Notes: generated from the sequence alone by a model not told the origin. Positions 1 through 64,000 are shown, counted from the stretch's first letter. The stretch is DNA of 64,000 nt from Kofleriaceae bacterium (GCA_046597055.1 JBKJLC010000013.1:14117-78116), one strand, 5' to 3'. Numbers and translations are program-made.

Positions 1-2
1 AC

Positions 3-302
3 GCTGCCGCGGGCGTAGCCACCCAGGGTGCCGCAGCGGACCGCGAGCAGGTCGCACCAGGCCACCAGGTTGGCGGCGAGCCGGTCGAACAGCTCGTGGC
101 GGGTGACCAGCTGCGGTGACCTGATCGAGAAGTGAGTGCGCTCGACCTGGCCGTGGAGATCGACCGTGGCGGCAATGGCGTCGCTGAGCACGGCGGCGAG
201 CTGCGCGCGCACGTTGGGCGTGACCGCGACGCGGCTGCTGGGAAACCGCATGTCCGGCTCGCGGACGATGCGGGGAGTGCGTTGCAAGCGAGATCCGGTC
301 AT
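3..302 (-). CDS. Dps/ferritin-like protein, divergent (3' end runs off the window)
   Basis: Not in the ORF track; translated by hand from ATG 302 (GGAG RBS at 308-311): ...LSDAIAATVDLHGQVERTHFSIRSPQLVTRHELFDRLAANLVAWCDLLAVRCGTLGGYARGS. This follows the Dps pattern HWN..G.....HELFD......D.IAER...LGG. Confidence 0.65.
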   Translation of the reverse strand, partial: MTGSRLQRTPRIVREPDMRFPSSRVAVTPNVRAQLAAVLSDAIAATVDLHGQVERTHFSIRSPQLVTRHELFDRLAANLVAWCDLLAVRCGTLGGYARGS

Positions 303-312
303 GGTGGCTCCG

Positions 313-1338
313 TCAGGTGGGTGCGAACGCTGGGGCGTCGCGGTGCTCGAGCAGGCGGGCGGCCCAGTCGAGGTCGGGGTGCTGCTCGAGCACGAGCTTG
401 AGGACCATCGTCAGTGGCACCGCGAGGAGTGCACCTACCGGGCCAAGCACGAAGCCCCACAGCGTCAGGGCCAGCAGGACCACCAGCGGCGACAGGCCGA
501 CCACACGACCGAGCACGCGCGGCTCGATGACCCCGCCGAGGACGACGTTGATGACGAGGAAGCCGACGCCGGTGACGACGGCGGCGCCGGCCCCCATCGT
601 GAGCGCGGCGGCGGCCACCGGTGGCACCGCGGCAGCGAGCGGACCGAGCACCGGCACGAAGTTGAGGATGAAGGTCAGGCTGGCCCACAGCGTCGGCGAG
701 TCGAGCCCGAGCGCGAAGGTCATCACGCCCACCGCCGCCGCCTTGGCCGCGCTGGTGAGCATCTTGATGAACAGGTAGCGCTGCATGTCGGTCAGGGCGT
801 TGATGGTCCGCTCGGCCTCGGCCGACCGGGTGCTGAAGCCGAACGCCCGGCGCAGGCGGGTCGAGAACGTCGGCGCCTCGAGCTGGATGAAGACCGTCAG
901 CAGCAGCACCATCAGCAGGGTGGCCAGGAGCCCGCCCATCAGCTCGACCGAGCCGGCGAGCGCCCGGCCCGCCCAGGCCTCGACGTCCAGCCGGGCCAGC
1001 TGCCCGGCCGGTCCCGCCAGCGAGCGCTCGCTGAGCCAGCGGACCGCCTCGTGTCGAGTCTGCTCGAGCTCGACCCGGTACTGCGGGACCGCGGCGATCG
1101 CCTGGCCGAGCACGGTCGCGGCAAGCAGCCCCAGCAGCGCCAGCACCACCGTCACCACCACGATCGTCACCAGCGAGGTCACCCCCACCGGCCAGCCGTG
1201 GGCGGACACCCGGCGCGAGACCGGCTGGAAGGCGATCGCGATGCACGCAGCCACCAGCAGCGGCACCACCACGCCGGCGGCGAGGTGCAGCGCGGCGAGG
1301 ACCACGACGATCGCGGCGGTGGCGGCGACGGCGTTCAC
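313..1338 (-). CDS. AI-2E (PerM/TqsA) family transporter
   Basis: Multi-TM protein with LNFVPVLG, IEPRVLGRVVGLSPLVVLLAL and WGFVLGPVGALLAVPLT motifs. Confidence 0.9.
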   Translation of the reverse strand: MNAVAATAAIVVVLAALHLAAGVVVPLLVAACIAIAFQPVSRRVSAHGWPVGVTSLVTIVVVTVVLALLGLLAATVLGQAIAAVPQYRVELEQTRHEAVRWLSERSLAGPAGQLARLDVEAWAGRALAGSVELMGGLLATLLMVLLLTVFIQLEAPTFSTRLRRAFGFSTRSAEAERTINALTDMQRYLFIKMLTSAAKAAAVGVMTFALGLDSPTLWASLTFILNFVPVLGPLAAAVPPVAAAALTMGAGAAVVTGVGFLVINVVLGGVIEPRVLGRVVGLSPLVVLLALTLWGFVLGPVGALLAVPLTMVLKLVLEQHPDLDWAARLLEHRDAPAFAPT

Positions 1339-1345
1339 GTCAGAA

Positions 1346-1507
1346 TCAGGACGAGCGACGGTTGAACAAGAACGACGCGGCCGCGAGGACCAGCGCGACG
1401 ATGAAGACGATCTTGGCGGCGCCGGCCGCGGTGGCGGCGATGCCGGTGAAGCCGAACACGGCGGCGATCAGCGCGATCACGAAGAAGACGATGGCCCATT
1501 CGAACAT
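1346..1507 (-). CDS. DUF1328 (UPF0391) small membrane protein
   Basis: [35 protein letters not shown] signature; GGAG RBS upstream of ATG 1507. Confidence 0.9.
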
Positions 1508-1537
1508 GGCGGACTCCTGGCTGGTCGTTCCGCCTTC

Positions 1538-1553
1538 TTCACATGTCGTGCCT
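1538..1553 (-). promoter_or_regulatory. Possible sigma54 promoter for the DUF1328/AI-2E/Dps-like genes
   Basis: AGGCACGACATGTGAA: good -24 element (GGCACG), but GA rather than GC at -12. Confidence 0.35.
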
Positions 1554-1681
1554 TGTTCACGGCCCGGGAAATTCCGCGTGTGGACCGCAGATCCAGGCCG
1601 GGCGTGCGTGCGGGCAGGCCCGTTGAGGCGCCACCGCACGGGGTGCGTCGTGACCGCTCTCGGGACCCGCCCACCCGCGCG

Positions 1682-1697
1682 CGGCACAGCGCGTGCT
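1682..1697 (+). promoter_or_regulatory. Predicted sigma54 (-24/-12) promoter
   Basis: CGGCACAGCGCGTGCT = GG-N10-GC, just upstream of ATG 1713. Confidence 0.55.
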
Positions 1698-1712
1698 TTG
1701 TTCGGCGTCACC

Positions 1713-2843
1713 ATGCGACCGCTGTTGGCCGTTGCCGCGCTGCTGGTCGTGCTGTTCGCGGCACGGATCGCGTCGCCGGTCATCGGTCCACTCCTGCTCG
1801 CCGGCGTGCTCGCGATCGCGTTCGACCCCATGACCACGGCGTTGACCCGGCGCGGGGTCCCGCGCTGGGGCGCCGCGCTGGCCACCACCACCGCGATCCT
1901 CGCGGTCGTGATCGGCATCTCGTTCATCGTGATCCAGGCCGCCAGCGAGCTGGTCGATCATCTCCCGACCTACGGGCCGCGCGTCACGGCGCTGCAGGAC
2001 GGCATGCGCGAGTGGCTGGTGGCGCAGGGCTTCGAGCGCACCGCCACCTCGATGGCCGACGTCGACGCGGCCGGCCGGCTCAAGGGCCTGGCCGAGCCCG
2101 CGCTGATGACGTCGATCGGCGTGGTCCAGACGCTCATCATCGTGGTCATCACGGTCGCCTTCATCCAGATCGACGCGCCCGGCGTGCGCGACGCGATCCG
2201 GCGCAAGTTCCGGTCGCGGACCCGGGTCGCCGAGCTCGATCACGCGATCGACGAGATCCAGCGCTACGTGATCGTGAAGGGCCTCATCTCGGGGGCCAAC
2301 GGCCTGCTGCTCGGCCTGTGGTGCTGGCTGTGGGGCGTCGACGCGCCGGTGCTGTGGGGGGTGATCGCGTTCGCGCTCAACTTCGTACCGATCGTCGGCA
2401 GCCTGGTGTCGGCGGCGCCGCCCGTGCTGCTCACGCTCCTGGTCGCCGGGCCCGGCCCTGCGCTCGGGGTCGCGTCGGGATACATCGCGGTCAACCTGGT
2501 GGTCGACAACATCATCGAGCCGCGGGTCATGGGTCGGGCCTGCGGGGTCTCGCCGCTGGTGATCCTGCTCGCGATGCTGTTCTGGGGCTTCGTGCTCGGG
2601 CCGATCGGCGCGCTGTTGTCGGTGCCCCTGGTGGTGGCGGTGAAGGCGATGGTCTCGGCGTCGCCGGAGCACCGCTGGATCGTGGCGTTCCTCGAGGACG
2701 TGCCGGCGCCGGCGCGCGCCACCGCGCTCGTCCGCCGCGACGACTCGTGCATCAGCATGCCGCTGCCGGCGCCCGCCCCTGCTGCCGAGCCGGTCGCCGG
2801 GCCGGTCGCCGTGATCGAGCAGCCGACCCCGGCGACGCGCTGA
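1713..2843 (+). CDS. AI-2E family transporter (second paralog)
   Basis: [26 protein letters not shown] and [16 protein letters not shown] motifs; start moved to ATG 1713. Confidence 0.9.
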
Positions 2844-2855
2844 CCGCGGCCGCGG

Positions 2856-4214
<1,359 letters not shown>

Positions 4215-4303
4215 GGGGCCGACCCTAGCACCGCTGCCAGCACCGTGCAGCAACCGAGGGCCCCGTTGCGCGGCGACGGCAGCGCCGTTTGTCGGGGGAC
4301 CGG

Positions 4304-4768
4304 TCAGGCTGCGGGCGCCAGCGACCGGACCAGCGCGAGCGCCTCCTTGACGTGGCGGTGGACCTGGATCTGGGAGTCGAAGCGGTGGCGGATCTTGCCG
4401 GTGGTGTCGATCACGAACGTGACCCGGCCCTGGATCAGCCCGAACGTCTTCTTCACGGCGAACGCCTTGGCCGCGACGCCGTCGGGGTCGGTCAGCAGGC
4501 GGAAGGGCAGCCGATGGTTGGCCTTGAACTTCGCGTGCGACTCGGCCGAGTCGCGCGACACGCCGATCACGTCGGCGCCGGCGCCGACGAAGTCCTCGTA
4601 CTGATCGCGGAACGAGCAGGCCTCCGCGGTGCAGCCCGCGGTCTCGTCCTTGGGATAGAAGTAGAGGACCAGCGTGCGTGCGCTGAACAGGTCGCGCAGG
4701 CGGACGGGGCCCTCGGGGCCGGTGAAGGTGACATCGGGGACCTGGTCACCGGGCTGCGCGTCGGACAT
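4304..4768 (-). CDS. bcp: Peroxiredoxin, BCP/PrxQ family
   Basis: YFYPKDETAGCTAEACSFRD and GRVTFVID motifs. Confidence 0.92.
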   Translation of the reverse strand: MSDAQPGDQVPDVTFTGPEGPVRLRDLFSARTLVLYFYPKDETAGCTAEACSFRDQYEDFVGAGADVIGVSRDSAESHAKFKANHRLPFRLLTDPDGVAAKAFAVKKTFGLIQGRVTFVIDTTGKIRHRFDSQIQVHRHVKEALALVRSLAPAA

Positions 4769-4840
4769 GCCGCTACGATGCCGCACGGGGGCGCCGCCGT
4801 CACCCGTGAGCGCGCGTCGTCGTGCTAGAACCGCCCGCGG

Positions 4841-6313
<1,473 letters not shown>

Positions 6314-6316
6314 CGG

Positions 6317-7180
6317 CTACGAGACGACCTTGATGGTCGTGATGCCGCGCAGCTCACCGCCGATCTCCCAGGTGTCGCCCTTCTTGCGGAACACCCGGAA
6401 CCGGATCACGCCGGACTTGTTGAGCTTGATGTAGAGGATGGTCCGGGCCGGGTCGAAGTCGGCGCCCTCGAGCCGCAGCGACGCGCCCTCGCTGTCGCTC
6501 AGCTGGATCACCTTGGCGTCGGCGATGCCGGCCGCCTTCATCACGTCGAGAAAGCTCCAGCCCGGCGTCTCGGTGTCGCCGACCGGCGCGGTCACCGACG
6601 GCAGCGGCGCCAGCTTGTCGCCGGTGAACGTGGTGGTACCGGCCCGGGTCTCGATCGTGATCTTGAGGTCGGCGGTCGGCTCGGGCCGGGTCCCGTCGCC
6701 CTGGCCGCCACCGCTGCCGTGCTCGTGCTCGCCGCTGGCGGCGCCGCCGCCGGTTGCCTTGGTCCGGATCGTCACCTTGCTGACGCGCGCGACCGGCGCA
6801 TCGAGCTGGCGCGGGTTGGCGGGCAGCACGAAGCCGAAGCTCGCGCCCGGCTCCGCGAACCCGAGCGCGGGCGTCTGGCCGGGGTGGTTGGTCGCCGGCG
6901 TCAGGGTGGTGTGCACCTTGTCGGCCGCGTCGATCACCTCGATCGCGAGCCACTTGTCGAGCGGCGGGGCGGTCGGGGCCAGCGCGGCCAGCGGCTGCGG
7001 GGTCGCGTCGAGGGTGACCTCGCTCGCGACCTGCTGGTCGTCGACGAAGATCGCGACCGCGACCTTGCGTGGCGTGGCCACGACCGAGCCGGTGCCACCG
7101 CCGGTGTTGTCCTGCTTCTTGCACGCGGGAACGGTGAGGGCGGTGGCCAGCGCCAGCCCGACGACAAGACGGCGCAACAT
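6317..7180 (-). CDS. Hypothetical lipoprotein
   Basis: Signal peptide ending VPAC; two globular regions joined by a Gly/His-rich linker. Confidence 0.75.
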   Translation of the reverse strand: MLRRLVVGLALATALTVPACKKQDNTGGGTGSVVATPRKVAVAIFVDDQQVASEVTLDATPQPLAALAPTAPPLDKWLAIEVIDAADKVHTTLTPATNHPGQTPALGFAEPGASFGFVLPANPRQLDAPVARVSKVTIRTKATGGGAASGEHEHGSGGGQGDGTRPEPTADLKITIETRAGTTTFTGDKLAPLPSVTAPVGDTETPGWSFLDVMKAAGIADAKVIQLSDSEGASLRLEGADFDPARTILYIKLNKSGVIRFRVFRKKGDTWEIGGELRGITTIKVVS

Positions 7181-7190
7181 GCGCGAGATC

Positions 7191-7760
7191 CTACTCGATC
7201 CAGCGCACCGGCGAGAGCCGCGACGCCTCGGCGATCGCCTCGCGCGGCATGCGCACGCGCACCGCGGTTCGCCCGCTCCAGACCACGCGGCCGCCGCGCC
7301 AGGTCACCCACGCGCCGACCGCGGCGACCTCGGCCGCGGTCGCGTCCGCGAACAGATCGATGCGCGCCTCGGGCAGCTCGGTCGCCCGGTCGTGCAGGAG
7401 CGACCGGCGATCGGCCGGCTGCAGGATCGCGATCCCGAGCACCCCGGGGCGGGCCGCCAGCGCGTCGCGCGCCGCGGCCGACAGCCGCACGACGTAGCCG
7501 TCGTCGCCCATGATGTCGTCGGTGACGCCGAGCTCGGCGCGCAGGGCGGTGCGCACCGCGTCGTCCGCCGCGAGCCGCACCACGTAGGCGCCGCGGTCGT
7601 CGGGCGCGTAGCGCAGGATCGGCTCGGGGTACGCGAACAGCGGCACCGGCGCGCCCGCGACCGCCACGACCGTCCACGGGTCGGGTGGCGCCGGGGGTGG
7701 CGTCGGCGCGGCGCCGCACGCGAGGGTCAGCAAGAGGGACAGCACGGCCGGCGTTCGCAC
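7191..7760 (-). CDS. Lipoprotein resembling a stand-alone subtilase (S8) pro-domain
   Basis: GTG start, LTLAC lipobox; YVVRL...LAARPGVLGIAILQPADR and ...ASRLSPVRWIE-stop resemble subtilase propeptide ends; no catalytic domain follows. Confidence 0.5.
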   Translation of the reverse strand: MRTPAVLSLLLTLACGAAPTPPPAPPDPWTVVAVAGAPVPLFAYPEPILRYAPDDRGAYVVRLAADDAVRTALRAELGVTDDIMGDDGYVVRLSAAARDALAARPGVLGIAILQPADRRSLLHDRATELPEARIDLFADATAAEVAAVGAWVTWRGGRVVWSGRTAVRVRMPREAIAEASRLSPVRWIE

Positions 7761-7824
7761 CCGCGCATCATAGGGCCCGCGAATGGCTTGCGTGCGCGAC
7801 GAGCGCGCCAGTAAGTTCCGCCGG

Positions 7825-9480
7825 ATGTCGTCGGTAACCTCGAGGAGCCGGTTCGTCGCGGTCTTCCTCATGCTCGAGCTCGTGGTCGGTGCCGCGCTCT
7901 GGTTCGGCCTCGGTGATCGCGGCGCCGCCAGCGCGCAGCCCGCCGCCGCAACCAGCGCCCAGCCGGCCGTCGTGGCGCCCCCGCCTCCCGCCGCCGGGCC
8001 TGCCGCCGCCGACGCGACCGCCGCGCCCAAGGCGCCGGCCGCGTGTCCGCGCAAGAAGTCGAGCCCGCCCCGCGACCTGGCCCAGGACCTGCTGCCGATC
8101 GGCATCCTGATCGCCGTCATCGCGGTGGTCCTGCTGCGCCTGCCCAAGGTCGAGCTCGGCCACAGCAAGGCGTTCAAGCGGCGCCGGCTGCTCAACTGGC
8201 TGCCGCTCGGCCTGACCTACTCGTTCCTGTACATGGGCCGGTACAACATCAAGCAGTTCGAGGGTATCGGGCTGACCGAGATCGAGTACGGCACCGTGTT
8301 CGGCGTCGGCTCGGCGGTCTACGGCCTCGCCTTCCTGCTCAACGGTCCGCTCGCCGATCGCTGGGGCGGGCGGGTGACCATCCTGCTCGCCGCCGCCGGC
8401 TCGGCCGCCGCCAACCTGTGGATGGGCTACATGGCCGCGACCGGCGAGACCATGGGCATGTCGGTGGCGACCGCGTTCACGGTCGCGTTCGCGACCAACA
8501 TGTACTTCCAGAGCTTCGGCGCGGTGTCGATCGTCAAGGTCAACGCCGCCTGGTTCCACCTGCGCGAGCGCGGCACCTTCGGCGGCATCTTCGGCATCCT
8601 GATCTCGCTCGGCCTGTACTTCGCCTACGACGTCGGCAAGCGCATCACCGAGGTCTTCCAGATCGAGTGGCTGTTCTACATCCCGGCGCTGCTGCTGGTG
8701 CTGTTCTTCGGGCTGTCGTTCCTGTTCGTGCGCGACAACCCGTCGGACACCGGCCACCCCGACTTCGATCTGGGCGACGCCACCCGCGAGGGCGAGGTCA
8801 TCACCGCCAAGCAGGTGTTCATCCGGCTGATCACGCATCCGGTGATCCTGACCGTGGCGCTGATCGAGCTGTGCTCGGGCTTCTTGCGCCAGGCGATCCT
8901 CCAGTGGGGCCCCAACTTCGGCAAGGGCCTCGGCCTCGGCAACACGTTCGTCTTCCAGAACTGGGGCATGGTGTCGTGCATCGCCGGCATCACCGGCGGC
9001 ATCTTCGCCGGCGCGATCTCCGACCACATGTTCAACTCGCGGCGGAGCCCGGTGTCGGCGGTGCTCTACGGCATCATGCTCGGCGGCGCGATCCTGATCG
9101 TCCCGCTGTTCGCCGCGCCGGCCGGGATCGGCTGGGTGGTGGCGTTCATGTCGATGGCGATCATCGGCGTGCACGGCATGCTGACCGCGACGATGTCGAT
9201 GGACTTCGCCGGCAAGAAGAACACCGGCATGGCGGTCGGCCTGATCGACGGCTTCGTCTACATCGGCTCGACCATCCAGTCGTTCCTCTACGGCGCCTAC
9301 CTGCCGGCCGCCAAGGTCCGCGACCCGGTCACCGACTGCCTGGTGACCAACCCCGAGGCCAGCAAGATCGACAACTGGGCGATCTGGCCGTACGCGATGA
9401 TCCCGGTGTCGCTGATCGGCCTCGTGCTCACCCTGCGCATCTGGAACGCGAAGCCGACCCGCGGCGGCGGCGGCCACTGA
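7825..9480 (+). CDS. MFS transporter, OPA (GlpT/UhpC-like) family, with N-terminal extension
   Basis: YMGRYN, NGPLADRWGGR, WFHLRERGTFGG, VRDNPSDTG, GLIDGFVYIGS motifs. Confidence 0.88.
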   Translation: MSSVTSRSRFVAVFLMLELVVGAALWFGLGDRGAASAQPAAATSAQPAVVAPPPPAAGPAAADATAAPKAPAACPRKKSSPPRDLAQDLLPIGILIAVIAVVLLRLPKVELGHSKAFKRRRLLNWLPLGLTYSFLYMGRYNIKQFEGIGLTEIEYGTVFGVGSAVYGLAFLLNGPLADRWGGRVTILLAAAGSAAANLWMGYMAATGETMGMSVATAFTVAFATNMYFQSFGAVSIVKVNAAWFHLRERGTFGGIFGILISLGLYFAYDVGKRITEVFQIEWLFYIPALLLVLFFGLSFLFVRDNPSDTGHPDFDLGDATREGEVITAKQVFIRLITHPVILTVALIELCSGFLRQAILQWGPNFGKGLGLGNTFVFQNWGMVSCIAGITGGIFAGAISDHMFNSRRSPVSAVLYGIMLGGAILIVPLFAAPAGIGWVVAFMSMAIIGVHGMLTATMSMDFAGKKNTGMAVGLIDGFVYIGSTIQSFLYGAYLPAAKVRDPVTDCLVTNPEASKIDNWAIWPYAMIPVSLIGLVLTLRIWNAKPTRGGGGH

Positions 9481-9504
9481 CCGTCCGCCGCGCGGGCCCG
9501 GTGG

Positions 9505-12500
9505 TCACAGCGGGTTGGGCAACACGAACAGGTGGCGGGTCGTGGGCGGCGCCGTGCTCACAGCGATCAGCGCGAAGTAGCGACCATCGCTCGACAGGCT
9601 GGGGTGCGAGCTCGCCTGGCCGCTCGGGACCGCGATGGAGTGCGCCCGGTTGGCGAATCGATCCTGGAACCAGATCGTGGTGCCTCCCTGGGTCGTGAGA
9701 TAGCGGCCATCGGCCGACAGGCTCAGGGTCGTGCAGTACTCGGCATTGGCCATGGTCGTCGTGATGGCTTGGCGATCGCGAACATACGCCCGCGAGAAGA
9801 CATCGGTCGTCCCCGGCGCGAAGGTGGTGGCCTCCGACAGGAACCCGACGAAGCGGCCATCGTCGGACAGCACCGGGAACTGGCTCTCCTGGTCCGACTC
9901 GGTGCCGGTCGAGCCCACGCTCACGCGCTCGGTGACACCGGTGCTGCGCTGGTGGATGAACACGTCGGAGCGAACGTTGCCATCGCCCGCCACCAGGTTG
10001 GACGCCGGCGAGGCAAAGGCGACGAAGCGACCGTCGCCGCTGATCGCCGCATGGCTGGAGCCCTGGTCGGCCTCGCCACCGCCGGTCCGGACGCTGACCC
10101 GGGTGGTGACCCCGGCCTCGAGATCGCGCACGAAGACGTCGGCGGCGCCGTTCGCGTCATTGGCGACCAGTTGGAAGCCGGTCGAGACGAACACGACCAC
10201 CTGGCCATTGGCCGAGAGGTCCGGATCCCGACTGTCACCCGTGACCTGGGCGCCGCCCGGGCCGACGCTGGCGCGGACGGTGGTGCCGGTCACGCGGTCG
10301 TGGACGAAGACATCGACGGCGCCATTGGTGTCGCCCGGGACCAGGCTGCTGGCCGCCGAGGCGAACGCGACGTAGCGACCATCGGCCGAGATCCGTGGCC
10401 GCTCGCTGGCGGCGTCGGCCTGGACGCCGGCGCTCGACACGCTGACCCGATCGAAGCTGCCGTCGACCCGGTCATAGACGAACACGTCCTCGAGGTTGTT
10501 GGTGTCCCCGGGCGTCAGCGCGGCGGCCGACAGGAGCGTCAGGTAGCGACCATCCGCCGACAGATCCTGCTGCACGCCGCTGCCGCGGAGCCCGGTGGCT
10601 GCGGCGATCCGCTCGACAGGCACGCCCGCGGGAAACAGATCGAGGCCGACTCGCACCACGCCGGTCGACGTCGCGCCGGTGGCATCCCGCACCGTGTACG
10701 AGAACCGATCGGTGCCGGTGAACCCGGCCGCCGGCGTGAAGACGACGTCGTCGCCGCTGATCACGATCGAGCCATGGTCGGGCGCGGTCGCGCCGTCGAG
10801 GGTCATCACGTCGCCATCGACGTCGACGTCGTTGCCGAGGACCTCGATGGTCAGCGGCCGGCCGGCGGTCGCGACCGCGGCGTCGTCGCGCACGGTCGGA
10901 GGGTCGTTGATGGAGGAGACGTTGATCGTGACGGTCGCCGGCACACTTGCCAGGGCCCCCTCGGCGGCCTGGAACTGGAAGCCGTCCATGCCGTGGTAGT
11001 CGCGGTTGGGCGTGTAGCGGTACCGGCCGGCGCCCAGCGAGACCAGCGCGCCGCGGGTGGGGGCGGTGGTGGTCGCGAAGGTCAGCGCGGCCCCTTCGAC
11101 GTCATGCCCGGCCAGATCGATGATCACCGGTTCGTCCTCGCGCGTGGCCACGATCGCGGCGGTCGCGGTCGGCGGGTCGTTGACCGCCGCGACCTGGAGC
11201 CAGACCGTCTGCGGCGCCGTGGCCTGGCGACCATCGCTGACGGTGAACGTGAAGCTGTCGGTTCCGTTGAAGTTGGCGGCGCCGAGGTAGGTCAGCGCCG
11301 GCGCGGTCCCGGTCAGGGTGCCGCGGGTCGGGCCGGTGATCGTGAAGGTGAGCGGATCGCCATCGTCATCACGGGCGGCGAGAATCACCGCGCGCGACAC
11401 GTCCTCGCTGGCCGCGACCGTCTGGCCGGTCGCGATCGGCGCGTCCTCGACCGAGGCGACCGTGACCGCCACCGTCGCCGGCGCCGACGTCAGCGTGCCG
11501 TCCGAGACGGTGAAGGTGAAGGCGTCGACACCGTGAAGGTTGGCCGTCGGCAGGTAGCTGTGGTTGCCGCCTGACGAGGGCGCCACGGTGCCGCGGGTCG
11601 GGTGGGTCGCGATCGCGAAGGTCAGCCGGTCGCCGTCGACGTCGGCCCCGCCCAGGGAGATCCAGGTCCTGATGTCCTCGGTGGCCGCCAGCGCCCCCGG
11701 GGTCGCCACCGGCGCGTCGTTGACCGGGGTGATGGTCACGCTGACCGTGGCCGGCGCCGAGGTCGCCAGCTGGTCACTGGCGCTGAACCGGAAGCTGTCG
11801 GGGCCGTGATAGTTGGCGGCCGGCGTGTAGGTCAGGTCAGGCGCGGTCCCGGTCAGGGTGCCGTGCGCGGGCGGGGTGGTCACCACGTAGGTGAGCCCGA
11901 CGCCGACGCTCGATCCCGCGACCGCCCGCACCGTCACCGCCACCGGCACGTCCTCTGCGGTGGTCGCGGTGGCGGCCTGGGCCACCGGGGGCTGACCGAC
12001 CCCGACCGTGATCGCCAGCGTCGCCGGCGCCGAGGTCAGCTGACCGTCGCGGGCGACGAAGGTCACCGCGTCCTCACCGACGTAGTTGGCAGCGGGGGTG
12101 TAGGTGGGGAACGGACCGTCCCCGGTGAGCGTGCCGTGGGCCGGGCCGTTGGTGACCTCGAACGTCAGCACGTCGCCGTCGACGTCGGTGCCGGCCAGTT
12201 CCACCGCCACCGTGGCGTTGCGCGCGGCGGTGGCAGCCCGGGCCACCGCCACCGGGGCATCGTTGACCGGCCGCACCGTCACGATCGCGCTGCTCCGGGC
12301 GCGGCGGAGGCCATCGCTGATCCGGTACTCGATCAGGAGGTCGCCGTGGAAGTCCGGGGCGGGCGTCAGCCGCGCCTTGCCGTCCTCGATCACGACCTGG
12401 TGGTCTCCGGAGGCGGTCACCGACCGCAGGTCGAGAACGTCGCCCTCGGGGTCGGAGTCGTTGGCGAGCAGGTCGATCAGGATCGAGACGTCCTCGTCGG

Positions 12501-12606
12501 TGGTCGCCACGTCGTCGACCGCCACCGGGTACTGGTTCTCGGGGGCATCCCCGGAGCAGCCGGCGACGGTCGCGGCGAGAAGGAGGGCAGGAAGCGTGCT
12601 GCGCAT
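9505..12606 (-). CDS. Surface lipoprotein with tandem Ig/cadherin-like (Big_9-type) repeats and a C-terminal TolB-like beta-propeller
   Basis: VAGC lipobox; repeated PVNDAPVA...DVDGD.LTF...P.HGTL...YTP.ANY.G.DSF units; SADGRYVAF propeller repeats. Confidence 0.88.
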   Translation of the reverse strand: MRSTLPALLLAATVAGCSGDAPENQYPVAVDDVATTDEDVSILIDLLANDSDPEGDVLDLRSVTASGDHQVVIEDGKARLTPAPDFHGDLLIEYRISDGLRRARSSAIVTVRPVNDAPVAVARAATAARNATVAVELAGTDVDGDVLTFEVTNGPAHGTLTGDGPFPTYTPAANYVGEDAVTFVARDGQLTSAPATLAITVGVGQPPVAQAATATTAEDVPVAVTVRAVAGSSVGVGLTYVVTTPPAHGTLTGTAPDLTYTPAANYHGPDSFRFSASDQLATSAPATVSVTITPVNDAPVATPGALAATEDIRTWISLGGADVDGDRLTFAIATHPTRGTVAPSSGGNHSYLPTANLHGVDAFTFTVSDGTLTSAPATVAVTVASVEDAPIATGQTVAASEDVSRAVILAARDDDGDPLTFTITGPTRGTLTGTAPALTYLGAANFNGTDSFTFTVSDGRQATAPQTVWLQVAAVNDPPTATAAIVATREDEPVIIDLAGHDVEGAALTFATTTAPTRGALVSLGAGRYRYTPNRDYHGMDGFQFQAAEGALASVPATVTINVSSINDPPTVRDDAAVATAGRPLTIEVLGNDVDVDGDVMTLDGATAPDHGSIVISGDDVVFTPAAGFTGTDRFSYTVRDATGATSTGVVRVGLDLFPAGVPVERIAAATGLRGSGVQQDLSADGRYLTLLSAAALTPGDTNNLEDVFVYDRVDGSFDRVSVSSAGVQADAASERPRISADGRYVAFASAASSLVPGDTNGAVDVFVHDRVTGTTVRASVGPGGAQVTGDSRDPDLSANGQVVVFVSTGFQLVANDANGAADVFVRDLEAGVTTRVSVRTGGGEADQGSSHAAISGDGRFVAFASPASNLVAGDGNVRSDVFIHQRSTGVTERVSVGSTGTESDQESQFPVLSDDGRFVGFLSEATTFAPGTTDVFSRAYVRDRQAITTTMANAEYCTTLSLSADGRYLTTQGGTTIWFQDRFANRAHSIAVPSGQASSHPSLSSDGRYFALIAVSTAPPTTRHLFVLPNPL

Positions 12607-12794
12607 GTGACGCCGTAACCCACGCGTACCCGACCGTGCGCAGGCAAAGATCCATGTGCCCGGCGTTGCCGCTCTTTGATCGGGAAGGCCGCCGCGGGCC
12701 CGCGGGCGCCGCCATCGTGATCGAGCCAGCGGCCGGGCGGCCGGACGGCTTTTGGGATGCGGCGGCCGCGCCCAGTGGGTATGGTCCGCGCCCC

Positions 12795-13352
12795 ATGCTC
12801 CCCGGTGCTCTCGGTAAGCTTCTCCCCGACCTCGATGGCAGCCGCAACGTCCTGCGCGACGCGTGGAACCTGCTGGCGGGCCTGCCCGGCGGCAAGATCC
12901 TGTTCTCGCGCCTGGTCGGTCGCATGGCGCCGTACACCGGGACCATCAACGCGCGGGTGATCACGCTCCGCCCTGGCTACTGCCAGGTCGAGCTCGAGGA
13001 CCGCAAGGCCGTCCGCAACCACCTGTCGTCCATCCACGCGGTGGCCCTGGTCAACCTGGCCGAGCTGGCCGGCAACGCCGCCCTCGCCTACGCGCTCCCC
13101 GACGATGCCCGCTTCATCGTCGCCGGCCTGTCGATCGAGTACCTCAAGAAGGCGCGCGGCACGATCACCGCGACCAGCGAGTGCCCGGTCCCGACCTCGA
13201 GCGAGCGGATCGAGTACGAGGTCCCGGTGGTCATGACCGACGCCGCCGGCGAGGTGGTGGCGCGCGCGACCCTGCGCAGCCTGGTCGGGCCCAAGGGTGC
13301 CAAGGGCGTGGCCCGGCCCAAGAAGAAGGACCGGTCGCAGCACCTCAACTGA
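12795..13352 (+). CDS. Hotdog-fold (PaaI/DUF4442-like) thioesterase
   Basis: APYTGTI, VRNHLSSIHAVALVNLAE, IEYLKKARG motifs. Confidence 0.8.
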   Translation: MLPGALGKLLPDLDGSRNVLRDAWNLLAGLPGGKILFSRLVGRMAPYTGTINARVITLRPGYCQVELEDRKAVRNHLSSIHAVALVNLAELAGNAALAYALPDDARFIVAGLSIEYLKKARGTITATSECPVPTSSERIEYEVPVVMTDAAGEVVARATLRSLVGPKGAKGVARPKKKDRSQHLN

Positions 13353-13393
13353 ACCGGAATACCGACCGGGTCCGCCGCGTCTACCGAGGTCGT

Positions 13394-14565
<1,172 letters not shown>

Positions 14566-14566
<1 letters not shown>

Positions 14567-15396
14567 TGAGGGTCGCCGCCGCCGGTCGGCTCGGGATCGG
14601 CGCGCTGGTCGCGCTGGCCGGGCTGGTCGCGCTCGCGCTCGCGCCGGTCGCGGACGCGGTCGCGGACAAGGCGGCCCGGCCGGCCGGTCGCCTCGACAAG
14701 GTCGAGGACACCGTCGCCGGTGGCGTGCACTGGCGGGTCAAGACCGACGCCGGCGCGATGCACGTGTGGGTGCCGCCCGGCTACGACCGCGCCACCGCAG
14801 GCACCGTCGTCTACGTGCACGGCTATCACACCGACGCCGACGGCGCGTGGAAGCGCTACCGGCTGGCCCGGCAGTTCAAGGCCAGCGGTCAGAACGCGAT
14901 CTTCATCGTCCCCGACGCGCCGAGCAGCAACCGCGAGCAGGTCAAGTGGCCGGCGCTGACCGATCTGCGCCGCGCGGTCGCCCGCGCCAACATCAAGCTG
15001 CCCGACGGCCCGACGATCGTCATGGGCCACTCGGGCGCGTTCCGCACCGTCATGCAGTGGGTCGATCACAAGGCGGTCGCGCAGGTGATCCTGCTCGACG
15101 CGCTCTACGGCGGCCAGCGCGCCTTCGACGAGTTCATCGGCACCGGCAAGCGCGCCCAGCACCACAAGCTGATCGTGGTCGGGGCTGATACCGCCGAGGG
15201 TTCGGTCGCCTTTGCGAAGAAGTATCCATTCGCGGTCGTGCGCGATCGGATGCCAGCGTCGTCGGGCGATTTCAAGAGCCGCGAGAAGTCGGCCAAGCTG
15301 CTCTATATCAAGTCGCAGTACGGCCACATGCAGATCGTCACCGGCGGCGCGGTGATCCCGATGCTGCTGCGGCTCACCCCGCTCAAGCGGCGCTGA
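14566..15396 (+). CDS. Secreted alpha/beta-hydrolase-like protein
   Basis: TGATG overlap with the upstream gene; signal peptide; VYVHG, GHSGA nucleophile elbow, LLDALY, late His. Confidence 0.7.
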
Positions 15397-15416
15397 CCCG
15401 GGGCTGCGGTCGGGTG

Positions 15417-15441
15417 TGGGCGCGGCGCGCAGCCGCGCCTA
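15417..15441. terminator. GC-rich hairpin after the hydrolase gene (possible terminator or mRNA stabiliser)
   Basis: TGGGCGCGGC-gcgca-GCCGCGCCTA stem-loop; no U-tract. Confidence 0.25.
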
Positions 15442-15529
15442 CCCGCCGCGCTGATTCCACGCGCCGGTCGCGATTGTTGACGCGCCCACGCAGCGATGCG
15501 GGAATCATGAGGTGACCAAGGGAGGTCAC

Positions 15530-17869
15530 ATGGCTCGTCTCGTCTCGATCGTGGTGCTCGCCGTCGCGCTGGTCACCGGTGCCGCGCGCCCGGCGCGGGC
15601 CGCACCGCAGGCCTTTCCATCGGGATCGCTGATCATCCCGATGGACGAGGCCTACCAGGACCGCGGCATGCTGCAGGCCTACGGGCTGCTGTTCCAGCTG
15701 CTGCGCCAGGGCGTGCCGGTGCAGTGGGTGATCGACGCCGACAAGACCTGGCATGCGGCGCCGTGCAACAGCGCCGCCGATCCGTGCCCGTGGGACTGCG
15801 CGATCGAGGGCTCGGGCGTGAAGTGTCCGTACCCGACCGCCAGCCCCGACTTCTTCGTCGCCGCGGTCGTGCGCTGGGACAGCGCCGGCGGCGCGCCCGG
15901 CGCCGTGATCGCGAACCACGGCTATCGCGGCGGGCCGTTCGTGATCGACGCCGCCCACCGCGCGGCGGCGATGGCGATCATCGACATCTGGAACACGCCG
16001 GCGCGCTGGGCCGCCAACCCGTGGGCGCAGCGCGCGGTCTCGAACCTGGTCTCGGTCCACGAGACCACCGCCGCGTTCACCGGCAACGTCAGCCGACCGC
16101 TGGTCGCCGCGCCGACGATCGCGGTGTTCTCCGACGGTCACGAGGACATCGCGACCGGCTACCTGCGCGCGGCCGGCATCAAGCAGTCGACCGGCGTCGA
16201 GTTCCCGGCCGGGCGCTGCGGGGCCGGCACCTGCGGGCCCGGCACCGCCAACCCGGACATGCTGACGGTCCCGAGCGTCGCCGGTGACATGGGCACCTGC
16301 GGCAGCCCCAGCAGCGACCACCAGAACGGCGCGCTGTTCACCGCCGACGGCTTGCCGGCGTACTGCCAGATCATGTCGATGCACTGGAACGTCGCCGATC
16401 GCGAGTCGGTCAAGTGCGGCGGCGGGGCGTGCCCGGCCACCCAGGCCCAGTGTCCGGCGGCGACGCCGATCACCTATCACGGTCACGAGGTGGTCGCGGA
16501 GGTCCGCTCGTTCCTCGGCTATCCGGTGCACTTCTTCGCCGAGTGCCAGGCGGTCAACGCGTACGAGAACACCACGCCCAACCCGGCCTGGCCGTTCCTC
16601 GACGATGCCGGGCGCGATGGCCACTTCCTCACCACCGAGGGCATGCCGCCGGCGTGTCCGTGCACCGAGGCCGGCTTCACCTGCGTCGCCGGGGGCTGCA
16701 ACGGGATGAGCTGTTGCCTGCCGAGCGACCTGCGCGAGCGCGGCGCCGGCTTCCTGATCGCGCCGCGCCCGACGGAGTATCGGGTGTTCCACCCCGAGGC
16801 GCCGTACAACCAGCTCGATGGCCAGTTCGCGCCGGTCGGCGGCAGCGAGCCGGCCTACAACCTCAGCACCTATCTCGGCACCCGCTACAAGAACGACCGG
16901 CAGGTCACGCTGCTGAGCGGGCCGAACGGGCCCGGCATCGAGGACGTGTGGATGACCGGGTACCTCGACGGGACCTGCGACATCACCGAGCCGCCGATCC
17001 CGCTGCAGGCGCCGACCGGCGCGTCGGCGCGCGCGCCGGCGGCCGAGCCGGCGTGCGGCGGCAAGATCAGCTATCTCGGCGGCCACGCGTTCTCGACCAA
17101 CCTGCCGATGTCGAGCAACCACGGCAGCCAGGGCGCCCGCCTGTTCCTCAACGCGCTGTTCGAGGCCGACTGCGTCACCACCGTCGGTCAACCCGGGCTC
17201 ACGCTCGCGCTCGATGGACCGCTGGCGGTCGGCGCCGCGACCCTGCCGGTCGAGGTCAGCTACGGCGCGCGCTACGAGAACGCCGGCGTGGGCGCCGCGC
17301 TGGCCGTCGTGCTGCGCGAGCAGGTCGGCCCCGGGGTCACCATCGTCAGCGCGACCGGGGCCACCATCGCCGGCGACACCGCCAGCTGGGCGGTCGGCTC
17401 GGTCAGCGGCCTGCCGCAGCGCGCGGGTGATCCGCCGGCCAGCGGCAGCCGGCCGTCGACCCTGCGGTTCGCCGCCTACGGCGACTACACCGTGACGCTC
17501 GACCTCGCCTACCAGGTCGGCGCGTCGGCCCGCGTGGTGACGCCGGTGACGGTCACCATCCACGTCGCCCCCGACGGCGATGGCGACGGGGTCCCCGACG
17601 ACAGCGATCCGTTCCCGACCGATCCGCAGCGGTGCGGCGACAGCGACGCCGACACCTGCGACGACTGCACCAGCGGCGCCCGCGACCCGCGCGACGATGG
17701 CCCCGACGCCGACGCCGATGGCGTGTGCGACGCCGGCGAGGACGGTGGCCCCGCCGCCACCGGTGACGGCGACGGTGGCTGCTGTGGGGTCGGTGGCCGC
17801 GCCGGCGGCCCGGTCGCGCTCGGCCTGCTGGTGCTGGTCGGCCTCGGCCGGCGCCGGCGCCGCGGCTGA
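15530..17869 (+). CDS. Cys-rich cell-surface protein with TSP3-like Ca-binding repeats and a MYXO-CTERM-type tail
   Basis: GGAGG RBS; signal peptide; DGDGDGVPDDSD repeats; GGCCGVGG-hydrophobic-RRRRR C-terminus. Confidence 0.85.
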   Translation: MARLVSIVVLAVALVTGAARPARAAPQAFPSGSLIIPMDEAYQDRGMLQAYGLLFQLLRQGVPVQWVIDADKTWHAAPCNSAADPCPWDCAIEGSGVKCPYPTASPDFFVAAVVRWDSAGGAPGAVIANHGYRGGPFVIDAAHRAAAMAIIDIWNTPARWAANPWAQRAVSNLVSVHETTAAFTGNVSRPLVAAPTIAVFSDGHEDIATGYLRAAGIKQSTGVEFPAGRCGAGTCGPGTANPDMLTVPSVAGDMGTCGSPSSDHQNGALFTADGLPAYCQIMSMHWNVADRESVKCGGGACPATQAQCPAATPITYHGHEVVAEVRSFLGYPVHFFAECQAVNAYENTTPNPAWPFLDDAGRDGHFLTTEGMPPACPCTEAGFTCVAGGCNGMSCCLPSDLRERGAGFLIAPRPTEYRVFHPEAPYNQLDGQFAPVGGSEPAYNLSTYLGTRYKNDRQVTLLSGPNGPGIEDVWMTGYLDGTCDITEPPIPLQAPTGASARAPAAEPACGGKISYLGGHAFSTNLPMSSNHGSQGARLFLNALFEADCVTTVGQPGLTLALDGPLAVGAATLPVEVSYGARYENAGVGAALAVVLREQVGPGVTIVSATGATIAGDTASWAVGSVSGLPQRAGDPPASGSRPSTLRFAAYGDYTVTLDLAYQVGASARVVTPVTVTIHVAPDGDGDGVPDDSDPFPTDPQRCGDSDADTCDDCTSGARDPRDDGPDADADGVCDAGEDGGPAATGDGDGGCCGVGGRAGGPVALGLLVLVGLGRRRRRG

Positions 17870-17879
17870 AGCTCTCTCG

Positions 17880-18170
17880 TCAGGTCCCGGCGCGGTACGC
17901 GGCCCACTGCGCGCGCGCGCGGACCTGCTGCCCCGCCGTGAAGTGATCCATGCAGTCGTCGGCGGTGTAGTCCATGAAGTTGTGGATCGGGTCGGTGCCG
18001 CCGCCCGGGCAGCTGTCGCGGGCGACGCAGTCGTACTGCGGCGACGCCTCGGGCGCGGTGTCGGCGACCGAGGCGCCCGGCTCGTTGCAGCCACCCTGGA
18101 AGGTCGCGACCGGGTGTCCACCGGGCGAGCCACCGATTCGCGAACGGTGCGAACGTGGGCGCCGGGCCAC
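17880..18170 (-). pseudogene. 3' remnant of an M43 (pappalysin/ulilysin-type) zinc metalloprotease
   Basis: TFQGGC...VADT..E....C...RDSCPG...[20 protein letters not shown] is the M43 C-terminus; HExxH motif and N-terminus are absent. Confidence 0.75.
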
Positions 18171-18244
18171 TCCCGCGCCGGCGGTGCGCAGCCGGGCCGG
18201 CCCGCGCGGCCACGACCGTCGAGGACCGGTGGTACCATCGGCGC

Positions 18245-19141
18245 GTGACCTGCGTCGTCCTGGCGGTGCCTGGTAGCGAAGCGGCCGCGGAGCGGCTGCG
18301 CGTGCGGCTCGGCGCCGAGGCGGCGGTCGCGCTGGTGCGCCACTTCCCCGACGGGGAGGTCTACGTGCGGATCGACTCGCCGATCGCGGGCAAGGAGGTG
18401 GTGCTGGTGTGCGGGCTCGACCAGCCGCAGGCCAAGCTGCTGCCGCTCCTGTTCCTGGCCGGCACCGCCAAGGATCTCGGCGCGCGCCGGGTCGGGCTGG
18501 TCGCGCCGTACCTGTCGTTCATGCGCCAGGACTCGCGGTTCCACCCCGGCGAGGGCATCACCTCGACCTACTTCGCGCGCCTGGTCTCGGGCGCGGTCGA
18601 CTGGCTGGTCACGGTCGATCCCCACCTCCACCGGTGGTCGTCGCTCGACGCCATCTACCAGATCCCGACCGAGGTCGTGCACGCGGCCCCGGCGATCGCG
18701 AGCTGGGTGCGCGAGCACGTGCCGGACCCGCTGCTGATCGGCCCCGACGCCGAGAGCGAGCAGTGGGTGGGCGCGGTCGCCGAGCGCATCGGCGCGCCCT
18801 ACCTGATCCTCGAGAAGACCCGGCGCGGCGATCGCGACGTGTCGGTGACGGCGCCCGACCTCGAGGGCCACCGCGACCGCACGCCGGTGCTGGTCGACGA
18901 CATCGTGTCGACCGGGCGCACGATGATCGAGACCCTGAACCACCTCGCCGGCACCGGCATGCGCGAGCCGATCTGCGTCGCGATCCACGGCGTGTTCGCC
19001 GATCGTGCCCACGACGACCTGCTCGCGGCCGGCGCGGCGCGGGTGGTCACCTGCAACACGATCGTGCATCCGTCGAACCGGATCTGCGTCGCCGACGCGC
19101 TGACGTCCGGCGTGCGGACCAAGCTCGGCCTCGACGCCTGA
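18245..19141 (+). CDS. prs: Ribose-phosphate pyrophosphokinase
   Basis: [30 protein letters not shown] and the PRPP loop [12 protein letters not shown]. Confidence 0.93.
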
Positions 19142-19144
19142 GCC

Positions 19145-20869
19145 ATGGCCGGTCCGGACCAGGATCCCGACCCGGTCGATCCGCGGATCGGGCGGGTGCT
19201 CGACAACCGCTACCGGATCGTCGAGCCGATCGCGCAGGGGGGCATGGGCTCGGTCTATCGCGGTGAGCGGGTCAAGCTCGAGCGCGGGGTCGCGATCAAG
19301 TTCCTCCACGCCTGGGCGGTGGCCGACGCCTCGTTCATCAAGCGCTTCGAGCTCGAGGCGCGGGCGATGGCGAAGCTGCAACACCCCAACTGCGCGGCGG
19401 TGATCGACTTCGGCGTCGAGGGCCACGAGCCCTACGTCATCATGGACCTGGTCGCCGGGGTGTCGCTGGGCCGGCTGCTCGAGGACGGGCCGCTGCCGGC
19501 ACCGCGCGCGGTCGACATCGCGCGCCAGGTGCTGGCCGGGCTCGCGCACGCCCACCGTCACGGCATCATCCATCGCGACGTGAAGCCCGAGAACATCATG
19601 GTCGAGGCGACCGACCTCGGCGACCACGTGCGCATGCTCGATTTCGGCCTGGCCAAGATGATGAGCGAGACCTCGGGCAACCTGACCGGGGCGATGGTGG
19701 TCGGCACGCCGAGCTACATGTCGCCCGAGCAGAGCCGTGGCGATCCGGTCGACGCCAAGGCCGACGTCTATGGCGTCGGCGTCGTGCTGTTCGAGATGTT
19801 GACCGGTGCCAAGCCGTTCCAGGGCGAGGACGCGGGCGAGACCATGCGGATGCACCGCGAGGAGCCGCCGCCGCGCCTGATCGATCGCGCGCCCGGGGTC
19901 GCGTTCAGCACCGCCCTCGAGGCGGTGCTGGTCCGCGCGCTCGCCAAGTCGACCGTCGATCGCTACAGCGCCGCCGAGCTCGCGGTCGCGCTCGACGAGG
20001 TCGCGGACCGCCCGCCCCGCGTACCGTCGGCCGCGGAGCTGCCGGTGCGGGCGACGATGGTGCTCGATGCCGCCGAGCTGATCCCGCTCACCACCGCGCT
20101 GGCCGCGCCGACCGCGCCAGGCGCGACCCCGCCGCCGCGGCCGCTCGCGCCGCCGCGGTCGACCGCGCCGCCGGCGCCCGGTGCGCTGGCGGCGGGACCG
20201 CCGGTCGACCCGGCCCGAACGCAGACGCCGCCGGCCTCGTGGACCACGGCGCCGGCGCCGGCGACCCAGGCGCGACCCGGCCAGATCGCGCGGGCGCTGG
20301 CCGGTGCCCGCGAGCGCTGGTGGCTGGTCGCGGCCGGCGGGCTCGCGGGGCTGGCGCTGATCGTGGTGATCGTGATCCTCGTCGGCGGTGACGGCGCGCC
20401 CGCCGCAGGGCCCGCCGACGCGCGCGAGGCCGACGAGATCGAGATGCCGGTCGACGAGCGACCGGGCCCACCGGCCGAGCTCGAGGCGCTGCGCGCGCGG
20501 GTCCGCGGCGCCTCGACGCCACAGTCGGTGGTGCAGGCGCTGCAGCGGCTCGGCAGCGCGCACCCGACCAGCGCCGAGATCCCGCTGGTGCTGGGCCAGA
20601 TCTACTTCGACCGGCTGTGGGTCGACGACGGGCTCGAGCAGTTCCGGCGCGCGATCCGCATCGACGCAGCGCTACGCGAGGACCCGGCGCTGATCCGCGC
20701 GGCGCTCAACGGCCTGGGCAACGACAGCCATCACCCGAAGGTGCGGCGGTTCCTGGCGCGTGACGTCGGCGCGCCGGCCCGCCGCTTCCTCGAGGGCGTC
20801 GCGACCGGCAACTGGCGCAGGGAGGTCAAGGAGCGCGCCGCGGCGACGCTGCGGGATCTGGGTCCGTGA
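19145..20869 (+). CDS. Membrane Ser/Thr protein kinase with C-terminal TPR-like region
   Basis: GGMGSVY, VAIK, HRDVKPEN, DFG, GTPSYMSPE; Pro-rich linker and TM helix. Confidence 0.93.
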   Translation: MAGPDQDPDPVDPRIGRVLDNRYRIVEPIAQGGMGSVYRGERVKLERGVAIKFLHAWAVADASFIKRFELEARAMAKLQHPNCAAVIDFGVEGHEPYVIMDLVAGVSLGRLLEDGPLPAPRAVDIARQVLAGLAHAHRHGIIHRDVKPENIMVEATDLGDHVRMLDFGLAKMMSETSGNLTGAMVVGTPSYMSPEQSRGDPVDAKADVYGVGVVLFEMLTGAKPFQGEDAGETMRMHREEPPPRLIDRAPGVAFSTALEAVLVRALAKSTVDRYSAAELAVALDEVADRPPRVPSAAELPVRATMVLDAAELIPLTTALAAPTAPGATPPPRPLAPPRSTAPPAPGALAAGPPVDPARTQTPPASWTTAPAPATQARPGQIARALAGARERWWLVAAGGLAGLALIVVIVILVGGDGAPAAGPADAREADEIEMPVDERPGPPAELEALRARVRGASTPQSVVQALQRLGSAHPTSAEIPLVLGQIYFDRLWVDDGLEQFRRAIRIDAALREDPALIRAALNGLGNDSHHPKVRRFLARDVGAPARRFLEGVATGNWRREVKERAAATLRDLGP

Positions 20870-21023
20870 CCGACGACACGAGCTCGGGGTCGCTCGCCTT
20901 CGTGGTCTGCTCCGCCGTCTGCGCCTTGCTGGTGGCCGCTTGATCGCTGCAGCCGCTGCGGGCCATGGGCGCCGCGAGCGCGACCACGATGAACGGTGAG
21001 AACCATGAGAGGGCGCTGCGCAT
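20826..21023 (-). CDS. Possible small secreted protein (65 aa)
   Basis: AAGGAG RBS before ATG 21023; hydrophobic N-terminus then SGCSD; overlaps the kinase 3' end. Confidence 0.35.
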   Translation of the reverse strand: MRSALSWFSPFIVVALAAPMARSGCSDQAATSKAQTAEQTTKASDPELVSSVTDPDPAASPRRAP

Positions 21024-21284
21024 CCGATACTCCTTGTCCGGGGTGATTGCAGAGAGCGGGCCACCTCTTGAGTGCGCCATGCACCGAGAACGTGCCGAGG
21101 GTGGCGGGCGCGGGCGCACGGGAGATGTACACGCGCGCCACAACCGCGGGAGGTGAGCGCGAGCGGGCACGTGGGCGGCGCCGCGCGCGCGTGCGCAAGA
21201 TCGAACGTGCACGACGTTCAGCGTCCGCGTGTCCAACGAGAGATCCCGCCTGTCGGGAGTGACCGCCCGCGCCGGTGATCACGG

Positions 21285-21322
21285 TTGACAGGTTCACCCC
21301 GCAGGACTGAACATCGGATCAG
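21285..21322 (+). promoter_or_regulatory. Sigma70-type -35 element plus LexA-like SOS box upstream of imuA
   Basis: TTGACA at 21285-21290; near-palindrome CTGAAC-atcg-GATCAG at 21307-21322 lies over the expected -10. Confidence 0.7.
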
Positions 21323-21330
21323 TAGCGGCC

Positions 21331-22020
21331 ATGGGCACCGACGATCCTCACTTCGGCTCGGTCCGCGCGTTCCTCGAGCGCGCCCGGACCTCGGCCACCG
21401 CGACCGCGACGGCGCGCATCGTGACGCTCGAGCCGGAGCCCAGCGCGCCGGTGGTCACGGCGCGCTGGCAGCTCGACGAGCTGACCGGGCGGCTGGTCGA
21501 GCTGTCGGGGGTGGGCGCGGTGGCGTCCCTGACCGCGGCCGCAGCGCTGGTGCTCGAGGCCCAGGTGCGGGGCGAGCCGGTCGCCTGGCTGGCCCGACCC
21601 ACGACGACCTTCTTCCCGCCCGATCTGGCCGACCGCGGCATCGATCTCGACGCGCTGGTGGTGGTGCGGGTCCCCGACGTGACCGCGATGATCCGCGCCG
21701 CCGATCGCCTCCTGCGCTCGGGTGCGTTCGGGCTGGTCGTGCTCGATCTCGGCACCGCCGGCAGCGCCGCCGAGGTCCCGATCGCCGCGCAGGGTCGGCT
21801 GGTCGGCCTCGCTCAGCATCACGACGCTGCGATCGTGGTGATCACGGAGAAGCCGCGCGACACCGCGTCGCTGGGATCGATGGTGTCGCTGCGCGCCGAG
21901 GCGGTGCGCGAGCGCGGCGCGGGCGGCTTCCGCATCGCGGTCCGCGCGATCAAGGACAAGCGGCGCGGTCCGGGGTGGGCGGAGGTGGTGGAGGCGTTCG
22001 CGCCACCCGGGATGAAGTGA
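21331..22020 (+). CDS. imuA: ImuA (RecA-like mutasome accessory protein)
   Basis: GRLVELSG with degenerate Walker A, FFPPDLA..GIDL, LLRSGAFGLVVLD; lies upstream of imuB. Confidence 0.85.
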   Translation: MGTDDPHFGSVRAFLERARTSATATATARIVTLEPEPSAPVVTARWQLDELTGRLVELSGVGAVASLTAAAALVLEAQVRGEPVAWLARPTTTFFPPDLADRGIDLDALVVVRVPDVTAMIRAADRLLRSGAFGLVVLDLGTAGSAAEVPIAAQGRLVGLAQHHDAAIVVITEKPRDTASLGSMVSLRAEAVRERGAGGFRIAVRAIKDKRRGPGWAEVVEAFAPPGMK

Positions 22021-22068
22021 GGCCGACGTGAAGGCCGGGGCCGTGGCCGCCACCAAGGACGTGCCGTG

Positions 22069-23628
22069 ATGCGGGTCGCGTGCGTCGATCTCCCGGCGTT
22101 TCCGCTGCAGCTCTTGCTGCGGCGGGAGCCGGCGTGGCGCGCGCTGCCGGTGGTCGTGGTCGACGAAGATCGGCCGCAGGGCCGGGTGCTGTGGGCGAGC
22201 GACGGTGCGCGCGCGAACCGCGTGTTGCCGGGCCAGCGCTACGCGACCGCGCTGGCGCTGGCGCCCGGCCTGCGCGCCGGCCTGGTGCCGCCCGAGGAGA
22301 TCGCCCAGGCGCTGGCGGCCCTGGCCGAGCGCCTGCACGCGCTGTCCCCCGAGGTCATGCGCGCCGACGAGCCCGGCACGTTCTGGCTCGGCGGCGCCGG
22401 CATGGCCAGCCTGTATCCGTCGGCGACCGCGTGGGGCAAGGCGATGGCGGCGGTGCTGACTGACCAGGGCCTGGCCGGCGTGGTCGTGGTCGGTTTCTCG
22501 CGGTTCGCGACCTACGCGGTCGCGCGCGCGTTCGGCCGCGGCCTCGGCATCACGGCCGGCGCGCCCGGCGCGGCCGGCGCGGCGCCAGAGCCGCCGCCGG
22601 TGCGGGTCCACGTCCACGCGCGCGACGTCGACGAACGGCTGGCCGCGCGCTCGGTGCCGCTCGACCGGCTCGAGGTCGCGCCCGCGCTGCGCGACGCGCT
22701 GGCGCGGCTGGGCGTGACCACGCTCGGGCAGATGGTGCGCCTGCCCGGCGGCGGCATTCTCGAGCGCTTCGGCGCCGACGCCCACCGCCTGTACCAGCTC
22801 GCGGCCGGCGAGGGCTGGGATCCGCTGGCGCCCGAGCCGCCGCCCGAAGCGCCCGACGAGCGGGTCGACCTCGACGATCCCGAGATCGACGCCGAGCGCC
22901 TGGTCTTCGCGACCAAGGCCGCGGTCGAGCGCCTGCTGGTCCGGCTGGCGGACAGCCGGCGCGCGCTGGCCGCGCTCTACCTCGAGCTCGACCTGCGCCA
23001 CTCGCTCGCGCACCACGAGCGCCGGGTCGATTGCATCAAGCCCGCCGCGGCGACCCTCGACGGCCGCAGCCTGCTCGGCCTGGTCCGCCTGCGCCTCGAG
23101 CACCAGCCGCCCGCCGCCGGCGTGGTCGCGATCCGGGTCTGGGCCGACGACGTCCCGGCGACCCGCGAGCAGCTCGCGCTGTTCGCCGAGAAGCCCCGCC
23201 GCGATCTGCGCGCCGCCGACACCGCCCTGGCCCGGCTCCGCGCCGAGCTCGGCGACGACGCGATCGTGCGCGCGGTGCTCCGCCCCGGCCACCTGCCCGA
23301 GGCCCGCTTCGGCTGGGAGCGCCTCGACACCGTGGTCGCGCCCCGGCCCCGCCGCGATCTCGCCCCCGTCCTGATCCGCCGCGTCCTCGCGCGCCCGCTC
23401 CTCCTGCCGCCCCAGTCCCCCCACGTCCGCGACGACGGCTGGGTCCTGGCCGGCCTCGAGAACGGAGCGGTCGCCCGCATCGCCGGCCCCTACGTCGTCT
23501 CCGGCGGCTGGTGGGCCAGCGACGTCTACCGCGAGTACCACTTCGCCGAACTCCGCCGCGGCGACTGCCTCTGGCTCTACTACGACCGCACCCGCCGCCG
23601 CTGGTTCCAGCACGGCGCCGTCGAGTGA
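22069..23628 (+). CDS. imuB: ImuB (inactive Y-family polymerase-like)
   Basis: ACVDLPAFPLQ N-terminus, QLALF clamp-binding motif, GPYVVSGGWW...REY...W C-terminus. Confidence 0.88.
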   Translation: MRVACVDLPAFPLQLLLRREPAWRALPVVVVDEDRPQGRVLWASDGARANRVLPGQRYATALALAPGLRAGLVPPEEIAQALAALAERLHALSPEVMRADEPGTFWLGGAGMASLYPSATAWGKAMAAVLTDQGLAGVVVVGFSRFATYAVARAFGRGLGITAGAPGAAGAAPEPPPVRVHVHARDVDERLAARSVPLDRLEVAPALRDALARLGVTTLGQMVRLPGGGILERFGADAHRLYQLAAGEGWDPLAPEPPPEAPDERVDLDDPEIDAERLVFATKAAVERLLVRLADSRRALAALYLELDLRHSLAHHERRVDCIKPAAATLDGRSLLGLVRLRLEHQPPAAGVVAIRVWADDVPATREQLALFAEKPRRDLRAADTALARLRAELGDDAIVRAVLRPGHLPEARFGWERLDTVVAPRPRRDLAPVLIRRVLARPLLLPPQSPHVRDDGWVLAGLENGAVARIAGPYVVSGGWWASDVYREYHFAELRRGDCLWLYYDRTRRRWFQHGAVE

Positions 23629-23695
23629 TCCGCGCTGCCGACCGCGCTGAGAGACGGGCGCTCACGACCAGGCGGACGGGCCGGCCCGCTGAGCG

Positions 23696-24742
23696 CTACA
23701 GCCGCGCCAGCGCCGCGGCCCCGGCCACCCGGCCCGCATCGATGTACTGCTCGCGCAGCCCGCGATCGGCCAGGCCCGAGAACGGCGTGCCCGCGAGCGG
23801 TTGCTCGGGACGGATCTCGATCAGCTCGACCGCGCGCCAGCCGAGCGCCTCGCGCAGCTCGGCCCGTTGCGCCTTCGACAGGCCCCAGCTGCGCGTGAGC
23901 GACTCGACGCGGGCCAGCTTCTCGTTGACCTTCCGGCTCTGGACCAGGTCGCGGACCAGCCGCTCGTTCACCAGCATCTCGAGCACGCGACCGACGAGCT
24001 CGAACCCGCGCGGGGGGGCCTGGTCGACCAGCTGGCGCGCGTTGTCGGTGACCACGATGACCCGGCGCACCTCGGGCGAGTCGAGCCCGTACGAGACCGG
24101 CGTGTTGTTGACGGCGCCACCGTCGACGCAGTAGCCAATGCCGTCGAGATGCACCGGCGTGAACAGCAACGGAAACGCCGCCGACGCCATGGTCGCCATG
24201 ACCACCGCCCGGCGCCCGTCGGCGCTGTCGAAGCTCGGCCCCGAGAACTCCATGATGTGCTCGAACGTGGTGTCGCCGGTGGCCGAGCCGTGGGGGCCCG
24301 ACTCGGCGGGCATGCCCTGGAGCGCGGCGACCACGAGCTGCAACGTGATGTCGGCGATGGGGGGGGTGGAGCCGCGGACCACGTGGGTCAGCGCGCGCGC
24401 GACCACGGTCGCCATCTCGCGCGACGACGACAGCCCGCCGCGGAGGACCCCGGACAGCGACGGCCGAAGAAACTTCCACCAGTGCGCGTCGCGCACCCAG
24501 GTCTCGGTCAGGATCTCGGTGGCGAGCTCGATCCGGCCGTAGCGGATGCCGGCCGCGAAGACGCCGGCGTTGAGCGCGCCCGCGCTCGCCGCGACGATGC
24601 GGACGATCGAGAGCTTGGCCTGCGCGATCTGCTCGAGCACGCCGGCCTGGAACGCGCCCTTGGCGACCGCCCCGGCCAGGACGAGCGCGGTGGGGGGCGG
24701 CGTGGACTCGTCGAGGCTGGCGAAATCGTCGCGACCGACCAT
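23696..24742 (-). CDS. Patatin-like phospholipase
   Basis: LVLAGAVAKGAFQAG, AASAG nucleophile, ASAAFP, VDGG. Confidence 0.88.
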   Translation of the reverse strand: MVGRDDFASLDESTPPPTALVLAGAVAKGAFQAGVLEQIAQAKLSIVRIVAASAGALNAGVFAAGIRYGRIELATEILTETWVRDAHWWKFLRPSLSGVLRGGLSSSREMATVVARALTHVVRGSTPPIADITLQLVVAALQGMPAESGPHGSATGDTTFEHIMEFSGPSFDSADGRRAVVMATMASAAFPLLFTPVHLDGIGYCVDGGAVNNTPVSYGLDSPEVRRVIVVTDNARQLVDQAPPRGFELVGRVLEMLVNERLVRDLVQSRKVNEKLARVESLTRSWGLSKAQRAELREALGWRAVELIEIRPEQPLAGTPFSGLADRGLREQYIDAGRVAGAAALARL

Positions 24743-24855
24743 CGCCGCATTCTAGCCTCGCCCCGTCACGCCCACCGGGGGTCGGCCGGCGCTGATCACG
24801 GTGCCACCCGACGGGACCGACGGGACCGACCGGTCCCGGGCCGCCGTGGTCGAGG

Positions 24856-25716
24856 TCAGAAGCCGCGGGCCGGGACCTGTCGCTGCAGCCAGTTGGACGA
24901 CGGGTAGCCGCTCGCGGCCGAGATCACGTGCAGCGTGTAGGCGTGCCGCGAGGTCGGCGAGCGGTTGGCGTGGCTCATGTGCGGGGCCAGGCCGTCGAGC
25001 ACGATCAGGTCACCGCGCTTGACCTCGAGCGGGACGAGGCGCGTGTCGTCCCACGGGCGGTCGTCGAGAAGATCGAAGTGGGTCGTGCGGCCGTCGCGCA
25101 CGAAGCGCGACTTGAGCCCGTCGCGGTGGGCACCGGGGATCGCCCACAGGCAGCCGTTGTCGGTGCGGGCGTCCTCGAGCGCGAACCACAGGCCGACCAT
25201 CGCCTCGGGCGTCGTGTGCAGGAACGTCGCGTCCTGGTGGCAGCGCACCTCGCCGCCGATGTAGGGCTGCTTGAAGATGTACATCGACTGCATCAAGCGC
25301 GGCTCGGCGATCCCGAGCCCGGCGACCAGGGCGGCCAGCGCCGGCGTCCGTGAGAAGCGATCGAACGCGGGGTCGAGATCGTGCAGCGCGTGGCCGATCT
25401 TGTTGATCGATTGCGCCTTCGGGCGCACCAGCTGGCCGTCGCGATCGAAGCCGCCTTCCTCGAAGAAGAACCGGATCTGGTCGCCCGAGTCGAGGAAGTA
25501 GTCGTCGGTCTTGCGGGCCTGCTCGTCGGTCGTGAAGACGGTCCGGCGGGTCCCCGGCTCGAACCCGGCCACCAGCGCCTCGGCCCGGGCGCGCAGCGCG
25601 TCACACTGCGCGGGATCCACGAAGCCGGGGAGGATCACGAAGCCATCGCGGTGATAGTGCGCGAGCTGCGCGGGGGTGATCACCGGTCGACCGCTGGCCT
25701 GGCCTGCTGCTTCCAT
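24856..25716 (-). CDS. Phytanoyl-CoA dioxygenase (PhyH) family Fe(II)/2OG oxygenase
   Basis: QSMYIFKQP.IGGEV.CHQD, NGCLW.IPG.H, H.S..N.S..SR; start may instead be GTG 25683. Confidence 0.9.
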   Translation of the reverse strand: MEAAGQASGRPVITPAQLAHYHRDGFVILPGFVDPAQCDALRARAEALVAGFEPGTRRTVFTTDEQARKTDDYFLDSGDQIRFFFEEGGFDRDGQLVRPKAQSINKIGHALHDLDPAFDRFSRTPALAALVAGLGIAEPRLMQSMYIFKQPYIGGEVRCHQDATFLHTTPEAMVGLWFALEDARTDNGCLWAIPGAHRDGLKSRFVRDGRTTHFDLLDDRPWDDTRLVPLEVKRGDLIVLDGLAPHMSHANRSPTSRHAYTLHVISAASGYPSSNWLQRQVPARGF

Positions 25717-26174
25717 CGCGGGGGCAACACACCACGATCCGGCGCCGCGGGGCAACCGGCCTGGTTTCCGCCGACCCGGGGCCCGCGCCCGGACCGCCGG
25801 GCCTCGGAGGTCCCCGGACGCACGGCTGTCCGGGATCCCGGACATTCCACCCGGTCGCCGTCAGGTCGCGGCCGGGTCGCGGCTGGCGGGTCGCCCGCGA
25901 CCCGTCGTCGCCGGCGCGGCGCGCGTGGCGGACCGCACGGTCGATGGTGCGCGCGGTGTGCGCGCGCCGCTGTCGGACGAGCCTCCACCTGTATGGTAGC
26001 CGCGCTGTTCGTCGCCGCGCTGTAGCGCACGTTGATGCTGACGAGCACGGGCGACGCCGCCCGCTGCGCGTGGAGACCGGCGATACCGCACGACCGGGCC
26101 CGAGGCACGGCTGGTGCAGTTCCCGGCGCGGGGCGCGGCCGCTGCTTTGCGACCATCACTCGGGGGGGGACGTA

Positions 26175-27263
26175 ATGACGCCAGATCAAGATCCGGGCGC
26201 GGTGCCGAGACCACGCGAGTCCGCCACGGAGACGCCCACGCGTCGCGTCCAGCACGTGCAGCGCAGCGGGCCCAACACGACTCGCGCGCGGCGGGCACCG
26301 CGGGTGCTGATCGGCCGCTACCAGCTCCTACATCGGATCGCCAGCGGCCACATGTCGGAGGTTTACCTCGCTACCGACCAGGTGCTCGAGCGGAACGTCG
26401 CGATCAAGATCCTGCGGACCGGCCGGGCCCACGATCCGCACAACGTCGACCGGTTCCGGCACGAGGCGCTGAGCCTGTCGCGGATCGACTCGCCGCGCGT
26501 GGTCGCGGTCCACGACATGTACCTGGGCGGCACCGACGAGCACTTCCTCGTCATGCGCCACATCATCGGGCGGACGCTCGCGCAGTTCATGGAGGAGGTC
26601 GGGACGCTGGCCGTCCCGCACGCCGTGCGCCTCGCGTGCGAGATGCTCGACGGCCTGTCGGAGCTGCACACGCGGCACCTGGTGGCGCGCGACCTCAAGC
26701 CGTCGCACGTGATGATCGACTGGGAGGACCACGCGGTGCTGCTCGCGCTGGGGATCGCCCCACAGCGGCGGCCCCAGCGGTTCCCGTCGGCCAGCCCGGT
26801 GTGCGGCACGCCGTTCGGCCTCGACGCCGGCAGCGAGGAGGACGAGGACGACCACCAGGATCTCCGGCAGGCCGGCCTGCTCCTGCTCTACATGCTCACC
26901 GGGGTCCATGCGTCGGCGACCCGCGAGCTGTCGACGCTCACCGCCCGCATCCCACCCGCGATCGCCCGCGTGGTCCAGCGCGCCCTGACCAGCGAGCCGG
27001 GCTCCCGGTACGCGAGCGCGCTCGTGATGAAAGAAGCGCTCGAGCGAGCGCTGCGCGAGGCGGCGCCGGTGTCGACCCGACCAGCGATCGCCCAGCCCGC
27101 CCTCACCCGCCCGATGGCCGCGCCGGCCCGGCCGGCGGCAGCGTCCGTGGCCGACACCGAAAGGTCGGGAGCCCCGGCGACGTCAGACGAGACCAACGAC
27201 GAGGCAATCCCGACCCTGTGGGTCGATCCCAACCCCACGGTGGTGGGGCGGATCGCCCGGTAG
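26175..27263 (+). CDS. Ser/Thr kinase-like protein, probable pseudokinase
   Basis: VAIK retained; HRDxxxxN reads ARDLKPSH, DFG reads ALG, APE absent. Confidence 0.75.
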   Translation: MTPDQDPGAVPRPRESATETPTRRVQHVQRSGPNTTRARRAPRVLIGRYQLLHRIASGHMSEVYLATDQVLERNVAIKILRTGRAHDPHNVDRFRHEALSLSRIDSPRVVAVHDMYLGGTDEHFLVMRHIIGRTLAQFMEEVGTLAVPHAVRLACEMLDGLSELHTRHLVARDLKPSHVMIDWEDHAVLLALGIAPQRRPQRFPSASPVCGTPFGLDAGSEEDEDDHQDLRQAGLLLLYMLTGVHASATRELSTLTARIPPAIARVVQRALTSEPGSRYASALVMKEALERALREAAPVSTRPAIAQPALTRPMAAPARPAAASVADTERSGAPATSDETNDEAIPTLWVDPNPTVVGRIAR

Positions 27264-27277
27264 CCACCAACCCAGGG

Positions 27278-28369
27278 TCAGCTGGCGGCGCAGCAGACGC
27301 CGCCCTCGATGCCAACCGAGACCCGGCCGAGCTCGCGCTCGCCGGCCGCACACTGGATCTGGCCGTCGCCGATGTCGCCACGAACCTGGCCGCCCAGGGC
27401 CTCGCACTCGGCCACCGAGATCGCCGGCGCCGGCGGGTTGGCCAGGCAGGCCGCGAGCTCGGGCGTCGCCGACCAGCCGCAGGCGCCGTCCGCCTGGCGC
27501 TCGCAGGTCGCGCTCTGGTAGCAGACGTACTCGTCGCGGAAGTCGCAGGTGGTGATCACGCCATCGCGATCCGAGCAGACCTGGCCCGAGCAGCCGCCGA
27601 CGAAGCACTCGTCGACCGCGGCCTGGACCCGGGTATAGAACTGCGTGACCGTGCGGCCCTTGGCCGTCTGGCCGTTGGCGCGGACCGTGTAGCGATCGCC
27701 AAAGACGATCAGGCCGCCGCCCTCGAACGTCAGCCCGGCGAGCCCACGGCCGATCTCGTCCTCGGTCGCGCCCGACGGGGCGAAGTCGAGGTCGGCGATC
27801 TGCGCCGACACCGACCCGTTGAGCTTGGCCTCGCGCTTGTCCGGGCACGGCGCCTGGATGCAGCGCACGCCGCTCTGCTCGACCTTGACGCCGATGCCGT
27901 CGACCGCGCCGTCGGCGGCGCCGGCGACCCACGCCTCGGTGGCGTCGAAGCGACCGAGGTTGCCGTAGCCGGGGAAGCGCTGGGTCTTGATCGCACCGCG
28001 GACGAGCACGCCACCCTGGCGGTACGCGTTGTCGCGCATCGGCGCGAGGTCGCGGTCGGACAGCCCGAGCGCGCTGGTGTCGAGCGACGCGACGTAGCAC
28101 GACTGCGCGCGACGACCGTCGGCGCAGGTGAGCTTCGCGCTGTTCACGCGCGACACGAAGTAACCGCCGCAGCCGGGCGACGCGCATTTTCTGACGTCGG
28201 CGCGGATGTGGAAGTACGTGAAGGTATCGGAGCCGGCGAGGTCGGCCTTGCCTGCGAGCTCCTCGGAGACATCGCCCGCGAGCTCATCTTCGGTGACCGT
28301 GGAGTCGGTGCACGCGGAGACGAGCGAGAGGGAGGCAACAGCGAAAGTGGCGAGATAGTTCCGGAACAC
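27278..28369 (-). CDS. Cys-rich lipoprotein (DUF6748-like region plus eight-cysteine-cluster-like domain)
   Basis: AGGAG RBS; VSAC lipobox; DVRKCASPGCGGYFV, CIQAPCP, CFVGGCSGQVC...ITTC...CERQADGACGW. Confidence 0.75.
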   Translation of the reverse strand: MFRNYLATFAVASLSLVSACTDSTVTEDELAGDVSEELAGKADLAGSDTFTYFHIRADVRKCASPGCGGYFVSRVNSAKLTCADGRRAQSCYVASLDTSALGLSDRDLAPMRDNAYRQGGVLVRGAIKTQRFPGYGNLGRFDATEAWVAGAADGAVDGIGVKVEQSGVRCIQAPCPDKREAKLNGSVSAQIADLDFAPSGATEDEIGRGLAGLTFEGGGLIVFGDRYTVRANGQTAKGRTVTQFYTRVQAAVDECFVGGCSGQVCSDRDGVITTCDFRDEYVCYQSATCERQADGACGWSATPELAACLANPPAPAISVAECEALGGQVRGDIGDGQIQCAAGERELGRVSVGIEGGVCCAAS

Positions 28370-28606
28370 GAGATCTCCTTGGTGACGTGACGTGGTAGCG
28401 CAGCCGCTCTCAGCAACGGCCGGGCCACCCGGAGACTGTCGTGATCACTGCGGGTCTGGGCGACGCCCCCGTGACGCTTCTGCGCAGTTATCGACCCACT
28501 TGCCGGCGACTCGATTGGCCACTGCGGCGAGAGATACGCAGGACGCGCGATCTCGTCAGTGGCGATCGTGGCGAGAGCGCACGGAAGTACGGGCTGGCCG
28601 CTGGCC

Positions 28607-28760
28607 GGCAGAGCGCCAAGGTGCCGCACGTCGCTCCGACGGGCTGCCCTCAGGATCCCGCACATCTTTCCCGGTGTCCCTGAGCCAGGGCGAGCGCAAG
28701 CGAGCCCGCCGCCTCCGGGCAGCCCGTCGAAGATCACGTGCGGCACCTTCCCGCTCTGCC
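28607..28760. repeat. Long imperfect inverted repeat (fold-back)
   Basis: Paired arms GGCAGAGCG/CGCTCTGCC, AAGGTGCCGCACGT/ACGTGCGGCACCTT, CGACGGGCTGCCC/GGGCAGCCCGTCG. Confidence 0.85.
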
Positions 28761-28944
28761 CTTCGACACGGCGCCTGCGGCGCCGGCGCAGGGCCACCGG
28801 GAACGGTGAGCGCTTCCGATCACATGAAGACTTGTGATCAATCCCGAGCGCTGACCTTCGACACGGCGCCTGCGGCGCCGGCTCAGGGCCACCGGGGTGA
28901 GCGCTTCCGATCACATGAAGACTTGTGACTTGTGATCAATCCCG
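28760..28944. repeat. Two tandem ~95-nt REP-like units
   Basis: CTTCGACACGGCGCCTGCGGCGCCGGC.CAGGGCCACCGGG...GAGCGCTTCCGATCACATGAAGACTTGTGA...ATCCCG at 28761 and 28856. Confidence 0.9.
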
Positions 28945-29047
28945 GGCTCGGCCGGCGACGGCCGCCGACCGAGATCGGGTAGAGCGAAGTTGGACGCTTG
29001 GCCGAGCTCCTCGCGCCGCACGCCGGCAAAGATCGCACCGCCCGCGG

Positions 29048-30553
29048 TCAGTCGACGTAGACGACGCGGGCGCGCACGGCCGCATCAGAGTCGTCGGGCG
29101 GGGCCAGCGAGCCATCGGTCCACGCGGCGATGAAGCCGAGCCCGGCGAGCGGCGCCAGCGACGGCGAGCGCTGCGGCCCCTCGCGGGTGGTGGCCAGGGG
29201 CAGCGGGTCGCCGCGCGGCGTGCCGTCGAGCCGGTAGTGGCGGATCAGCACGTCGCGCTGGTCGTCGGCGCCCTCGGCCCAGGCGAACGCGACGCCGGCC
29301 GCGCCGGCCGCGACCGCCGGCGTCTGCCTGCGATCGGCCCGCACGACCTCGACCGTCGGGCCGCGCGGGGTGCCATCGGGATCGAACCAGCGCGCCTGGA
29401 TCGACGACGCGTCCTGCACGTCGCGAGCCCAGGCGACCACGAAGCCGCCGTCTGGGAGCGCCGCCACCACCGGCAGCTCCGGGCGCGACGGCATCGGGGG
29501 CGCCGCCTCGACCTCCTGCTGCCCGGTGCGCGCCGTCATCCCGTCGAAGACCCGGGCCACGATCCGGTTGAGGCCGTTGGCCTGCTTGACCTCCCACACG
29601 ACCACCAGGCCGCCATCGACCAGGCCGGCCACCGCCGGCGCGTCCTCGGCGATCGGATCGGCGACCCCGACCACCACCGAGTCCACCGCCGGCGGCAGGT
29701 AGCCCAGCGCATCGACGACCTTCAACCGGACCTCGCCGCTGCTCTGGAACCGGTCCGCGGTCCGCAGCCAGGTCAACGCGAAGCCACCGCCGGCCAGGCC
29801 ACCGACCGACGGCAACCGGTCGGTGCGCGCGGCGTCGAAGTCCACCGACTGCGCGTTGATCGAGCGGGCCACGCCGTCGTCGTCGCGGTAGGTCATGATC
29901 CCGAGCCGCCCGTGGACGGCGCCCGGCTCGTGCGTCTCCCACAGGATGGCGTAGGTGTCGACCGCGTGCGCGGTGGCGGTCAGGCCGTCGGCATCGACGG
30001 TGTCGGGCAGGTCGAACTCGCGGTCGGTACCGGTGGCGTCGTTGACCCGGGGCCGGGCCTCGGGCCCGAACATGCGCGCGCGGCCGGTGCGGTCGCCGTT
30101 CCAGGCGACCAGGAACCGGCCGTCGGGTCCCGCCGCAAGCTGGCGCCCGCCGTAGTACAGGTCGTTGGCCAGCGGCTGCGCGCCCACGATGTGCTCGCGA
30201 TTGACGACGAAGTCGGCCGGCTCGAGCGTGATCGCGACCGCGGCGTCGGCGCCGGGCGCGACGGTGGCGGCGCCAAGACCGGCGAGCCGACCCGCGGCGT
30301 CGAGGCCCTCGATCGCGATGGTGACGTCGGCCGCGTCGCGACCGGTGGTGGCGACCACGAACGTGAGGGGCAAGGCGGCCGCCGCCGGCACGACCAGCTC
30401 GTCGGCGACGCGGTCCACGCCGTCAGCGACCTCGACCCGCAGCCGGGTGAGCGCGCGCAACGCGGGGCGCCCCCGCACGGTCACCTCGACGGTGTCCTCG
30501 CCGCACGCGCCGGCGAGCAGCAGCAGGCTCGCCGCGATGGCGGCCGGTCTCAT
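29048..30553 (-). CDS. Lipoprotein with beta-propeller-like repeats
   Basis: AGAC lipobox; repeated P.VA.L.DGGFVVAW...I.AR.FD units; ATGA overlap with the TPR gene. Confidence 0.8.
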   Translation of the reverse strand: MRPAAIAASLLLLAGACGEDTVEVTVRGRPALRALTRLRVEVADGVDRVADELVVPAAAALPLTFVVATTGRDAADVTIAIEGLDAAGRLAGLGAATVAPGADAAVAITLEPADFVVNREHIVGAQPLANDLYYGGRQLAAGPDGRFLVAWNGDRTGRARMFGPEARPRVNDATGTDREFDLPDTVDADGLTATAHAVDTYAILWETHEPGAVHGRLGIMTYRDDDGVARSINAQSVDFDAARTDRLPSVGGLAGGGFALTWLRTADRFQSSGEVRLKVVDALGYLPPAVDSVVVGVADPIAEDAPAVAGLVDGGLVVVWEVKQANGLNRIVARVFDGMTARTGQQEVEAAPPMPSRPELPVVAALPDGGFVVAWARDVQDASSIQARWFDPDGTPRGPTVEVVRADRRQTPAVAAGAAGVAFAWAEGADDQRDVLIRHYRLDGTPRGDPLPLATTREGPQRSPSLAPLAGLGFIAAWTDGSLAPPDDSDAAVRARVVYVD

Positions 30554-31202
30554 CGGCGGAAGTCGACCACGCCCAGGTCGCTGTCGGGCAGGTCGTCGGT
30601 CGTGAGGATGATCACCGCCCCGGTCGCGGCGCTGGCCGCGACCGCCGCGCCGGCGATGAACCACCAGCGCCGGTAGACCGGCCGTGATGGCCGGGTCGGG
30701 CTCGGGCGCGCGAGGCTCGCGTCGATCCGCGCGCGGGTCTCGGCCTGGGCGCGGGCGGCCTCGGCGGCGCGGGCGGCCTCGGCGGCGCGGCTGGCCTCGC
30801 CCCGGCGTCTGGACTCGGCTTCGAGCTCGGCGATCAGTCGCTCGGTGGCGGCGCGCCGCGACGAGGTCGGATCGAGCTGCAGGTACTTGCGATAGCCGAA
30901 CACCGCCTCGTCGAGCTGGTCGAGGTTGCGGTGAGTCTGGGCGATGTTGAGGAGGGTATCGGGCAGCGGCGTGAGTTCGAACGACTTCTCGTACTCGACC
31001 AGCGCCTCGGCGAAGCGGCCCAGCGCGAACAGCTTCTGGGCCTGGACGAAGTGGCCACGCGCGATGGCGCGGGTGCGCGCGTCACCGTCGCCGGGACGGA
31101 CGCGCGCGCCGGCCTTGGCCTTGGGGCCAGCGGCGACCGGGGGCGCCACCGCGACGAGCAGCGCCAGACCGACCAGGCCCGCGCGGATCGCACCGATGGA
31201 CG

Positions 31203-31206
<4 letters not shown>
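30550..31206 (-). CDS. TPR protein with C-terminal membrane anchor
   Basis: Signal peptide; FALGRFAEALVEYEKSF, LLNIAQTHR, PVYRRWWF plus TM. Confidence 0.85.
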
Positions 31207-32669
<1,463 letters not shown>

Positions 32670-32708
32670 GGTGCCGCAAGGCTAGCGCACCGGCCCGGCC
32701 CGATCACC

Positions 32709-34058
<1,350 letters not shown>

Positions 34059-34073
34059 GCCCGACCCGGCCCG

Positions 34074-34232
34074 CACGACCTGCCCGCCGACGTCCGCGAC
34101 GGCCTGGGGGTGTCCCCGGTCGACACCCTGGCCGAGGCGCTCGCGATCACGCTGCGCGACACCACGCTGCGCGAGGGCCGCCTGGGGTTCGGCGAGCACC
34201 GCATCCTCGACGAGCGCCGGCTCGCGCTCTGA
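34074..34232 (+). pseudogene. lon: Remnant of a Lon protease 3' end
   Basis: Hand translation HDLPADVRDGLGVSPVDTLAEALAITLRDTTLREGRLGF... resembles the Lon tail (DIP..V...L....V..L.EVL..AL); no proper start. Confidence 0.55.
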
Positions 34233-34339
34233 CCGCACCCGGCGGCGGCGCGGCCGGCGGGCCGGCCGGCCGGCGTGGAAGGGCTCGGGCGGAACGATTG
34301 ATCCCTCCCCGGGGAGCGATATGCTCCGCAAGCCCCGCC

Positions 34340-35092
34340 ATGCCCCAACACCGCGTCGTCTTCTACTTTCTCGACGAGCAGCCCACCGACCGGGCCGCCT
34401 GGGAGGCGTGGCTCGCCGCGGCGCCGCCCCGGGTGCGGGCGATCGCCGAGCTCGGCGAGCGCCGGCCGTTCGTCTCGGCCGCCGCGCCCTTTGCCGGCCG
34501 CGACGCGGCCGAGACCCGTCGCAACGACGAGGCCGCCGGGCTCGAGGTGGTCAAGGAGCTGGTCGAGAACCTGGGCGCCCTCGCCGGCGCGACCGCGCGC
34601 TCGATCGGCCTGCTCCTGGCCGGCCGCGGGTTCGGCACCGTCGGACCGGACGGCCCCGACGCCGCGCTGACGGCGAAGCTGGAGGAGTGGGGCAGCCTGG
34701 TCGAGGCGAGACCGCCGGACGAGCCTGAGTGGGAGCGCAAGGGCTGGGTCTCGGTCTGGGCCGGCACGGTGCCGCGCGAGGACTACGACCACCTGCTCCG
34801 CGAGCTGCATGCGATCGACGGTCCGATCTCGGCGTTCGCGCGCGCGATCCACATCCGGTACTACGACAAGAAGAGCTGCCAGGGCTTCCACAGCCGCGAG
34901 CCGCTGCCCGCCGGCGCCGCGATCGGCAAGCTCCCGTTCGCGGCAAGCTTCCTCGACCTCATCCCGGCCGAGGTGCGCGAGCGCGTCGTCAACGCGGTGA
35001 TCGTGCTCTACGAGACCGACTTCACCGAGCGACCGCGCGATGCCGCCCGCCGCCGGCTCCGCTACTGCGGCTCGTACCCGTACAAGGGCTGA
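34340..35092 (+). CDS. Protein with C-terminal Imm22-like immunity domain
   Basis: VSVWAG...SAFARAIHIRYYD...NAVIVLY...LRYCGSYPY resembles immunity protein 22; N-terminal domain not recognised. Confidence 0.55.
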   Translation: MPQHRVVFYFLDEQPTDRAAWEAWLAAAPPRVRAIAELGERRPFVSAAAPFAGRDAAETRRNDEAAGLEVVKELVENLGALAGATARSIGLLLAGRGFGTVGPDGPDAALTAKLEEWGSLVEARPPDEPEWERKGWVSVWAGTVPREDYDHLLRELHAIDGPISAFARAIHIRYYDKKSCQGFHSREPLPAGAAIGKLPFAASFLDLIPAEVRERVVNAVIVLYETDFTERPRDAARRRLRYCGSYPYKG

Positions 35093-35101
35093 CCCGGCGG
35101 C

Positions 35102-35377
35102 TCAGCGCCGCTTGCCGTTGGAGCGGCCGACCATGGCGCGGAGGTCATCGGCCGACACGCTGGGCAGGTAGTCGGGGAGCAGCCAGACCACGTTCGAGCA
35201 GAACATGCCCCGCTGGTCGCGCAGGCGGAACGAGATCGTGTGATCGCGCGGCGCGCGGTGGCCGCCGTAGTCACCGCGACCGCCGAACACCGCATCGCAG
35301 TCGGGGAACGCCTCGCGGAGGACGCGGCGCACGCGGGTCATCTCGGCGCTGGTCGCCTTCCGGTTCTGGTTGCCCAT
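35102..35377 (-). CDS. Hypothetical protein (91 aa)
   Basis: GAGGG RBS before ATG 35377; plausible composition; no family recognised. Confidence 0.5.
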   Translation of the reverse strand: MGNQNRKATSAEMTRVRRVLREAFPDCDAVFGGRGDYGGHRAPRDHTISFRLRDQRGMFCSNVVWLLPDYLPSVSADDLRAMVGRSNGKRR

Positions 35378-35464
35378 GGGTCGTCCCTCGTTCCGAGCCG
35401 CGCAGCCTGGCGGCCATGCCGGGCCTTCAGGGGCCCGCACTCACAAATTCGATCACTTGCTCTT

Positions 35465-35585
35465 CCGTTCGTCCTGAGCGCAGCCCGGCGCGAAGCGGCG
35501 GGCGAAGTCGAAGGACGACCATCGCGCGGCGGGCGTCCTTCGACTTCGAGCTCGCCTGCGCTCGCTCTGCGCTCAGGACGATCGG
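35465..35585. repeat. Inverted pair of REP-like palindromic elements
   Basis: CCGTTCGTCCTGAGCGCAG...CGAAGTCGAAGGACG followed by CGTCCTTCGACTTCG...CTGCGCTCAGGACGATCGG. Confidence 0.9.
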
Positions 35586-35726
35586 AAAAGCTGCTCAATC
35601 GCGATCGCTTGCGCCTACCTCATCGGCATTGAGCCTAGCGGACGAGTCGACCTGGGCGAGCGGCAAGCTCGGGCACAAAGCCGTGGCCGCCTCGGGGGCG
35701 CCTTGTTTTCAACTAGTTACACGAAG

Positions 35727-35755
35727 TGCATCCAATCTCGCGCGGGCGACGAACG
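35727..35755 (+). promoter_or_regulatory. Predicted ECF (SigK-like) promoter, copy 1
   Basis: TGCATCC-N16-CGAACG immediately upstream of the kinase; same motif and spacing as the two copies at 41606-41673. Confidence 0.65.
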
Positions 35756-35770
35756 GCTATAGTGCAGCCC

Positions 35771-37024
35771 ATGCTCTCGCCACCGACGGGGCCCGATCCG
35801 AAGCCCGACCCGGAGCTGCTCCCGCCGGGATCCGCGGTGGGCGAGTACGTGCTGGGCGAGCTGCTCGGGGCGGGCGGGTTCGCGCGCGTCTACCGCGCCG
35901 ACCACGCCGTGCTGTCCAGCCGCGTCGCGATCAAGGTCATCACGCGGGCGCTCGCGCTGGATGCCGAGGCCTCCCAGCGGTTCCTCAACGAGGTGCTGGC
36001 GGCCAGCCGCATCGATCATCCCGGCGTCGTCCGCGTGCTCGGCTACGGCAAGCTCCCCGACGGCCGCGCCTATCAGGTGATGGAGCTGATCGACGGCCCT
36101 TCCCTCGACGATCATCTCGAGGCGCACGGTCGCCCGCCGATCGACGAGTCGCTGCGCATGCTCGAGGCCATCGCCGCGGCCCTCGACGCGGCCCACGCGG
36201 CCGGCATCGTCCATCGCGATCTCAAGCCCGCGAACATCTTGCTCGCGCCGGCCGGCCCCGGCGTGGAGCCGCGCCTCGCCGACTTCGGCATCGCCAAGGC
36301 GTTCGCGGCCGACGAGAACCCGCACCTCACGCGCACCGGCACCACCCTCGGGACCCCGACGTACATGTCCCCGGAGCAGGCGCTGGGCCGCCGCACCGGG
36401 CCGGCCAGCGACGTGTACTCGTTCGGCGTGGTCGCGTTCGAGCTGCTCACCGGGCGGGTGCCCTTCGAGGGGAGCTCGCCGCTCGAGACGATGATGCTCC
36501 ACGTCCAGCAGCCGCCGCCCCTGGCGTCGAGCGCGGCGCCTGAGCTCGGCACGGCGTTCGATGCGCCCCTGGCGCAGCTCCTCGCCAAGGCCGCCGACGA
36601 TCGCCCGACCACGGTCGCCGAGGCGATGCGCGCGCTGCGGACCGGCGGGGATCGACGGTGGGCATCGGGGGCGCAGGGGCGTGCGCGTCGGCTGCCGTGG
36701 GTCGTCGGGTTCGCCTGCCTCGCGCTCGCGGCCGGGTTCCTCTACGTCACCGCGCGCCGACCGGCCGCGACGCCCGCGAGTCAGCCACGGCTCGTCACGC
36801 CGATCGCGGCACCCGTCCTCCCGCCGCCCACGGCCCCGCCACCGCCCGCACCGTTCGCCCAGCCGGCCGCCGACGACGGCGCCACCACCCGCACCCGGCG
36901 GCCCACGCGACCTCGCGCCGCGGCGGCGCGCGACCCGGTTCGCCCCACGACCACGACCGACGGTCCGGCGGCGCCGGAGCGCCCCGCCGACACGCTCGAG
37001 GCTCCACCGGACTACGCACCCTGA
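35771..37024 (+). CDS. Membrane Ser/Thr protein kinase
   Basis: GAGGFARVY, VAIK, HRDLKPAN, DFGIAK, GTPTYMSPE; TM helix and Pro-rich tail; an in-frame GTG also exists at 35762. Confidence 0.92.
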   Translation: MLSPPTGPDPKPDPELLPPGSAVGEYVLGELLGAGGFARVYRADHAVLSSRVAIKVITRALALDAEASQRFLNEVLAASRIDHPGVVRVLGYGKLPDGRAYQVMELIDGPSLDDHLEAHGRPPIDESLRMLEAIAAALDAAHAAGIVHRDLKPANILLAPAGPGVEPRLADFGIAKAFAADENPHLTRTGTTLGTPTYMSPEQALGRRTGPASDVYSFGVVAFELLTGRVPFEGSSPLETMMLHVQQPPPLASSAAPELGTAFDAPLAQLLAKAADDRPTTVAEAMRALRTGGDRRWASGAQGRARRLPWVVGFACLALAAGFLYVTARRPAATPASQPRLVTPIAAPVLPPPTAPPPPAPFAQPAADDGATTRTRRPTRPRAAAARDPVRPTTTTDGPAAPERPADTLEAPPDYAP

Positions 37025-37038
37025 CCTGGAAGTGAACG

Positions 37039-38925
37039 ATGCCCGTCAAGCCGTTGCTGGTTGTCACGCTGCTCCTCGTCAGCGCCTGCGCCGATCTGGA
37101 GGCGGTCGAACCCGGGGTCTGCGGCAACCTCGTGGTCGAGCCCGGCGAGCAATGTGACGGCGCCGAGACCTGCGGCTCGCTCGCGGCGGCGGCGTGCCGG
37201 TTCACCTGCGAACCCGGCGTGACGGCGTGCCCGGGCGCGCTGGCTTGCTCGGCCCAGGGCGTTTGCGTCGCCAGCGCCGGCACCTTCGTCCCCTACGACC
37301 AGGCGCGGCGGTACCAGCTGCCCGCCGACCGGCTCGTGGTCGGCGATCTCGACGGCGACCGGCGCGACGATCTGATCGGCGTGGCGGAGTCGATCCGGGT
37401 CCGGTTCGGCGATCAGGACGCGCCGCTGCTGGCGTCGTACGAGAAGCGCATCCGCCCCCCGACCGGAGCGGCGGCGTTCGGGCAGCTCGACGACCGGCCG
37501 GGCCTCGACGTGGTGTTCCCCACCGCCGACGGCGTCTTCACGCTGCTGGCCCGGGGCCGCGAGCTGGACGCGGTCCCCTACGCCAGCGCCCAGACGCTCC
37601 CCGATGACCGCGCCGGGGCGTGCGCGCCCTCGGCCGGCTGGGCCGCGTGCCGGCGCGCCGACCTCAACGATGATGGCCTGCTCGACCGGGTCGGCTTCGC
37701 CGCGGATCGCGACAACCTCGAGATCGAGCTGGCCCGCGCCGTCGGTGGCCCGGTGTCGTTCGTGGTGGACACGCTCGACGTGGTCACCGACCTGACGACC
37801 GGCGACTTCGACGGCGACGGGTTCGACGACATCGGCTTCGCGACCCGCTCGGTCGACGGCGCGGACGACGGGGTCCACGTGGTGTACGGGGCGCCCCAGC
37901 CGGTGGCGTTCGCGACCGCGCAGGTGGCCGCCGCGCGCGACATCACCGGCGTGTCCGCCGGCGACCTCGACGAGCCCTCGGACGGGCTGGCGGATCTCGC
38001 GGTCGAGCGCCGGACCGACGACCTCACGAGCGTCGCGGTCTACCTGGGCGACTCGTCGCGCGATCTGTCGGCGCCGTTCCGGCTCGACAGCGACCGCGCC
38101 CGGCTCGACGTCCCGTACGCCCTGGTCGCCGGCGAGTTCGTCGGTGGACCCGGCTCCGGCGTCGACGTGATGGCCTACGCGCGCAACACCGCGGAGCCCG
38201 ACAAGACCTACTTCTGGTGGCTGCGCGGCCTCGGCGAGGCCCAGCTCACGGTCGGCGCGGTCGACCCGGTCGACGCGAGCTCGCTGCGGTTCCTCGAAGG
38301 GCAGTGGCGGGTGGCCGATCTGTTCGTCGATCCGAGCACGGGCAACGGGCCCGACGAGGTGATCGGCCTGTCGCCGCTCGCGCCCGGCTGCGCCGGCCCG
38401 GCGCTGACCGCGGCGGTCCCGAGCGCGCGGTTCACGGCGACCGAGCTGCTGCGCAGCGCGTGCCTGACCGTCGACGGCGCGGGCTGGCAGCCGGCGCTGG
38501 TCGGCGTGCTCGCGGGGACCACGACCCATCGGTCGATCGCGGTCGCCCGGCGCGAGGACCGCTGGTGGCTCGGCCAGAGCGAGGACCTCGAGCGGGCCAC
38601 GGTCGACAACCAGCTCGGCGGCGCGGAGCTCGCGCTCGGCGCCGGGTGCCGCGATCCCCAGCTGTGGTCACAGACCCCCGACGCCGGGACCTTCGTGAGC
38701 TGGGCGTGCGCGGGACCGATCGCGACGTCCATCGTGGCGTGGCGCGCCCCGCGTGGGGAGGCCGAGTCCACCACGGTGCTCGACGGGCTGCCGCGGGGCG
38801 CGTCCCACGTCACCGGCGACTTCAACGGCGACGGCCTGACCGACCTCGTGGTCCGGACCGATCGCGAGATCGCCGTGCTCTTGCAGTGCTCGACCGACAT
38901 GGTGGGCACGACCGCTGGGTGCTGA
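37039..38925 (+). CDS. FG-GAP/VCBS repeat lipoprotein with Cys-rich N-terminus
   Basis: VSAC lipobox; CGNLVVEPGEQCDG; GDLDGD/GDFDGDG/GDFNGDG repeats. Confidence 0.85.
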   Translation: MPVKPLLVVTLLLVSACADLEAVEPGVCGNLVVEPGEQCDGAETCGSLAAAACRFTCEPGVTACPGALACSAQGVCVASAGTFVPYDQARRYQLPADRLVVGDLDGDRRDDLIGVAESIRVRFGDQDAPLLASYEKRIRPPTGAAAFGQLDDRPGLDVVFPTADGVFTLLARGRELDAVPYASAQTLPDDRAGACAPSAGWAACRRADLNDDGLLDRVGFAADRDNLEIELARAVGGPVSFVVDTLDVVTDLTTGDFDGDGFDDIGFATRSVDGADDGVHVVYGAPQPVAFATAQVAAARDITGVSAGDLDEPSDGLADLAVERRTDDLTSVAVYLGDSSRDLSAPFRLDSDRARLDVPYALVAGEFVGGPGSGVDVMAYARNTAEPDKTYFWWLRGLGEAQLTVGAVDPVDASSLRFLEGQWRVADLFVDPSTGNGPDEVIGLSPLAPGCAGPALTAAVPSARFTATELLRSACLTVDGAGWQPALVGVLAGTTTHRSIAVARREDRWWLGQSEDLERATVDNQLGGAELALGAGCRDPQLWSQTPDAGTFVSWACAGPIATSIVAWRAPRGEAESTTVLDGLPRGASHVTGDFNGDGLTDLVVRTDREIAVLLQCSTDMVGTTAGC

Positions 38926-38926
38926 C

Positions 38927-40120
38927 GTGCCACGGATCGCCCGGTGGCTCGTCGCGATCGTGCTCGCCGCGCCGGCGGTGGGCTGGGCCCAGGCATCGCC
39001 CTCCCGCGCGGAGACCGCCGCGGCCCGCGAAGCCGGCGAGGCCGCGTTCCGGGTCGGCGCCCAGGCGTTCCGCGCCAACCAGTTCGACGTGGCCGCGCGC
39101 GCCCTCGAGCAGGCCTATCAGCTCGATCCGCGGCCGGAGACCGCGTTCTCGATCGCGCAGGCCAACCGGCTCCAGTACTACCTCGACCGGGTGCCGTGGC
39201 GCATCCAGCGCGCGGTCCAGCTGTACCAGGTCTATCTCGAGCGGTTGCCGGCCGGGCCCCGCGCCCAGGACGCGATCGATCGGCTGGCGGTGCTCGAACC
39301 CGCGCTCGCGGAGCTGCGCCAGCGCGGCGAGCTCACGCCGTACGTCGCGCCGGTGCGCACCGAGCTCGTGGTCGGGGCCGACGTCGACCGCGCGGCGGTG
39401 ACCATCGACGGCCGGCCGGTCGAGCTGTGGCAGCCCCTCGCGGTCGCGGCCGGCGCGCACGAGATCGTCGTGGACGCGCCGGGATACCAGCCCGCGCGCC
39501 GCCGCGTGGTGATCGCCGCCGGGCGGTTCTTGCCGGTCGACGTCTCGCTGCAGGCAAAACCCGGGCGCATCCGGGTCCGCGCCGAGCCGGGGTCGACCGT
39601 GTTCGTCGACGGGCGACGCCGGGGCAGCGCGGCCGCGGACGTCGAGGTCCCGGCCGGCGAGCACTTCATCAGCGTGACCCATCGGGGGCGCGAGCCATGG
39701 AGCCAGACCGCCCGGGTCGGGCGCGACCAGGTGGTGGCGCTCGACGCGACGCTGCGGCCGACCGGCCAGCGACGGGTCGCGCGCTGGGTGATGGTCACCG
39801 CCGGGACCCTGGCGGTCGGGGCGGGGGCTACCAGCCTCTGGGCCTATTCGGCGCGCCGCGAAGCGCGCGCGCTCGACGACGACCGACGCGCGCAGGGCGC
39901 GACCCCCGAGACGCTCGCGCGCTACAACGCGCTGGTCGACGACGACCAGCACCGGCGCGGCCTGGCCCTGGGCCTGGGCATCGCCGCGCTCTCGTCGGCC
40001 GCCCTGGGCGCGGCGATGTGGTGGTTCGATCAGGAGCCACCGGGCGCGCAGCCAAGCCTCGAGGTGGCGCCCGGCATGGGCGTCGACCAGGCCGGCGTGG
40101 TGATCACGGGCCGGTTCTGA
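38927..40120 (+). CDS. TPR plus tandem PEGA domain protein
   Basis: TPR helices; VTIDG...GAHEIVVDAPGY and VFVDG...GEHFISVTH PEGA repeats; C-terminal hydrophobic segments ending GRF. Confidence 0.85.
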   Translation: MPRIARWLVAIVLAAPAVGWAQASPSRAETAAAREAGEAAFRVGAQAFRANQFDVAARALEQAYQLDPRPETAFSIAQANRLQYYLDRVPWRIQRAVQLYQVYLERLPAGPRAQDAIDRLAVLEPALAELRQRGELTPYVAPVRTELVVGADVDRAAVTIDGRPVELWQPLAVAAGAHEIVVDAPGYQPARRRVVIAAGRFLPVDVSLQAKPGRIRVRAEPGSTVFVDGRRRGSAAADVEVPAGEHFISVTHRGREPWSQTARVGRDQVVALDATLRPTGQRRVARWVMVTAGTLAVGAGATSLWAYSARREARALDDDRRAQGATPETLARYNALVDDDQHRRGLALGLGIAALSSAALGAAMWWFDQEPPGAQPSLEVAPGMGVDQAGVVITGRF

Positions 40121-40955
40121 TCACCTCGGCGGACAGCACCACGCGGTCCCGACGCGAGACCACCACGCCGTCCGGCGGTTCGAGGGTGACCAGGAAGCGG
40201 ACCGCGCGGTCGATGGGCATCTGCGGCTCGACCGCGACCACGGTCGGCCCGACCGCCGCCGCGTCGAACAGGGCCCCGTGGACCGGGTAGCGGACGTCGC
40301 GCGCTGCGTCGAAGATCCACAGCTGATACCGCTCGCGGGCGGGATCGTTGGGCGGCAGCGCGCTGAACCGAGCGACGCCGCGCTGACGCGACTCGCTCCA
40401 CACCAGCTCGCCGGCGGCGGCGCCGCCGGCCCGGACGTCGTCGGCCGTCCAGGCCATGCTGATCGCGTCGGGTGCCTCGACGATCGGCGCGGCCTGGCGG
40501 TCGCCGTTCGCCGGGGTGCTGCGCGGCCCGACCAGCCAGGCGCCGGCCGCGACCAGGGTCGCCGCGGCGGCGACCGACCACCCGGTGACGGTGGCCACCC
40601 GCCAACCCGGGCGCACCGGTCGGGTGGTGGCGCGCGCCCGTACCCGACCGATCGGCTGCGGCAGATCGGCGGCGACCGCGGGCACCGCCGGGGCGGTCAT
40701 CGGGACGGTCGGGACGATCGCGCGGGCCGCACCGGGAGCCGTCGCGAGCACCTTGGCGGCGACCGACGCGGGCAGCTCCTGGTACGGCAGGGTCGCGAGG
40801 TCCACCGCCGCCGCCGCGAGCTCGAAGCTGAGGTCCTCATCGGCGCCGAGCCGTTCCAGCTCGGCGGCCGCGGCGGCATCGAGGCCGTCGGTGGCCCGCT
40901 GCGCGAGCAGGTCCTGGGCGCGCAGCGCTTCGAGCTCGTTGCGAGGTCGGGTCAC
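40104..40955 (-). CDS. rskA: Anti-sigma factor, RskA-like
   Basis: GGAGG RBS; GTGA overlap with the sigma gene; TM helix; LPPNDP...YQLWIFD and FLVTLEPPDGVVVS. Confidence 0.85.
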   Translation of the reverse strand: MTRPRNELEALRAQDLLAQRATDGLDAAAAAELERLGADEDLSFELAAAAVDLATLPYQELPASVAAKVLATAPGAARAIVPTVPMTAPAVPAVAADLPQPIGRVRARATTRPVRPGWRVATVTGWSVAAAATLVAAGAWLVGPRSTPANGDRQAAPIVEAPDAISMAWTADDVRAGGAAAGELVWSESRQRGVARFSALPPNDPARERYQLWIFDAARDVRYPVHGALFDAAAVGPTVVAVEPQMPIDRAVRFLVTLEPPDGVVVSRRDRVVLSAEVIRTGP

Positions 40956-41518
40956 GGCACCTCCTCCATTGTATCGCCGAGCAGCGCGGCGCGGATCGCG
41001 ATCAAGCCGCGTCGCGCGTGGGCCTTGACCGTGCCGAGCGGGAAGCCGGTCTCGGCCGCGATCTCGCCATGCGACATCCCCTGGCAGGCTCCCAGCAGGA
41101 GCACCAGCCGGGGATCGGGCCGGAGCTGTTCGAGCGCGCGCACCGCCATCGCCGCCTCGGCCCGGATGTCGGGCGCGACGCTGGCGTCGGCCAGCGTCAG
41201 CGCCTGGTCCAGCGGATCGACCCGGGGTCGGCGGGCCCGCGCCCGCCGCCGATCGATCAGCCGGCGGCGCGCGATCATCGCGATGAACGCGAGCTCCGAC
41301 GCGATCGCCGGATCGAACCGCGCCGCGCTCTTCCAGAGATCCAGGAAGATCTCCTGGACCGCGTCCTCGGCGTCCTGCGGATCCGAGCGGCGGGCCAGCG
41401 ACCACACGATCCCGCCGTAGCGGGCGAGGACCTCGCGTACCGCTGCCTCGTCACCGCCGGCCACCCGGGGCAGGAGCGGCGGCGGTGGCGGCGGGGTCGC
41501 GGTCGGGCTGGCGACCAT
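40952..41518 (-). CDS. ECF RNA polymerase sigma factor (SigK-like)
   Basis: DAEDAVQEIFLDLWKSAARFD, IARRRLIDRRR, GMSHGEIAAETGFPLGTVKAH. Confidence 0.92.
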   Translation of the reverse strand: MVASPTATPPPPPPLLPRVAGGDEAAVREVLARYGGIVWSLARRSDPQDAEDAVQEIFLDLWKSAARFDPAIASELAFIAMIARRRLIDRRRARARRPRVDPLDQALTLADASVAPDIRAEAAMAVRALEQLRPDPRLVLLLGACQGMSHGEIAAETGFPLGTVKAHARRGLIAIRAALLGDTMEEVP

Positions 41519-41605
41519 GGCCGAGCACTCTACCGGCATCTCGGCGCGAGCGCAGGCAGCCGGGTCACGAGCGACGAGCGTGAGCGCGGGCATGGCGTCT
41601 CATGG

Positions 41606-41634
41606 AGTTCGCCGGGCCCGCCCCCGTGGATGCA
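41606..41634 (-). promoter_or_regulatory. Predicted ECF promoter driving the sigma/anti-sigma genes (autoregulation)
   Basis: Minus strand TGCATCC-N16-CGAACT. Confidence 0.75.
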
Positions 41635-41644
41635 GTCGCGTGCC

Positions 41645-41673
41645 TGCATCCAGTTTCGCCGCGCCTGCGAACT
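41645..41673 (+). promoter_or_regulatory. Predicted ECF promoter driving the fasciclin gene
   Basis: Plus strand TGCATCC-N16-CGAACT, back-to-back with the minus-strand copy. Confidence 0.75.
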
Positions 41674-41718
41674 GGGGAAGGAACGATCGATTCCCTTTGA
41701 CCCAGAACGAGGACTCCC

Positions 41719-42714
41719 ATGAACAAGCTCATCTCGGCAGCGCTCATCGCGGCCACGTCCCTGCTCGCCGCGTGCGGCGACGACAGCCCGGCCGATCCCA
41801 CCGACAGCCCCGACGCCGCGGTCGCGCGGTCGATCGTCGGGACCGCCCAGGCCACCCCGTCGCTGTCCACCCTGGTGGCCGCGGTCACCTTCGCGAGTGA
41901 CAACGGCGATCTCGTCAACCTCCTGAACAACCCCGGCACGCTGACCGTGTTCGCCCCCGACAATGGCGCGTTCGACGCCCTGGCCGTCCAGCTCACCGGC
42001 AACGCCGGGGCGACCGGCGCCGATCTGCTCACCGCCGCCAACAAGCCCCTGCTGCGCGCGGTGCTCCAGTACCACGTGCTCACCAGCGAGGTCGGCTCGA
42101 GCGCCATCCCGTTCGGCCGGCCGATCACCAGCGCCGAGGGCAGCATCTTCAAGATCGACAGCGGCAGCCCGCCCGTGATCACCGACGGCCGCAATCGCAC
42201 CGCGCAGATCACCGCCACCGACATCGACGCCTCCAACGGCGTGGTCCACCTGATCGACCAGGTGATCTTGCCGGCCGACAAGAACATCGTCCAGACCGCC
42301 CAGGCGGCGGGCGCCGGCGCCGCCCCCCAGTTCACGATCCTCGTCGAGGCGGTGGTCGCGGCCGGGCTGGTCGACACCCTCAGCGGGGCGGGCCCGTTCA
42401 CGGTGTTCGCGCCGACCGACGCGGCGTTCGCCGCCCTGCTCGCCGAGCTCGGGGTCACCAAGCAGCAGCTGCTGGGCAACCGCGCCCTGCTCACCCGCGT
42501 CCTGACCTATCACGTGGTCCCGGGGCTGGTCCTCAAGGCTCAGGTGCCGGTGGGCGCGTCGATCACGACCGTCGAGACCGGCAACTTCACGGTCGACGCC
42601 AGCCTGAAGATCACCGACGAGAATGGACGTCTGTCAGGGATCGTCGGGACCGACATCCTCACGTCGAACGGCGTGATCCACGTGGTCGACAAGGTGCTGC
42701 TGCCCGGGTCGTGA
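41719..42714 (+). CDS. Fasciclin (2x FAS1) lipoprotein
   Basis: LAAC lipobox; TVFAPDNGAF/TVFAPTDAAF, LQYHV/LTYHVV and SNGV[VI]H..D.V.LP, each twice. Confidence 0.93.
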   Translation: MNKLISAALIAATSLLAACGDDSPADPTDSPDAAVARSIVGTAQATPSLSTLVAAVTFASDNGDLVNLLNNPGTLTVFAPDNGAFDALAVQLTGNAGATGADLLTAANKPLLRAVLQYHVLTSEVGSSAIPFGRPITSAEGSIFKIDSGSPPVITDGRNRTAQITATDIDASNGVVHLIDQVILPADKNIVQTAQAAGAGAAPQFTILVEAVVAAGLVDTLSGAGPFTVFAPTDAAFAALLAELGVTKQQLLGNRALLTRVLTYHVVPGLVLKAQVPVGASITTVETGNFTVDASLKITDENGRLSGIVGTDILTSNGVIHVVDKVLLPGS

Positions 42715-42791
42715 TCACCGACGGCCGACCGGCCTGGGGTCAACGTGCGGCGGTCCCAGCGCGGAGGCTGCCGCGAGCGCGCAACACTCGC

Positions 42792-43679
42792 TCACCTCGT
42801 TGGCTTCGGCGCCGCGACCTCGACGAACGGGACGGCGCCGGTCCCCATCATCTGCGGCAACGACCCGTCCCACCTCTCGAGCGCCTTGTAGTTGACGTAC
42901 GCCGGAGTGATCGAGGCGGCGACCGTAGTGTTGAAGTACGCCTCGGCATCGGCGCTCAGCTTCTTGGCTGCCGCGAGGCCCTGCGCTTGCGCGACCAGCT
43001 GCTTGGCCTCCGCCTCGGTCTTGCGGACCTGGGCCTCGGCCTTCTGCGACTCCTGGATCATGGCGACCTTGGCGTTGATCGCCTGGACCACCGCCTCCGG
43101 CACCCGGGTCTCGTTGACCGTGAACTGCTGGACCACGAACCCCTCGGCGCCGAGACGTGAGCCGAGGAAGCTCTGCACCTCGATGCGGGTCTCCTCGCGC
43201 TTGGTCGAATAGAGCTGTTCGGCGGTGAACTGGGCGAAGACGCTCTGCAGCCCTTCGCGGATCGTCTGCCGGATGAAGTTGTGCGAGATGTGCCGGATGT
43301 CGTTCCGGTACTTGGTGTAGATCGCTGGGACCTTGGCCGGGTCGAGGGTGAACGAGAGGGACACGTCCATGTTCACCGGCAGGCCCTCCGACGACGTCAC
43401 CGTGATCGACTCGTCGATCGGGCGCCCCTCGTTCATGTCCTTGGTGAGGATCAGGGTCTGCACGTTGGTCGGGTACTCGACGACCTGCTCGCAGAGGACG
43501 TTCCGCCAGTAGTAGCCAGTCGGGATCGGGTTGGGCGAGACCCCGCCACCGCCGCACTTTCGCACCGAGACACCGACGTGGCCGGGATGGATGGTGGACA
43601 GCGACGCGGTCAGGACGGTGCCGGTGACCAGCACCACGGCGACGGCGACGCCGACCGCGATCTTTCGGTTGGTCTGCAT
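42792..43679 (-). CDS. SPFH/prohibitin (band 7) family protein
   Basis: N-terminal TM, PGHVGV, coiled coil AINAK...EAE, ERWDGSLPQ. Confidence 0.88.
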   Translation of the reverse strand: MQTNRKIAVGVAVAVVLVTGTVLTASLSTIHPGHVGVSVRKCGGGGVSPNPIPTGYYWRNVLCEQVVEYPTNVQTLILTKDMNEGRPIDESITVTSSEGLPVNMDVSLSFTLDPAKVPAIYTKYRNDIRHISHNFIRQTIREGLQSVFAQFTAEQLYSTKREETRIEVQSFLGSRLGAEGFVVQQFTVNETRVPEAVVQAINAKVAMIQESQKAEAQVRKTEAEAKQLVAQAQGLAAAKKLSADAEAYFNTTVAASITPAYVNYKALERWDGSLPQMMGTGAVPFVEVAAPKPTR

Positions 43680-43791
43680 CGTTTCTACATAAGGCGCAGC
43701 GTCGCGCCTCGCCAGCCCCTGGCAGCTCTCCACGCGTATAGATCGCGTCAAGATTTCGCGGCGCTGATCGAGCGCCTCTGCGGCTGGCGGC

Positions 43792-45249
43792 TCAAGGCGG
43801 CGAAGCCGGTGCAGCCGGTGCGGGTCGAGCTACCGTTCGGGCGGGCTGGGCTCCCACGCCCGTGCTGGCCTGGCCAGATAGCAACACGGGAACACCGACA
43901 CCGCCGGGTTCCTCGAGGAACCCGGGCCGTGGGCCGATCCCGTCGCCACCGGGCGCGGGCTCGCCGGTGGGCCGGCGGTCGATCCGCGACCGGACCACGA
44001 GCGCCCAGAGCAACAGCACGCCGTTGAGGCCCGCCATCAGCACGAACGGCCCCGTCGGCGACCAGCGATCGAACAGGTGGCCGCCGACCTTGGTCGCGAC
44101 CAGGATCCCGAGCGCGCCGAACAGGCTGAACACCCCCAGCACCGCGCCACGGGACGCGGCCGGCGCCTGCTGACCGATCAGGACCTGGCTGGTGATCAGC
44201 GCGCTGATCTCGCCGACGCCGACCAGGCAGACGGCTGCGATCATCGCGCCGCCGGTCGGATCGGTGACCAGGCCGACCGCGCCGTACCCGGCGGTGGCCA
44301 GCGCCAGCGCCACGCACAGGGCGCCGACCCGATCGAGCCGATCGGCCAGGTAGCCGATCACCGGCGCCCACACGAACGCGGCGGTCTGCGAGATGCCGGC
44401 GATCATGCCGCCGGTGGCGAGCGCATCGGCCGCGCTCATCCCGTGCAAGGCGCCGTGGCGCTGGGCCCACAGCGTCAGGAACGTGCCGACCACGACGAGA
44501 TCGCCGCGCGAGACGAACGCGGCCGCGTACGCGAGCGCGACCACCGGATCGCGGCCGGCGGCGAAGCCGGCCCGGGCCATGGCCAACAGGCGCGGCCGGG
44601 TCGCGACCGGCTCGGGCTCGCGCCTGACCAGACCGCGCGCGACCAGGAGCGCGGCCAGCACGCACAGGCCGGCGACGGCGCCATAGGTGATGCGCGCGGC
44701 CACCACCGGCGTCATCCCGCGCCCGGTCAGGATCGCGGGCAGGCGGGCCAGCACGAACAGGGTCACCAGCACCCCGAGCCCGTTCATGATCCCCATCATC
44801 CCGGTCGCGCGGCCGCGATCGGGCTCGGCCGGGTAGTCGGCGATCACCGCGCCGAGCATCGCGGTGACGCACGCCGCGCCGACCGCGTAGACCGCACGCA
44901 GCGCGGTCAGCTCGCCGACCGTGCCCGCCATCGGGTACAGCACGTACGCGAGCCCGAGCACCATGAAGCCGGTCGCGTAGATCGCGCGCCGCCCGATCCG
45001 GTCGGACAGCACCCCGGCCGCGAGCACGACCGCGATGATCACCAGCTCGCTGACGAAGCCGAGGTGGCCGGACACCCGGCCCTGCTCGCCGAGCGGCACG
45101 TGCAGGAGCTCGCCCAGCACGAACGGCTGCGCGAAGTTCATGAACGTCATCAGGCCGGTCGACGCGAGCGCGGCGACGTAGAACGTCACCATGGCGCGAC
45201 GCGTGATGCCCGGGTTCAACCGGACCCGTCCGAGGCGGGCGGCCGGCAT
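43792..45249 (-). CDS. MFS transporter
   Basis: About 12 TM; GVLSDRIGRR, IADYP...RGRA, GYLADRLDR; 2 nt downstream of the FG-GAP gene. Confidence 0.9.
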   Translation of the reverse strand: MPAARLGRVRLNPGITRRAMVTFYVAALASTGLMTFMNFAQPFVLGELLHVPLGEQGRVSGHLGFVSELVIIAVVLAAGVLSDRIGRRAIYATGFMVLGLAYVLYPMAGTVGELTALRAVYAVGAACVTAMLGAVIADYPAEPDRGRATGMMGIMNGLGVLVTLFVLARLPAILTGRGMTPVVAARITYGAVAGLCVLAALLVARGLVRREPEPVATRPRLLAMARAGFAAGRDPVVALAYAAAFVSRGDLVVVGTFLTLWAQRHGALHGMSAADALATGGMIAGISQTAAFVWAPVIGYLADRLDRVGALCVALALATAGYGAVGLVTDPTGGAMIAAVCLVGVGEISALITSQVLIGQQAPAASRGAVLGVFSLFGALGILVATKVGGHLFDRWSPTGPFVLMAGLNGVLLLWALVVRSRIDRRPTGEPAPGGDGIGPRPGFLEEPGGVGVPVLLSGQASTGVGAQPARTVARPAPAAPASPP

Positions 45250-45251
45250 GG

Positions 45252-46619
45252 TCAGTGGGTGAACACGTAGACGATGTTGTCCTCGTAGCCGGTGACCACG
45301 GTCTCGCGGTCACCGTCGCCGTCGAGGTCGGCGATCGTGACGCCGCCGGCCTGGCCGAGCCCGGCCTGCAGCACGTGGCTGGCGAACTGCCCGGGCGCGG
45401 TCTGCTCGAGGAAGTAGACGTTCTCGTCGCCATCGCCGGACACCACCAGATCGGCGTCGCGGTCGCCGTCCATGTCGCCGACGCCGAAGATGCCGGGTGC
45501 GCCCATCCGCGCGAAGCCCATGTTGGCCCGCGACACGATCGTCGAGGAGATCTTGGTCTTGGTCCACGGCTGGCGCGGATCCGCGCCGGGCGTGAACACC
45601 GCGATCGCCGACTCCGGGTCGGTCGTGACGCTGGCGGTGTTGGTGTGGTTGGCGCCGACGTACCGGCGCACGCCGTCGCCATACAGGTCGTCGACCGCGG
45701 TCATCATGATCGCCGCGCCCATGTCACCGTTGACCGTGTGGCGGGTCCAGGTCCCGGCCGGCGCGGCCGACGACGGCGCGCCGGTCCGCTCGAACCAGAC
45801 GAACGACGGGGCCACGAAGAACTGCGCGCTGGCGACGTCGAGGTCGCCGTCGCGATCGACGTCGACCGCCCGCGGGTAGCTGCCGCCGCCGGCGCCGATG
45901 ACCCGGGCGGTGGTCTCGAACCGGACGCCGGTGGTGATGCCCTTGAACCAGCGGGTCGACGCGCTGCCGCCCCCGGGTCCCCCGGCCGCCTCGCCGGTGG
46001 TCAGCAGATCCTTGACCCCGTCGCCGTCGAGATCGACCAGCGTGACGTGGTGGTAGAACATCGTGTCGCCGAGCGGGACGACGTCACGGCGGATCCAGCC
46101 GGCCGCGGTCTGCTCGTACCAGCCGAGGCCGCCGCAGGGCTGGCCGCCCGGGACCGCCTGGCAGACCAGGAAGCCCGACGGGACGAACACGTCGAGGTCC
46201 AGATCGCCGTCGACGTCGGCCAAGGTCGGCTGGCCCGGGTACTTGAGGTGGGCCGAGGGCGGCACGATCGACGTCTTGGTCCAGGTCGCGAGGTCGGCGC
46301 CGCGCGTGTACATCGCCACCTCGCCGTCCGGGATGACAGGCCCGGCCATCACGCCGAAGTGCGAGACCACGACCTCGACCCGACCGTTGCCGTCGAGATC
46401 GCCGACCGCCGCGTAGGCCGGCCCGGTGGCGGTCCCGTCGATCGTATGACGGCTGAACGTGGGCGTGGCCGCGTCCGGACTGGCGTCAGGACTGGCGTCG
46501 GCCGCCGGCGCGTCGGGTGGCGCGGCGTCGAGCGACGCCGCGTCGGTAGAATCGGAGTCGCCATCGCCGCAAGCGGCAACGACGACCAGCGTGGTGACCA
46601 GGAACCCCAGATGCTTCAT
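45252..46619 (-). CDS. FG-GAP/VCBS beta-propeller lipoprotein
   Basis: VAAC lipobox; DA-rich linker; DLDGNG/DVDGD/DLDGDG/DVDRDG/DMDGD repeats. Confidence 0.87.
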   Translation of the reverse strand: MKHLGFLVTTLVVVAACGDGDSDSTDAASLDAAPPDAPAADASPDASPDAATPTFSRHTIDGTATGPAYAAVGDLDGNGRVEVVVSHFGVMAGPVIPDGEVAMYTRGADLATWTKTSIVPPSAHLKYPGQPTLADVDGDLDLDVFVPSGFLVCQAVPGGQPCGGLGWYEQTAAGWIRRDVVPLGDTMFYHHVTLVDLDGDGVKDLLTTGEAAGGPGGGSASTRWFKGITTGVRFETTARVIGAGGGSYPRAVDVDRDGDLDVASAQFFVAPSFVWFERTGAPSSAAPAGTWTRHTVNGDMGAAIMMTAVDDLYGDGVRRYVGANHTNTASVTTDPESAIAVFTPGADPRQPWTKTKISSTIVSRANMGFARMGAPGIFGVGDMDGDRDADLVVSGDGDENVYFLEQTAPGQFASHVLQAGLGQAGGVTIADLDGDGDRETVVTGYEDNIVYVFTH

Positions 46620-46652
46620 AGAAACTCCCTGCGCAGACTTTGTTGACCAGGC

Positions 46653-47363
46653 TCACCAGGGGTGAGACTGGCGATCGCGAAAAAACCCACCGTGCGGCCC
46701 GCCGTCGGGCGCGGTGGCCAGCCAGACAATCGTGTCGGCGCCGTCGGCGGCCGAGCGGGGCGCGCCGTCGCCGCCGAGCTCGGTCCGGCACCAGCCGGGC
46801 GCGGCGGCGTTGATCAGCACACCGGTGCCGGCCAGCTCGGCGGCCAGGAACACGGTGACCGCGTTGAGCGCGGCCTTCGAGGTGCGATAGCCGAGCGTGG
46901 TGCCGGTGGTGGCGCCGGTCAGCGCGCCGAGCTCGCTCGACACGTTGACGACCCGGCCCCAGCCGCGCTGGACCATGCCCGGCACCAGGCGCTGCGCGCA
47001 CGCGAGCGCGCCGACCACGTTGGTGTCGAGGGTGCGGCGGACCACGTCGAGCCCGACCTGCAGGCCGGGCACGAACTTGTCGAGCGCGACCCCGGCGTTG
47101 TTCACCAGCACGTCGACCGCCCCGCGCTCGGCCTCGATCGCGGCGGCGGCGGCGTGGACGCTGACCGGATCGGTGACGTCGAGCAGGCAGCCCGAGACCT
47201 CGAGCCGCTCGCCGCGCAGCACGCTCACCGCACCGTCGAGGTCGGCGCGCCGACGGGCGCCGATCACGACGTGCAGCCCGGCCCGGGCCAGGCCCCGCAC
47301 GACCTCGAGCCCGATGCCGCGGTTGCCGCCGGTCACCAGCGCGGTGCGGCCGGCGGCGGTCAC
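46653..47363 (-). CDS. SDR oxidoreductase (carbonyl-reductase-like)
   Basis: TGGNRGIG, VNNAG, VNVSS, YRTSK, PGWCRTELGG. Confidence 0.92.
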   Translation of the reverse strand: MTAAGRTALVTGGNRGIGLEVVRGLARAGLHVVIGARRRADLDGAVSVLRGERLEVSGCLLDVTDPVSVHAAAAAIEAERGAVDVLVNNAGVALDKFVPGLQVGLDVVRRTLDTNVVGALACAQRLVPGMVQRGWGRVVNVSSELGALTGATTGTTLGYRTSKAALNAVTVFLAAELAGTGVLINAAAPGWCRTELGGDGAPRSAADGADTIVWLATAPDGGPHGGFFRDRQSHPW

Positions 47364-48343
47364 GGTGCCGTCCCCTGCAGGTTGGCGCCCAGCACCAGCT
47401 CGCCTGCCTCCCAGCCCAGGTGACCGTAGACGGTCTGGCGCCGGCCGCTGGCGTACAGCTCCCACACCACGGCGAGGCCATGATCGTCGTCGATCAGGAA
47501 GTCGCGGCCGCGGATCCGCAGGGCCTGCCCGAACCCGTGCAGCGACGTGTACAGCGCGCGGCCGTAGCCACGGCCGTTGCCCCAGAGATCCGGGCCGTCC
47601 CAGGTGTGGCGGTCACCGACCCGCGAGCGCACCGCCCGCCAGCGCGCGGTCACCGCGCCCTCGAGCGTGATCGTGGTCTCGGCGCGCAGCAGCGACAACG
47701 GCCGGTGCTCGATGCGCGCGGCGGTGACGCCGATCCGGGCGCCGTCGTGGTCGTGGACCACGAGCTCGCCGGTCCACTGGCCGGCGTGCTTGAACGGCAA
47801 GACGTGGCTGCGCGCACCGGCCACCCGCTCGGCCGCACAGAACTCGTCGACCGCGGCGGCATCGGCGGGATCCGTCAGCTCGCCCTGGCGGTAGAGGCCG
47901 TTGAAGACCGCGACCAGGGTCGGCCCCTCGTGCAGCAGCGACGAGTAGACCTGCCGCCGCGCGCCGTCGGGCAGGGTCACGACGTGGACCTGCGTGCGCA
48001 GATCGGCCTGCCAGCCCGGCGCGTAGTAGTGCGCGTCGACCACGTCGCCGCACGGTTGCCCGGCCCCGACGAAGTCGGGACCGAGGTAGATCCGGTCGCG
48101 CTCGCCGTCGCGCACGCCGAACGCGAACGAGCCCGCCTCGAGCCGCGCCCGGAGCGGGCCGCGCACGTCGATCGAGGTCGCCATCGTGTACAGGGTGCCG
48201 CCGTCGATGGCCGTGCTGGCCCGGCTGACCTTCATGTGGCCGACGTGGACGCCGTCGGCGTCGAACACCGACGGCACGCCGTGCCAGTCGCCAGCGATCT
48301 GGCGCTGCCAGGCGGACGGTGCGGGTTGAGCAGGTGCGGTCAT
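47360..48343 (-). CDS. Two-domain calycin-like beta-barrel protein
   Basis: AGDWHG..VFDADG and AGQWTG..VHDHDG domain starts; beta-strand-rich. Confidence 0.6.
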   Translation of the reverse strand: MTAPAQPAPSAWQRQIAGDWHGVPSVFDADGVHVGHMKVSRASTAIDGGTLYTMATSIDVRGPLRARLEAGSFAFGVRDGERDRIYLGPDFVGAGQPCGDVVDAHYYAPGWQADLRTQVHVVTLPDGARRQVYSSLLHEGPTLVAVFNGLYRQGELTDPADAAAVDEFCAAERVAGARSHVLPFKHAGQWTGELVVHDHDGARIGVTAARIEHRPLSLLRAETTITLEGAVTARWRAVRSRVGDRHTWDGPDLWGNGRGYGRALYTSLHGFGQALRIRGRDFLIDDDHGLAVVWELYASGRRQTVYGHLGWEAGELVLGANLQGTAP

Positions 48344-49191
48344 GATGGTTCTCCCTCGGGGTGAAGGCTGAGCACGTCGATCGCGTCGACGCGCTGGTCG
48401 CGGAGGTGGCGGCGGATCGCGCACCGGGTGCGCGTCGCGGGATCGACGACCTCGAGCATCTCGAGCCCACGCCCGCTGCCGGACGCGAGCTCGAGCTCGA
48501 GGACGTGGCCGTAGCGCAGCCCGGCCCCGGTCAGCGCCTCGGCGCCGGCCCGGGCCTGGGCCCGGCAGCGGCCGCTGCCCGGCTCGGCCGCGAGCGCGAG
48601 GGTGAGGGTGGCGCCGTCGCTGGTGGACTCGTGCCAGCACCCGGCATGGTCGAGCTGGCCGGTCACGCCCGCCTCGCCGCGCGGCGCGCCGTCGGGGCCG
48701 AGCCGGCGGATCACGCCGCGCCAGGTGGTCGGCAGCGGCCGGGTCGCGGCGGGCAGCTCCGGCGCCACCGCCGGGACCCCGACCCCGGCGATCAACGCCA
48801 GCAGCCCGGGTCCGGTGGCGAACCGGCCGCCGGTGAGCTGACGATCAGGCGCGATCAGGAACGCCCACGACGTGAACGTCCAGCCGAGCGCCGGCCAGCA
48901 CCCGCGGCCCATCATCGCACCGCCGCCGAGCGTGAGCCCGTGGCCGATCACCGCCGGGCCCAGGTAGCGGCGGTGGGCGCCGTCCTTGCGCAGCACGAAC
49001 TCGTGGTGCCCGGCGAACCGCGCGAGCGGGTGCGCCGCCAGCGCGGCCTCCGGCTGGTTGTCCTGGATCACGCGGACCGCGCCGTCGGGCTCGGCCTGCA
49101 GCCGACGCACCTGCGTGATCGCGCCACACCGCCGGCCCTCGCCGTCGAACACGGTCTCGCGCACGTGCCACGCGCCGCCGAACGGATCCAT
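48340..49191 (-). CDS. Two-domain calycin-like beta-barrel protein (divergent)
   Basis: GGAWHV..VFDGEG and TWRG...LGPDG; RRYLGP shared with neighbouring genes. Confidence 0.55.
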   Translation of the reverse strand: MDPFGGAWHVRETVFDGEGRRCGAITQVRRLQAEPDGAVRVIQDNQPEAALAAHPLARFAGHHEFVLRKDGAHRRYLGPAVIGHGLTLGGGAMMGRGCWPALGWTFTSWAFLIAPDRQLTGGRFATGPGLLALIAGVGVPAVAPELPAATRPLPTTWRGVIRRLGPDGAPRGEAGVTGQLDHAGCWHESTSDGATLTLALAAEPGSGRCRAQARAGAEALTGAGLRYGHVLELELASGSGRGLEMLEVVDPATRTRCAIRRHLRDQRVDAIDVLSLHPEGEPS

Positions 49192-49194
49192 CGA

Positions 49195-50136
49195 TCAGCC
49201 CGGCTCGAACCGGAGCACCCCGTGCTGGGTCCCGATCCGCTCCTGCCCGCGGTAGATGTTGTGGACGACCGCCTTGACGGTGCCGTCGTGGCTCACGACC
49301 TCGCGCCGCCACCAGCGCAGGCCGGTGCCCAGATGATGGAGCTGACCCGACAGCGCGCGGCCGCCGGCCAGGCTGTACGAGCCGCACAGCGGGCCGGGCC
49401 CGGACCACGCGCTCCAGCCGTCGGTCACGAACGTCGCCGCGCTCGGCTCGGGCGCGAGCAGGCCGCCGTCGAGGTGCAGGTGCACGCGCTCGCCGTCGCG
49501 CTCGATCCGCTCTCGATAGGCGGCCTCGCCGGTCGGGGTCAGGCCGCCGTCGGTGGTGACCAGCCGGCCGGTCCAGCTTCCGCGCCGGTGCACGAGCAGC
49601 TCGCCGCGGCCCGCGGCCGGATCGGCGGCCAGATCGATCGACGCTCCGTCGACGAACCCGGGCACCAGCGGCGCGTCGCCGTCGGCGCACGGCCGGACCC
49701 GGTGGTGCTCGCCGACCACGACATAGACCAGCTGCTCGCCGCGCGACAGCAGCGCGAGCGACAGCTGCCGCTCGCCGCCGGGCAGCACCATCAGGAAGAA
49801 CCGCTGGGTCAGCCCGACCGAGGTCCAGTAGTGGTCGGCCTGGACGACGTGCTCCCCGAGCGCCTCGGCGAAGCCCTGGTTGAGCGGCCCCTCGTAGCGG
49901 CGGTGACGGCCGTGATCCGCGATCACGTAGTGGCCGGCGAACTTGAACGGGCCGGTGAACGCGAGCTCGATGCGGGTCCGGCCGGCGCCGAGGTCGGTGG
50001 TGACGAACCGGCGATCGACGCCGTTGCCGAGGAAGCGGCCGTCGCCGCCGTAGACCTCGGCGGTGCCGCGCCACTCGCCGGCCAGGTTGCACAGGCCGCC
50101 GCCGCGGGCCTCGGTCGGCTCGTCGAGCGTGGTCAC
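49195..50136 (-). CDS. Two-domain calycin-like beta-barrel protein
   Basis: AGEWRG..VYGGDG and GSWTG..TTDG; RRYEGP; GTGA coupling. Confidence 0.6.
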   Translation of the reverse strand: MTTLDEPTEARGGGLCNLAGEWRGTAEVYGGDGRFLGNGVDRRFVTTDLGAGRTRIELAFTGPFKFAGHYVIADHGRHRRYEGPLNQGFAEALGEHVVQADHYWTSVGLTQRFFLMVLPGGERQLSLALLSRGEQLVYVVVGEHHRVRPCADGDAPLVPGFVDGASIDLAADPAAGRGELLVHRRGSWTGRLVTTDGGLTPTGEAAYRERIERDGERVHLHLDGGLLAPEPSAATFVTDGWSAWSGPGPLCGSYSLAGGRALSGQLHHLGTGLRWWRREVVSHDGTVKAVVHNIYRGQERIGTQHGVLRFEPG

Positions 50137-50969
50137 GACGGCTCCGGTGCGCACAGCGTGATCGTCTCGAGGTCGCCCGGCGCCTCGCGCAACGCGGCCT
50201 GCACGTCCGCGTCCGGCGCGACCGGCCGCAGCCAGCGGCCCGCACAGGTGATCGTCAGCGGCGAGCGGCTGAACGGATACGGCGCGACCTCGTACACGCC
50301 AGGCCGCCGGGGCCGGACCGTGATCGTGGTGTCGCAGCCGGGCTGGAGCGGGACGTGCGCGAACGTCGCGACCGCGCGGTCGGCCGCGGCGGTGCAGTTG
50401 AAGTACAGCGCCAGCGTGTCGAAGAACTGCAACAGCTTGTAGTTGTGGAGCAGCGCGCCGTCCTCGGCCCACGGCGCGGTGGCCGGATCGGCGGCGAGCT
50501 GCGCGCGCAACCGGGCCTGACGCTCGAGCTGGCCGGCCAGCATCGCGTCGACCGCGGGCCGGTGCTCGGGCGCGATCTTGTCGATGAAGATCCTGTCCGA
50601 CAGGCCATAGCGGCCATGGAACAGCCCCCAGGTGTGCATGCTCGACAGCAGGCCGCACAGCGGGTGCACCGCGGCGTTGAGATCGGGGCCGAGCTCGCTC
50701 GATCGGAGCAGCGCGGGCAGCGGCGTCGACACCAGGTTCCACGGCAGGCCGGTGGCCGGATCGCGCTCCAGCTCGGGATCGACCGCATCCCAGCCGCGAT
50801 CGTGCTCGAGCACGAGCTGCTCGAGCAGCCGGCGCGGGCTCAGGCTCGCCACCGCAGGGTTGCCCCACGCCGACGCGAGCTGGCCCGCGACCCGGGCGTG
50901 CTCGCGCTGGGCGATCACGAACCGCGGCCCGTCGAGCGGCGCGCCGGTTGTGGCGGCCTGGACGATCAC
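50133..50969 (-). CDS. DUF3891-like protein (His/Asp motifs, HD-like)
   Basis: IAQREHARVAGQLA..WGN, EHDRGW, LLSSMH, LLQFFDTLALYF, VAPYPF. Confidence 0.75.
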   Translation of the reverse strand: MIVQAATTGAPLDGPRFVIAQREHARVAGQLASAWGNPAVASLSPRRLLEQLVLEHDRGWDAVDPELERDPATGLPWNLVSTPLPALLRSSELGPDLNAAVHPLCGLLSSMHTWGLFHGRYGLSDRIFIDKIAPEHRPAVDAMLAGQLERQARLRAQLAADPATAPWAEDGALLHNYKLLQFFDTLALYFNCTAAADRAVATFAHVPLQPGCDTTITVRPRRPGVYEVAPYPFSRSPLTITCAGRWLRPVAPDADVQAALREAPGDLETITLCAPEPS

Positions 50970-51430
50970 GGCCGCACCACCCGGACGAAGTCCTGGATCT
51001 GGAACAGGTGGGTCTGGCCGGCGCGGACCTTGTGGGTGAGGATCCGGCGGGTGTCGGCGTCGAGGAAGTAGTGGTTGTTGTAGACGGTCGTCTTCGAGAC
51101 CGCCGACTCGATCGTGAACACGTAGTTGTTGGCGGTCAGCTCGGTGCCGGTCAGCCGCAGCATCGGGCTCTCGGCGAAGCAGCGCTTGCCGCCCGGCCGC
51201 TCGACGGTGATGTCGGTGTGGAACGTGGTCTCGCCGACCTCGTACAGCCGCTCGAAGTGCTCGTGCAGGTGCCAGGTGCGCTCGTCGATCCAGTGCACGT
51301 CCATGTGCACCGCCGACGCCTCCAGGAAGTCGCCGCCGGCGCTGAACGTCTTGCACAGGCCCTCCCAGCGGCCCATGAAGCACTGGTACGGGCGCAGGCC
51401 GGGCGGCCCGTAGTCGCGCGCGGCGGTCAC
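50966..51430 (-). CDS. Single-domain calycin-like (DUF3598-like) protein
   Basis: MGRWEGLCKTFSAGG N-terminus; beta-strand-rich. Confidence 0.6.
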   Translation of the reverse strand: MTAARDYGPPGLRPYQCFMGRWEGLCKTFSAGGDFLEASAVHMDVHWIDERTWHLHEHFERLYEVGETTFHTDITVERPGGKRCFAESPMLRLTGTELTANNYVFTIESAVSKTTVYNNHYFLDADTRRILTHKVRAGQTHLFQIQDFVRVVRP

Positions 51431-52221
51431 GACGCGGCTCCGTGATCGGCCGCCCACATGAGGCGGACCAGGGTGTCGGTCAGCGGCTTGCCGAGCAGCC
51501 GCTCGGCGATCACGTTGGCCGGATCGCGCTCGCAGATCGTCCTGCGCACGAAGCGGTCACGCGCGGCCAGCGCCGCGCGGTCGGCCGGCGGCACCGGCGG
51601 CGCATCCTTGACCCAGCCGATCCAGCGCTCGACCGTCTCGGCGGCCAGATCCATGCAGTAATGGATGTTGGCCTCGGTCGGCGCGGCGGTGACGCACAGG
51701 CCGACCGGCGACAGCGCGCCGCGGATGTAGACCTCGCGGCTGACGAACGGCGCGAAGCGCGGGTCGGCGGTCACCTCGAGGCGCCGGTTGTTGTAGACCG
51801 CGTGATAGCGATCGAGCGCGCCGGTGTCGACCCAGGGATCGGCGCGCGGGATCAGGTCGAGGTAGAAGAACAGCTCGGGGATCGTGCCGATCGCGAGGCC
51901 GAGGTGGGGCACCGCCACCGTCGGCGGCAGCCACGCGGTGAGATGGTGGTTGCTGAACCCGCGCTCGGGCTCGGCGATCCACGAGTCGATCACCCAGTCG
52001 AGCTCGGCGCCGGTGTAGGCAGCCAGCGAGCCGCGCAGGCCGTCGGGCTGGCCGTAGCGCTGGCAGCTCGCCGACGACGGATGGCGGGTGACCGCGAACG
52101 CGTCGTACAGCCGGTCGGCGAGCGCGCGCTTGCGGTCGAGGATGAGGCGGTGGGCGCCGCCGTGGTCGGGGCGTGCGCCGGCGGCGGTCAGCCGGTCGGC
52201 GACGGAGCGGAGGTCGGTCAT
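51427..52221 (-). CDS. Red chlorophyll catabolite reductase (RCCR)-like ferredoxin-dependent bilin reductase family protein
   Basis: GSL..YTG.ELDW...SW....GFSN.HLT.WL.P...VPH, YLDLIPRAD...LDRY, YIR..LSP, ARD...R.....RDPAN. Confidence 0.8.
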   Translation of the reverse strand: MTDLRSVADRLTAAGARPDHGGAHRLILDRKRALADRLYDAFAVTRHPSSASCQRYGQPDGLRGSLAAYTGAELDWVIDSWIAEPERGFSNHHLTAWLPPTVAVPHLGLAIGTIPELFFYLDLIPRADPWVDTGALDRYHAVYNNRRLEVTADPRFAPFVSREVYIRGALSPVGLCVTAAPTEANIHYCMDLAAETVERWIGWVKDAPPVPPADRAALAARDRFVRRTICERDPANVIAERLLGKPLTDTLVRLMWAADHGAAS

Positions 52222-53012
52222 GGCAGCTCCTCGGTGAGGGACAGGATCAGCGCGGCGACGGCGCCGGCGTGGGTTGCGCACGCGTGCACGCCGCCCTCGG
52301 GCAGCGGCGCGAAGCGGGCGCGGGCGAGCGCGGCGGCGGCGGGCGCCGCAGCGGCGAGCGGATCGTCCGGGCCGGTGGTGACCACGGTCGGGACCCTCAG
52401 CGCGGCCAGATCGGCCGCGAGGTCGTGCGCCAGCACGGCCCGGTAGGCGGCGGGGTAGCCATCGCCCGCGGCGAGCGCATGGACCGCCTCGCGGTCGGCC
52501 GGCTCGGGCGCGAGCGCCGGCGCCTTGGCCAGCACCCGGGCCCAGGCCGCGGCGACGTGGCGACCGTCGCGCGCCGGCGCGACCGGCGGCGGCACCCGGC
52601 GCTCGAGGGCGGCGCGCGCGGCCGCGTCGAGCAGCGGGGGCGCCGACAGCAGCAGCGCCCGCACCCGCGGCCGGTGTGCGACCGCCAGCCGGGCCGCGAC
52701 CGCCGCGCCGGCGTGATGGCCGACGACGATCGCGCCTTCGATCTCGAGTCGATCGAGCGCGGCCGCGATCGCGGCGGCCCAGCCGGCCACCGACGGGGCC
52801 CCGACCAGCGGCTCGCTGGCGCCGAACCCGGGCAGGTCGGGCGCGACCGTCCAGCGCGGCACCAGCGCGTCGGCGAGCGCGGCCATCGACGCACCGTCGC
52901 CGGGCGTCTGGTGGATCAGCACGATCGGCGGCGCGCCGGCCCGACGCACGCCCGCGCGCCGGACGTGCACGTGTCCGAGCGGGGTGGCCAGGTAGCAGGG
53001 GTCCAGGGTCAT
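52218..53012 (-). CDS. Alpha/beta-hydrolase-fold protein, GHHAG nucleophile elbow
   Basis: IVLIHQTP, APDLPGFGAS, GHHAG, PTVV..G.DD. Confidence 0.85.
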   Translation of the reverse strand: MTLDPCYLATPLGHVHVRRAGVRRAGAPPIVLIHQTPGDGASMAALADALVPRWTVAPDLPGFGASEPLVGAPSVAGWAAAIAAALDRLEIEGAIVVGHHAGAAVAARLAVAHRPRVRALLLSAPPLLDAAARAALERRVPPPVAPARDGRHVAAAWARVLAKAPALAPEPADREAVHALAAGDGYPAAYRAVLAHDLAADLAALRVPTVVTTGPDDPLAAAAPAAAALARARFAPLPEGGVHACATHAGAVAALILSLTEELP

Positions 53013-53017
53013 CGAGA

Positions 53018-53470
53018 TCAGCCGGCGGCGGCGGTGGCGGCGGCGTCGTCGGCCTGCGCCTTCATCAGCAGATCGATCAGGTCGTTCTGCTCCTGCTGCG
53101 GCAGGCCGGCCTCGTTCATGCCCGCGATCACGAGGTCCATGAACGCGATGAACTCGTCGTCGCCCAGCGTGACCCCGGTCCACACGTCGTGCAGCGGCGC
53201 GGCATACGGGCACGGGCCGCCGGCGGCGTGGCACAGGAACGCGGCGAGCTGGGCGCGGAAGCGCGCCATGTCGACCTTTGCGAACCGCGGCCCGAAGGTC
53301 GGGTCGGCGACCACCGCGGCCGACACCTTGTCGGCGACCGCGTGGAGGCCACGGTCGCGCTGGACCCGCTCGTACAGCGGGCCGGTGCGGAGCTGCTCGC
53401 CGCGCTGGCTCTTGCAAGCAGCGACGGTGAGCAGCGACATCAGGATCGTGGCGACGACGCGTGCGCGCAT
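53018..53470 (-). CDS. Group I truncated-haemoglobin-like lipoprotein, atypical
   Basis: VAAC lipobox; LYER, ADP...RF...DM, FLC.AAGGPCPY, EF; canonical F8 His position reads Trp. Confidence 0.75.
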   Translation of the reverse strand: MRARVVATILMSLLTVAACKSQRGEQLRTGPLYERVQRDRGLHAVADKVSAAVVADPTFGPRFAKVDMARFRAQLAAFLCHAAGGPCPYAAPLHDVWTGVTLGDDEFIAFMDLVIAGMNEAGLPQQEQNDLIDLLMKAQADDAAATAAAG

Positions 53471-53473
53471 GGG

Positions 53474-54607
53474 TCAGTCCTCTCGGGCGGCGAAGGTGGC
53501 GGCGCCGTCGGCGCCCAGGGCCGGCGGCGTGCGGTAGGTCGTGATCGGTGTGCGCGACAGGCCGACCGGGTTGGCCAGGCACGGCGTCGTGCCGTCGGTC
53601 ATGGTCGTGAACCGACGGCGCGCGACCACGTGCGGATCGCGGCGCAGGGTGGCGAGGTCGTTGATGGGTCCACACGGCACCCCGGCCGCGTGCAGCGCCG
53701 GCAGCCAGTGCGCGCACGGCGCCTCGATCAGGCGCGCGGCCAGCCGGGCCACCACCTCGTCGCGGTGCGCGACCCGCCCCGCGTTGGTGACGAACCGGGG
53801 GTCGACCGGCTCGCCGACCACCTCGCACAGGCGCGCGAACTGCGCGTCGGTGCCGACCGCGAGGTACAGCCGGCCGTCGGCGGCGAGAAAGCTCTGATAC
53901 GGCACGATCGACGGATGGGCGTCGCCCAGGGGGGCCGGCACCGGCGCGCCGGCGAGGTAGCCCATCGCGACGTTGGCGAGCAGCGCGATCTGGACGTCGA
54001 ACAGCGCGACCTCGACGTGCTGACCGCGGCCGCTGCGCTCGCGCTCGCGCAGCGCGGCCAGGATGCCGACCGCGGCGTACAGCCCGGTGGCGAGATCGGT
54101 GATCGCGACGCCGACCTTGGTCGGCGGCCCGCCGGCCGGGCCGGTGATGCTCATCATGCCGCCCATCGCCTGGATCAGCGCGTCGTAGGCCGCGCGATCG
54201 GCGTAGGGCCCGTCGGGGCCGAAGCCGGTGATCGAGCAGGTGATCAGGCGCGGGTGGGCGGCGAGCAGCGCGGCCGGATCGAGGTCGAACCGGGCCAGCG
54301 TGCCCGGGCGGAAGTTCTCGACGAGCACGTCGGCGTCCGCGATCAGCGCGCGCAGCGCGACGCGGTCGGCCGGGTCGGCGAAGTCGAGCACGCGGCTGCG
54401 CTTGTTGCGGTTGGCCGCGTGGAAGTAGCTGGCGTCGCCGCCGACGAACGGCGGACCCCAGCCGCGGGTGTCGTCGCCGGTCCCGGGCCGCTCGATCTTG
54501 ATGATGTCGGCGCCGAGGTCGCCGAGCAGCTGGGTGGCGGTCGGCCCGGCGAGCACCCGCGACAGATCGACGACCCGCAGCCCGGTCAGCGCGCCGGCGG
54601 CAATCAC
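53474..54607 (-). CDS. Family III CoA transferase (CaiB/BaiF)
   Basis: DLSRVLAGP, LGADIIKIE.P..GDDTR, NRNKRS, ENFRPG, YDALIQAMGG. Confidence 0.93.
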   Translation of the reverse strand: MIAAGALTGLRVVDLSRVLAGPTATQLLGDLGADIIKIERPGTGDDTRGWGPPFVGGDASYFHAANRNKRSRVLDFADPADRVALRALIADADVLVENFRPGTLARFDLDPAALLAAHPRLITCSITGFGPDGPYADRAAYDALIQAMGGMMSITGPAGGPPTKVGVAITDLATGLYAAVGILAALRERERSGRGQHVEVALFDVQIALLANVAMGYLAGAPVPAPLGDAHPSIVPYQSFLAADGRLYLAVGTDAQFARLCEVVGEPVDPRFVTNAGRVAHRDEVVARLAARLIEAPCAHWLPALHAAGVPCGPINDLATLRRDPHVVARRRFTTMTDGTTPCLANPVGLSRTPITTYRTPPALGADGAATFAARED

Positions 54608-55497
54608 GCGGCGTGCCCCTCGAGCACCGAGGCCAGGACGTCGGCGTGGGTGTCGCACAGGTAGGTGCCCGCGTCGGCGAGCCGGACCAGCGCCGCGCCG
54701 GCCACGCGGGCGTGGGCGGCCACCGCGGCTGCCGCGAGCGGATCGCGCCCACCGGCGATGATCAGGGTCGGGGCCTGGATCGCGTCGAGGCACGCGGCCA
54801 GGTCGTGCGCGGCGATCGCCTGGTACCCGAGCCAGCCGCTGCGGCCGGCGCGCGCGGTGAGCACCAGCTCGCGCTGCACGACCGCGAGCGACGCGGCCAC
54901 GTCCTTCGCGGCGAGCCGCTCCCACAGGGCGGTCAGGTGGCTGCCGTCGGCGCGCGGCACGAGCGCCGGGAGCGCGGCCAGCGCGGCGCGACCCTCGGCG
55001 TCGAGCAGCGGCGGCCCCGACAGCACCACGGCGGCGACCCGGGTCGGGTGCGCCGCGGCCAGCTCGGCCGCCACCGACGCCCCGGCGTGGTGGCCGAACA
55101 CCACCGCGGGTCGATCGCTGAGCGACGCGAAGCGAAAGGGAATGGGGACCCCGCCGGCTTCGCCGGTGGGGCGGGAGGCGGAGCCCCCCGTGGGATCGAT
55201 CAGCGGCGCGATCGCGTCGGCGTACCAGGCCACCGTCGGCGCGGCCGCCGGCGCCGGGCTCTGGCCGAAGCCGGGCAGATCGGGCGCGAGCACCCGCCAG
55301 CGCGGTGCGAGCCGGGCCATCAGCGCCTCGTACATGGCCCCGCTGCTGGCGACCTGGTGCAGCAGCACGATCAGCGGGGCGGCCGTCGGTCCGGCGATCC
55401 GGACGTGGATCAGCCCAGCCGGGGTGCGCAGGTAGCGGCGCTCGATCGACCGATCGCTCGCGCGCTCGGTCGTCAGCTCGGTCATCGGCGCGGTCAC
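54604..55497 (-). CDS. Alpha/beta-hydrolase-fold protein, GHHAG elbow, with in-frame 27-aa insertion
   Basis: IVLLHQVASS, APDLPGFGQS, GHHAG, PTLIIAG..D; paralog of 52218-53012. Confidence 0.85.
   Translation of the reverse strand: MTAPMTELTTERASDRSIERRYLRTPAGLIHVRIAGPTAAPLIVLLHQVASSGAMYEALMARLAPRWRVLAPDLPGFGQSPAPAAAPTVAWYADAIAPLIDPTGGSASRPTGEAGGVPIPFRFASLSDRPAVVFGHHAGASVAAELAAAHPTRVAAVVLSGPPLLDAEGRAALAALPALVPRADGSHLTALWERLAAKDVAASLAVVQRELVLTARAGRSGWLGYQAIAAHDLAACLDAIQAPTLIIAGGRDPLAAAAVAAHARVAGAALVRLADAGTYLCDTHADVLASVLEGHAA
55113..55198. repeat. Palindromic repeat-like element inserted in-frame in a CDS
   Basis: Hairpins CCCGCCGGC-ttc-GCCGGTGGG and CGGGAGGC-gga-GCCCCCCG; GATCG direct repeats 81 nt apart. 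Confidence 0.65.
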
Positions 55498-56927
55498 GGG
55501 GTCACCTCGATGCGCGCCCACTTCAGCTCGGTGAAGTGCTCGATCGAGTAGCGCCCGCCCGAGCGGCCGATGCCCGACAGGCCGCGGCCGCCCACCGGCG
55601 CGATCGCGCCCGACTGGAACGAGTGCATGCCGAGATGGACCGCGCCGGCCCGGATGCGGCGCACGCAGGTGAGGCCGCGCCGGAGGTCGTCGGTGACCAC
55701 CGCGGCGGCCAGCGCGTACGCGCTATCGTTGGCGGCCGCGATCGCCTGGTCGAGATCGTCGACCGCGACCACGCTCACCACCGGGCCAAAGGTCTCCTCG
55801 CGCCAGGCCCGGCAGGTCGACGGCGGCTCGACGAGCACGGTCGGCGCCAGGGTGCGCGGCCCGAGCCAGCGGCCACCGACGCCGAGCCCGGCGCCGGCCG
55901 CGATCGCCTCCTCGACCTGGCCGCGGATCTTGGCCACCGCGCGGTCGTCGATCACCGGCCCGTACGCGGTGCGCTCGTCGCGCAGGTCGCCCAGGTGCAG
56001 CGCGGCGCACCGGTCGATCAGCGCGGCGAGGAAGCGCGGATAGATCGGGCGCTCGACGATCAGCCGGCTCGACGCCATGCAGATCTGGCCGGCGTGGGCG
56101 AAGCCGCCCTCGACCGCGATCGCGGCGGCGCGCACCGGATCGGCGTCGCGCAGCACCAGCAGCGGGTTCTTGCCGCCCAGCTCGAGCTGCAGGCGGGCCA
56201 GCCTCGGTGCGGCGGCGGCCGCGATCGCGCACCCGGTCGCGGTCGCGCCGGTGAACGCGATCCCGTCGACGTCGGGGTGGGCGGCCAGCGGCGCGCCGCA
56301 GCCCGGGCCATCCCCGGTGACCACCGCCAGCACGCCCGGCGGCAGGCCGGCCTCGGCGAACAGCCGGGCCAGCGCCAGCGCGCACAGCGGGGTGTGCTCC
56401 GACGGCTTGACCACCACGGTGTTGCCGGCCGCGAGCGGGAACGCGAGCATCTTGGTGAGCAGCGCGACCGGGGCGTTGAACGGCGCGATCACCGCGACCA
56501 CGCCGAGCGGCTCGCGCAGCACGAGCGACAGCCGGTCGGCGCGGTCGTCCGGAAACGTATCGCCGTGCAGGCGACGCGCCTCGCCGGCGGCCGCGCGCAG
56601 CAGCTCGACCGCGTAGGCCAGCTCGCCGCGCGCCTTGGTGATGGTCGAGCCCGACTCGTCGATCAGCAGGTCGAGCAGGCGGGCGACCCCGTCGGCGGCC
56701 AGCCGATCGGCCATCGCCAGCAACACCCGCTCGCGCGCGCCGCCGGCGAGCCCGGCCCAGCCCGGCCACGCCCGCCGGGCCGACCCGACCGCGCGGTCGA
56801 CGTCGTCGGGGCCGCCGCGCGGGACCGAGCCGAGCACGCGATCGTCGGCCGGCGCGGTCACGACCATCCGCTCGCCCGACGCGGCCGGCTGGACCTCGCC
56901 GCCGATCCACAGCTGGCCCTCGATCAC
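55494..56927 (-). CDS. Aldehyde dehydrogenase (aromatic-aldehyde-type)
   Basis: IAPFNAP, KPSE, FTGA, LELGGKNP, GQICM, EETFGPV. Confidence 0.93.
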   Translation of the reverse strand: MIEGQLWIGGEVQPAASGERMVVTAPADDRVLGSVPRGGPDDVDRAVGSARRAWPGWAGLAGGARERVLLAMADRLAADGVARLLDLLIDESGSTITKARGELAYAVELLRAAAGEARRLHGDTFPDDRADRLSLVLREPLGVVAVIAPFNAPVALLTKMLAFPLAAGNTVVVKPSEHTPLCALALARLFAEAGLPPGVLAVVTGDGPGCGAPLAAHPDVDGIAFTGATATGCAIAAAAAPRLARLQLELGGKNPLLVLRDADPVRAAAIAVEGGFAHAGQICMASSRLIVERPIYPRFLAALIDRCAALHLGDLRDERTAYGPVIDDRAVAKIRGQVEEAIAAGAGLGVGGRWLGPRTLAPTVLVEPPSTCRAWREETFGPVVSVVAVDDLDQAIAAANDSAYALAAAVVTDDLRRGLTCVRRIRAGAVHLGMHSFQSGAIAPVGGRGLSGIGRSGGRYSIEHFTELKWARIEVTP

Positions 56928-58111
56928 GCGCGCGCCTCCAGCAGCGAGGTCTGCAGCAGGAAGCGCCGGGCCGCGGCCGGATCGGCGGCGATCGCGGCCA
57001 GCTCGCGATCGCGCGCGGCCCGCTCGCCCGCGTCGCGCGCCACCAGCGATTGGTAGTTGCGCGCGGCGTCGCGCTGCACGCCCTCGACCGCGGCGCGCCG
57101 GCGCCGGGTCGCCCAGGCGTCGAGCCGGAGATCGCCGTCGACCGCCTGGTCGAGCCGCGCCGCCAGGGGCCCGACCAGCCCGGCCGCGTCGTGGATGCCC
57201 GAGTTCATGCCGAGCCCGCCGGCCGGGTTGTTGACGTGCGCGGCGTCGCCGAGCAGCACGACCCGGCCGACGCGGAACCGCTCGGCGACTCGCTGGTGCA
57301 CGGCGTACGACGAGCGCGCGAGGACCGGCGGGGCCGGCCGGCCCAGCAGCCGCGCCAGCCGTGCCGCCAGCGCGTCGTCGGTGAGCGCGGTCGCGACGTC
57401 GGCGTCGGCGGCCAGCCGGAACACCACGCGGACCCGATCGCGGAGCGACATCACGATCACCCACTCGTCGGGATCGAACACGTAGGCGACCGGTCCGATG
57501 CCGGGGAACACCCGCTCGAGCGCCAGGTCGTCCGGCGCCAGCGCGCACAGCAGGAACCGGTCCTCGTTGGTCGCGCCGGTGAAGCTCAGCCCGAGCCGCT
57601 GCCGCACGGTCGAGCGGGCGCCGTCGGCGGCGCACAGGAACCGGGCGCGCTCGGTGTGGCGGCCGCCCGCGGTCTCCACCTCGACCGCGACCTCGTCGCC
57701 GTGCTCGGTCGCGTCGACCACCCGGTGGCCGAACCGGATCGCCGCGCCCCGCGCGCGCGCGGCCTCGAGCAGGATCGGGGTGACCTCGTGCTGCGGGCAC
57801 TGCAGCCGGAACGGGAACCGGGTGTCGCCCGCGATCAGCGCATAGGGCAGCTCGGCCACGCAGGTCCGGGTCGAGCGCTCCCAGAACTGCAGGCGATCGA
57901 CCTGGGCGCCGCGCGCGATGATCGCCTCGGCCACGCCCCATTGGTCGAGCAGCTCGAGGCTCGAGGGGTGCCAGGTGCTGGCGCGGGCGTCGGCCGACAC
58001 GGTCGGCTCGGCCTCGAGCACCAGCACGCCGAGGCCGCGATCGGCCAGCCCGAGCGCGAGGGTCAGGCCGACCGGCCCGGCGCCGGCGACGATGACGTCG
58101 TGGGCGGTCAT
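56924..58111 (-). CDS. FAD-dependent monooxygenase (group A, MhpA/PHBH-like)
   Basis: GAGPVG, ADGARSTVR, GDAAHVNNPAGGLGMNSGIHDA. Confidence 0.92.
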   Translation of the reverse strand: MTAHDVIVAGAGPVGLTLALGLADRGLGVLVLEAEPTVSADARASTWHPSSLELLDQWGVAEAIIARGAQVDRLQFWERSTRTCVAELPYALIAGDTRFPFRLQCPQHEVTPILLEAARARGAAIRFGHRVVDATEHGDEVAVEVETAGGRHTERARFLCAADGARSTVRQRLGLSFTGATNEDRFLLCALAPDDLALERVFPGIGPVAYVFDPDEWVIVMSLRDRVRVVFRLAADADVATALTDDALAARLARLLGRPAPPVLARSSYAVHQRVAERFRVGRVVLLGDAAHVNNPAGGLGMNSGIHDAAGLVGPLAARLDQAVDGDLRLDAWATRRRRAAVEGVQRDAARNYQSLVARDAGERAARDRELAAIAADPAAARRFLLQTSLLEARA

Positions 58112-59562
58112 GGCCGCCCTGCCCCGACCGTGGTCACCCGCGCGCCGCGGAAGTGCTCGAAGGTCTCGACCACGCCCTCGTCGCCGAGGCCCGACAGCCC
58201 CCAGGCCGGCCGCACCGCCAGCGGATGCGCGCTGGTCAGGCTGAGCCGGTTGACGTTGACCATCCCGCACCGGAGCGCGCGCCCGACCCGCGCGGCGTCG
58301 GGCTCGGGGCCGAACACGTACGCGGCCAGGCCATACGGCGAGTCGGCGGCGCACCGGGTCGCCTCGGCGGCGTCGGCGACCTCGTGCCAGGTCGCGACCG
58401 GCCCGAAGATCTCGTCGCGCGCGCGCGCCGGCGCGACCCCGGTGATGAGCGTCGGCGCCACGAAGTAGCCGTCGAGCGCCGGCCGCCGGGTCGGCGCGTG
58501 AGCCTCGCCGCCGGCCCCGACCAGGCGCGCGATCGCGCGGGTGACGGTGTCGCGGTGGGTCGCGTGCGCGAGCGGGCCCATCTCGCTGGCCGGATCGATC
58601 GCCGCGCCCAGCCGCAGCCCGGCCAGCCGCTCGAGCACCGCCGCGAACAGCGCCGCCGCGATCGGTCGGGCGACGATCACGCGCCCGACCGCCCGGCACC
58701 ACTGGCCGTTGAGCGTGGTCAACCCGGCGACCAGCGCGACCGCCGCCGCCTCGACGTCGGCACCGTCCAGCACGACGAACGGATTCGAGCCGCCCAGCTC
58801 GAGCTGGGCCGGCTTCATCGCCGGCGCGCAGGCCAGCGCCACCGCCCGGCCCCCGACCAGCCCGCCGGTGAACGACACCACCGCGGTGCGCGGATCCCCG
58901 ACCAACCGGGCGCCGACCCGACCATCGCCGTGGACCAGCGCGAGCGCGCCGGCGGGCAGGTGCGGCGCCGCGCACTCGACCAGCACCTGGGCCGACAGCG
59001 GCGCGTGCTCGCTCGGCTTGAGGATCACCGGGCAGCCCGCCGCCAGCGCGCTCGCCAGCTTGTGGGCCGCGATCGCGGTCGACGCGTTCCACGGCGCGAT
59101 CACCGCCGCCGGCCCGCGCGGGAGCCGCTCGATCTCGCAGGTCGCCCCGACTGCCGGCAGCGCCCGCGCGTCGGCGCGGGTCACCGCCAGCTCGGCCGCG
59201 ACCCGAAAGCAGCGGGCCGCGACCTGGGCCAGCACGCGGGCCTGGTCGAACAGGATGCCGGTCGTGATCGCGTCGATCCACGCCAGCTCGTCGAGCCGGC
59301 GCTCGATCGCCGCCGCGGTCGCGTCGAGCGCGGCCGCCCGGTCGGACGGCGGCGCCCAGCCGTTGCGATCGAGGTCAGCCGCCGCGGCCAGCGCGGCCTC
59401 CACCACGGCCTCGTCGCTGTGGACCTGCGCGACCAGCCGCGCGCCGGTCGACGCGTCGCACAGCCAGGCGTCGGCCACCGCGGGCGAGGTCGACCACGCG
59501 CCGGCGACGTACGCGCGCGGGGGCGGCAGCGGGTGCGGCGTCCGCGACGGGCTCGTGGTCAT
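58108..59562 (-). CDS. Aldehyde dehydrogenase (divergent)
   Basis: IAPWNA, KPSE, SFTGG, LELGGSNP, NGQWC, EIFGPV. Confidence 0.9.
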   Translation of the reverse strand: MTTSPSRTPHPLPPPRAYVAGAWSTSPAVADAWLCDASTGARLVAQVHSDEAVVEAALAAAADLDRNGWAPPSDRAAALDATAAAIERRLDELAWIDAITTGILFDQARVLAQVAARCFRVAAELAVTRADARALPAVGATCEIERLPRGPAAVIAPWNASTAIAAHKLASALAAGCPVILKPSEHAPLSAQVLVECAAPHLPAGALALVHGDGRVGARLVGDPRTAVVSFTGGLVGGRAVALACAPAMKPAQLELGGSNPFVVLDGADVEAAAVALVAGLTTLNGQWCRAVGRVIVARPIAAALFAAVLERLAGLRLGAAIDPASEMGPLAHATHRDTVTRAIARLVGAGGEAHAPTRRPALDGYFVAPTLITGVAPARARDEIFGPVATWHEVADAAEATRCAADSPYGLAAYVFGPEPDAARVGRALRCGMVNVNRLSLTSAHPLAVRPAWGLSGLGDEGVVETFEHFRGARVTTVGAGRP

Positions 59563-60134
59563 GACCGGAACACCTCGGTCGCGACCCGGGGCGCGTGGAC
59601 CGGCCCGTCGGCGCCACGCGGATCCCACGCGACCCGGCGATCGGCCTTGTCCGCAACCCGGACACCGTGGGCGGTCAGGGTCCGGACCAGCACGCCGTCG
59701 CGGTAGAGCGCGGTGCTGCGCACCCGCGCCGATCGGTCGATCAGCCGCACGCAGTCGGGCTCGGCGTAGCGCGACCAGGCCGGCGTGATCCGCCGGCCGA
59801 CGAAGTACAGGATGCCGGCGCCGGCCGAGACCCCGACGTGCTCGGGATCGTCGGGCCCGAGCGCATCGAACGCGAGCACGCCGCCCTGCAGCCGACCGGT
59901 GAAGCTGCGCACGTGCAGCGGCCGGCCGCGGGTGGTCACGTTGGTCTGGCGGTAGATCTCGCCGTCGAACTCGACGTAGACCAGGTTCTCCCACGGCGAC
60001 GGCCCGGGCGTGCCCGACGCCTCGTCGGCGGGGAGCGGCTGACCGTCGAGCGCGAAGACCTCGACGTGGTCGCGCCAGACCCCGGCCATCGCGGTCAGGG
60101 TCTCGGCGACCGAGCTGCCGATCGCGCCCGTCAC
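59559..60134 (-). CDS. Single-domain calycin-like beta-barrel protein
   Basis: MAGVWRDHVEVFALDG N-terminus; beta-strand-rich; 4-nt overlaps on both sides. Confidence 0.55.
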   Translation of the reverse strand: MTGAIGSSVAETLTAMAGVWRDHVEVFALDGQPLPADEASGTPGPSPWENLVYVEFDGEIYRQTNVTTRGRPLHVRSFTGRLQGGVLAFDALGPDDPEHVGVSAGAGILYFVGRRITPAWSRYAEPDCVRLIDRSARVRSTALYRDGVLVRTLTAHGVRVADKADRRVAWDPRGADGPVHAPRVATEVFRS

Positions 60135-61414
60135 GGGGTGCCCTTCGCCGCGGTGCCGAACAGCGCCTGCTCGCGATCGGTGAGCAGCATCCGCGCCGCC
60201 TCGTGGCGACCGCGCTCGGCCGGGAACGCCTGGACCAGGCCCATGGCGAGGTCGCGCACGCCGCGCGCCTCGACGGTGCGGTTGCCGGTCGCGCTGGTGC
60301 CACCCGACTTGAGCGCCGCCAGCCCGACCCGGAACGCGGCCTCGCACACCTCGCCCTTGCAGAGCCGCCACTGCCGGACCACGTCGGCCTTGCCGACCAG
60401 CGGTGGCTCGCTGGTCTCGAGCTCGAGCTGGCGGCGCAGCCACAGGAGCGCGGTCTCCATGTCGACCGCCATCCGCCCGATCAGCTCCTGGTGGTGCGCG
60501 CTCTCGCCGACCGCGCGGCCGGTGTCGGCGAACCGGGCCCGGGTCACGCCGTCGAGCGCGTGCCGGTACACCGCCCACGCCGTCCCGGCGTAGACCGCGG
60601 TCGCCGCGAGCTGGTTGCCGACGAAGCTGCCGCGGCTGACCTCCATCATGCGGCGGAAGGCGCCCGGCACCGCCAGCGCGTCGACGTCGTCGCACGGCAC
60701 GTCGTCGAGCACGAGGCCGTGGGTCGCGGTCGCGCGCATGCCGAGCGCGTCCCAGCGCGCACGCTCGCGGAGGCCGACCGCGTCGCGCGCGACCAGGAAC
60801 AGGCCGAGGTCGTCGACGCCACCCGAGCCGCCCGCGATCCGCGCGGTGACCAGGTAGTCGTCAGCGACCCCGGTCGCGCACCCGAACGACTTGGTGCCGG
60901 TCAGCCGCCAGCCGCCGCTCACCCGACGCGCCTCGGTCGTGATCGTGATCGCGCTGCCCTCGGTCTTGGTCGATTCGCTGGCGAAGTTCGCGATCCACCG
61001 GCCGCGGGTGCCCATGCGCGCCAGCAGCCGCTCGGCGAAGTCGCGGACCCGCGGGACCTCGGCGTCGGGGTACTTCCCCGCCGCGATCGCCTCGAGCGGC
61101 AGCAACCCACGCGACGCGCTCGAGCAGTGGAAGAAGAACGCCAGCGCCGTCGATGGACACGCGGTGCCGAGCGCGAACGTCGCGCCGGCCAGGTCGCGCA
61201 GGCCCCCACCCAGGCCACCGTGCTCGACCGGGACCACCAGGCCGAGCAGCCCGGCCTCGCGCAGGGCCGCGACGTGGGGCAGGTGGAACTCGCCGCGCGC
61301 GTCGGCCATCACCGCCGCCTCGCGCAGCACCGGCAGCACCGCGTCGACCCGCGCCGCCCGCGCCCGCTCGGCGTCGGACATGCGCTCGACCAGCACCTCG
61401 GCGACCGCGGTCAC
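60131..61414 (-). CDS. Acyl-CoA dehydrogenase-fold flavoprotein (possibly group D monooxygenase-like)
   Basis: GLLGLVVP.EHGGLG, CPSTAL, GWRLTGTKSFGC, WDALGMRATATH, R.VRD. Confidence 0.85.
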   Translation of the reverse strand: MTAVAEVLVERMSDAERARAARVDAVLPVLREAAVMADARGEFHLPHVAALREAGLLGLVVPVEHGGLGGGLRDLAGATFALGTACPSTALAFFFHCSSASRGLLPLEAIAAGKYPDAEVPRVRDFAERLLARMGTRGRWIANFASESTKTEGSAITITTEARRVSGGWRLTGTKSFGCATGVADDYLVTARIAGGSGGVDDLGLFLVARDAVGLRERARWDALGMRATATHGLVLDDVPCDDVDALAVPGAFRRMMEVSRGSFVGNQLAATAVYAGTAWAVYRHALDGVTRARFADTGRAVGESAHHQELIGRMAVDMETALLWLRRQLELETSEPPLVGKADVVRQWRLCKGEVCEAAFRVGLAALKSGGTSATGNRTVEARGVRDLAMGLVQAFPAERGRHEAARMLLTDREQALFGTAAKGTP

Positions 61415-62157
61415 GCCGCGCCTCGCTTGAGCAGGTCGCGCATCCGGGCCGCGACCGGCTCGCCGACCAGGCGCGCCACCTGCGCCCACACCGCGTCGAC
61501 CGCGGGATCGAAGATCGCGTCCTTGCTGCGCTGGTCGCGCTGCGCCAGCCCGGCCCGGTCGACGCCGTCGAGCCCGGCCGCCGGCACGCCGGCTTGCACC
61601 AGCGCCAGCCAGTGATCGAGGTATCCGTTCGCGACCGGGCCGAGCGCGCCGAATCCAGCCTCGTCGGTCCGCTGGACCAGCATCCACGGCGACATCAGCG
61701 CGTGCTGGCGCGGGCCGATCTTGGCCGGGGTCCAGCCCGGCGTGCCGCGCGCCGCCTCGAACCGCTCGGTCAGCGGCTCGAAGACCTGGTCGATGTAGGC
61801 GAGGTGGGCGCCGAGATCGACGCGCGGGATGAGATCCAGATGGAACGCGTAGCCGCCGCCGGCGAAGACCGCGTCGAGCGTGTAGTGCGGCACCGCGCTG
61901 TCGGGCCGGGTGAACGCGAACACCATGTGCGAGTCGAGGCCGAACGCCGGCACCGCCAGCTCGATCGTCACGAGCTGCAGGAGCTGTGGGCCGGTGAACA
62001 CCCGCAGGCCGCCGACCGGCGCGCCGGCGACCGGGCCGGCCAGCCCGACCAGCGGGACCAGCGCCCCGCCGGCGTCGCCGTGGACCTCGACCAGCCCGAG
62101 CGTGGAGACGATGCGATGGCGGACGTGCGCCGCCAGCGTGGCAGGGAGGGAGCTCAT
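61411..62157 (-). CDS. Second RCCR/bilin-reductase-like protein
   Basis: LDSHMVFAFT.PDSAVPHYTLD, FHLDLIPRVDL, ALMSP, YLDHWL, LAQRD; same framework as 51427-52221. Confidence 0.7.
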   Translation of the reverse strand: MSSLPATLAAHVRHRIVSTLGLVEVHGDAGGALVPLVGLAGPVAGAPVGGLRVFTGPQLLQLVTIELAVPAFGLDSHMVFAFTRPDSAVPHYTLDAVFAGGGYAFHLDLIPRVDLGAHLAYIDQVFEPLTERFEAARGTPGWTPAKIGPRQHALMSPWMLVQRTDEAGFGALGPVANGYLDHWLALVQAGVPAAGLDGVDRAGLAQRDQRSKDAIFDPAVDAVWAQVARLVGEPVAARMRDLLKRGAA

Positions 62158-63266
62158 TTGACCACCTTCAGCGGCGGGGCCTCGGGCATGACCCACGACG
62201 CCGGCGCCGCGCCGGCCTCGCGGCGGCGCGGCGAGCCGATGACGACGGCGCCGTGCCCCTGGTTGTCGGTCCGGATCGCCGAGGCGTCGATGCCCCAGCC
62301 GCGATCCAGGTAGCGCTTGCGCAGCTGGCGATAGGCGATGCCCATCGCGTCGGAGCGGAGGTGAAGCTCGGCGGCGAGGTCGTACGGCAGCTGCTCGGGC
62401 CGCACGCCCTCGACGGTCGGCTGATCCTCGAGGAAGATCTTGTTCACCCGCCGGCGCGAGTCGCGGTCGGCCCACCGGCCGGTGAAGAAGTTCCGGTACT
62501 GCACCCACAGCGTGCGGGTGGTGTGCTCGTCGACCGGCACGTTCGAATCGATGATCACCGTGCGCCAGCGGCCGAGATCGAGGTCGAGGCGGGTGAGGTT
62601 GGGCATCATCACCGCGACCGACGCGGTGACCGGCGACCGCTTGCGCCGCAGCAGCTTCCACAGCCCCTTCGGCGGCGGCGGCATCAGCGAGGTCGTCGCC
62701 GAGCAGCTCCACGCGTCGGTGGTGACCTCGTGGTCCTCGATCTCCGGGTGGTCGGGGTTGCCGAACGAGTTGCGGTGCACGAACGGCGTGTGCGCGATGT
62801 CGACGCCGTTCTCGACCACCCGCGCGTAGTGCGCGTTCCAGGTGAACTCGCCGCGCAGCGCGCGCCAGCCGGGCTGATCGGCCTCGGGGATCACCGGGAT
62901 CGGCGGCCGCTCGGCCTCGGGCAGGTCGCCCATGAACACCCACACCCACCCGTAGCGCTCGACGACGGGGTAGCTGTCGACCTTGGCGCGCGCGGGGATC
63001 GGCGAGCCCGGCCGCGCGGCCGGGATGCGCACGCACGCGCCGTCCTGCGCGTACTGCCAGCCGTGGTACGGGCAGACCAGGCAGCCCTTCTCGATCCAGC
63101 CGCCCGACAGCGACGCGCCCCGGTGCACGCACAGATCGCTGAGCGCGACGACCTGGCCGTCGGCGCCACGAAACAGCGCCAGGTCCTGACCGAGCAGGCG
63201 CACCTTGCGCGGCGCCGTGCCGATCGCGTCGGCCACCTCGCACGCGTACCAGAAGTTCTTCAGCAT
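62154..63266 (-). CDS. Rieske non-haem iron oxygenase (VanA/PaO-like superfamily)
   Basis: GAGGAG RBS; CVH...CPYH Rieske ligands; ENGVDIAHTPFVH mononuclear Fe motif; late IFLED. Confidence 0.93.
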   Translation of the reverse strand: MLKNFWYACEVADAIGTAPRKVRLLGQDLALFRGADGQVVALSDLCVHRGASLSGGWIEKGCLVCPYHGWQYAQDGACVRIPAARPGSPIPARAKVDSYPVVERYGWVWVFMGDLPEAERPPIPVIPEADQPGWRALRGEFTWNAHYARVVENGVDIAHTPFVHRNSFGNPDHPEIEDHEVTTDAWSCSATTSLMPPPPKGLWKLLRRKRSPVTASVAVMMPNLTRLDLDLGRWRTVIIDSNVPVDEHTTRTLWVQYRNFFTGRWADRDSRRRVNKIFLEDQPTVEGVRPEQLPYDLAAELHLRSDAMGIAYRQLRKRYLDRGWGIDASAIRTDNQGHGAVVIGSPRRREAGAAPASWVMPEAPPLKVVK

Positions 63267-63282
63267 CGCGGGCTCCTCTTGC

Positions 63283-63705
63283 TCATCGACATGGCCACTC
63301 AACCAACGTCTCGGCCGAGCCGCCGAGCGCCACCACCGCGACCTTGTAGGGGACGTCGCACAGCAACGGCTCGCCGCCGGCGGTGCCGCCGTGCTCGTGG
63401 GTTCCGTCCTTGGTGTCGCCGGGCAGCAGGCCGTACAGCACCGGTGACTCGAACCCGCCCGGGAAGCTGGTCGCCTCGACCACCCAGTACGGGTGGCCGT
63501 TCACGACGTCGTCGGGCCCGCCCGGCAGCACCGCGTCGGGTTCGACGAAGTACAGCCCCATCGCGTTCGACTCCTGCCAGCGCACCACCACGCCGCTGCC
63601 CGGCTCGCCCTCGATCTCGATCGCCTCGGGCGTCCCGCACGCACCGCAGCCACCGCTGGCGGCGCACGCCAGGCTCGCGATCCACTCGAACCATCGCTGT
63701 CCCAT
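63283..63705 (-). CDS. Hypothetical secreted protein/lipoprotein
   Basis: GGGAGG RBS; Cys-containing N-terminus; lies between operon genes. Confidence 0.65.
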   Translation of the reverse strand: MGQRWFEWIASLACAASGGCGACGTPEAIEIEGEPGSGVVVRWQESNAMGLYFVEPDAVLPGGPDDVVNGHPYWVVEATSFPGGFESPVLYGLLPGDTKDGTHEHGGTAGGEPLLCDVPYKVAVVALGGSAETLVEWPCR

Positions 63706-63730
63706 ACGTCCTCCCTTCACCCGCGCGCCG

Positions 63731-64000
63731 CTAGTAGCGCATCGAGATCCGCACCGACATCAGGGCGCGGGCGAGCTGGAACTTGGCCTTGCCGTACTCC
63801 GGCTTGCCGCTGCGAATCCAGTTGTTCGAAACCCCGCCACCCTCCTCGGGCGACGGGTATGGCACGTAGGACATGTCGAGCTTGCCGTTGAGGTTGCGGT
63901 CGTGGACGACCGCGACCGCGTACTCGTCGTGCGGCAGGTCCTTGAACGTCGTCGAGACCTTGCCGTTCTTGATCGCCACCTTGGCGACCCGGAACGCGCC
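63731..64000 (-). CDS. DUF2141 family protein (5' end outside the window)
   Basis: FKDLP...YAVAVVHD.N.NGKLD......P.EG.G.SNN...P....AKF. Confidence 0.85.
   Translation of the reverse strand, partial: GAFRVAKVAIKNGKVSTTFKDLPHDEYAVAVVHDRNLNGKLDMSYVPYPSPEEGGGVSNNWIRSGKPEYGKAKFQLARALMSVRISMRY

What the first reader, a model, noticed from the sequence alone, without database searches (positions are those of the whole stretch)
43792..64000. Candidate tetrapyrrole (chlorophyll catabolite/haem/bilin) degradation operon in a myxobacterium-like genome
Seen: 22 co-directional genes, 14 of whose junctions are 4-nt ATGA/GTGA overlaps and the rest gaps of 2-33 nt. A Rieske oxygenase is directly coupled to an RCCR-like gene. 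The operon also has a second RCCR-like gene, five GxW beta-barrels, an atypical globin, two GHHAG hydrolase-fold proteins, FMO, ACAD-fold flavoprotein, two ALDHs, CoA transferase, SDR and MFS. Known: in plants a Rieske enzyme (PaO) opens pheophorbide a and RCCR reduces the product; RCCR belongs to the ferredoxin-dependent bilin reductases; calycin barrels and globins both include tetrapyrrole binders. Inference: the operon opens, reduces and fragments tetrapyrroles, perhaps from algal or cyanobacterial prey, for carbon/nitrogen/iron or to remove phototoxic pigments. RCCR homologues are known in bacteria, but I know of no characterised full pathway.
Basis: partly seen in the sequence, partly recalled or inferred. 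Interest (0 to 1): 0.92.

Follow-up and report, generated by a model that had tools for sequence, protein, structure and literature searches.

The report
Bacterial chlorophyll-pigment breakdown gene cluster
This bacterium carries a long run of about 33 genes, shared with many soil and sea bacteria, that probably lets it cut open chlorophyll-type pigments and digest the pieces into ordinary food molecules and ammonia, although nobody has yet tested the enzymes on a pigment.

Summary
The 22-gene run is real (14 of 21 junctions overlap by 4 nt) and is two thirds of the unit. Contig C19 overlaps the window end by 117 exact bases and adds 11 co-directional genes, a divergent GntR gene and an operator-like palindrome. 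Both reductase-like genes have the RCCR/bilin-reductase fold. All five barrels belong with DUF3598/CpeS. The Rieske-RCCRa-RCCRb-barrel core recurs in Actinomycetota, Chloroflexota, Gammaproteobacteria and Acidobacteriota. The added genes (cyclic amidohydrolase, maleamate-amidase-like, nitrilase-fold, DmdAB-like hydratase, alkylmalate-lyase-like, CoA transferase plus HMG-CoA-lyase-like) fit disposal of alkyl-maleimides, the monopyrrole end products of chlorophyll. The cyclic amidohydrolase tracks RCCRb within two genera (17 of 17 carriers, 8 of 255 non-carriers). Best reading: aerobic tetrapyrrole catabolism, most likely chlorophyll derivatives (0.7). Against it: the Rieske is not PaO-family (0 of 42), RCCRb lacks the Glu154 equivalent, and no substrate data exist. 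The prey idea is unsupported. A 2026 preprint already reports prokaryotic RCCR/PAO homologues and an 11-kb Shewanella region. This scan noted the core twice before on other DNA. I found no description of the lower pathway.

The parts
63884..64000 (-). 117-nt exact overlap with the start of contig C19 (locus L081). The operon continues there, minus strand, in C19 coordinates: 12566-10044 lipoprotein with a cutinase/PETase-type GHSAG esterase domain; 10047-9589 lipoprotein; 9592-8726 PEP-mutase/isocitrate-lyase-family lyase; 8729-7242 cyclic amidohydrolase; 7245-6037 and 6040-5501 LeuC/LeuD (DmdAB/homoaconitase-type) hydratase; 5504-4881 isochorismatase-family amidase; 4884-3685 CoA transferase III; 3688-2783 HMG-CoA-lyase-like; 2786-1074 double nitrilase-fold amidase; 1084-335 maleate-isomerase/arylmalonate-decarboxylase fold. 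Operator-like palindrome at 12578; divergent GntR-UTRA regulator at 13237-14004.
63731..64000 (-). DUF2141 protein, 3' part; its start lies on C19
63283..63705 (-). 140-aa protein of no known family, possibly exported; one relative found (L083)
62154..63266 (-). Rieske oxygenase, VanA_C type; candidate ring-opening oxygenase; not PaO family
61411..62157 (-). RCCRa: reductase with the FDBR/RCCR fold; invariant H77, D95, D221
60131..61414 (-). ACAD-fold flavoprotein, probably a two-component monooxygenase (inferred; a flavin-reductase gene adjoins it in actinobacterial clusters)
59559..60134 (-). Barrel A: single DUF3598/CpeS-like beta-barrel
58108..59562 (-). Aldehyde dehydrogenase 1 (catalytic Glu and Cys motifs present)
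56924..58111 (-). FAD-dependent monooxygenase (FAD_binding_3)
55494..56927 (-). Aldehyde dehydrogenase 2 (catalytic Glu and Cys motifs present)
54604..55497 (-). Alpha/beta-hydrolase fold with His at the nucleophile elbow (GHHAG; GHH[TS]G in relatives)
53474..54607 (-). CoA transferase III; best NCBIfam match succinate-glutarate CoA-transferase, below cut-off (389 vs 750 bits)
53018..53470 (-). Truncated-globin lipoprotein; Trp97 sits where the proximal His is expected (expected position recalled)
52218..53012 (-). Second GHHAG alpha/beta-hydrolase-fold protein
51427..52221 (-). RCCRb: RCC_reductase family (PF06405 over cut-off); keeps the RCCR Asp291 equivalent (D233), has Ala110 at the Glu154 position
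50966..51430 (-). Barrel B: single DUF3598/CpeS-like beta-barrel
50133..50969 (-). DUF3891 protein with invariant H24, H56-D57, H102, H112, D184; HD-type di-metal site inferred
49195..50136 (-). Barrel C: double barrel homologous to barrel E (hhalign 97%)
48340..49191 (-). Barrel D: double barrel homologous to barrel E (hhalign 82%, E 1e-5)
47360..48343 (-). Barrel E: core double barrel, DUF3598/BFA1 fold (Z 19.2 and 18.7), halves like nitrobindin and CpeS/CpeT
46653..47363 (-). Short-chain dehydrogenase/reductase; not the orthologue of the SDR that follows barrel E in most other clusters
45252..46619 (-). FG-GAP-repeat lipoprotein
43792..45249 (-). MFS transporter (closest NCBIfam models MamH/MamZ, below cut-off); last gene of the run

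Best explanation
One GntR-regulated catabolic operon for aerobic breakdown of tetrapyrroles, most likely chlorophyll derivatives (pheophorbide/chlorin or already-opened phyllobilins) from plant and algal detritus, down to central metabolites and ammonia. Shown here: gene content, folds, co-occurrence, an operator-like site. Every chemical step is inferred. (1) Surface lipoproteins and the MFS capture the pigment, and the cutinase-type esterase removes phytol. (2) The Rieske enzyme oxygenates the ring at a meso bridge, as PAO does in plants. (3) RCCRa and RCCRb reduce the linear product in two steps with housekeeping ferredoxin, breaking conjugation and phototoxicity, while the barrels hold or isomerise the intermediates. 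(4) The two flavin oxygenases, the HD-type protein, the GHHAG proteins and the two ALDHs cut the bridges and oxidise pyrrole aldehydes through to alkyl-maleimides such as methyl-ethyl-maleimide and haematinic acid imide. (5) The cyclic amidohydrolase opens the imide; the isochorismatase-family and nitrilase-fold amidases release ammonia; the LeuCD-type enzyme hydrates the dialkylmaleate; the isocitrate-lyase-family enzyme, or CoA transferase plus HMG-CoA-lyase-like enzyme, cleaves it to pyruvate plus a small acid. The diacid from haematinic acid imide is 2-methyl-cis-homoaconitate, so hydration and cleavage would give pyruvate plus glutarate, the substrate class of the second CoA transferase's best match.
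For: RCCRa model (pLDDT 92): the ten matches with Z of 8 or more are HY2, PebB, PebA, RCCR, PcyA, PebS, PcyX, two coproporphyrinogen oxidases and one chain of a plastid motor complex; rank 11 falls to Z 5.5; Foldseek ranks RCCR first (E 2.7e-11). RCCRb profile: Arabidopsis RCCR E 1e-21, PebB 1e-5. Core within 10 kb of RCCRa in 80 genome loci: Rieske 72, barrel E 71, RCCRb 66, ALDH 66, FAD monooxygenase 61, ACAD-fold 41; maleate-isomerase fold 62, nitrilase fold 46, lyase 28. Seeded from RCCRb instead, 34 metagenome loci of 10 kb or more: barrel E 30, Rieske 29, RCCRa 29, nitrilase fold 26. In 50 carrier genomes the amidase-like gene is in 50 (36 within 50 kb) and the cyclic amidohydrolase in 44 (27 within 50 kb). 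Within-genus controls for the cyclic amidohydrolase: 5 of 5 RCCRb carriers vs 3 of 146 others, and 12 of 12 vs 5 of 109. A same-phylum genome holds the window genes and the C19 genes together in a different order. Actinobacterial clusters carry PrpD, CitE-type lyase and mesaconyl-CoA hydratase genes where this one has LeuCD, which again points to methyl-substituted maleate/aconitate chemistry. Haematinic acid and methylethyl maleimide are reported chlorophyll end products (PMC12860425, passages). The preprint's RCCR-type taxa (Micromonosporaceae, Nocardioidaceae and others) overlap those.
Against: No substrate, expression or mutant data. The Rieske matches VanA_C in 42 of 42 members and PaO in 0 of 42; its nearest solved relatives are GxtA/SxtT, NdmA and DdmC. 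RCCRb has Ala at the RCCR Glu154 position. No Staygreen Mg-dechelatase in this genome or in 50 carriers, though the control rang nowhere. A crude motif screen found no small ferredoxin gene in 180 loci (its one hit was a Rieske fragment). The esterases match cutinases/PETases, not a chlorophyllase, among the best 60 PDB rows. This genome lacks orthologues of the esterase and SDR that are core elsewhere (66 and 71 of 80 loci). In 8 of 80 loci no Rieske lies within reach (several are short contigs). The lower-pathway families also serve nicotinate, purine and pyrimidine catabolism (recalled), and all lie below their equivalog cut-offs. LeuCD is rare in related loci (2 of 80). Kin are not independent in the genus counts.
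Confidence: 0.7

Rival explanations
1. Same design, but the main substrates are already-linear tetrapyrroles or haem products (biliverdin, bilirubin, phycobilins). The reductases act first and the Rieske enzyme hydroxylates or cleaves the reduced bilin rather than opening a ring. This is a sub-case of tetrapyrrole catabolism and its weight lies inside the 0.7 above.
For: RCCRa is structurally tied between HY2, PebB, PebA and RCCR (Z within about 1). The barrels resemble bilin lyases CpeS/CpeT. The Rieske is not PaO-family. No Mg-dechelatase was found. Some gammaproteobacterial loci show no Rieske within 10 kb.
Against: RCCRb is far closer to RCCR than to PebB or HY2 (E 1e-21 vs 1e-5 and 0.055). 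A conserved serine esterase sits between RCCRb and the Rieske in most loci, which suits a phytyl or methyl ester. No haem oxygenase lies in the operon.
Confidence: 0.22
2. A catabolic island for a non-tetrapyrrole N-heterocycle (an alkylated pyridine, pyrrole, indole or alkaloid) that funnels through a maleamate-type route, with the RCCR-fold proteins repurposed as reductases or binders.
For: Nearest solved Rieske relatives act on saxitoxin, methylxanthines and dicamba. Amidase, maleate-isomerase fold, DmdAB-like and Dml-like genes recall nicotinate pathways (pathway knowledge recalled). RCCRb has lost one RCCR acid residue.
Against: All named enzymes of this fold act on tetrapyrroles. Two or three paralogues are kept per cluster, with up to five tetrapyrrole-binder-like barrels. 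About 33 genes is more than one simple ring needs.
Confidence: 0.18
3. Detoxification only: the cluster bleaches and exports phototoxic pigments and the downstream genes are unrelated neighbours.
For: Plant RCCR works in detoxification. MFS, lipoproteins and barrels could sequester pigment. Lower-pathway genes vary between clusters.
Against: The lower-pathway genes are translationally coupled to the rest, stay with the core after gene-order shuffling and track RCCRb within genera.
Confidence: 0.07
4. A biosynthetic cluster for a pyrrole- or bilin-derived pigment or natural product.
For: FDBR-fold enzymes with globins make bilins in heterotrophs (pre-PcyA clusters, PMC10151467 passages). Calycin barrels include cyclases such as OlmO.
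Against: No haem oxygenase, NRPS, PKS or precursor genes among the 33. The content is hydrolases, amidases, lyases, CoA transferases and uptake systems, with TonB receptors in gammaproteobacterial loci.
Confidence: 0.05

Closest known systems
Plant PAO/phyllobilin pathway (PAO + RCCR/ACD2; PF08417, PF06405; PDB 2zxk, 3aga)
   Same: A Rieske oxygenase paired with an RCCR-family reductase, no dedicated ferredoxin in the unit, an upstream esterase.
   Different: The Rieske is VanA_C-type without the PaO domain; there are two divergent reductases; RCCRb lacks the Glu154 equivalent; no SGR; plants stop at phyllobilins, whereas this unit adds oxygenases, amidases and C-C lyases.
Prokaryotic 'SH-RCCR-type' chlorophyll a degradation (bioRxiv 10.64898/2026.03.19.712979; whole main text read, supplement not seen)
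   Same: Reports 1,193 prokaryotic structural RCCR homologues, Actinomycetota foremost, and says the top hits of Shewanella acanthi lie within about 11 kb. Probably overlapping families.
   Different: It counts homologues per genome. The main text has no occurrence of operon, gene cluster, synteny or maleimide, does not separate two reductase families, and shows only chlorophyll a to pheophytin/pheophorbide with a hydrolase double mutant. Whether the Shewanella region is this cluster was not established.
Ferredoxin-dependent bilin reductases and pre-PcyA clusters (HY2, PebA, PebB, PcyA; PMC10151467, PMC13446030, passages)
   Same: Same fold (Z 21.8-23.8); present in heterotrophs, with globins nearby.
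   Different: Those are biosynthetic and work after haem oxygenase. These proteins sit on the RCCR side by sequence and in a catabolic context.
Maleamate pathway (NicF, NicE) and 2,3-dimethylmaleate hydratase/2,3-dimethylmalate lyase (DmdAB, Dml) of nicotinate catabolism; petal death protein (roles recalled)
   Same: Isochorismatase-family amidase, maleate-isomerase fold, LeuD/DmdB small subunit over cut-off, lyase with petal death protein as best PDB match (E 1e-59) and dimethylmalate lyase at E 1e-45.
   Different: No nicotinate hydroxylase or 2,5-dihydroxypyridine dioxygenase among the 33 genes; the isomerase-fold protein lacks the first catalytic Cys; PrpB enzymes score about as well as Dml.
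DUF3598/BFA1 double barrels, nitrobindins, CpeS/CpeT bilin lyases
   Same: Barrel E matches 2o62 (Z 19.2, rmsd 3.8, 244 aligned) and BFA1 (Z 18.7); halves match nitrobindin (12.8) and CpeS (10.9).
   Different: Identity is 12% or less; no ligand is shown, and a shared barrel does not show function.

Membership tests
RCCR/FDBR structural superfamily | alpha/beta/alpha FDBR fold over the whole chain | tested here: met
   RCCRa model Z 21.8-23.8, 226-235 residues aligned, rmsd 2.5-3.1; RCCRb tied in by hhalign 99.2% and profile match to RCCR
RCC reductase (PF06405) | Pfam gathering score | tested here: met
   RCCRb 38.6 vs 24.9 bits; RCCRa does not reach it (16.6)
RCC reductase (PF06405) | Active-site acids Glu154 and Asp291 (roles and numbering recalled) | tested here: inconclusive
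   RCCRb: invariant D233 aligns with Asp291, A110 with Glu154. RCCRa: invariant D95 and D221 map to both, only through RCCRb
RCC reductase (PF06405) | Ferredoxin-dependent reduction of red chlorophyll catabolite | not testable with these tools
   needs an assay
Pheophorbide a oxygenase (PAO) | Rieske CxH..CxxH and mononuclear iron ligands | tested here: met
   C46, H48, C65, H68, D156, H159, H164, D281 invariant in 42 sequences
Pheophorbide a oxygenase (PAO) | PaO domain PF08417 | tested here: not met
   0 of 42 members at E 0.01; VanA_C in 42 of 42
Pheophorbide a oxygenase (PAO) | Opens pheophorbide a | not testable with these tools
   needs an assay
Plant-type chlorophyll breakdown pathway | SGR Mg-dechelatase (PF12638) | tested here: inconclusive
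   0 of 1 own genome and 0 of 50 carriers, but no control genome rang
Chlorophyllase (PF07224) | Pfam match and nearest solved relative | tested here: inconclusive
   C19 esterase: PETase and Abhydrolase_5 at E 2e-7, no PF07224; PDB best rows are cutinases; a Streptomyces neighbour passes PF07224 (33.1 vs 26)
Chlorophyll b reductase NYC1/NOL (SDR of related clusters) | Close sequence relationship to NYC1/NOL | tested here: inconclusive
   A search of longer proteins gave 11 hits, none named NYC1; resemblance is recalled and from note e1-2779007; this genome lacks that SDR
Maleate cis-trans isomerase | Two catalytic cysteines | tested here: not met
   First site is MGMSAE without Cys in 80 of 80 aligned rows; at the second, QCGTNL, the Cys aligns one residue off the isomerase Cys but on the arylmalonate decarboxylase Cys
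2,3-dimethylmalate lyase / petal death protein | KRCGH active-site loop and best match among ICL-superfamily members | tested here: inconclusive
   Loop present; petal death protein best (205 bits), then a phosphorylmutase-named chain (180), PrpB (175), Dml (159); below the prpB cut-off
LeuCD/DmdAB/homoaconitase | Two-subunit aconitase family scores | tested here: met
   Small subunit over TIGR02087 cut-off (143.5 vs 108.95); large subunit 378 vs 385 for NF001614; substrate not testable
Haem-binding truncated globin | Proximal His F8 (position recalled) | tested here: not met
   Trp97 at the expected position; the one relative found has no His in this segment
DUF3598/CpeS/nitrobindin barrels | Calycin-type beta-barrel fold | tested here: met
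   Barrel E by structure, C and D by profile, A and B by Atlas features 0.90-0.95 only
HD-domain diiron oxygenases (MIOX/PhnZ, recalled) | H-HD-H-H-D ligand set and HD fold | tested here: inconclusive
   Five His/Asp positions invariant in 18 hits; PDB profile search found nothing significant; not folded

The most novel reading that the evidence does not exclude
This is the first complete route for bacterial mineralisation of chlorophyll-type tetrapyrroles: a non-PAO Rieske ring opener, two sequential RCCR-type reductases, barrel proteins acting as bridge lyases or carriers, and a dedicated alkyl-maleimide to pyruvate pathway, all under one GntR operator. Plant RCCR would be a recruit from this bacterial catabolic family.
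Probability: 0.45. Interest if true: 0.92.

Novelty: new variant of a known kind. Interest (0 to 1): 0.8.

Why it matters
About 1.15 billion tonnes of chlorophyll are made each year (figure from the preprint), and the enzymes that take the opened ring on to small molecules are not described in the papers my searches reached. The cluster names a short list of candidate enzymes for every step, in culturable non-pathogenic strains, so the question becomes testable. [quoted passage not shown]

Tried and rejected
Complex prediction of Rieske with RCCRa gave no answer (score 0.00). No RNA holder was listed for the operon. RCCRa profile against PDB sequences found nothing significant, nor did DUF3891. 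Barrels A and B do not align with barrel E by profile. The attempt to show the conserved SDR is NYC1/NOL-like was inconclusive. The attempt to find the Shewanella acanthi orthologue failed: no Shewanella name among the best 120 of 1,470 RCCRa relatives or in 10 clusters. A quick tree (careful search unfinished, midpoint root) keeps RCCRa as its own clade (99) and puts a plant-RCCR-like clade (100; identified by eye) on the RCCRb side with forks under 95, so I claim no donor or order. No promoter-like or terminator-like site in 42500-47000. A sequence look-up in earlier findings gave nothing, and a word look-up for the maleimide route gave nothing. Paper searches found no description of this cluster; 70 and 119 did not yield sources for lyase specificity or RCCR residues, which stay recalled; one found the preprint. 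The many long antisense ORFs are high-GC shadows. The Band-7 gene at 42792-43679 is co-directional but was not shown to belong and is left out.

Full report
Observation. The window is G000:C77:14117-78116 and ends at the contig end. A codon-usage model gives 22 minus-strand genes between 43792 and 64000. Of 21 junctions, 14 are 4-nt ATGA/GTGA overlaps and the rest are gaps of 2-33 nt. Pfam and NCBIfam confirm the named families and add DUF2141, DUF3891 and FG-GAP repeats. The host has 26 MYXO-CTERM matches, consistent with a myxobacterium; the assembly is 94% complete with 7.6% contamination.

The unit is larger than the window. Families conserved around relatives but missing from the window matched contig C19. 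C19 starts with the last 117 bases of C77, a sequence found only at those two places; 201 of 606 contig ends in this assembly overlap in the same way. C19 carries 11 more co-directional genes, tightly coupled: an esterase lipoprotein, a small lipoprotein, an isocitrate-lyase-family enzyme, a cyclic amidohydrolase, LeuC- and LeuD-like subunits, an isochorismatase-family amidase, a CoA transferase, an HMG-CoA-lyase-like enzyme, a double nitrilase-fold protein and a maleate-isomerase-fold protein. A GntR-UTRA gene lies divergently. Twelve bases before the first gene is a near-palindrome. The motif TGTTAYRACAW occurs 10 times in 161 loci against 1.7 expected from base composition; of the 9 outside this genome, 7 lie within 260 nt upstream of a cluster gene, one overlaps an estimated start and one has no cluster gene near. 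It occurs twice in this genome. The motif was derived after seeing the data, so this is a lead.

The reductases. RCCRb passes PF06405, and a profile of 85 relatives hits Arabidopsis RCCR at E 1e-21, PebB at 1e-5 and HY2 at 0.055. RCCRa has only a weak Pfam score, but its model (pLDDT 92) matches HY2, PebB, PebA, RCCR and PcyA at Z 21.8-23.8 with a drop to 5.5 at rank 11, and Foldseek ranks RCCR first. The two families are homologous (99.2%). On the alignment, with numbering from a recalled offset of 43, RCCRb keeps the Asp291 equivalent and has Ala for Glu154; RCCRa has invariant Asp at both positions when mapped through RCCRb. The families are large: 1,470 proteins at E 1e-20 or better among 1,930 candidates for RCCRa, and 433 representatives at E 0.001 for the RCCRb profile.

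The other core genes. The Rieske keeps all metal ligands but is VanA_C-type, with no PaO match in 42 members; its closest solved relatives are GxtA/SxtT, NdmA and DdmC. Barrel E folds as a double barrel like DUF3598 and BFA1, with halves like nitrobindin and CpeS/CpeT. Barrels C and D are its homologues; A and B resemble DUF3598/CpeS by language-model features only. DUF3891 has an invariant H-HD-H-H-D set. The two hydrolase-fold proteins carry His in place of the nucleophile, and the globin lipoprotein appears to lack the proximal His.

Conservation. Within 10 kb: Rieske 72 of 80, barrel E 71, RCCRb 66, ALDH 66, FAD monooxygenase 61, ACAD-fold 41; barrels A-D and DUF3891 3-5; DUF2141, the 140-aa protein, globin and FG-GAP protein 0. 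From C19: isomerase fold 62, nitrilase fold 46, lyase 28, amidase 8, HMGL 8, LeuCD 2, cyclic amidohydrolase 2. Seeding with RCCRb in metagenomes (best 80 of 100; the 34 loci of 10 kb or more counted) gave barrel E 30, Rieske 29, RCCRa 29, nitrilase fold 26, CoA transferase 17. I searched 50 of the 80 source genomes, picked by hand for spread: the amidase-like gene is in 50 (36 within 50 kb of RCCRa) and the cyclic amidohydrolase in 44 (27 within 50 kb). In samples of two genera the amidohydrolase is in 5 of 5 RCCRb carriers vs 3 of 146 others, and 12 of 12 vs 5 of 109 (each sample includes its centre genome; kin are not independent). In the host's phylum only 3 of 400 other genomes carry RCCRb and 1 of 400 the amidohydrolase, itself an RCCRb carrier; the three best matches to the isomerase-fold gene include the other two carriers. 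One of them, G362, holds most window and C19 genes in one shuffled cluster. Six 60-80 kb regions show larger islands with PrpD, CitE-type lyase, mesaconyl-CoA hydratase, cyclase, RidA, flavin reductase, thiolase and transport genes.

How it most likely works. All steps are inferred. A Rieske enzyme next to RCCR-fold reductases mirrors PAO plus RCCR (pathway as described). The downstream set reads as imide opening, ammonia release, hydration of a substituted maleate and C-C cleavage. Alkyl-maleimides and haematinic acid are the reported monopyrrole products of chlorophyll via linear tetrapyrroles (PMC12860425). The diacid of haematinic acid imide is 2-methyl-cis-homoaconitate, which suits a homoaconitase-like hydratase and a methylisocitrate-lyase-like enzyme, giving pyruvate and glutarate; the window's CoA transferase scores best, below cut-off, with succinate-glutarate CoA-transferase. 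That petal death protein and Dml cleave 2,3-dialkylmalates is recalled, not sourced here (one search did not find it). I put tetrapyrrole catabolism at 0.7, about two thirds of that on chlorophyll derivatives and one third on bilins; another N-heterocycle at 0.18; detoxification only 0.07; biosynthesis 0.05.

Results against. The Rieske fails the PaO test. No Mg-dechelatase (uninformative control) and no clustered ferredoxin (crude screen; the genome has 9 Fer2 matches elsewhere). The esterases look like cutinases. This genome lacks the esterase and SDR orthologues found in 66 and 71 of 80 loci. The isomerase-fold protein is not a standard maleate isomerase. The rarity among myxobacteria and the dominance of actinobacteria argue for detritus, not prey.

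What is known. I read the whole main text of bioRxiv 10.64898/2026.03.19.712979, not its supplement. It reports prokaryotic structural homologues of the plant enzymes, notes an 11-kb region in Shewanella acanthi, and shows conversion only as far as pheophytin and pheophorbide; it has no operon, synteny or maleimide wording. PMC2716323 notes RCCR-like genes in Nostoc and Anabaena (passages). PMC10151467 and PMC13446030 treat RCCR relatives as the outgroup of bilin reductases (passages). PMC8621299 and 10.1101/2021.10.07.463469 were seen as passages. Ten searches found no paper on this cluster or its lower pathway; the library lacks most subscription journals. Two earlier notes of this scan describe the same core in actinobacteria.

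Verdict. A real, widely conserved, uncharacterised catabolic operon; most likely a bacterial route for chlorophyll-type pigments that goes beyond the plant pathway. The idea of bacterial RCCR/PAO-like degradation is no longer new. The lower pathway, its co-occurrence with controls and the operator lead are what this genome adds. New variant of a known kind; interest 0.8.

Noticed in passing
window:42792-43679 (-): SPFH/Band-7 protein directly downstream and co-directional with the operon, 112 nt after the MFS stop; GC dips to 0.69 in 42001-44000. Not shown to belong.
   Followed up: partly
window:40104-41593 (-) and 41719-42714 (+): An ECF-sigma-like gene overlapping an anti-sigma-like gene, with a divergent fasciclin-like lipoprotein; labels recalled from the translations, not scanned.
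   Followed up: no
L081:14098-17074 (contig C19): An ankyrin-repeat protein and an ORF resembling an ISKra4-type transposase (recalled) flank the cluster beyond the GntR gene; with the patchy distribution this hints at horizontal gain.
   Followed up: no
L170:6573-7397; G007, G611, G631 and others: All 12 RCCRb carriers in the Nocardioides-genus sample have a second, more distant RCCRb paralogue about 18-25 kb away, so three RCCR-fold genes per island; one search also shows extra RCCRa-like copies in several genomes.
   Followed up: partly
P0213-P0221: The SDR that follows barrel E in most clusters occurs fused to an MFS transporter in 9 proteins.
   Followed up: no
L166:11503-12860; L164:7657-9587: Neocarzinostatin-family apoprotein genes beside ABC-type transport genes in actinobacterial clusters; possible secreted pigment carriers.
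   Followed up: no
L079:2321-3289 (-), family in 9 of 80 loci: A secreted-looking hydrolase next to Streptomyces clusters passes the Pfam Chlorophyllase cut-off (33.1 vs 26) and the PETase cut-off.
   Followed up: partly
P0145, P0151, P0170, P0176: Long proteins with transit-peptide-like N-termini, apparently algal, match the RCCRb profile, although RCCR is reported absent from chlorophytes. Origins not verified.
   Followed up: partly
L003, L004, L008, L023, L051: Marine gammaproteobacterial loci have a TonB-dependent receptor, nitrilase fold, RCCRa, ACAD-fold and ALDH genes but no Rieske or barrel E within 10 kb; possibly a split cluster or a sub-pathway for opened pigments.
   Followed up: no
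L166:16796-18163; L163:3588-4841: A flavin-reductase domain with a long C-terminal extension (HMGL-like match) sits directly before the ACAD-fold gene in actinobacteria.
   Followed up: partly
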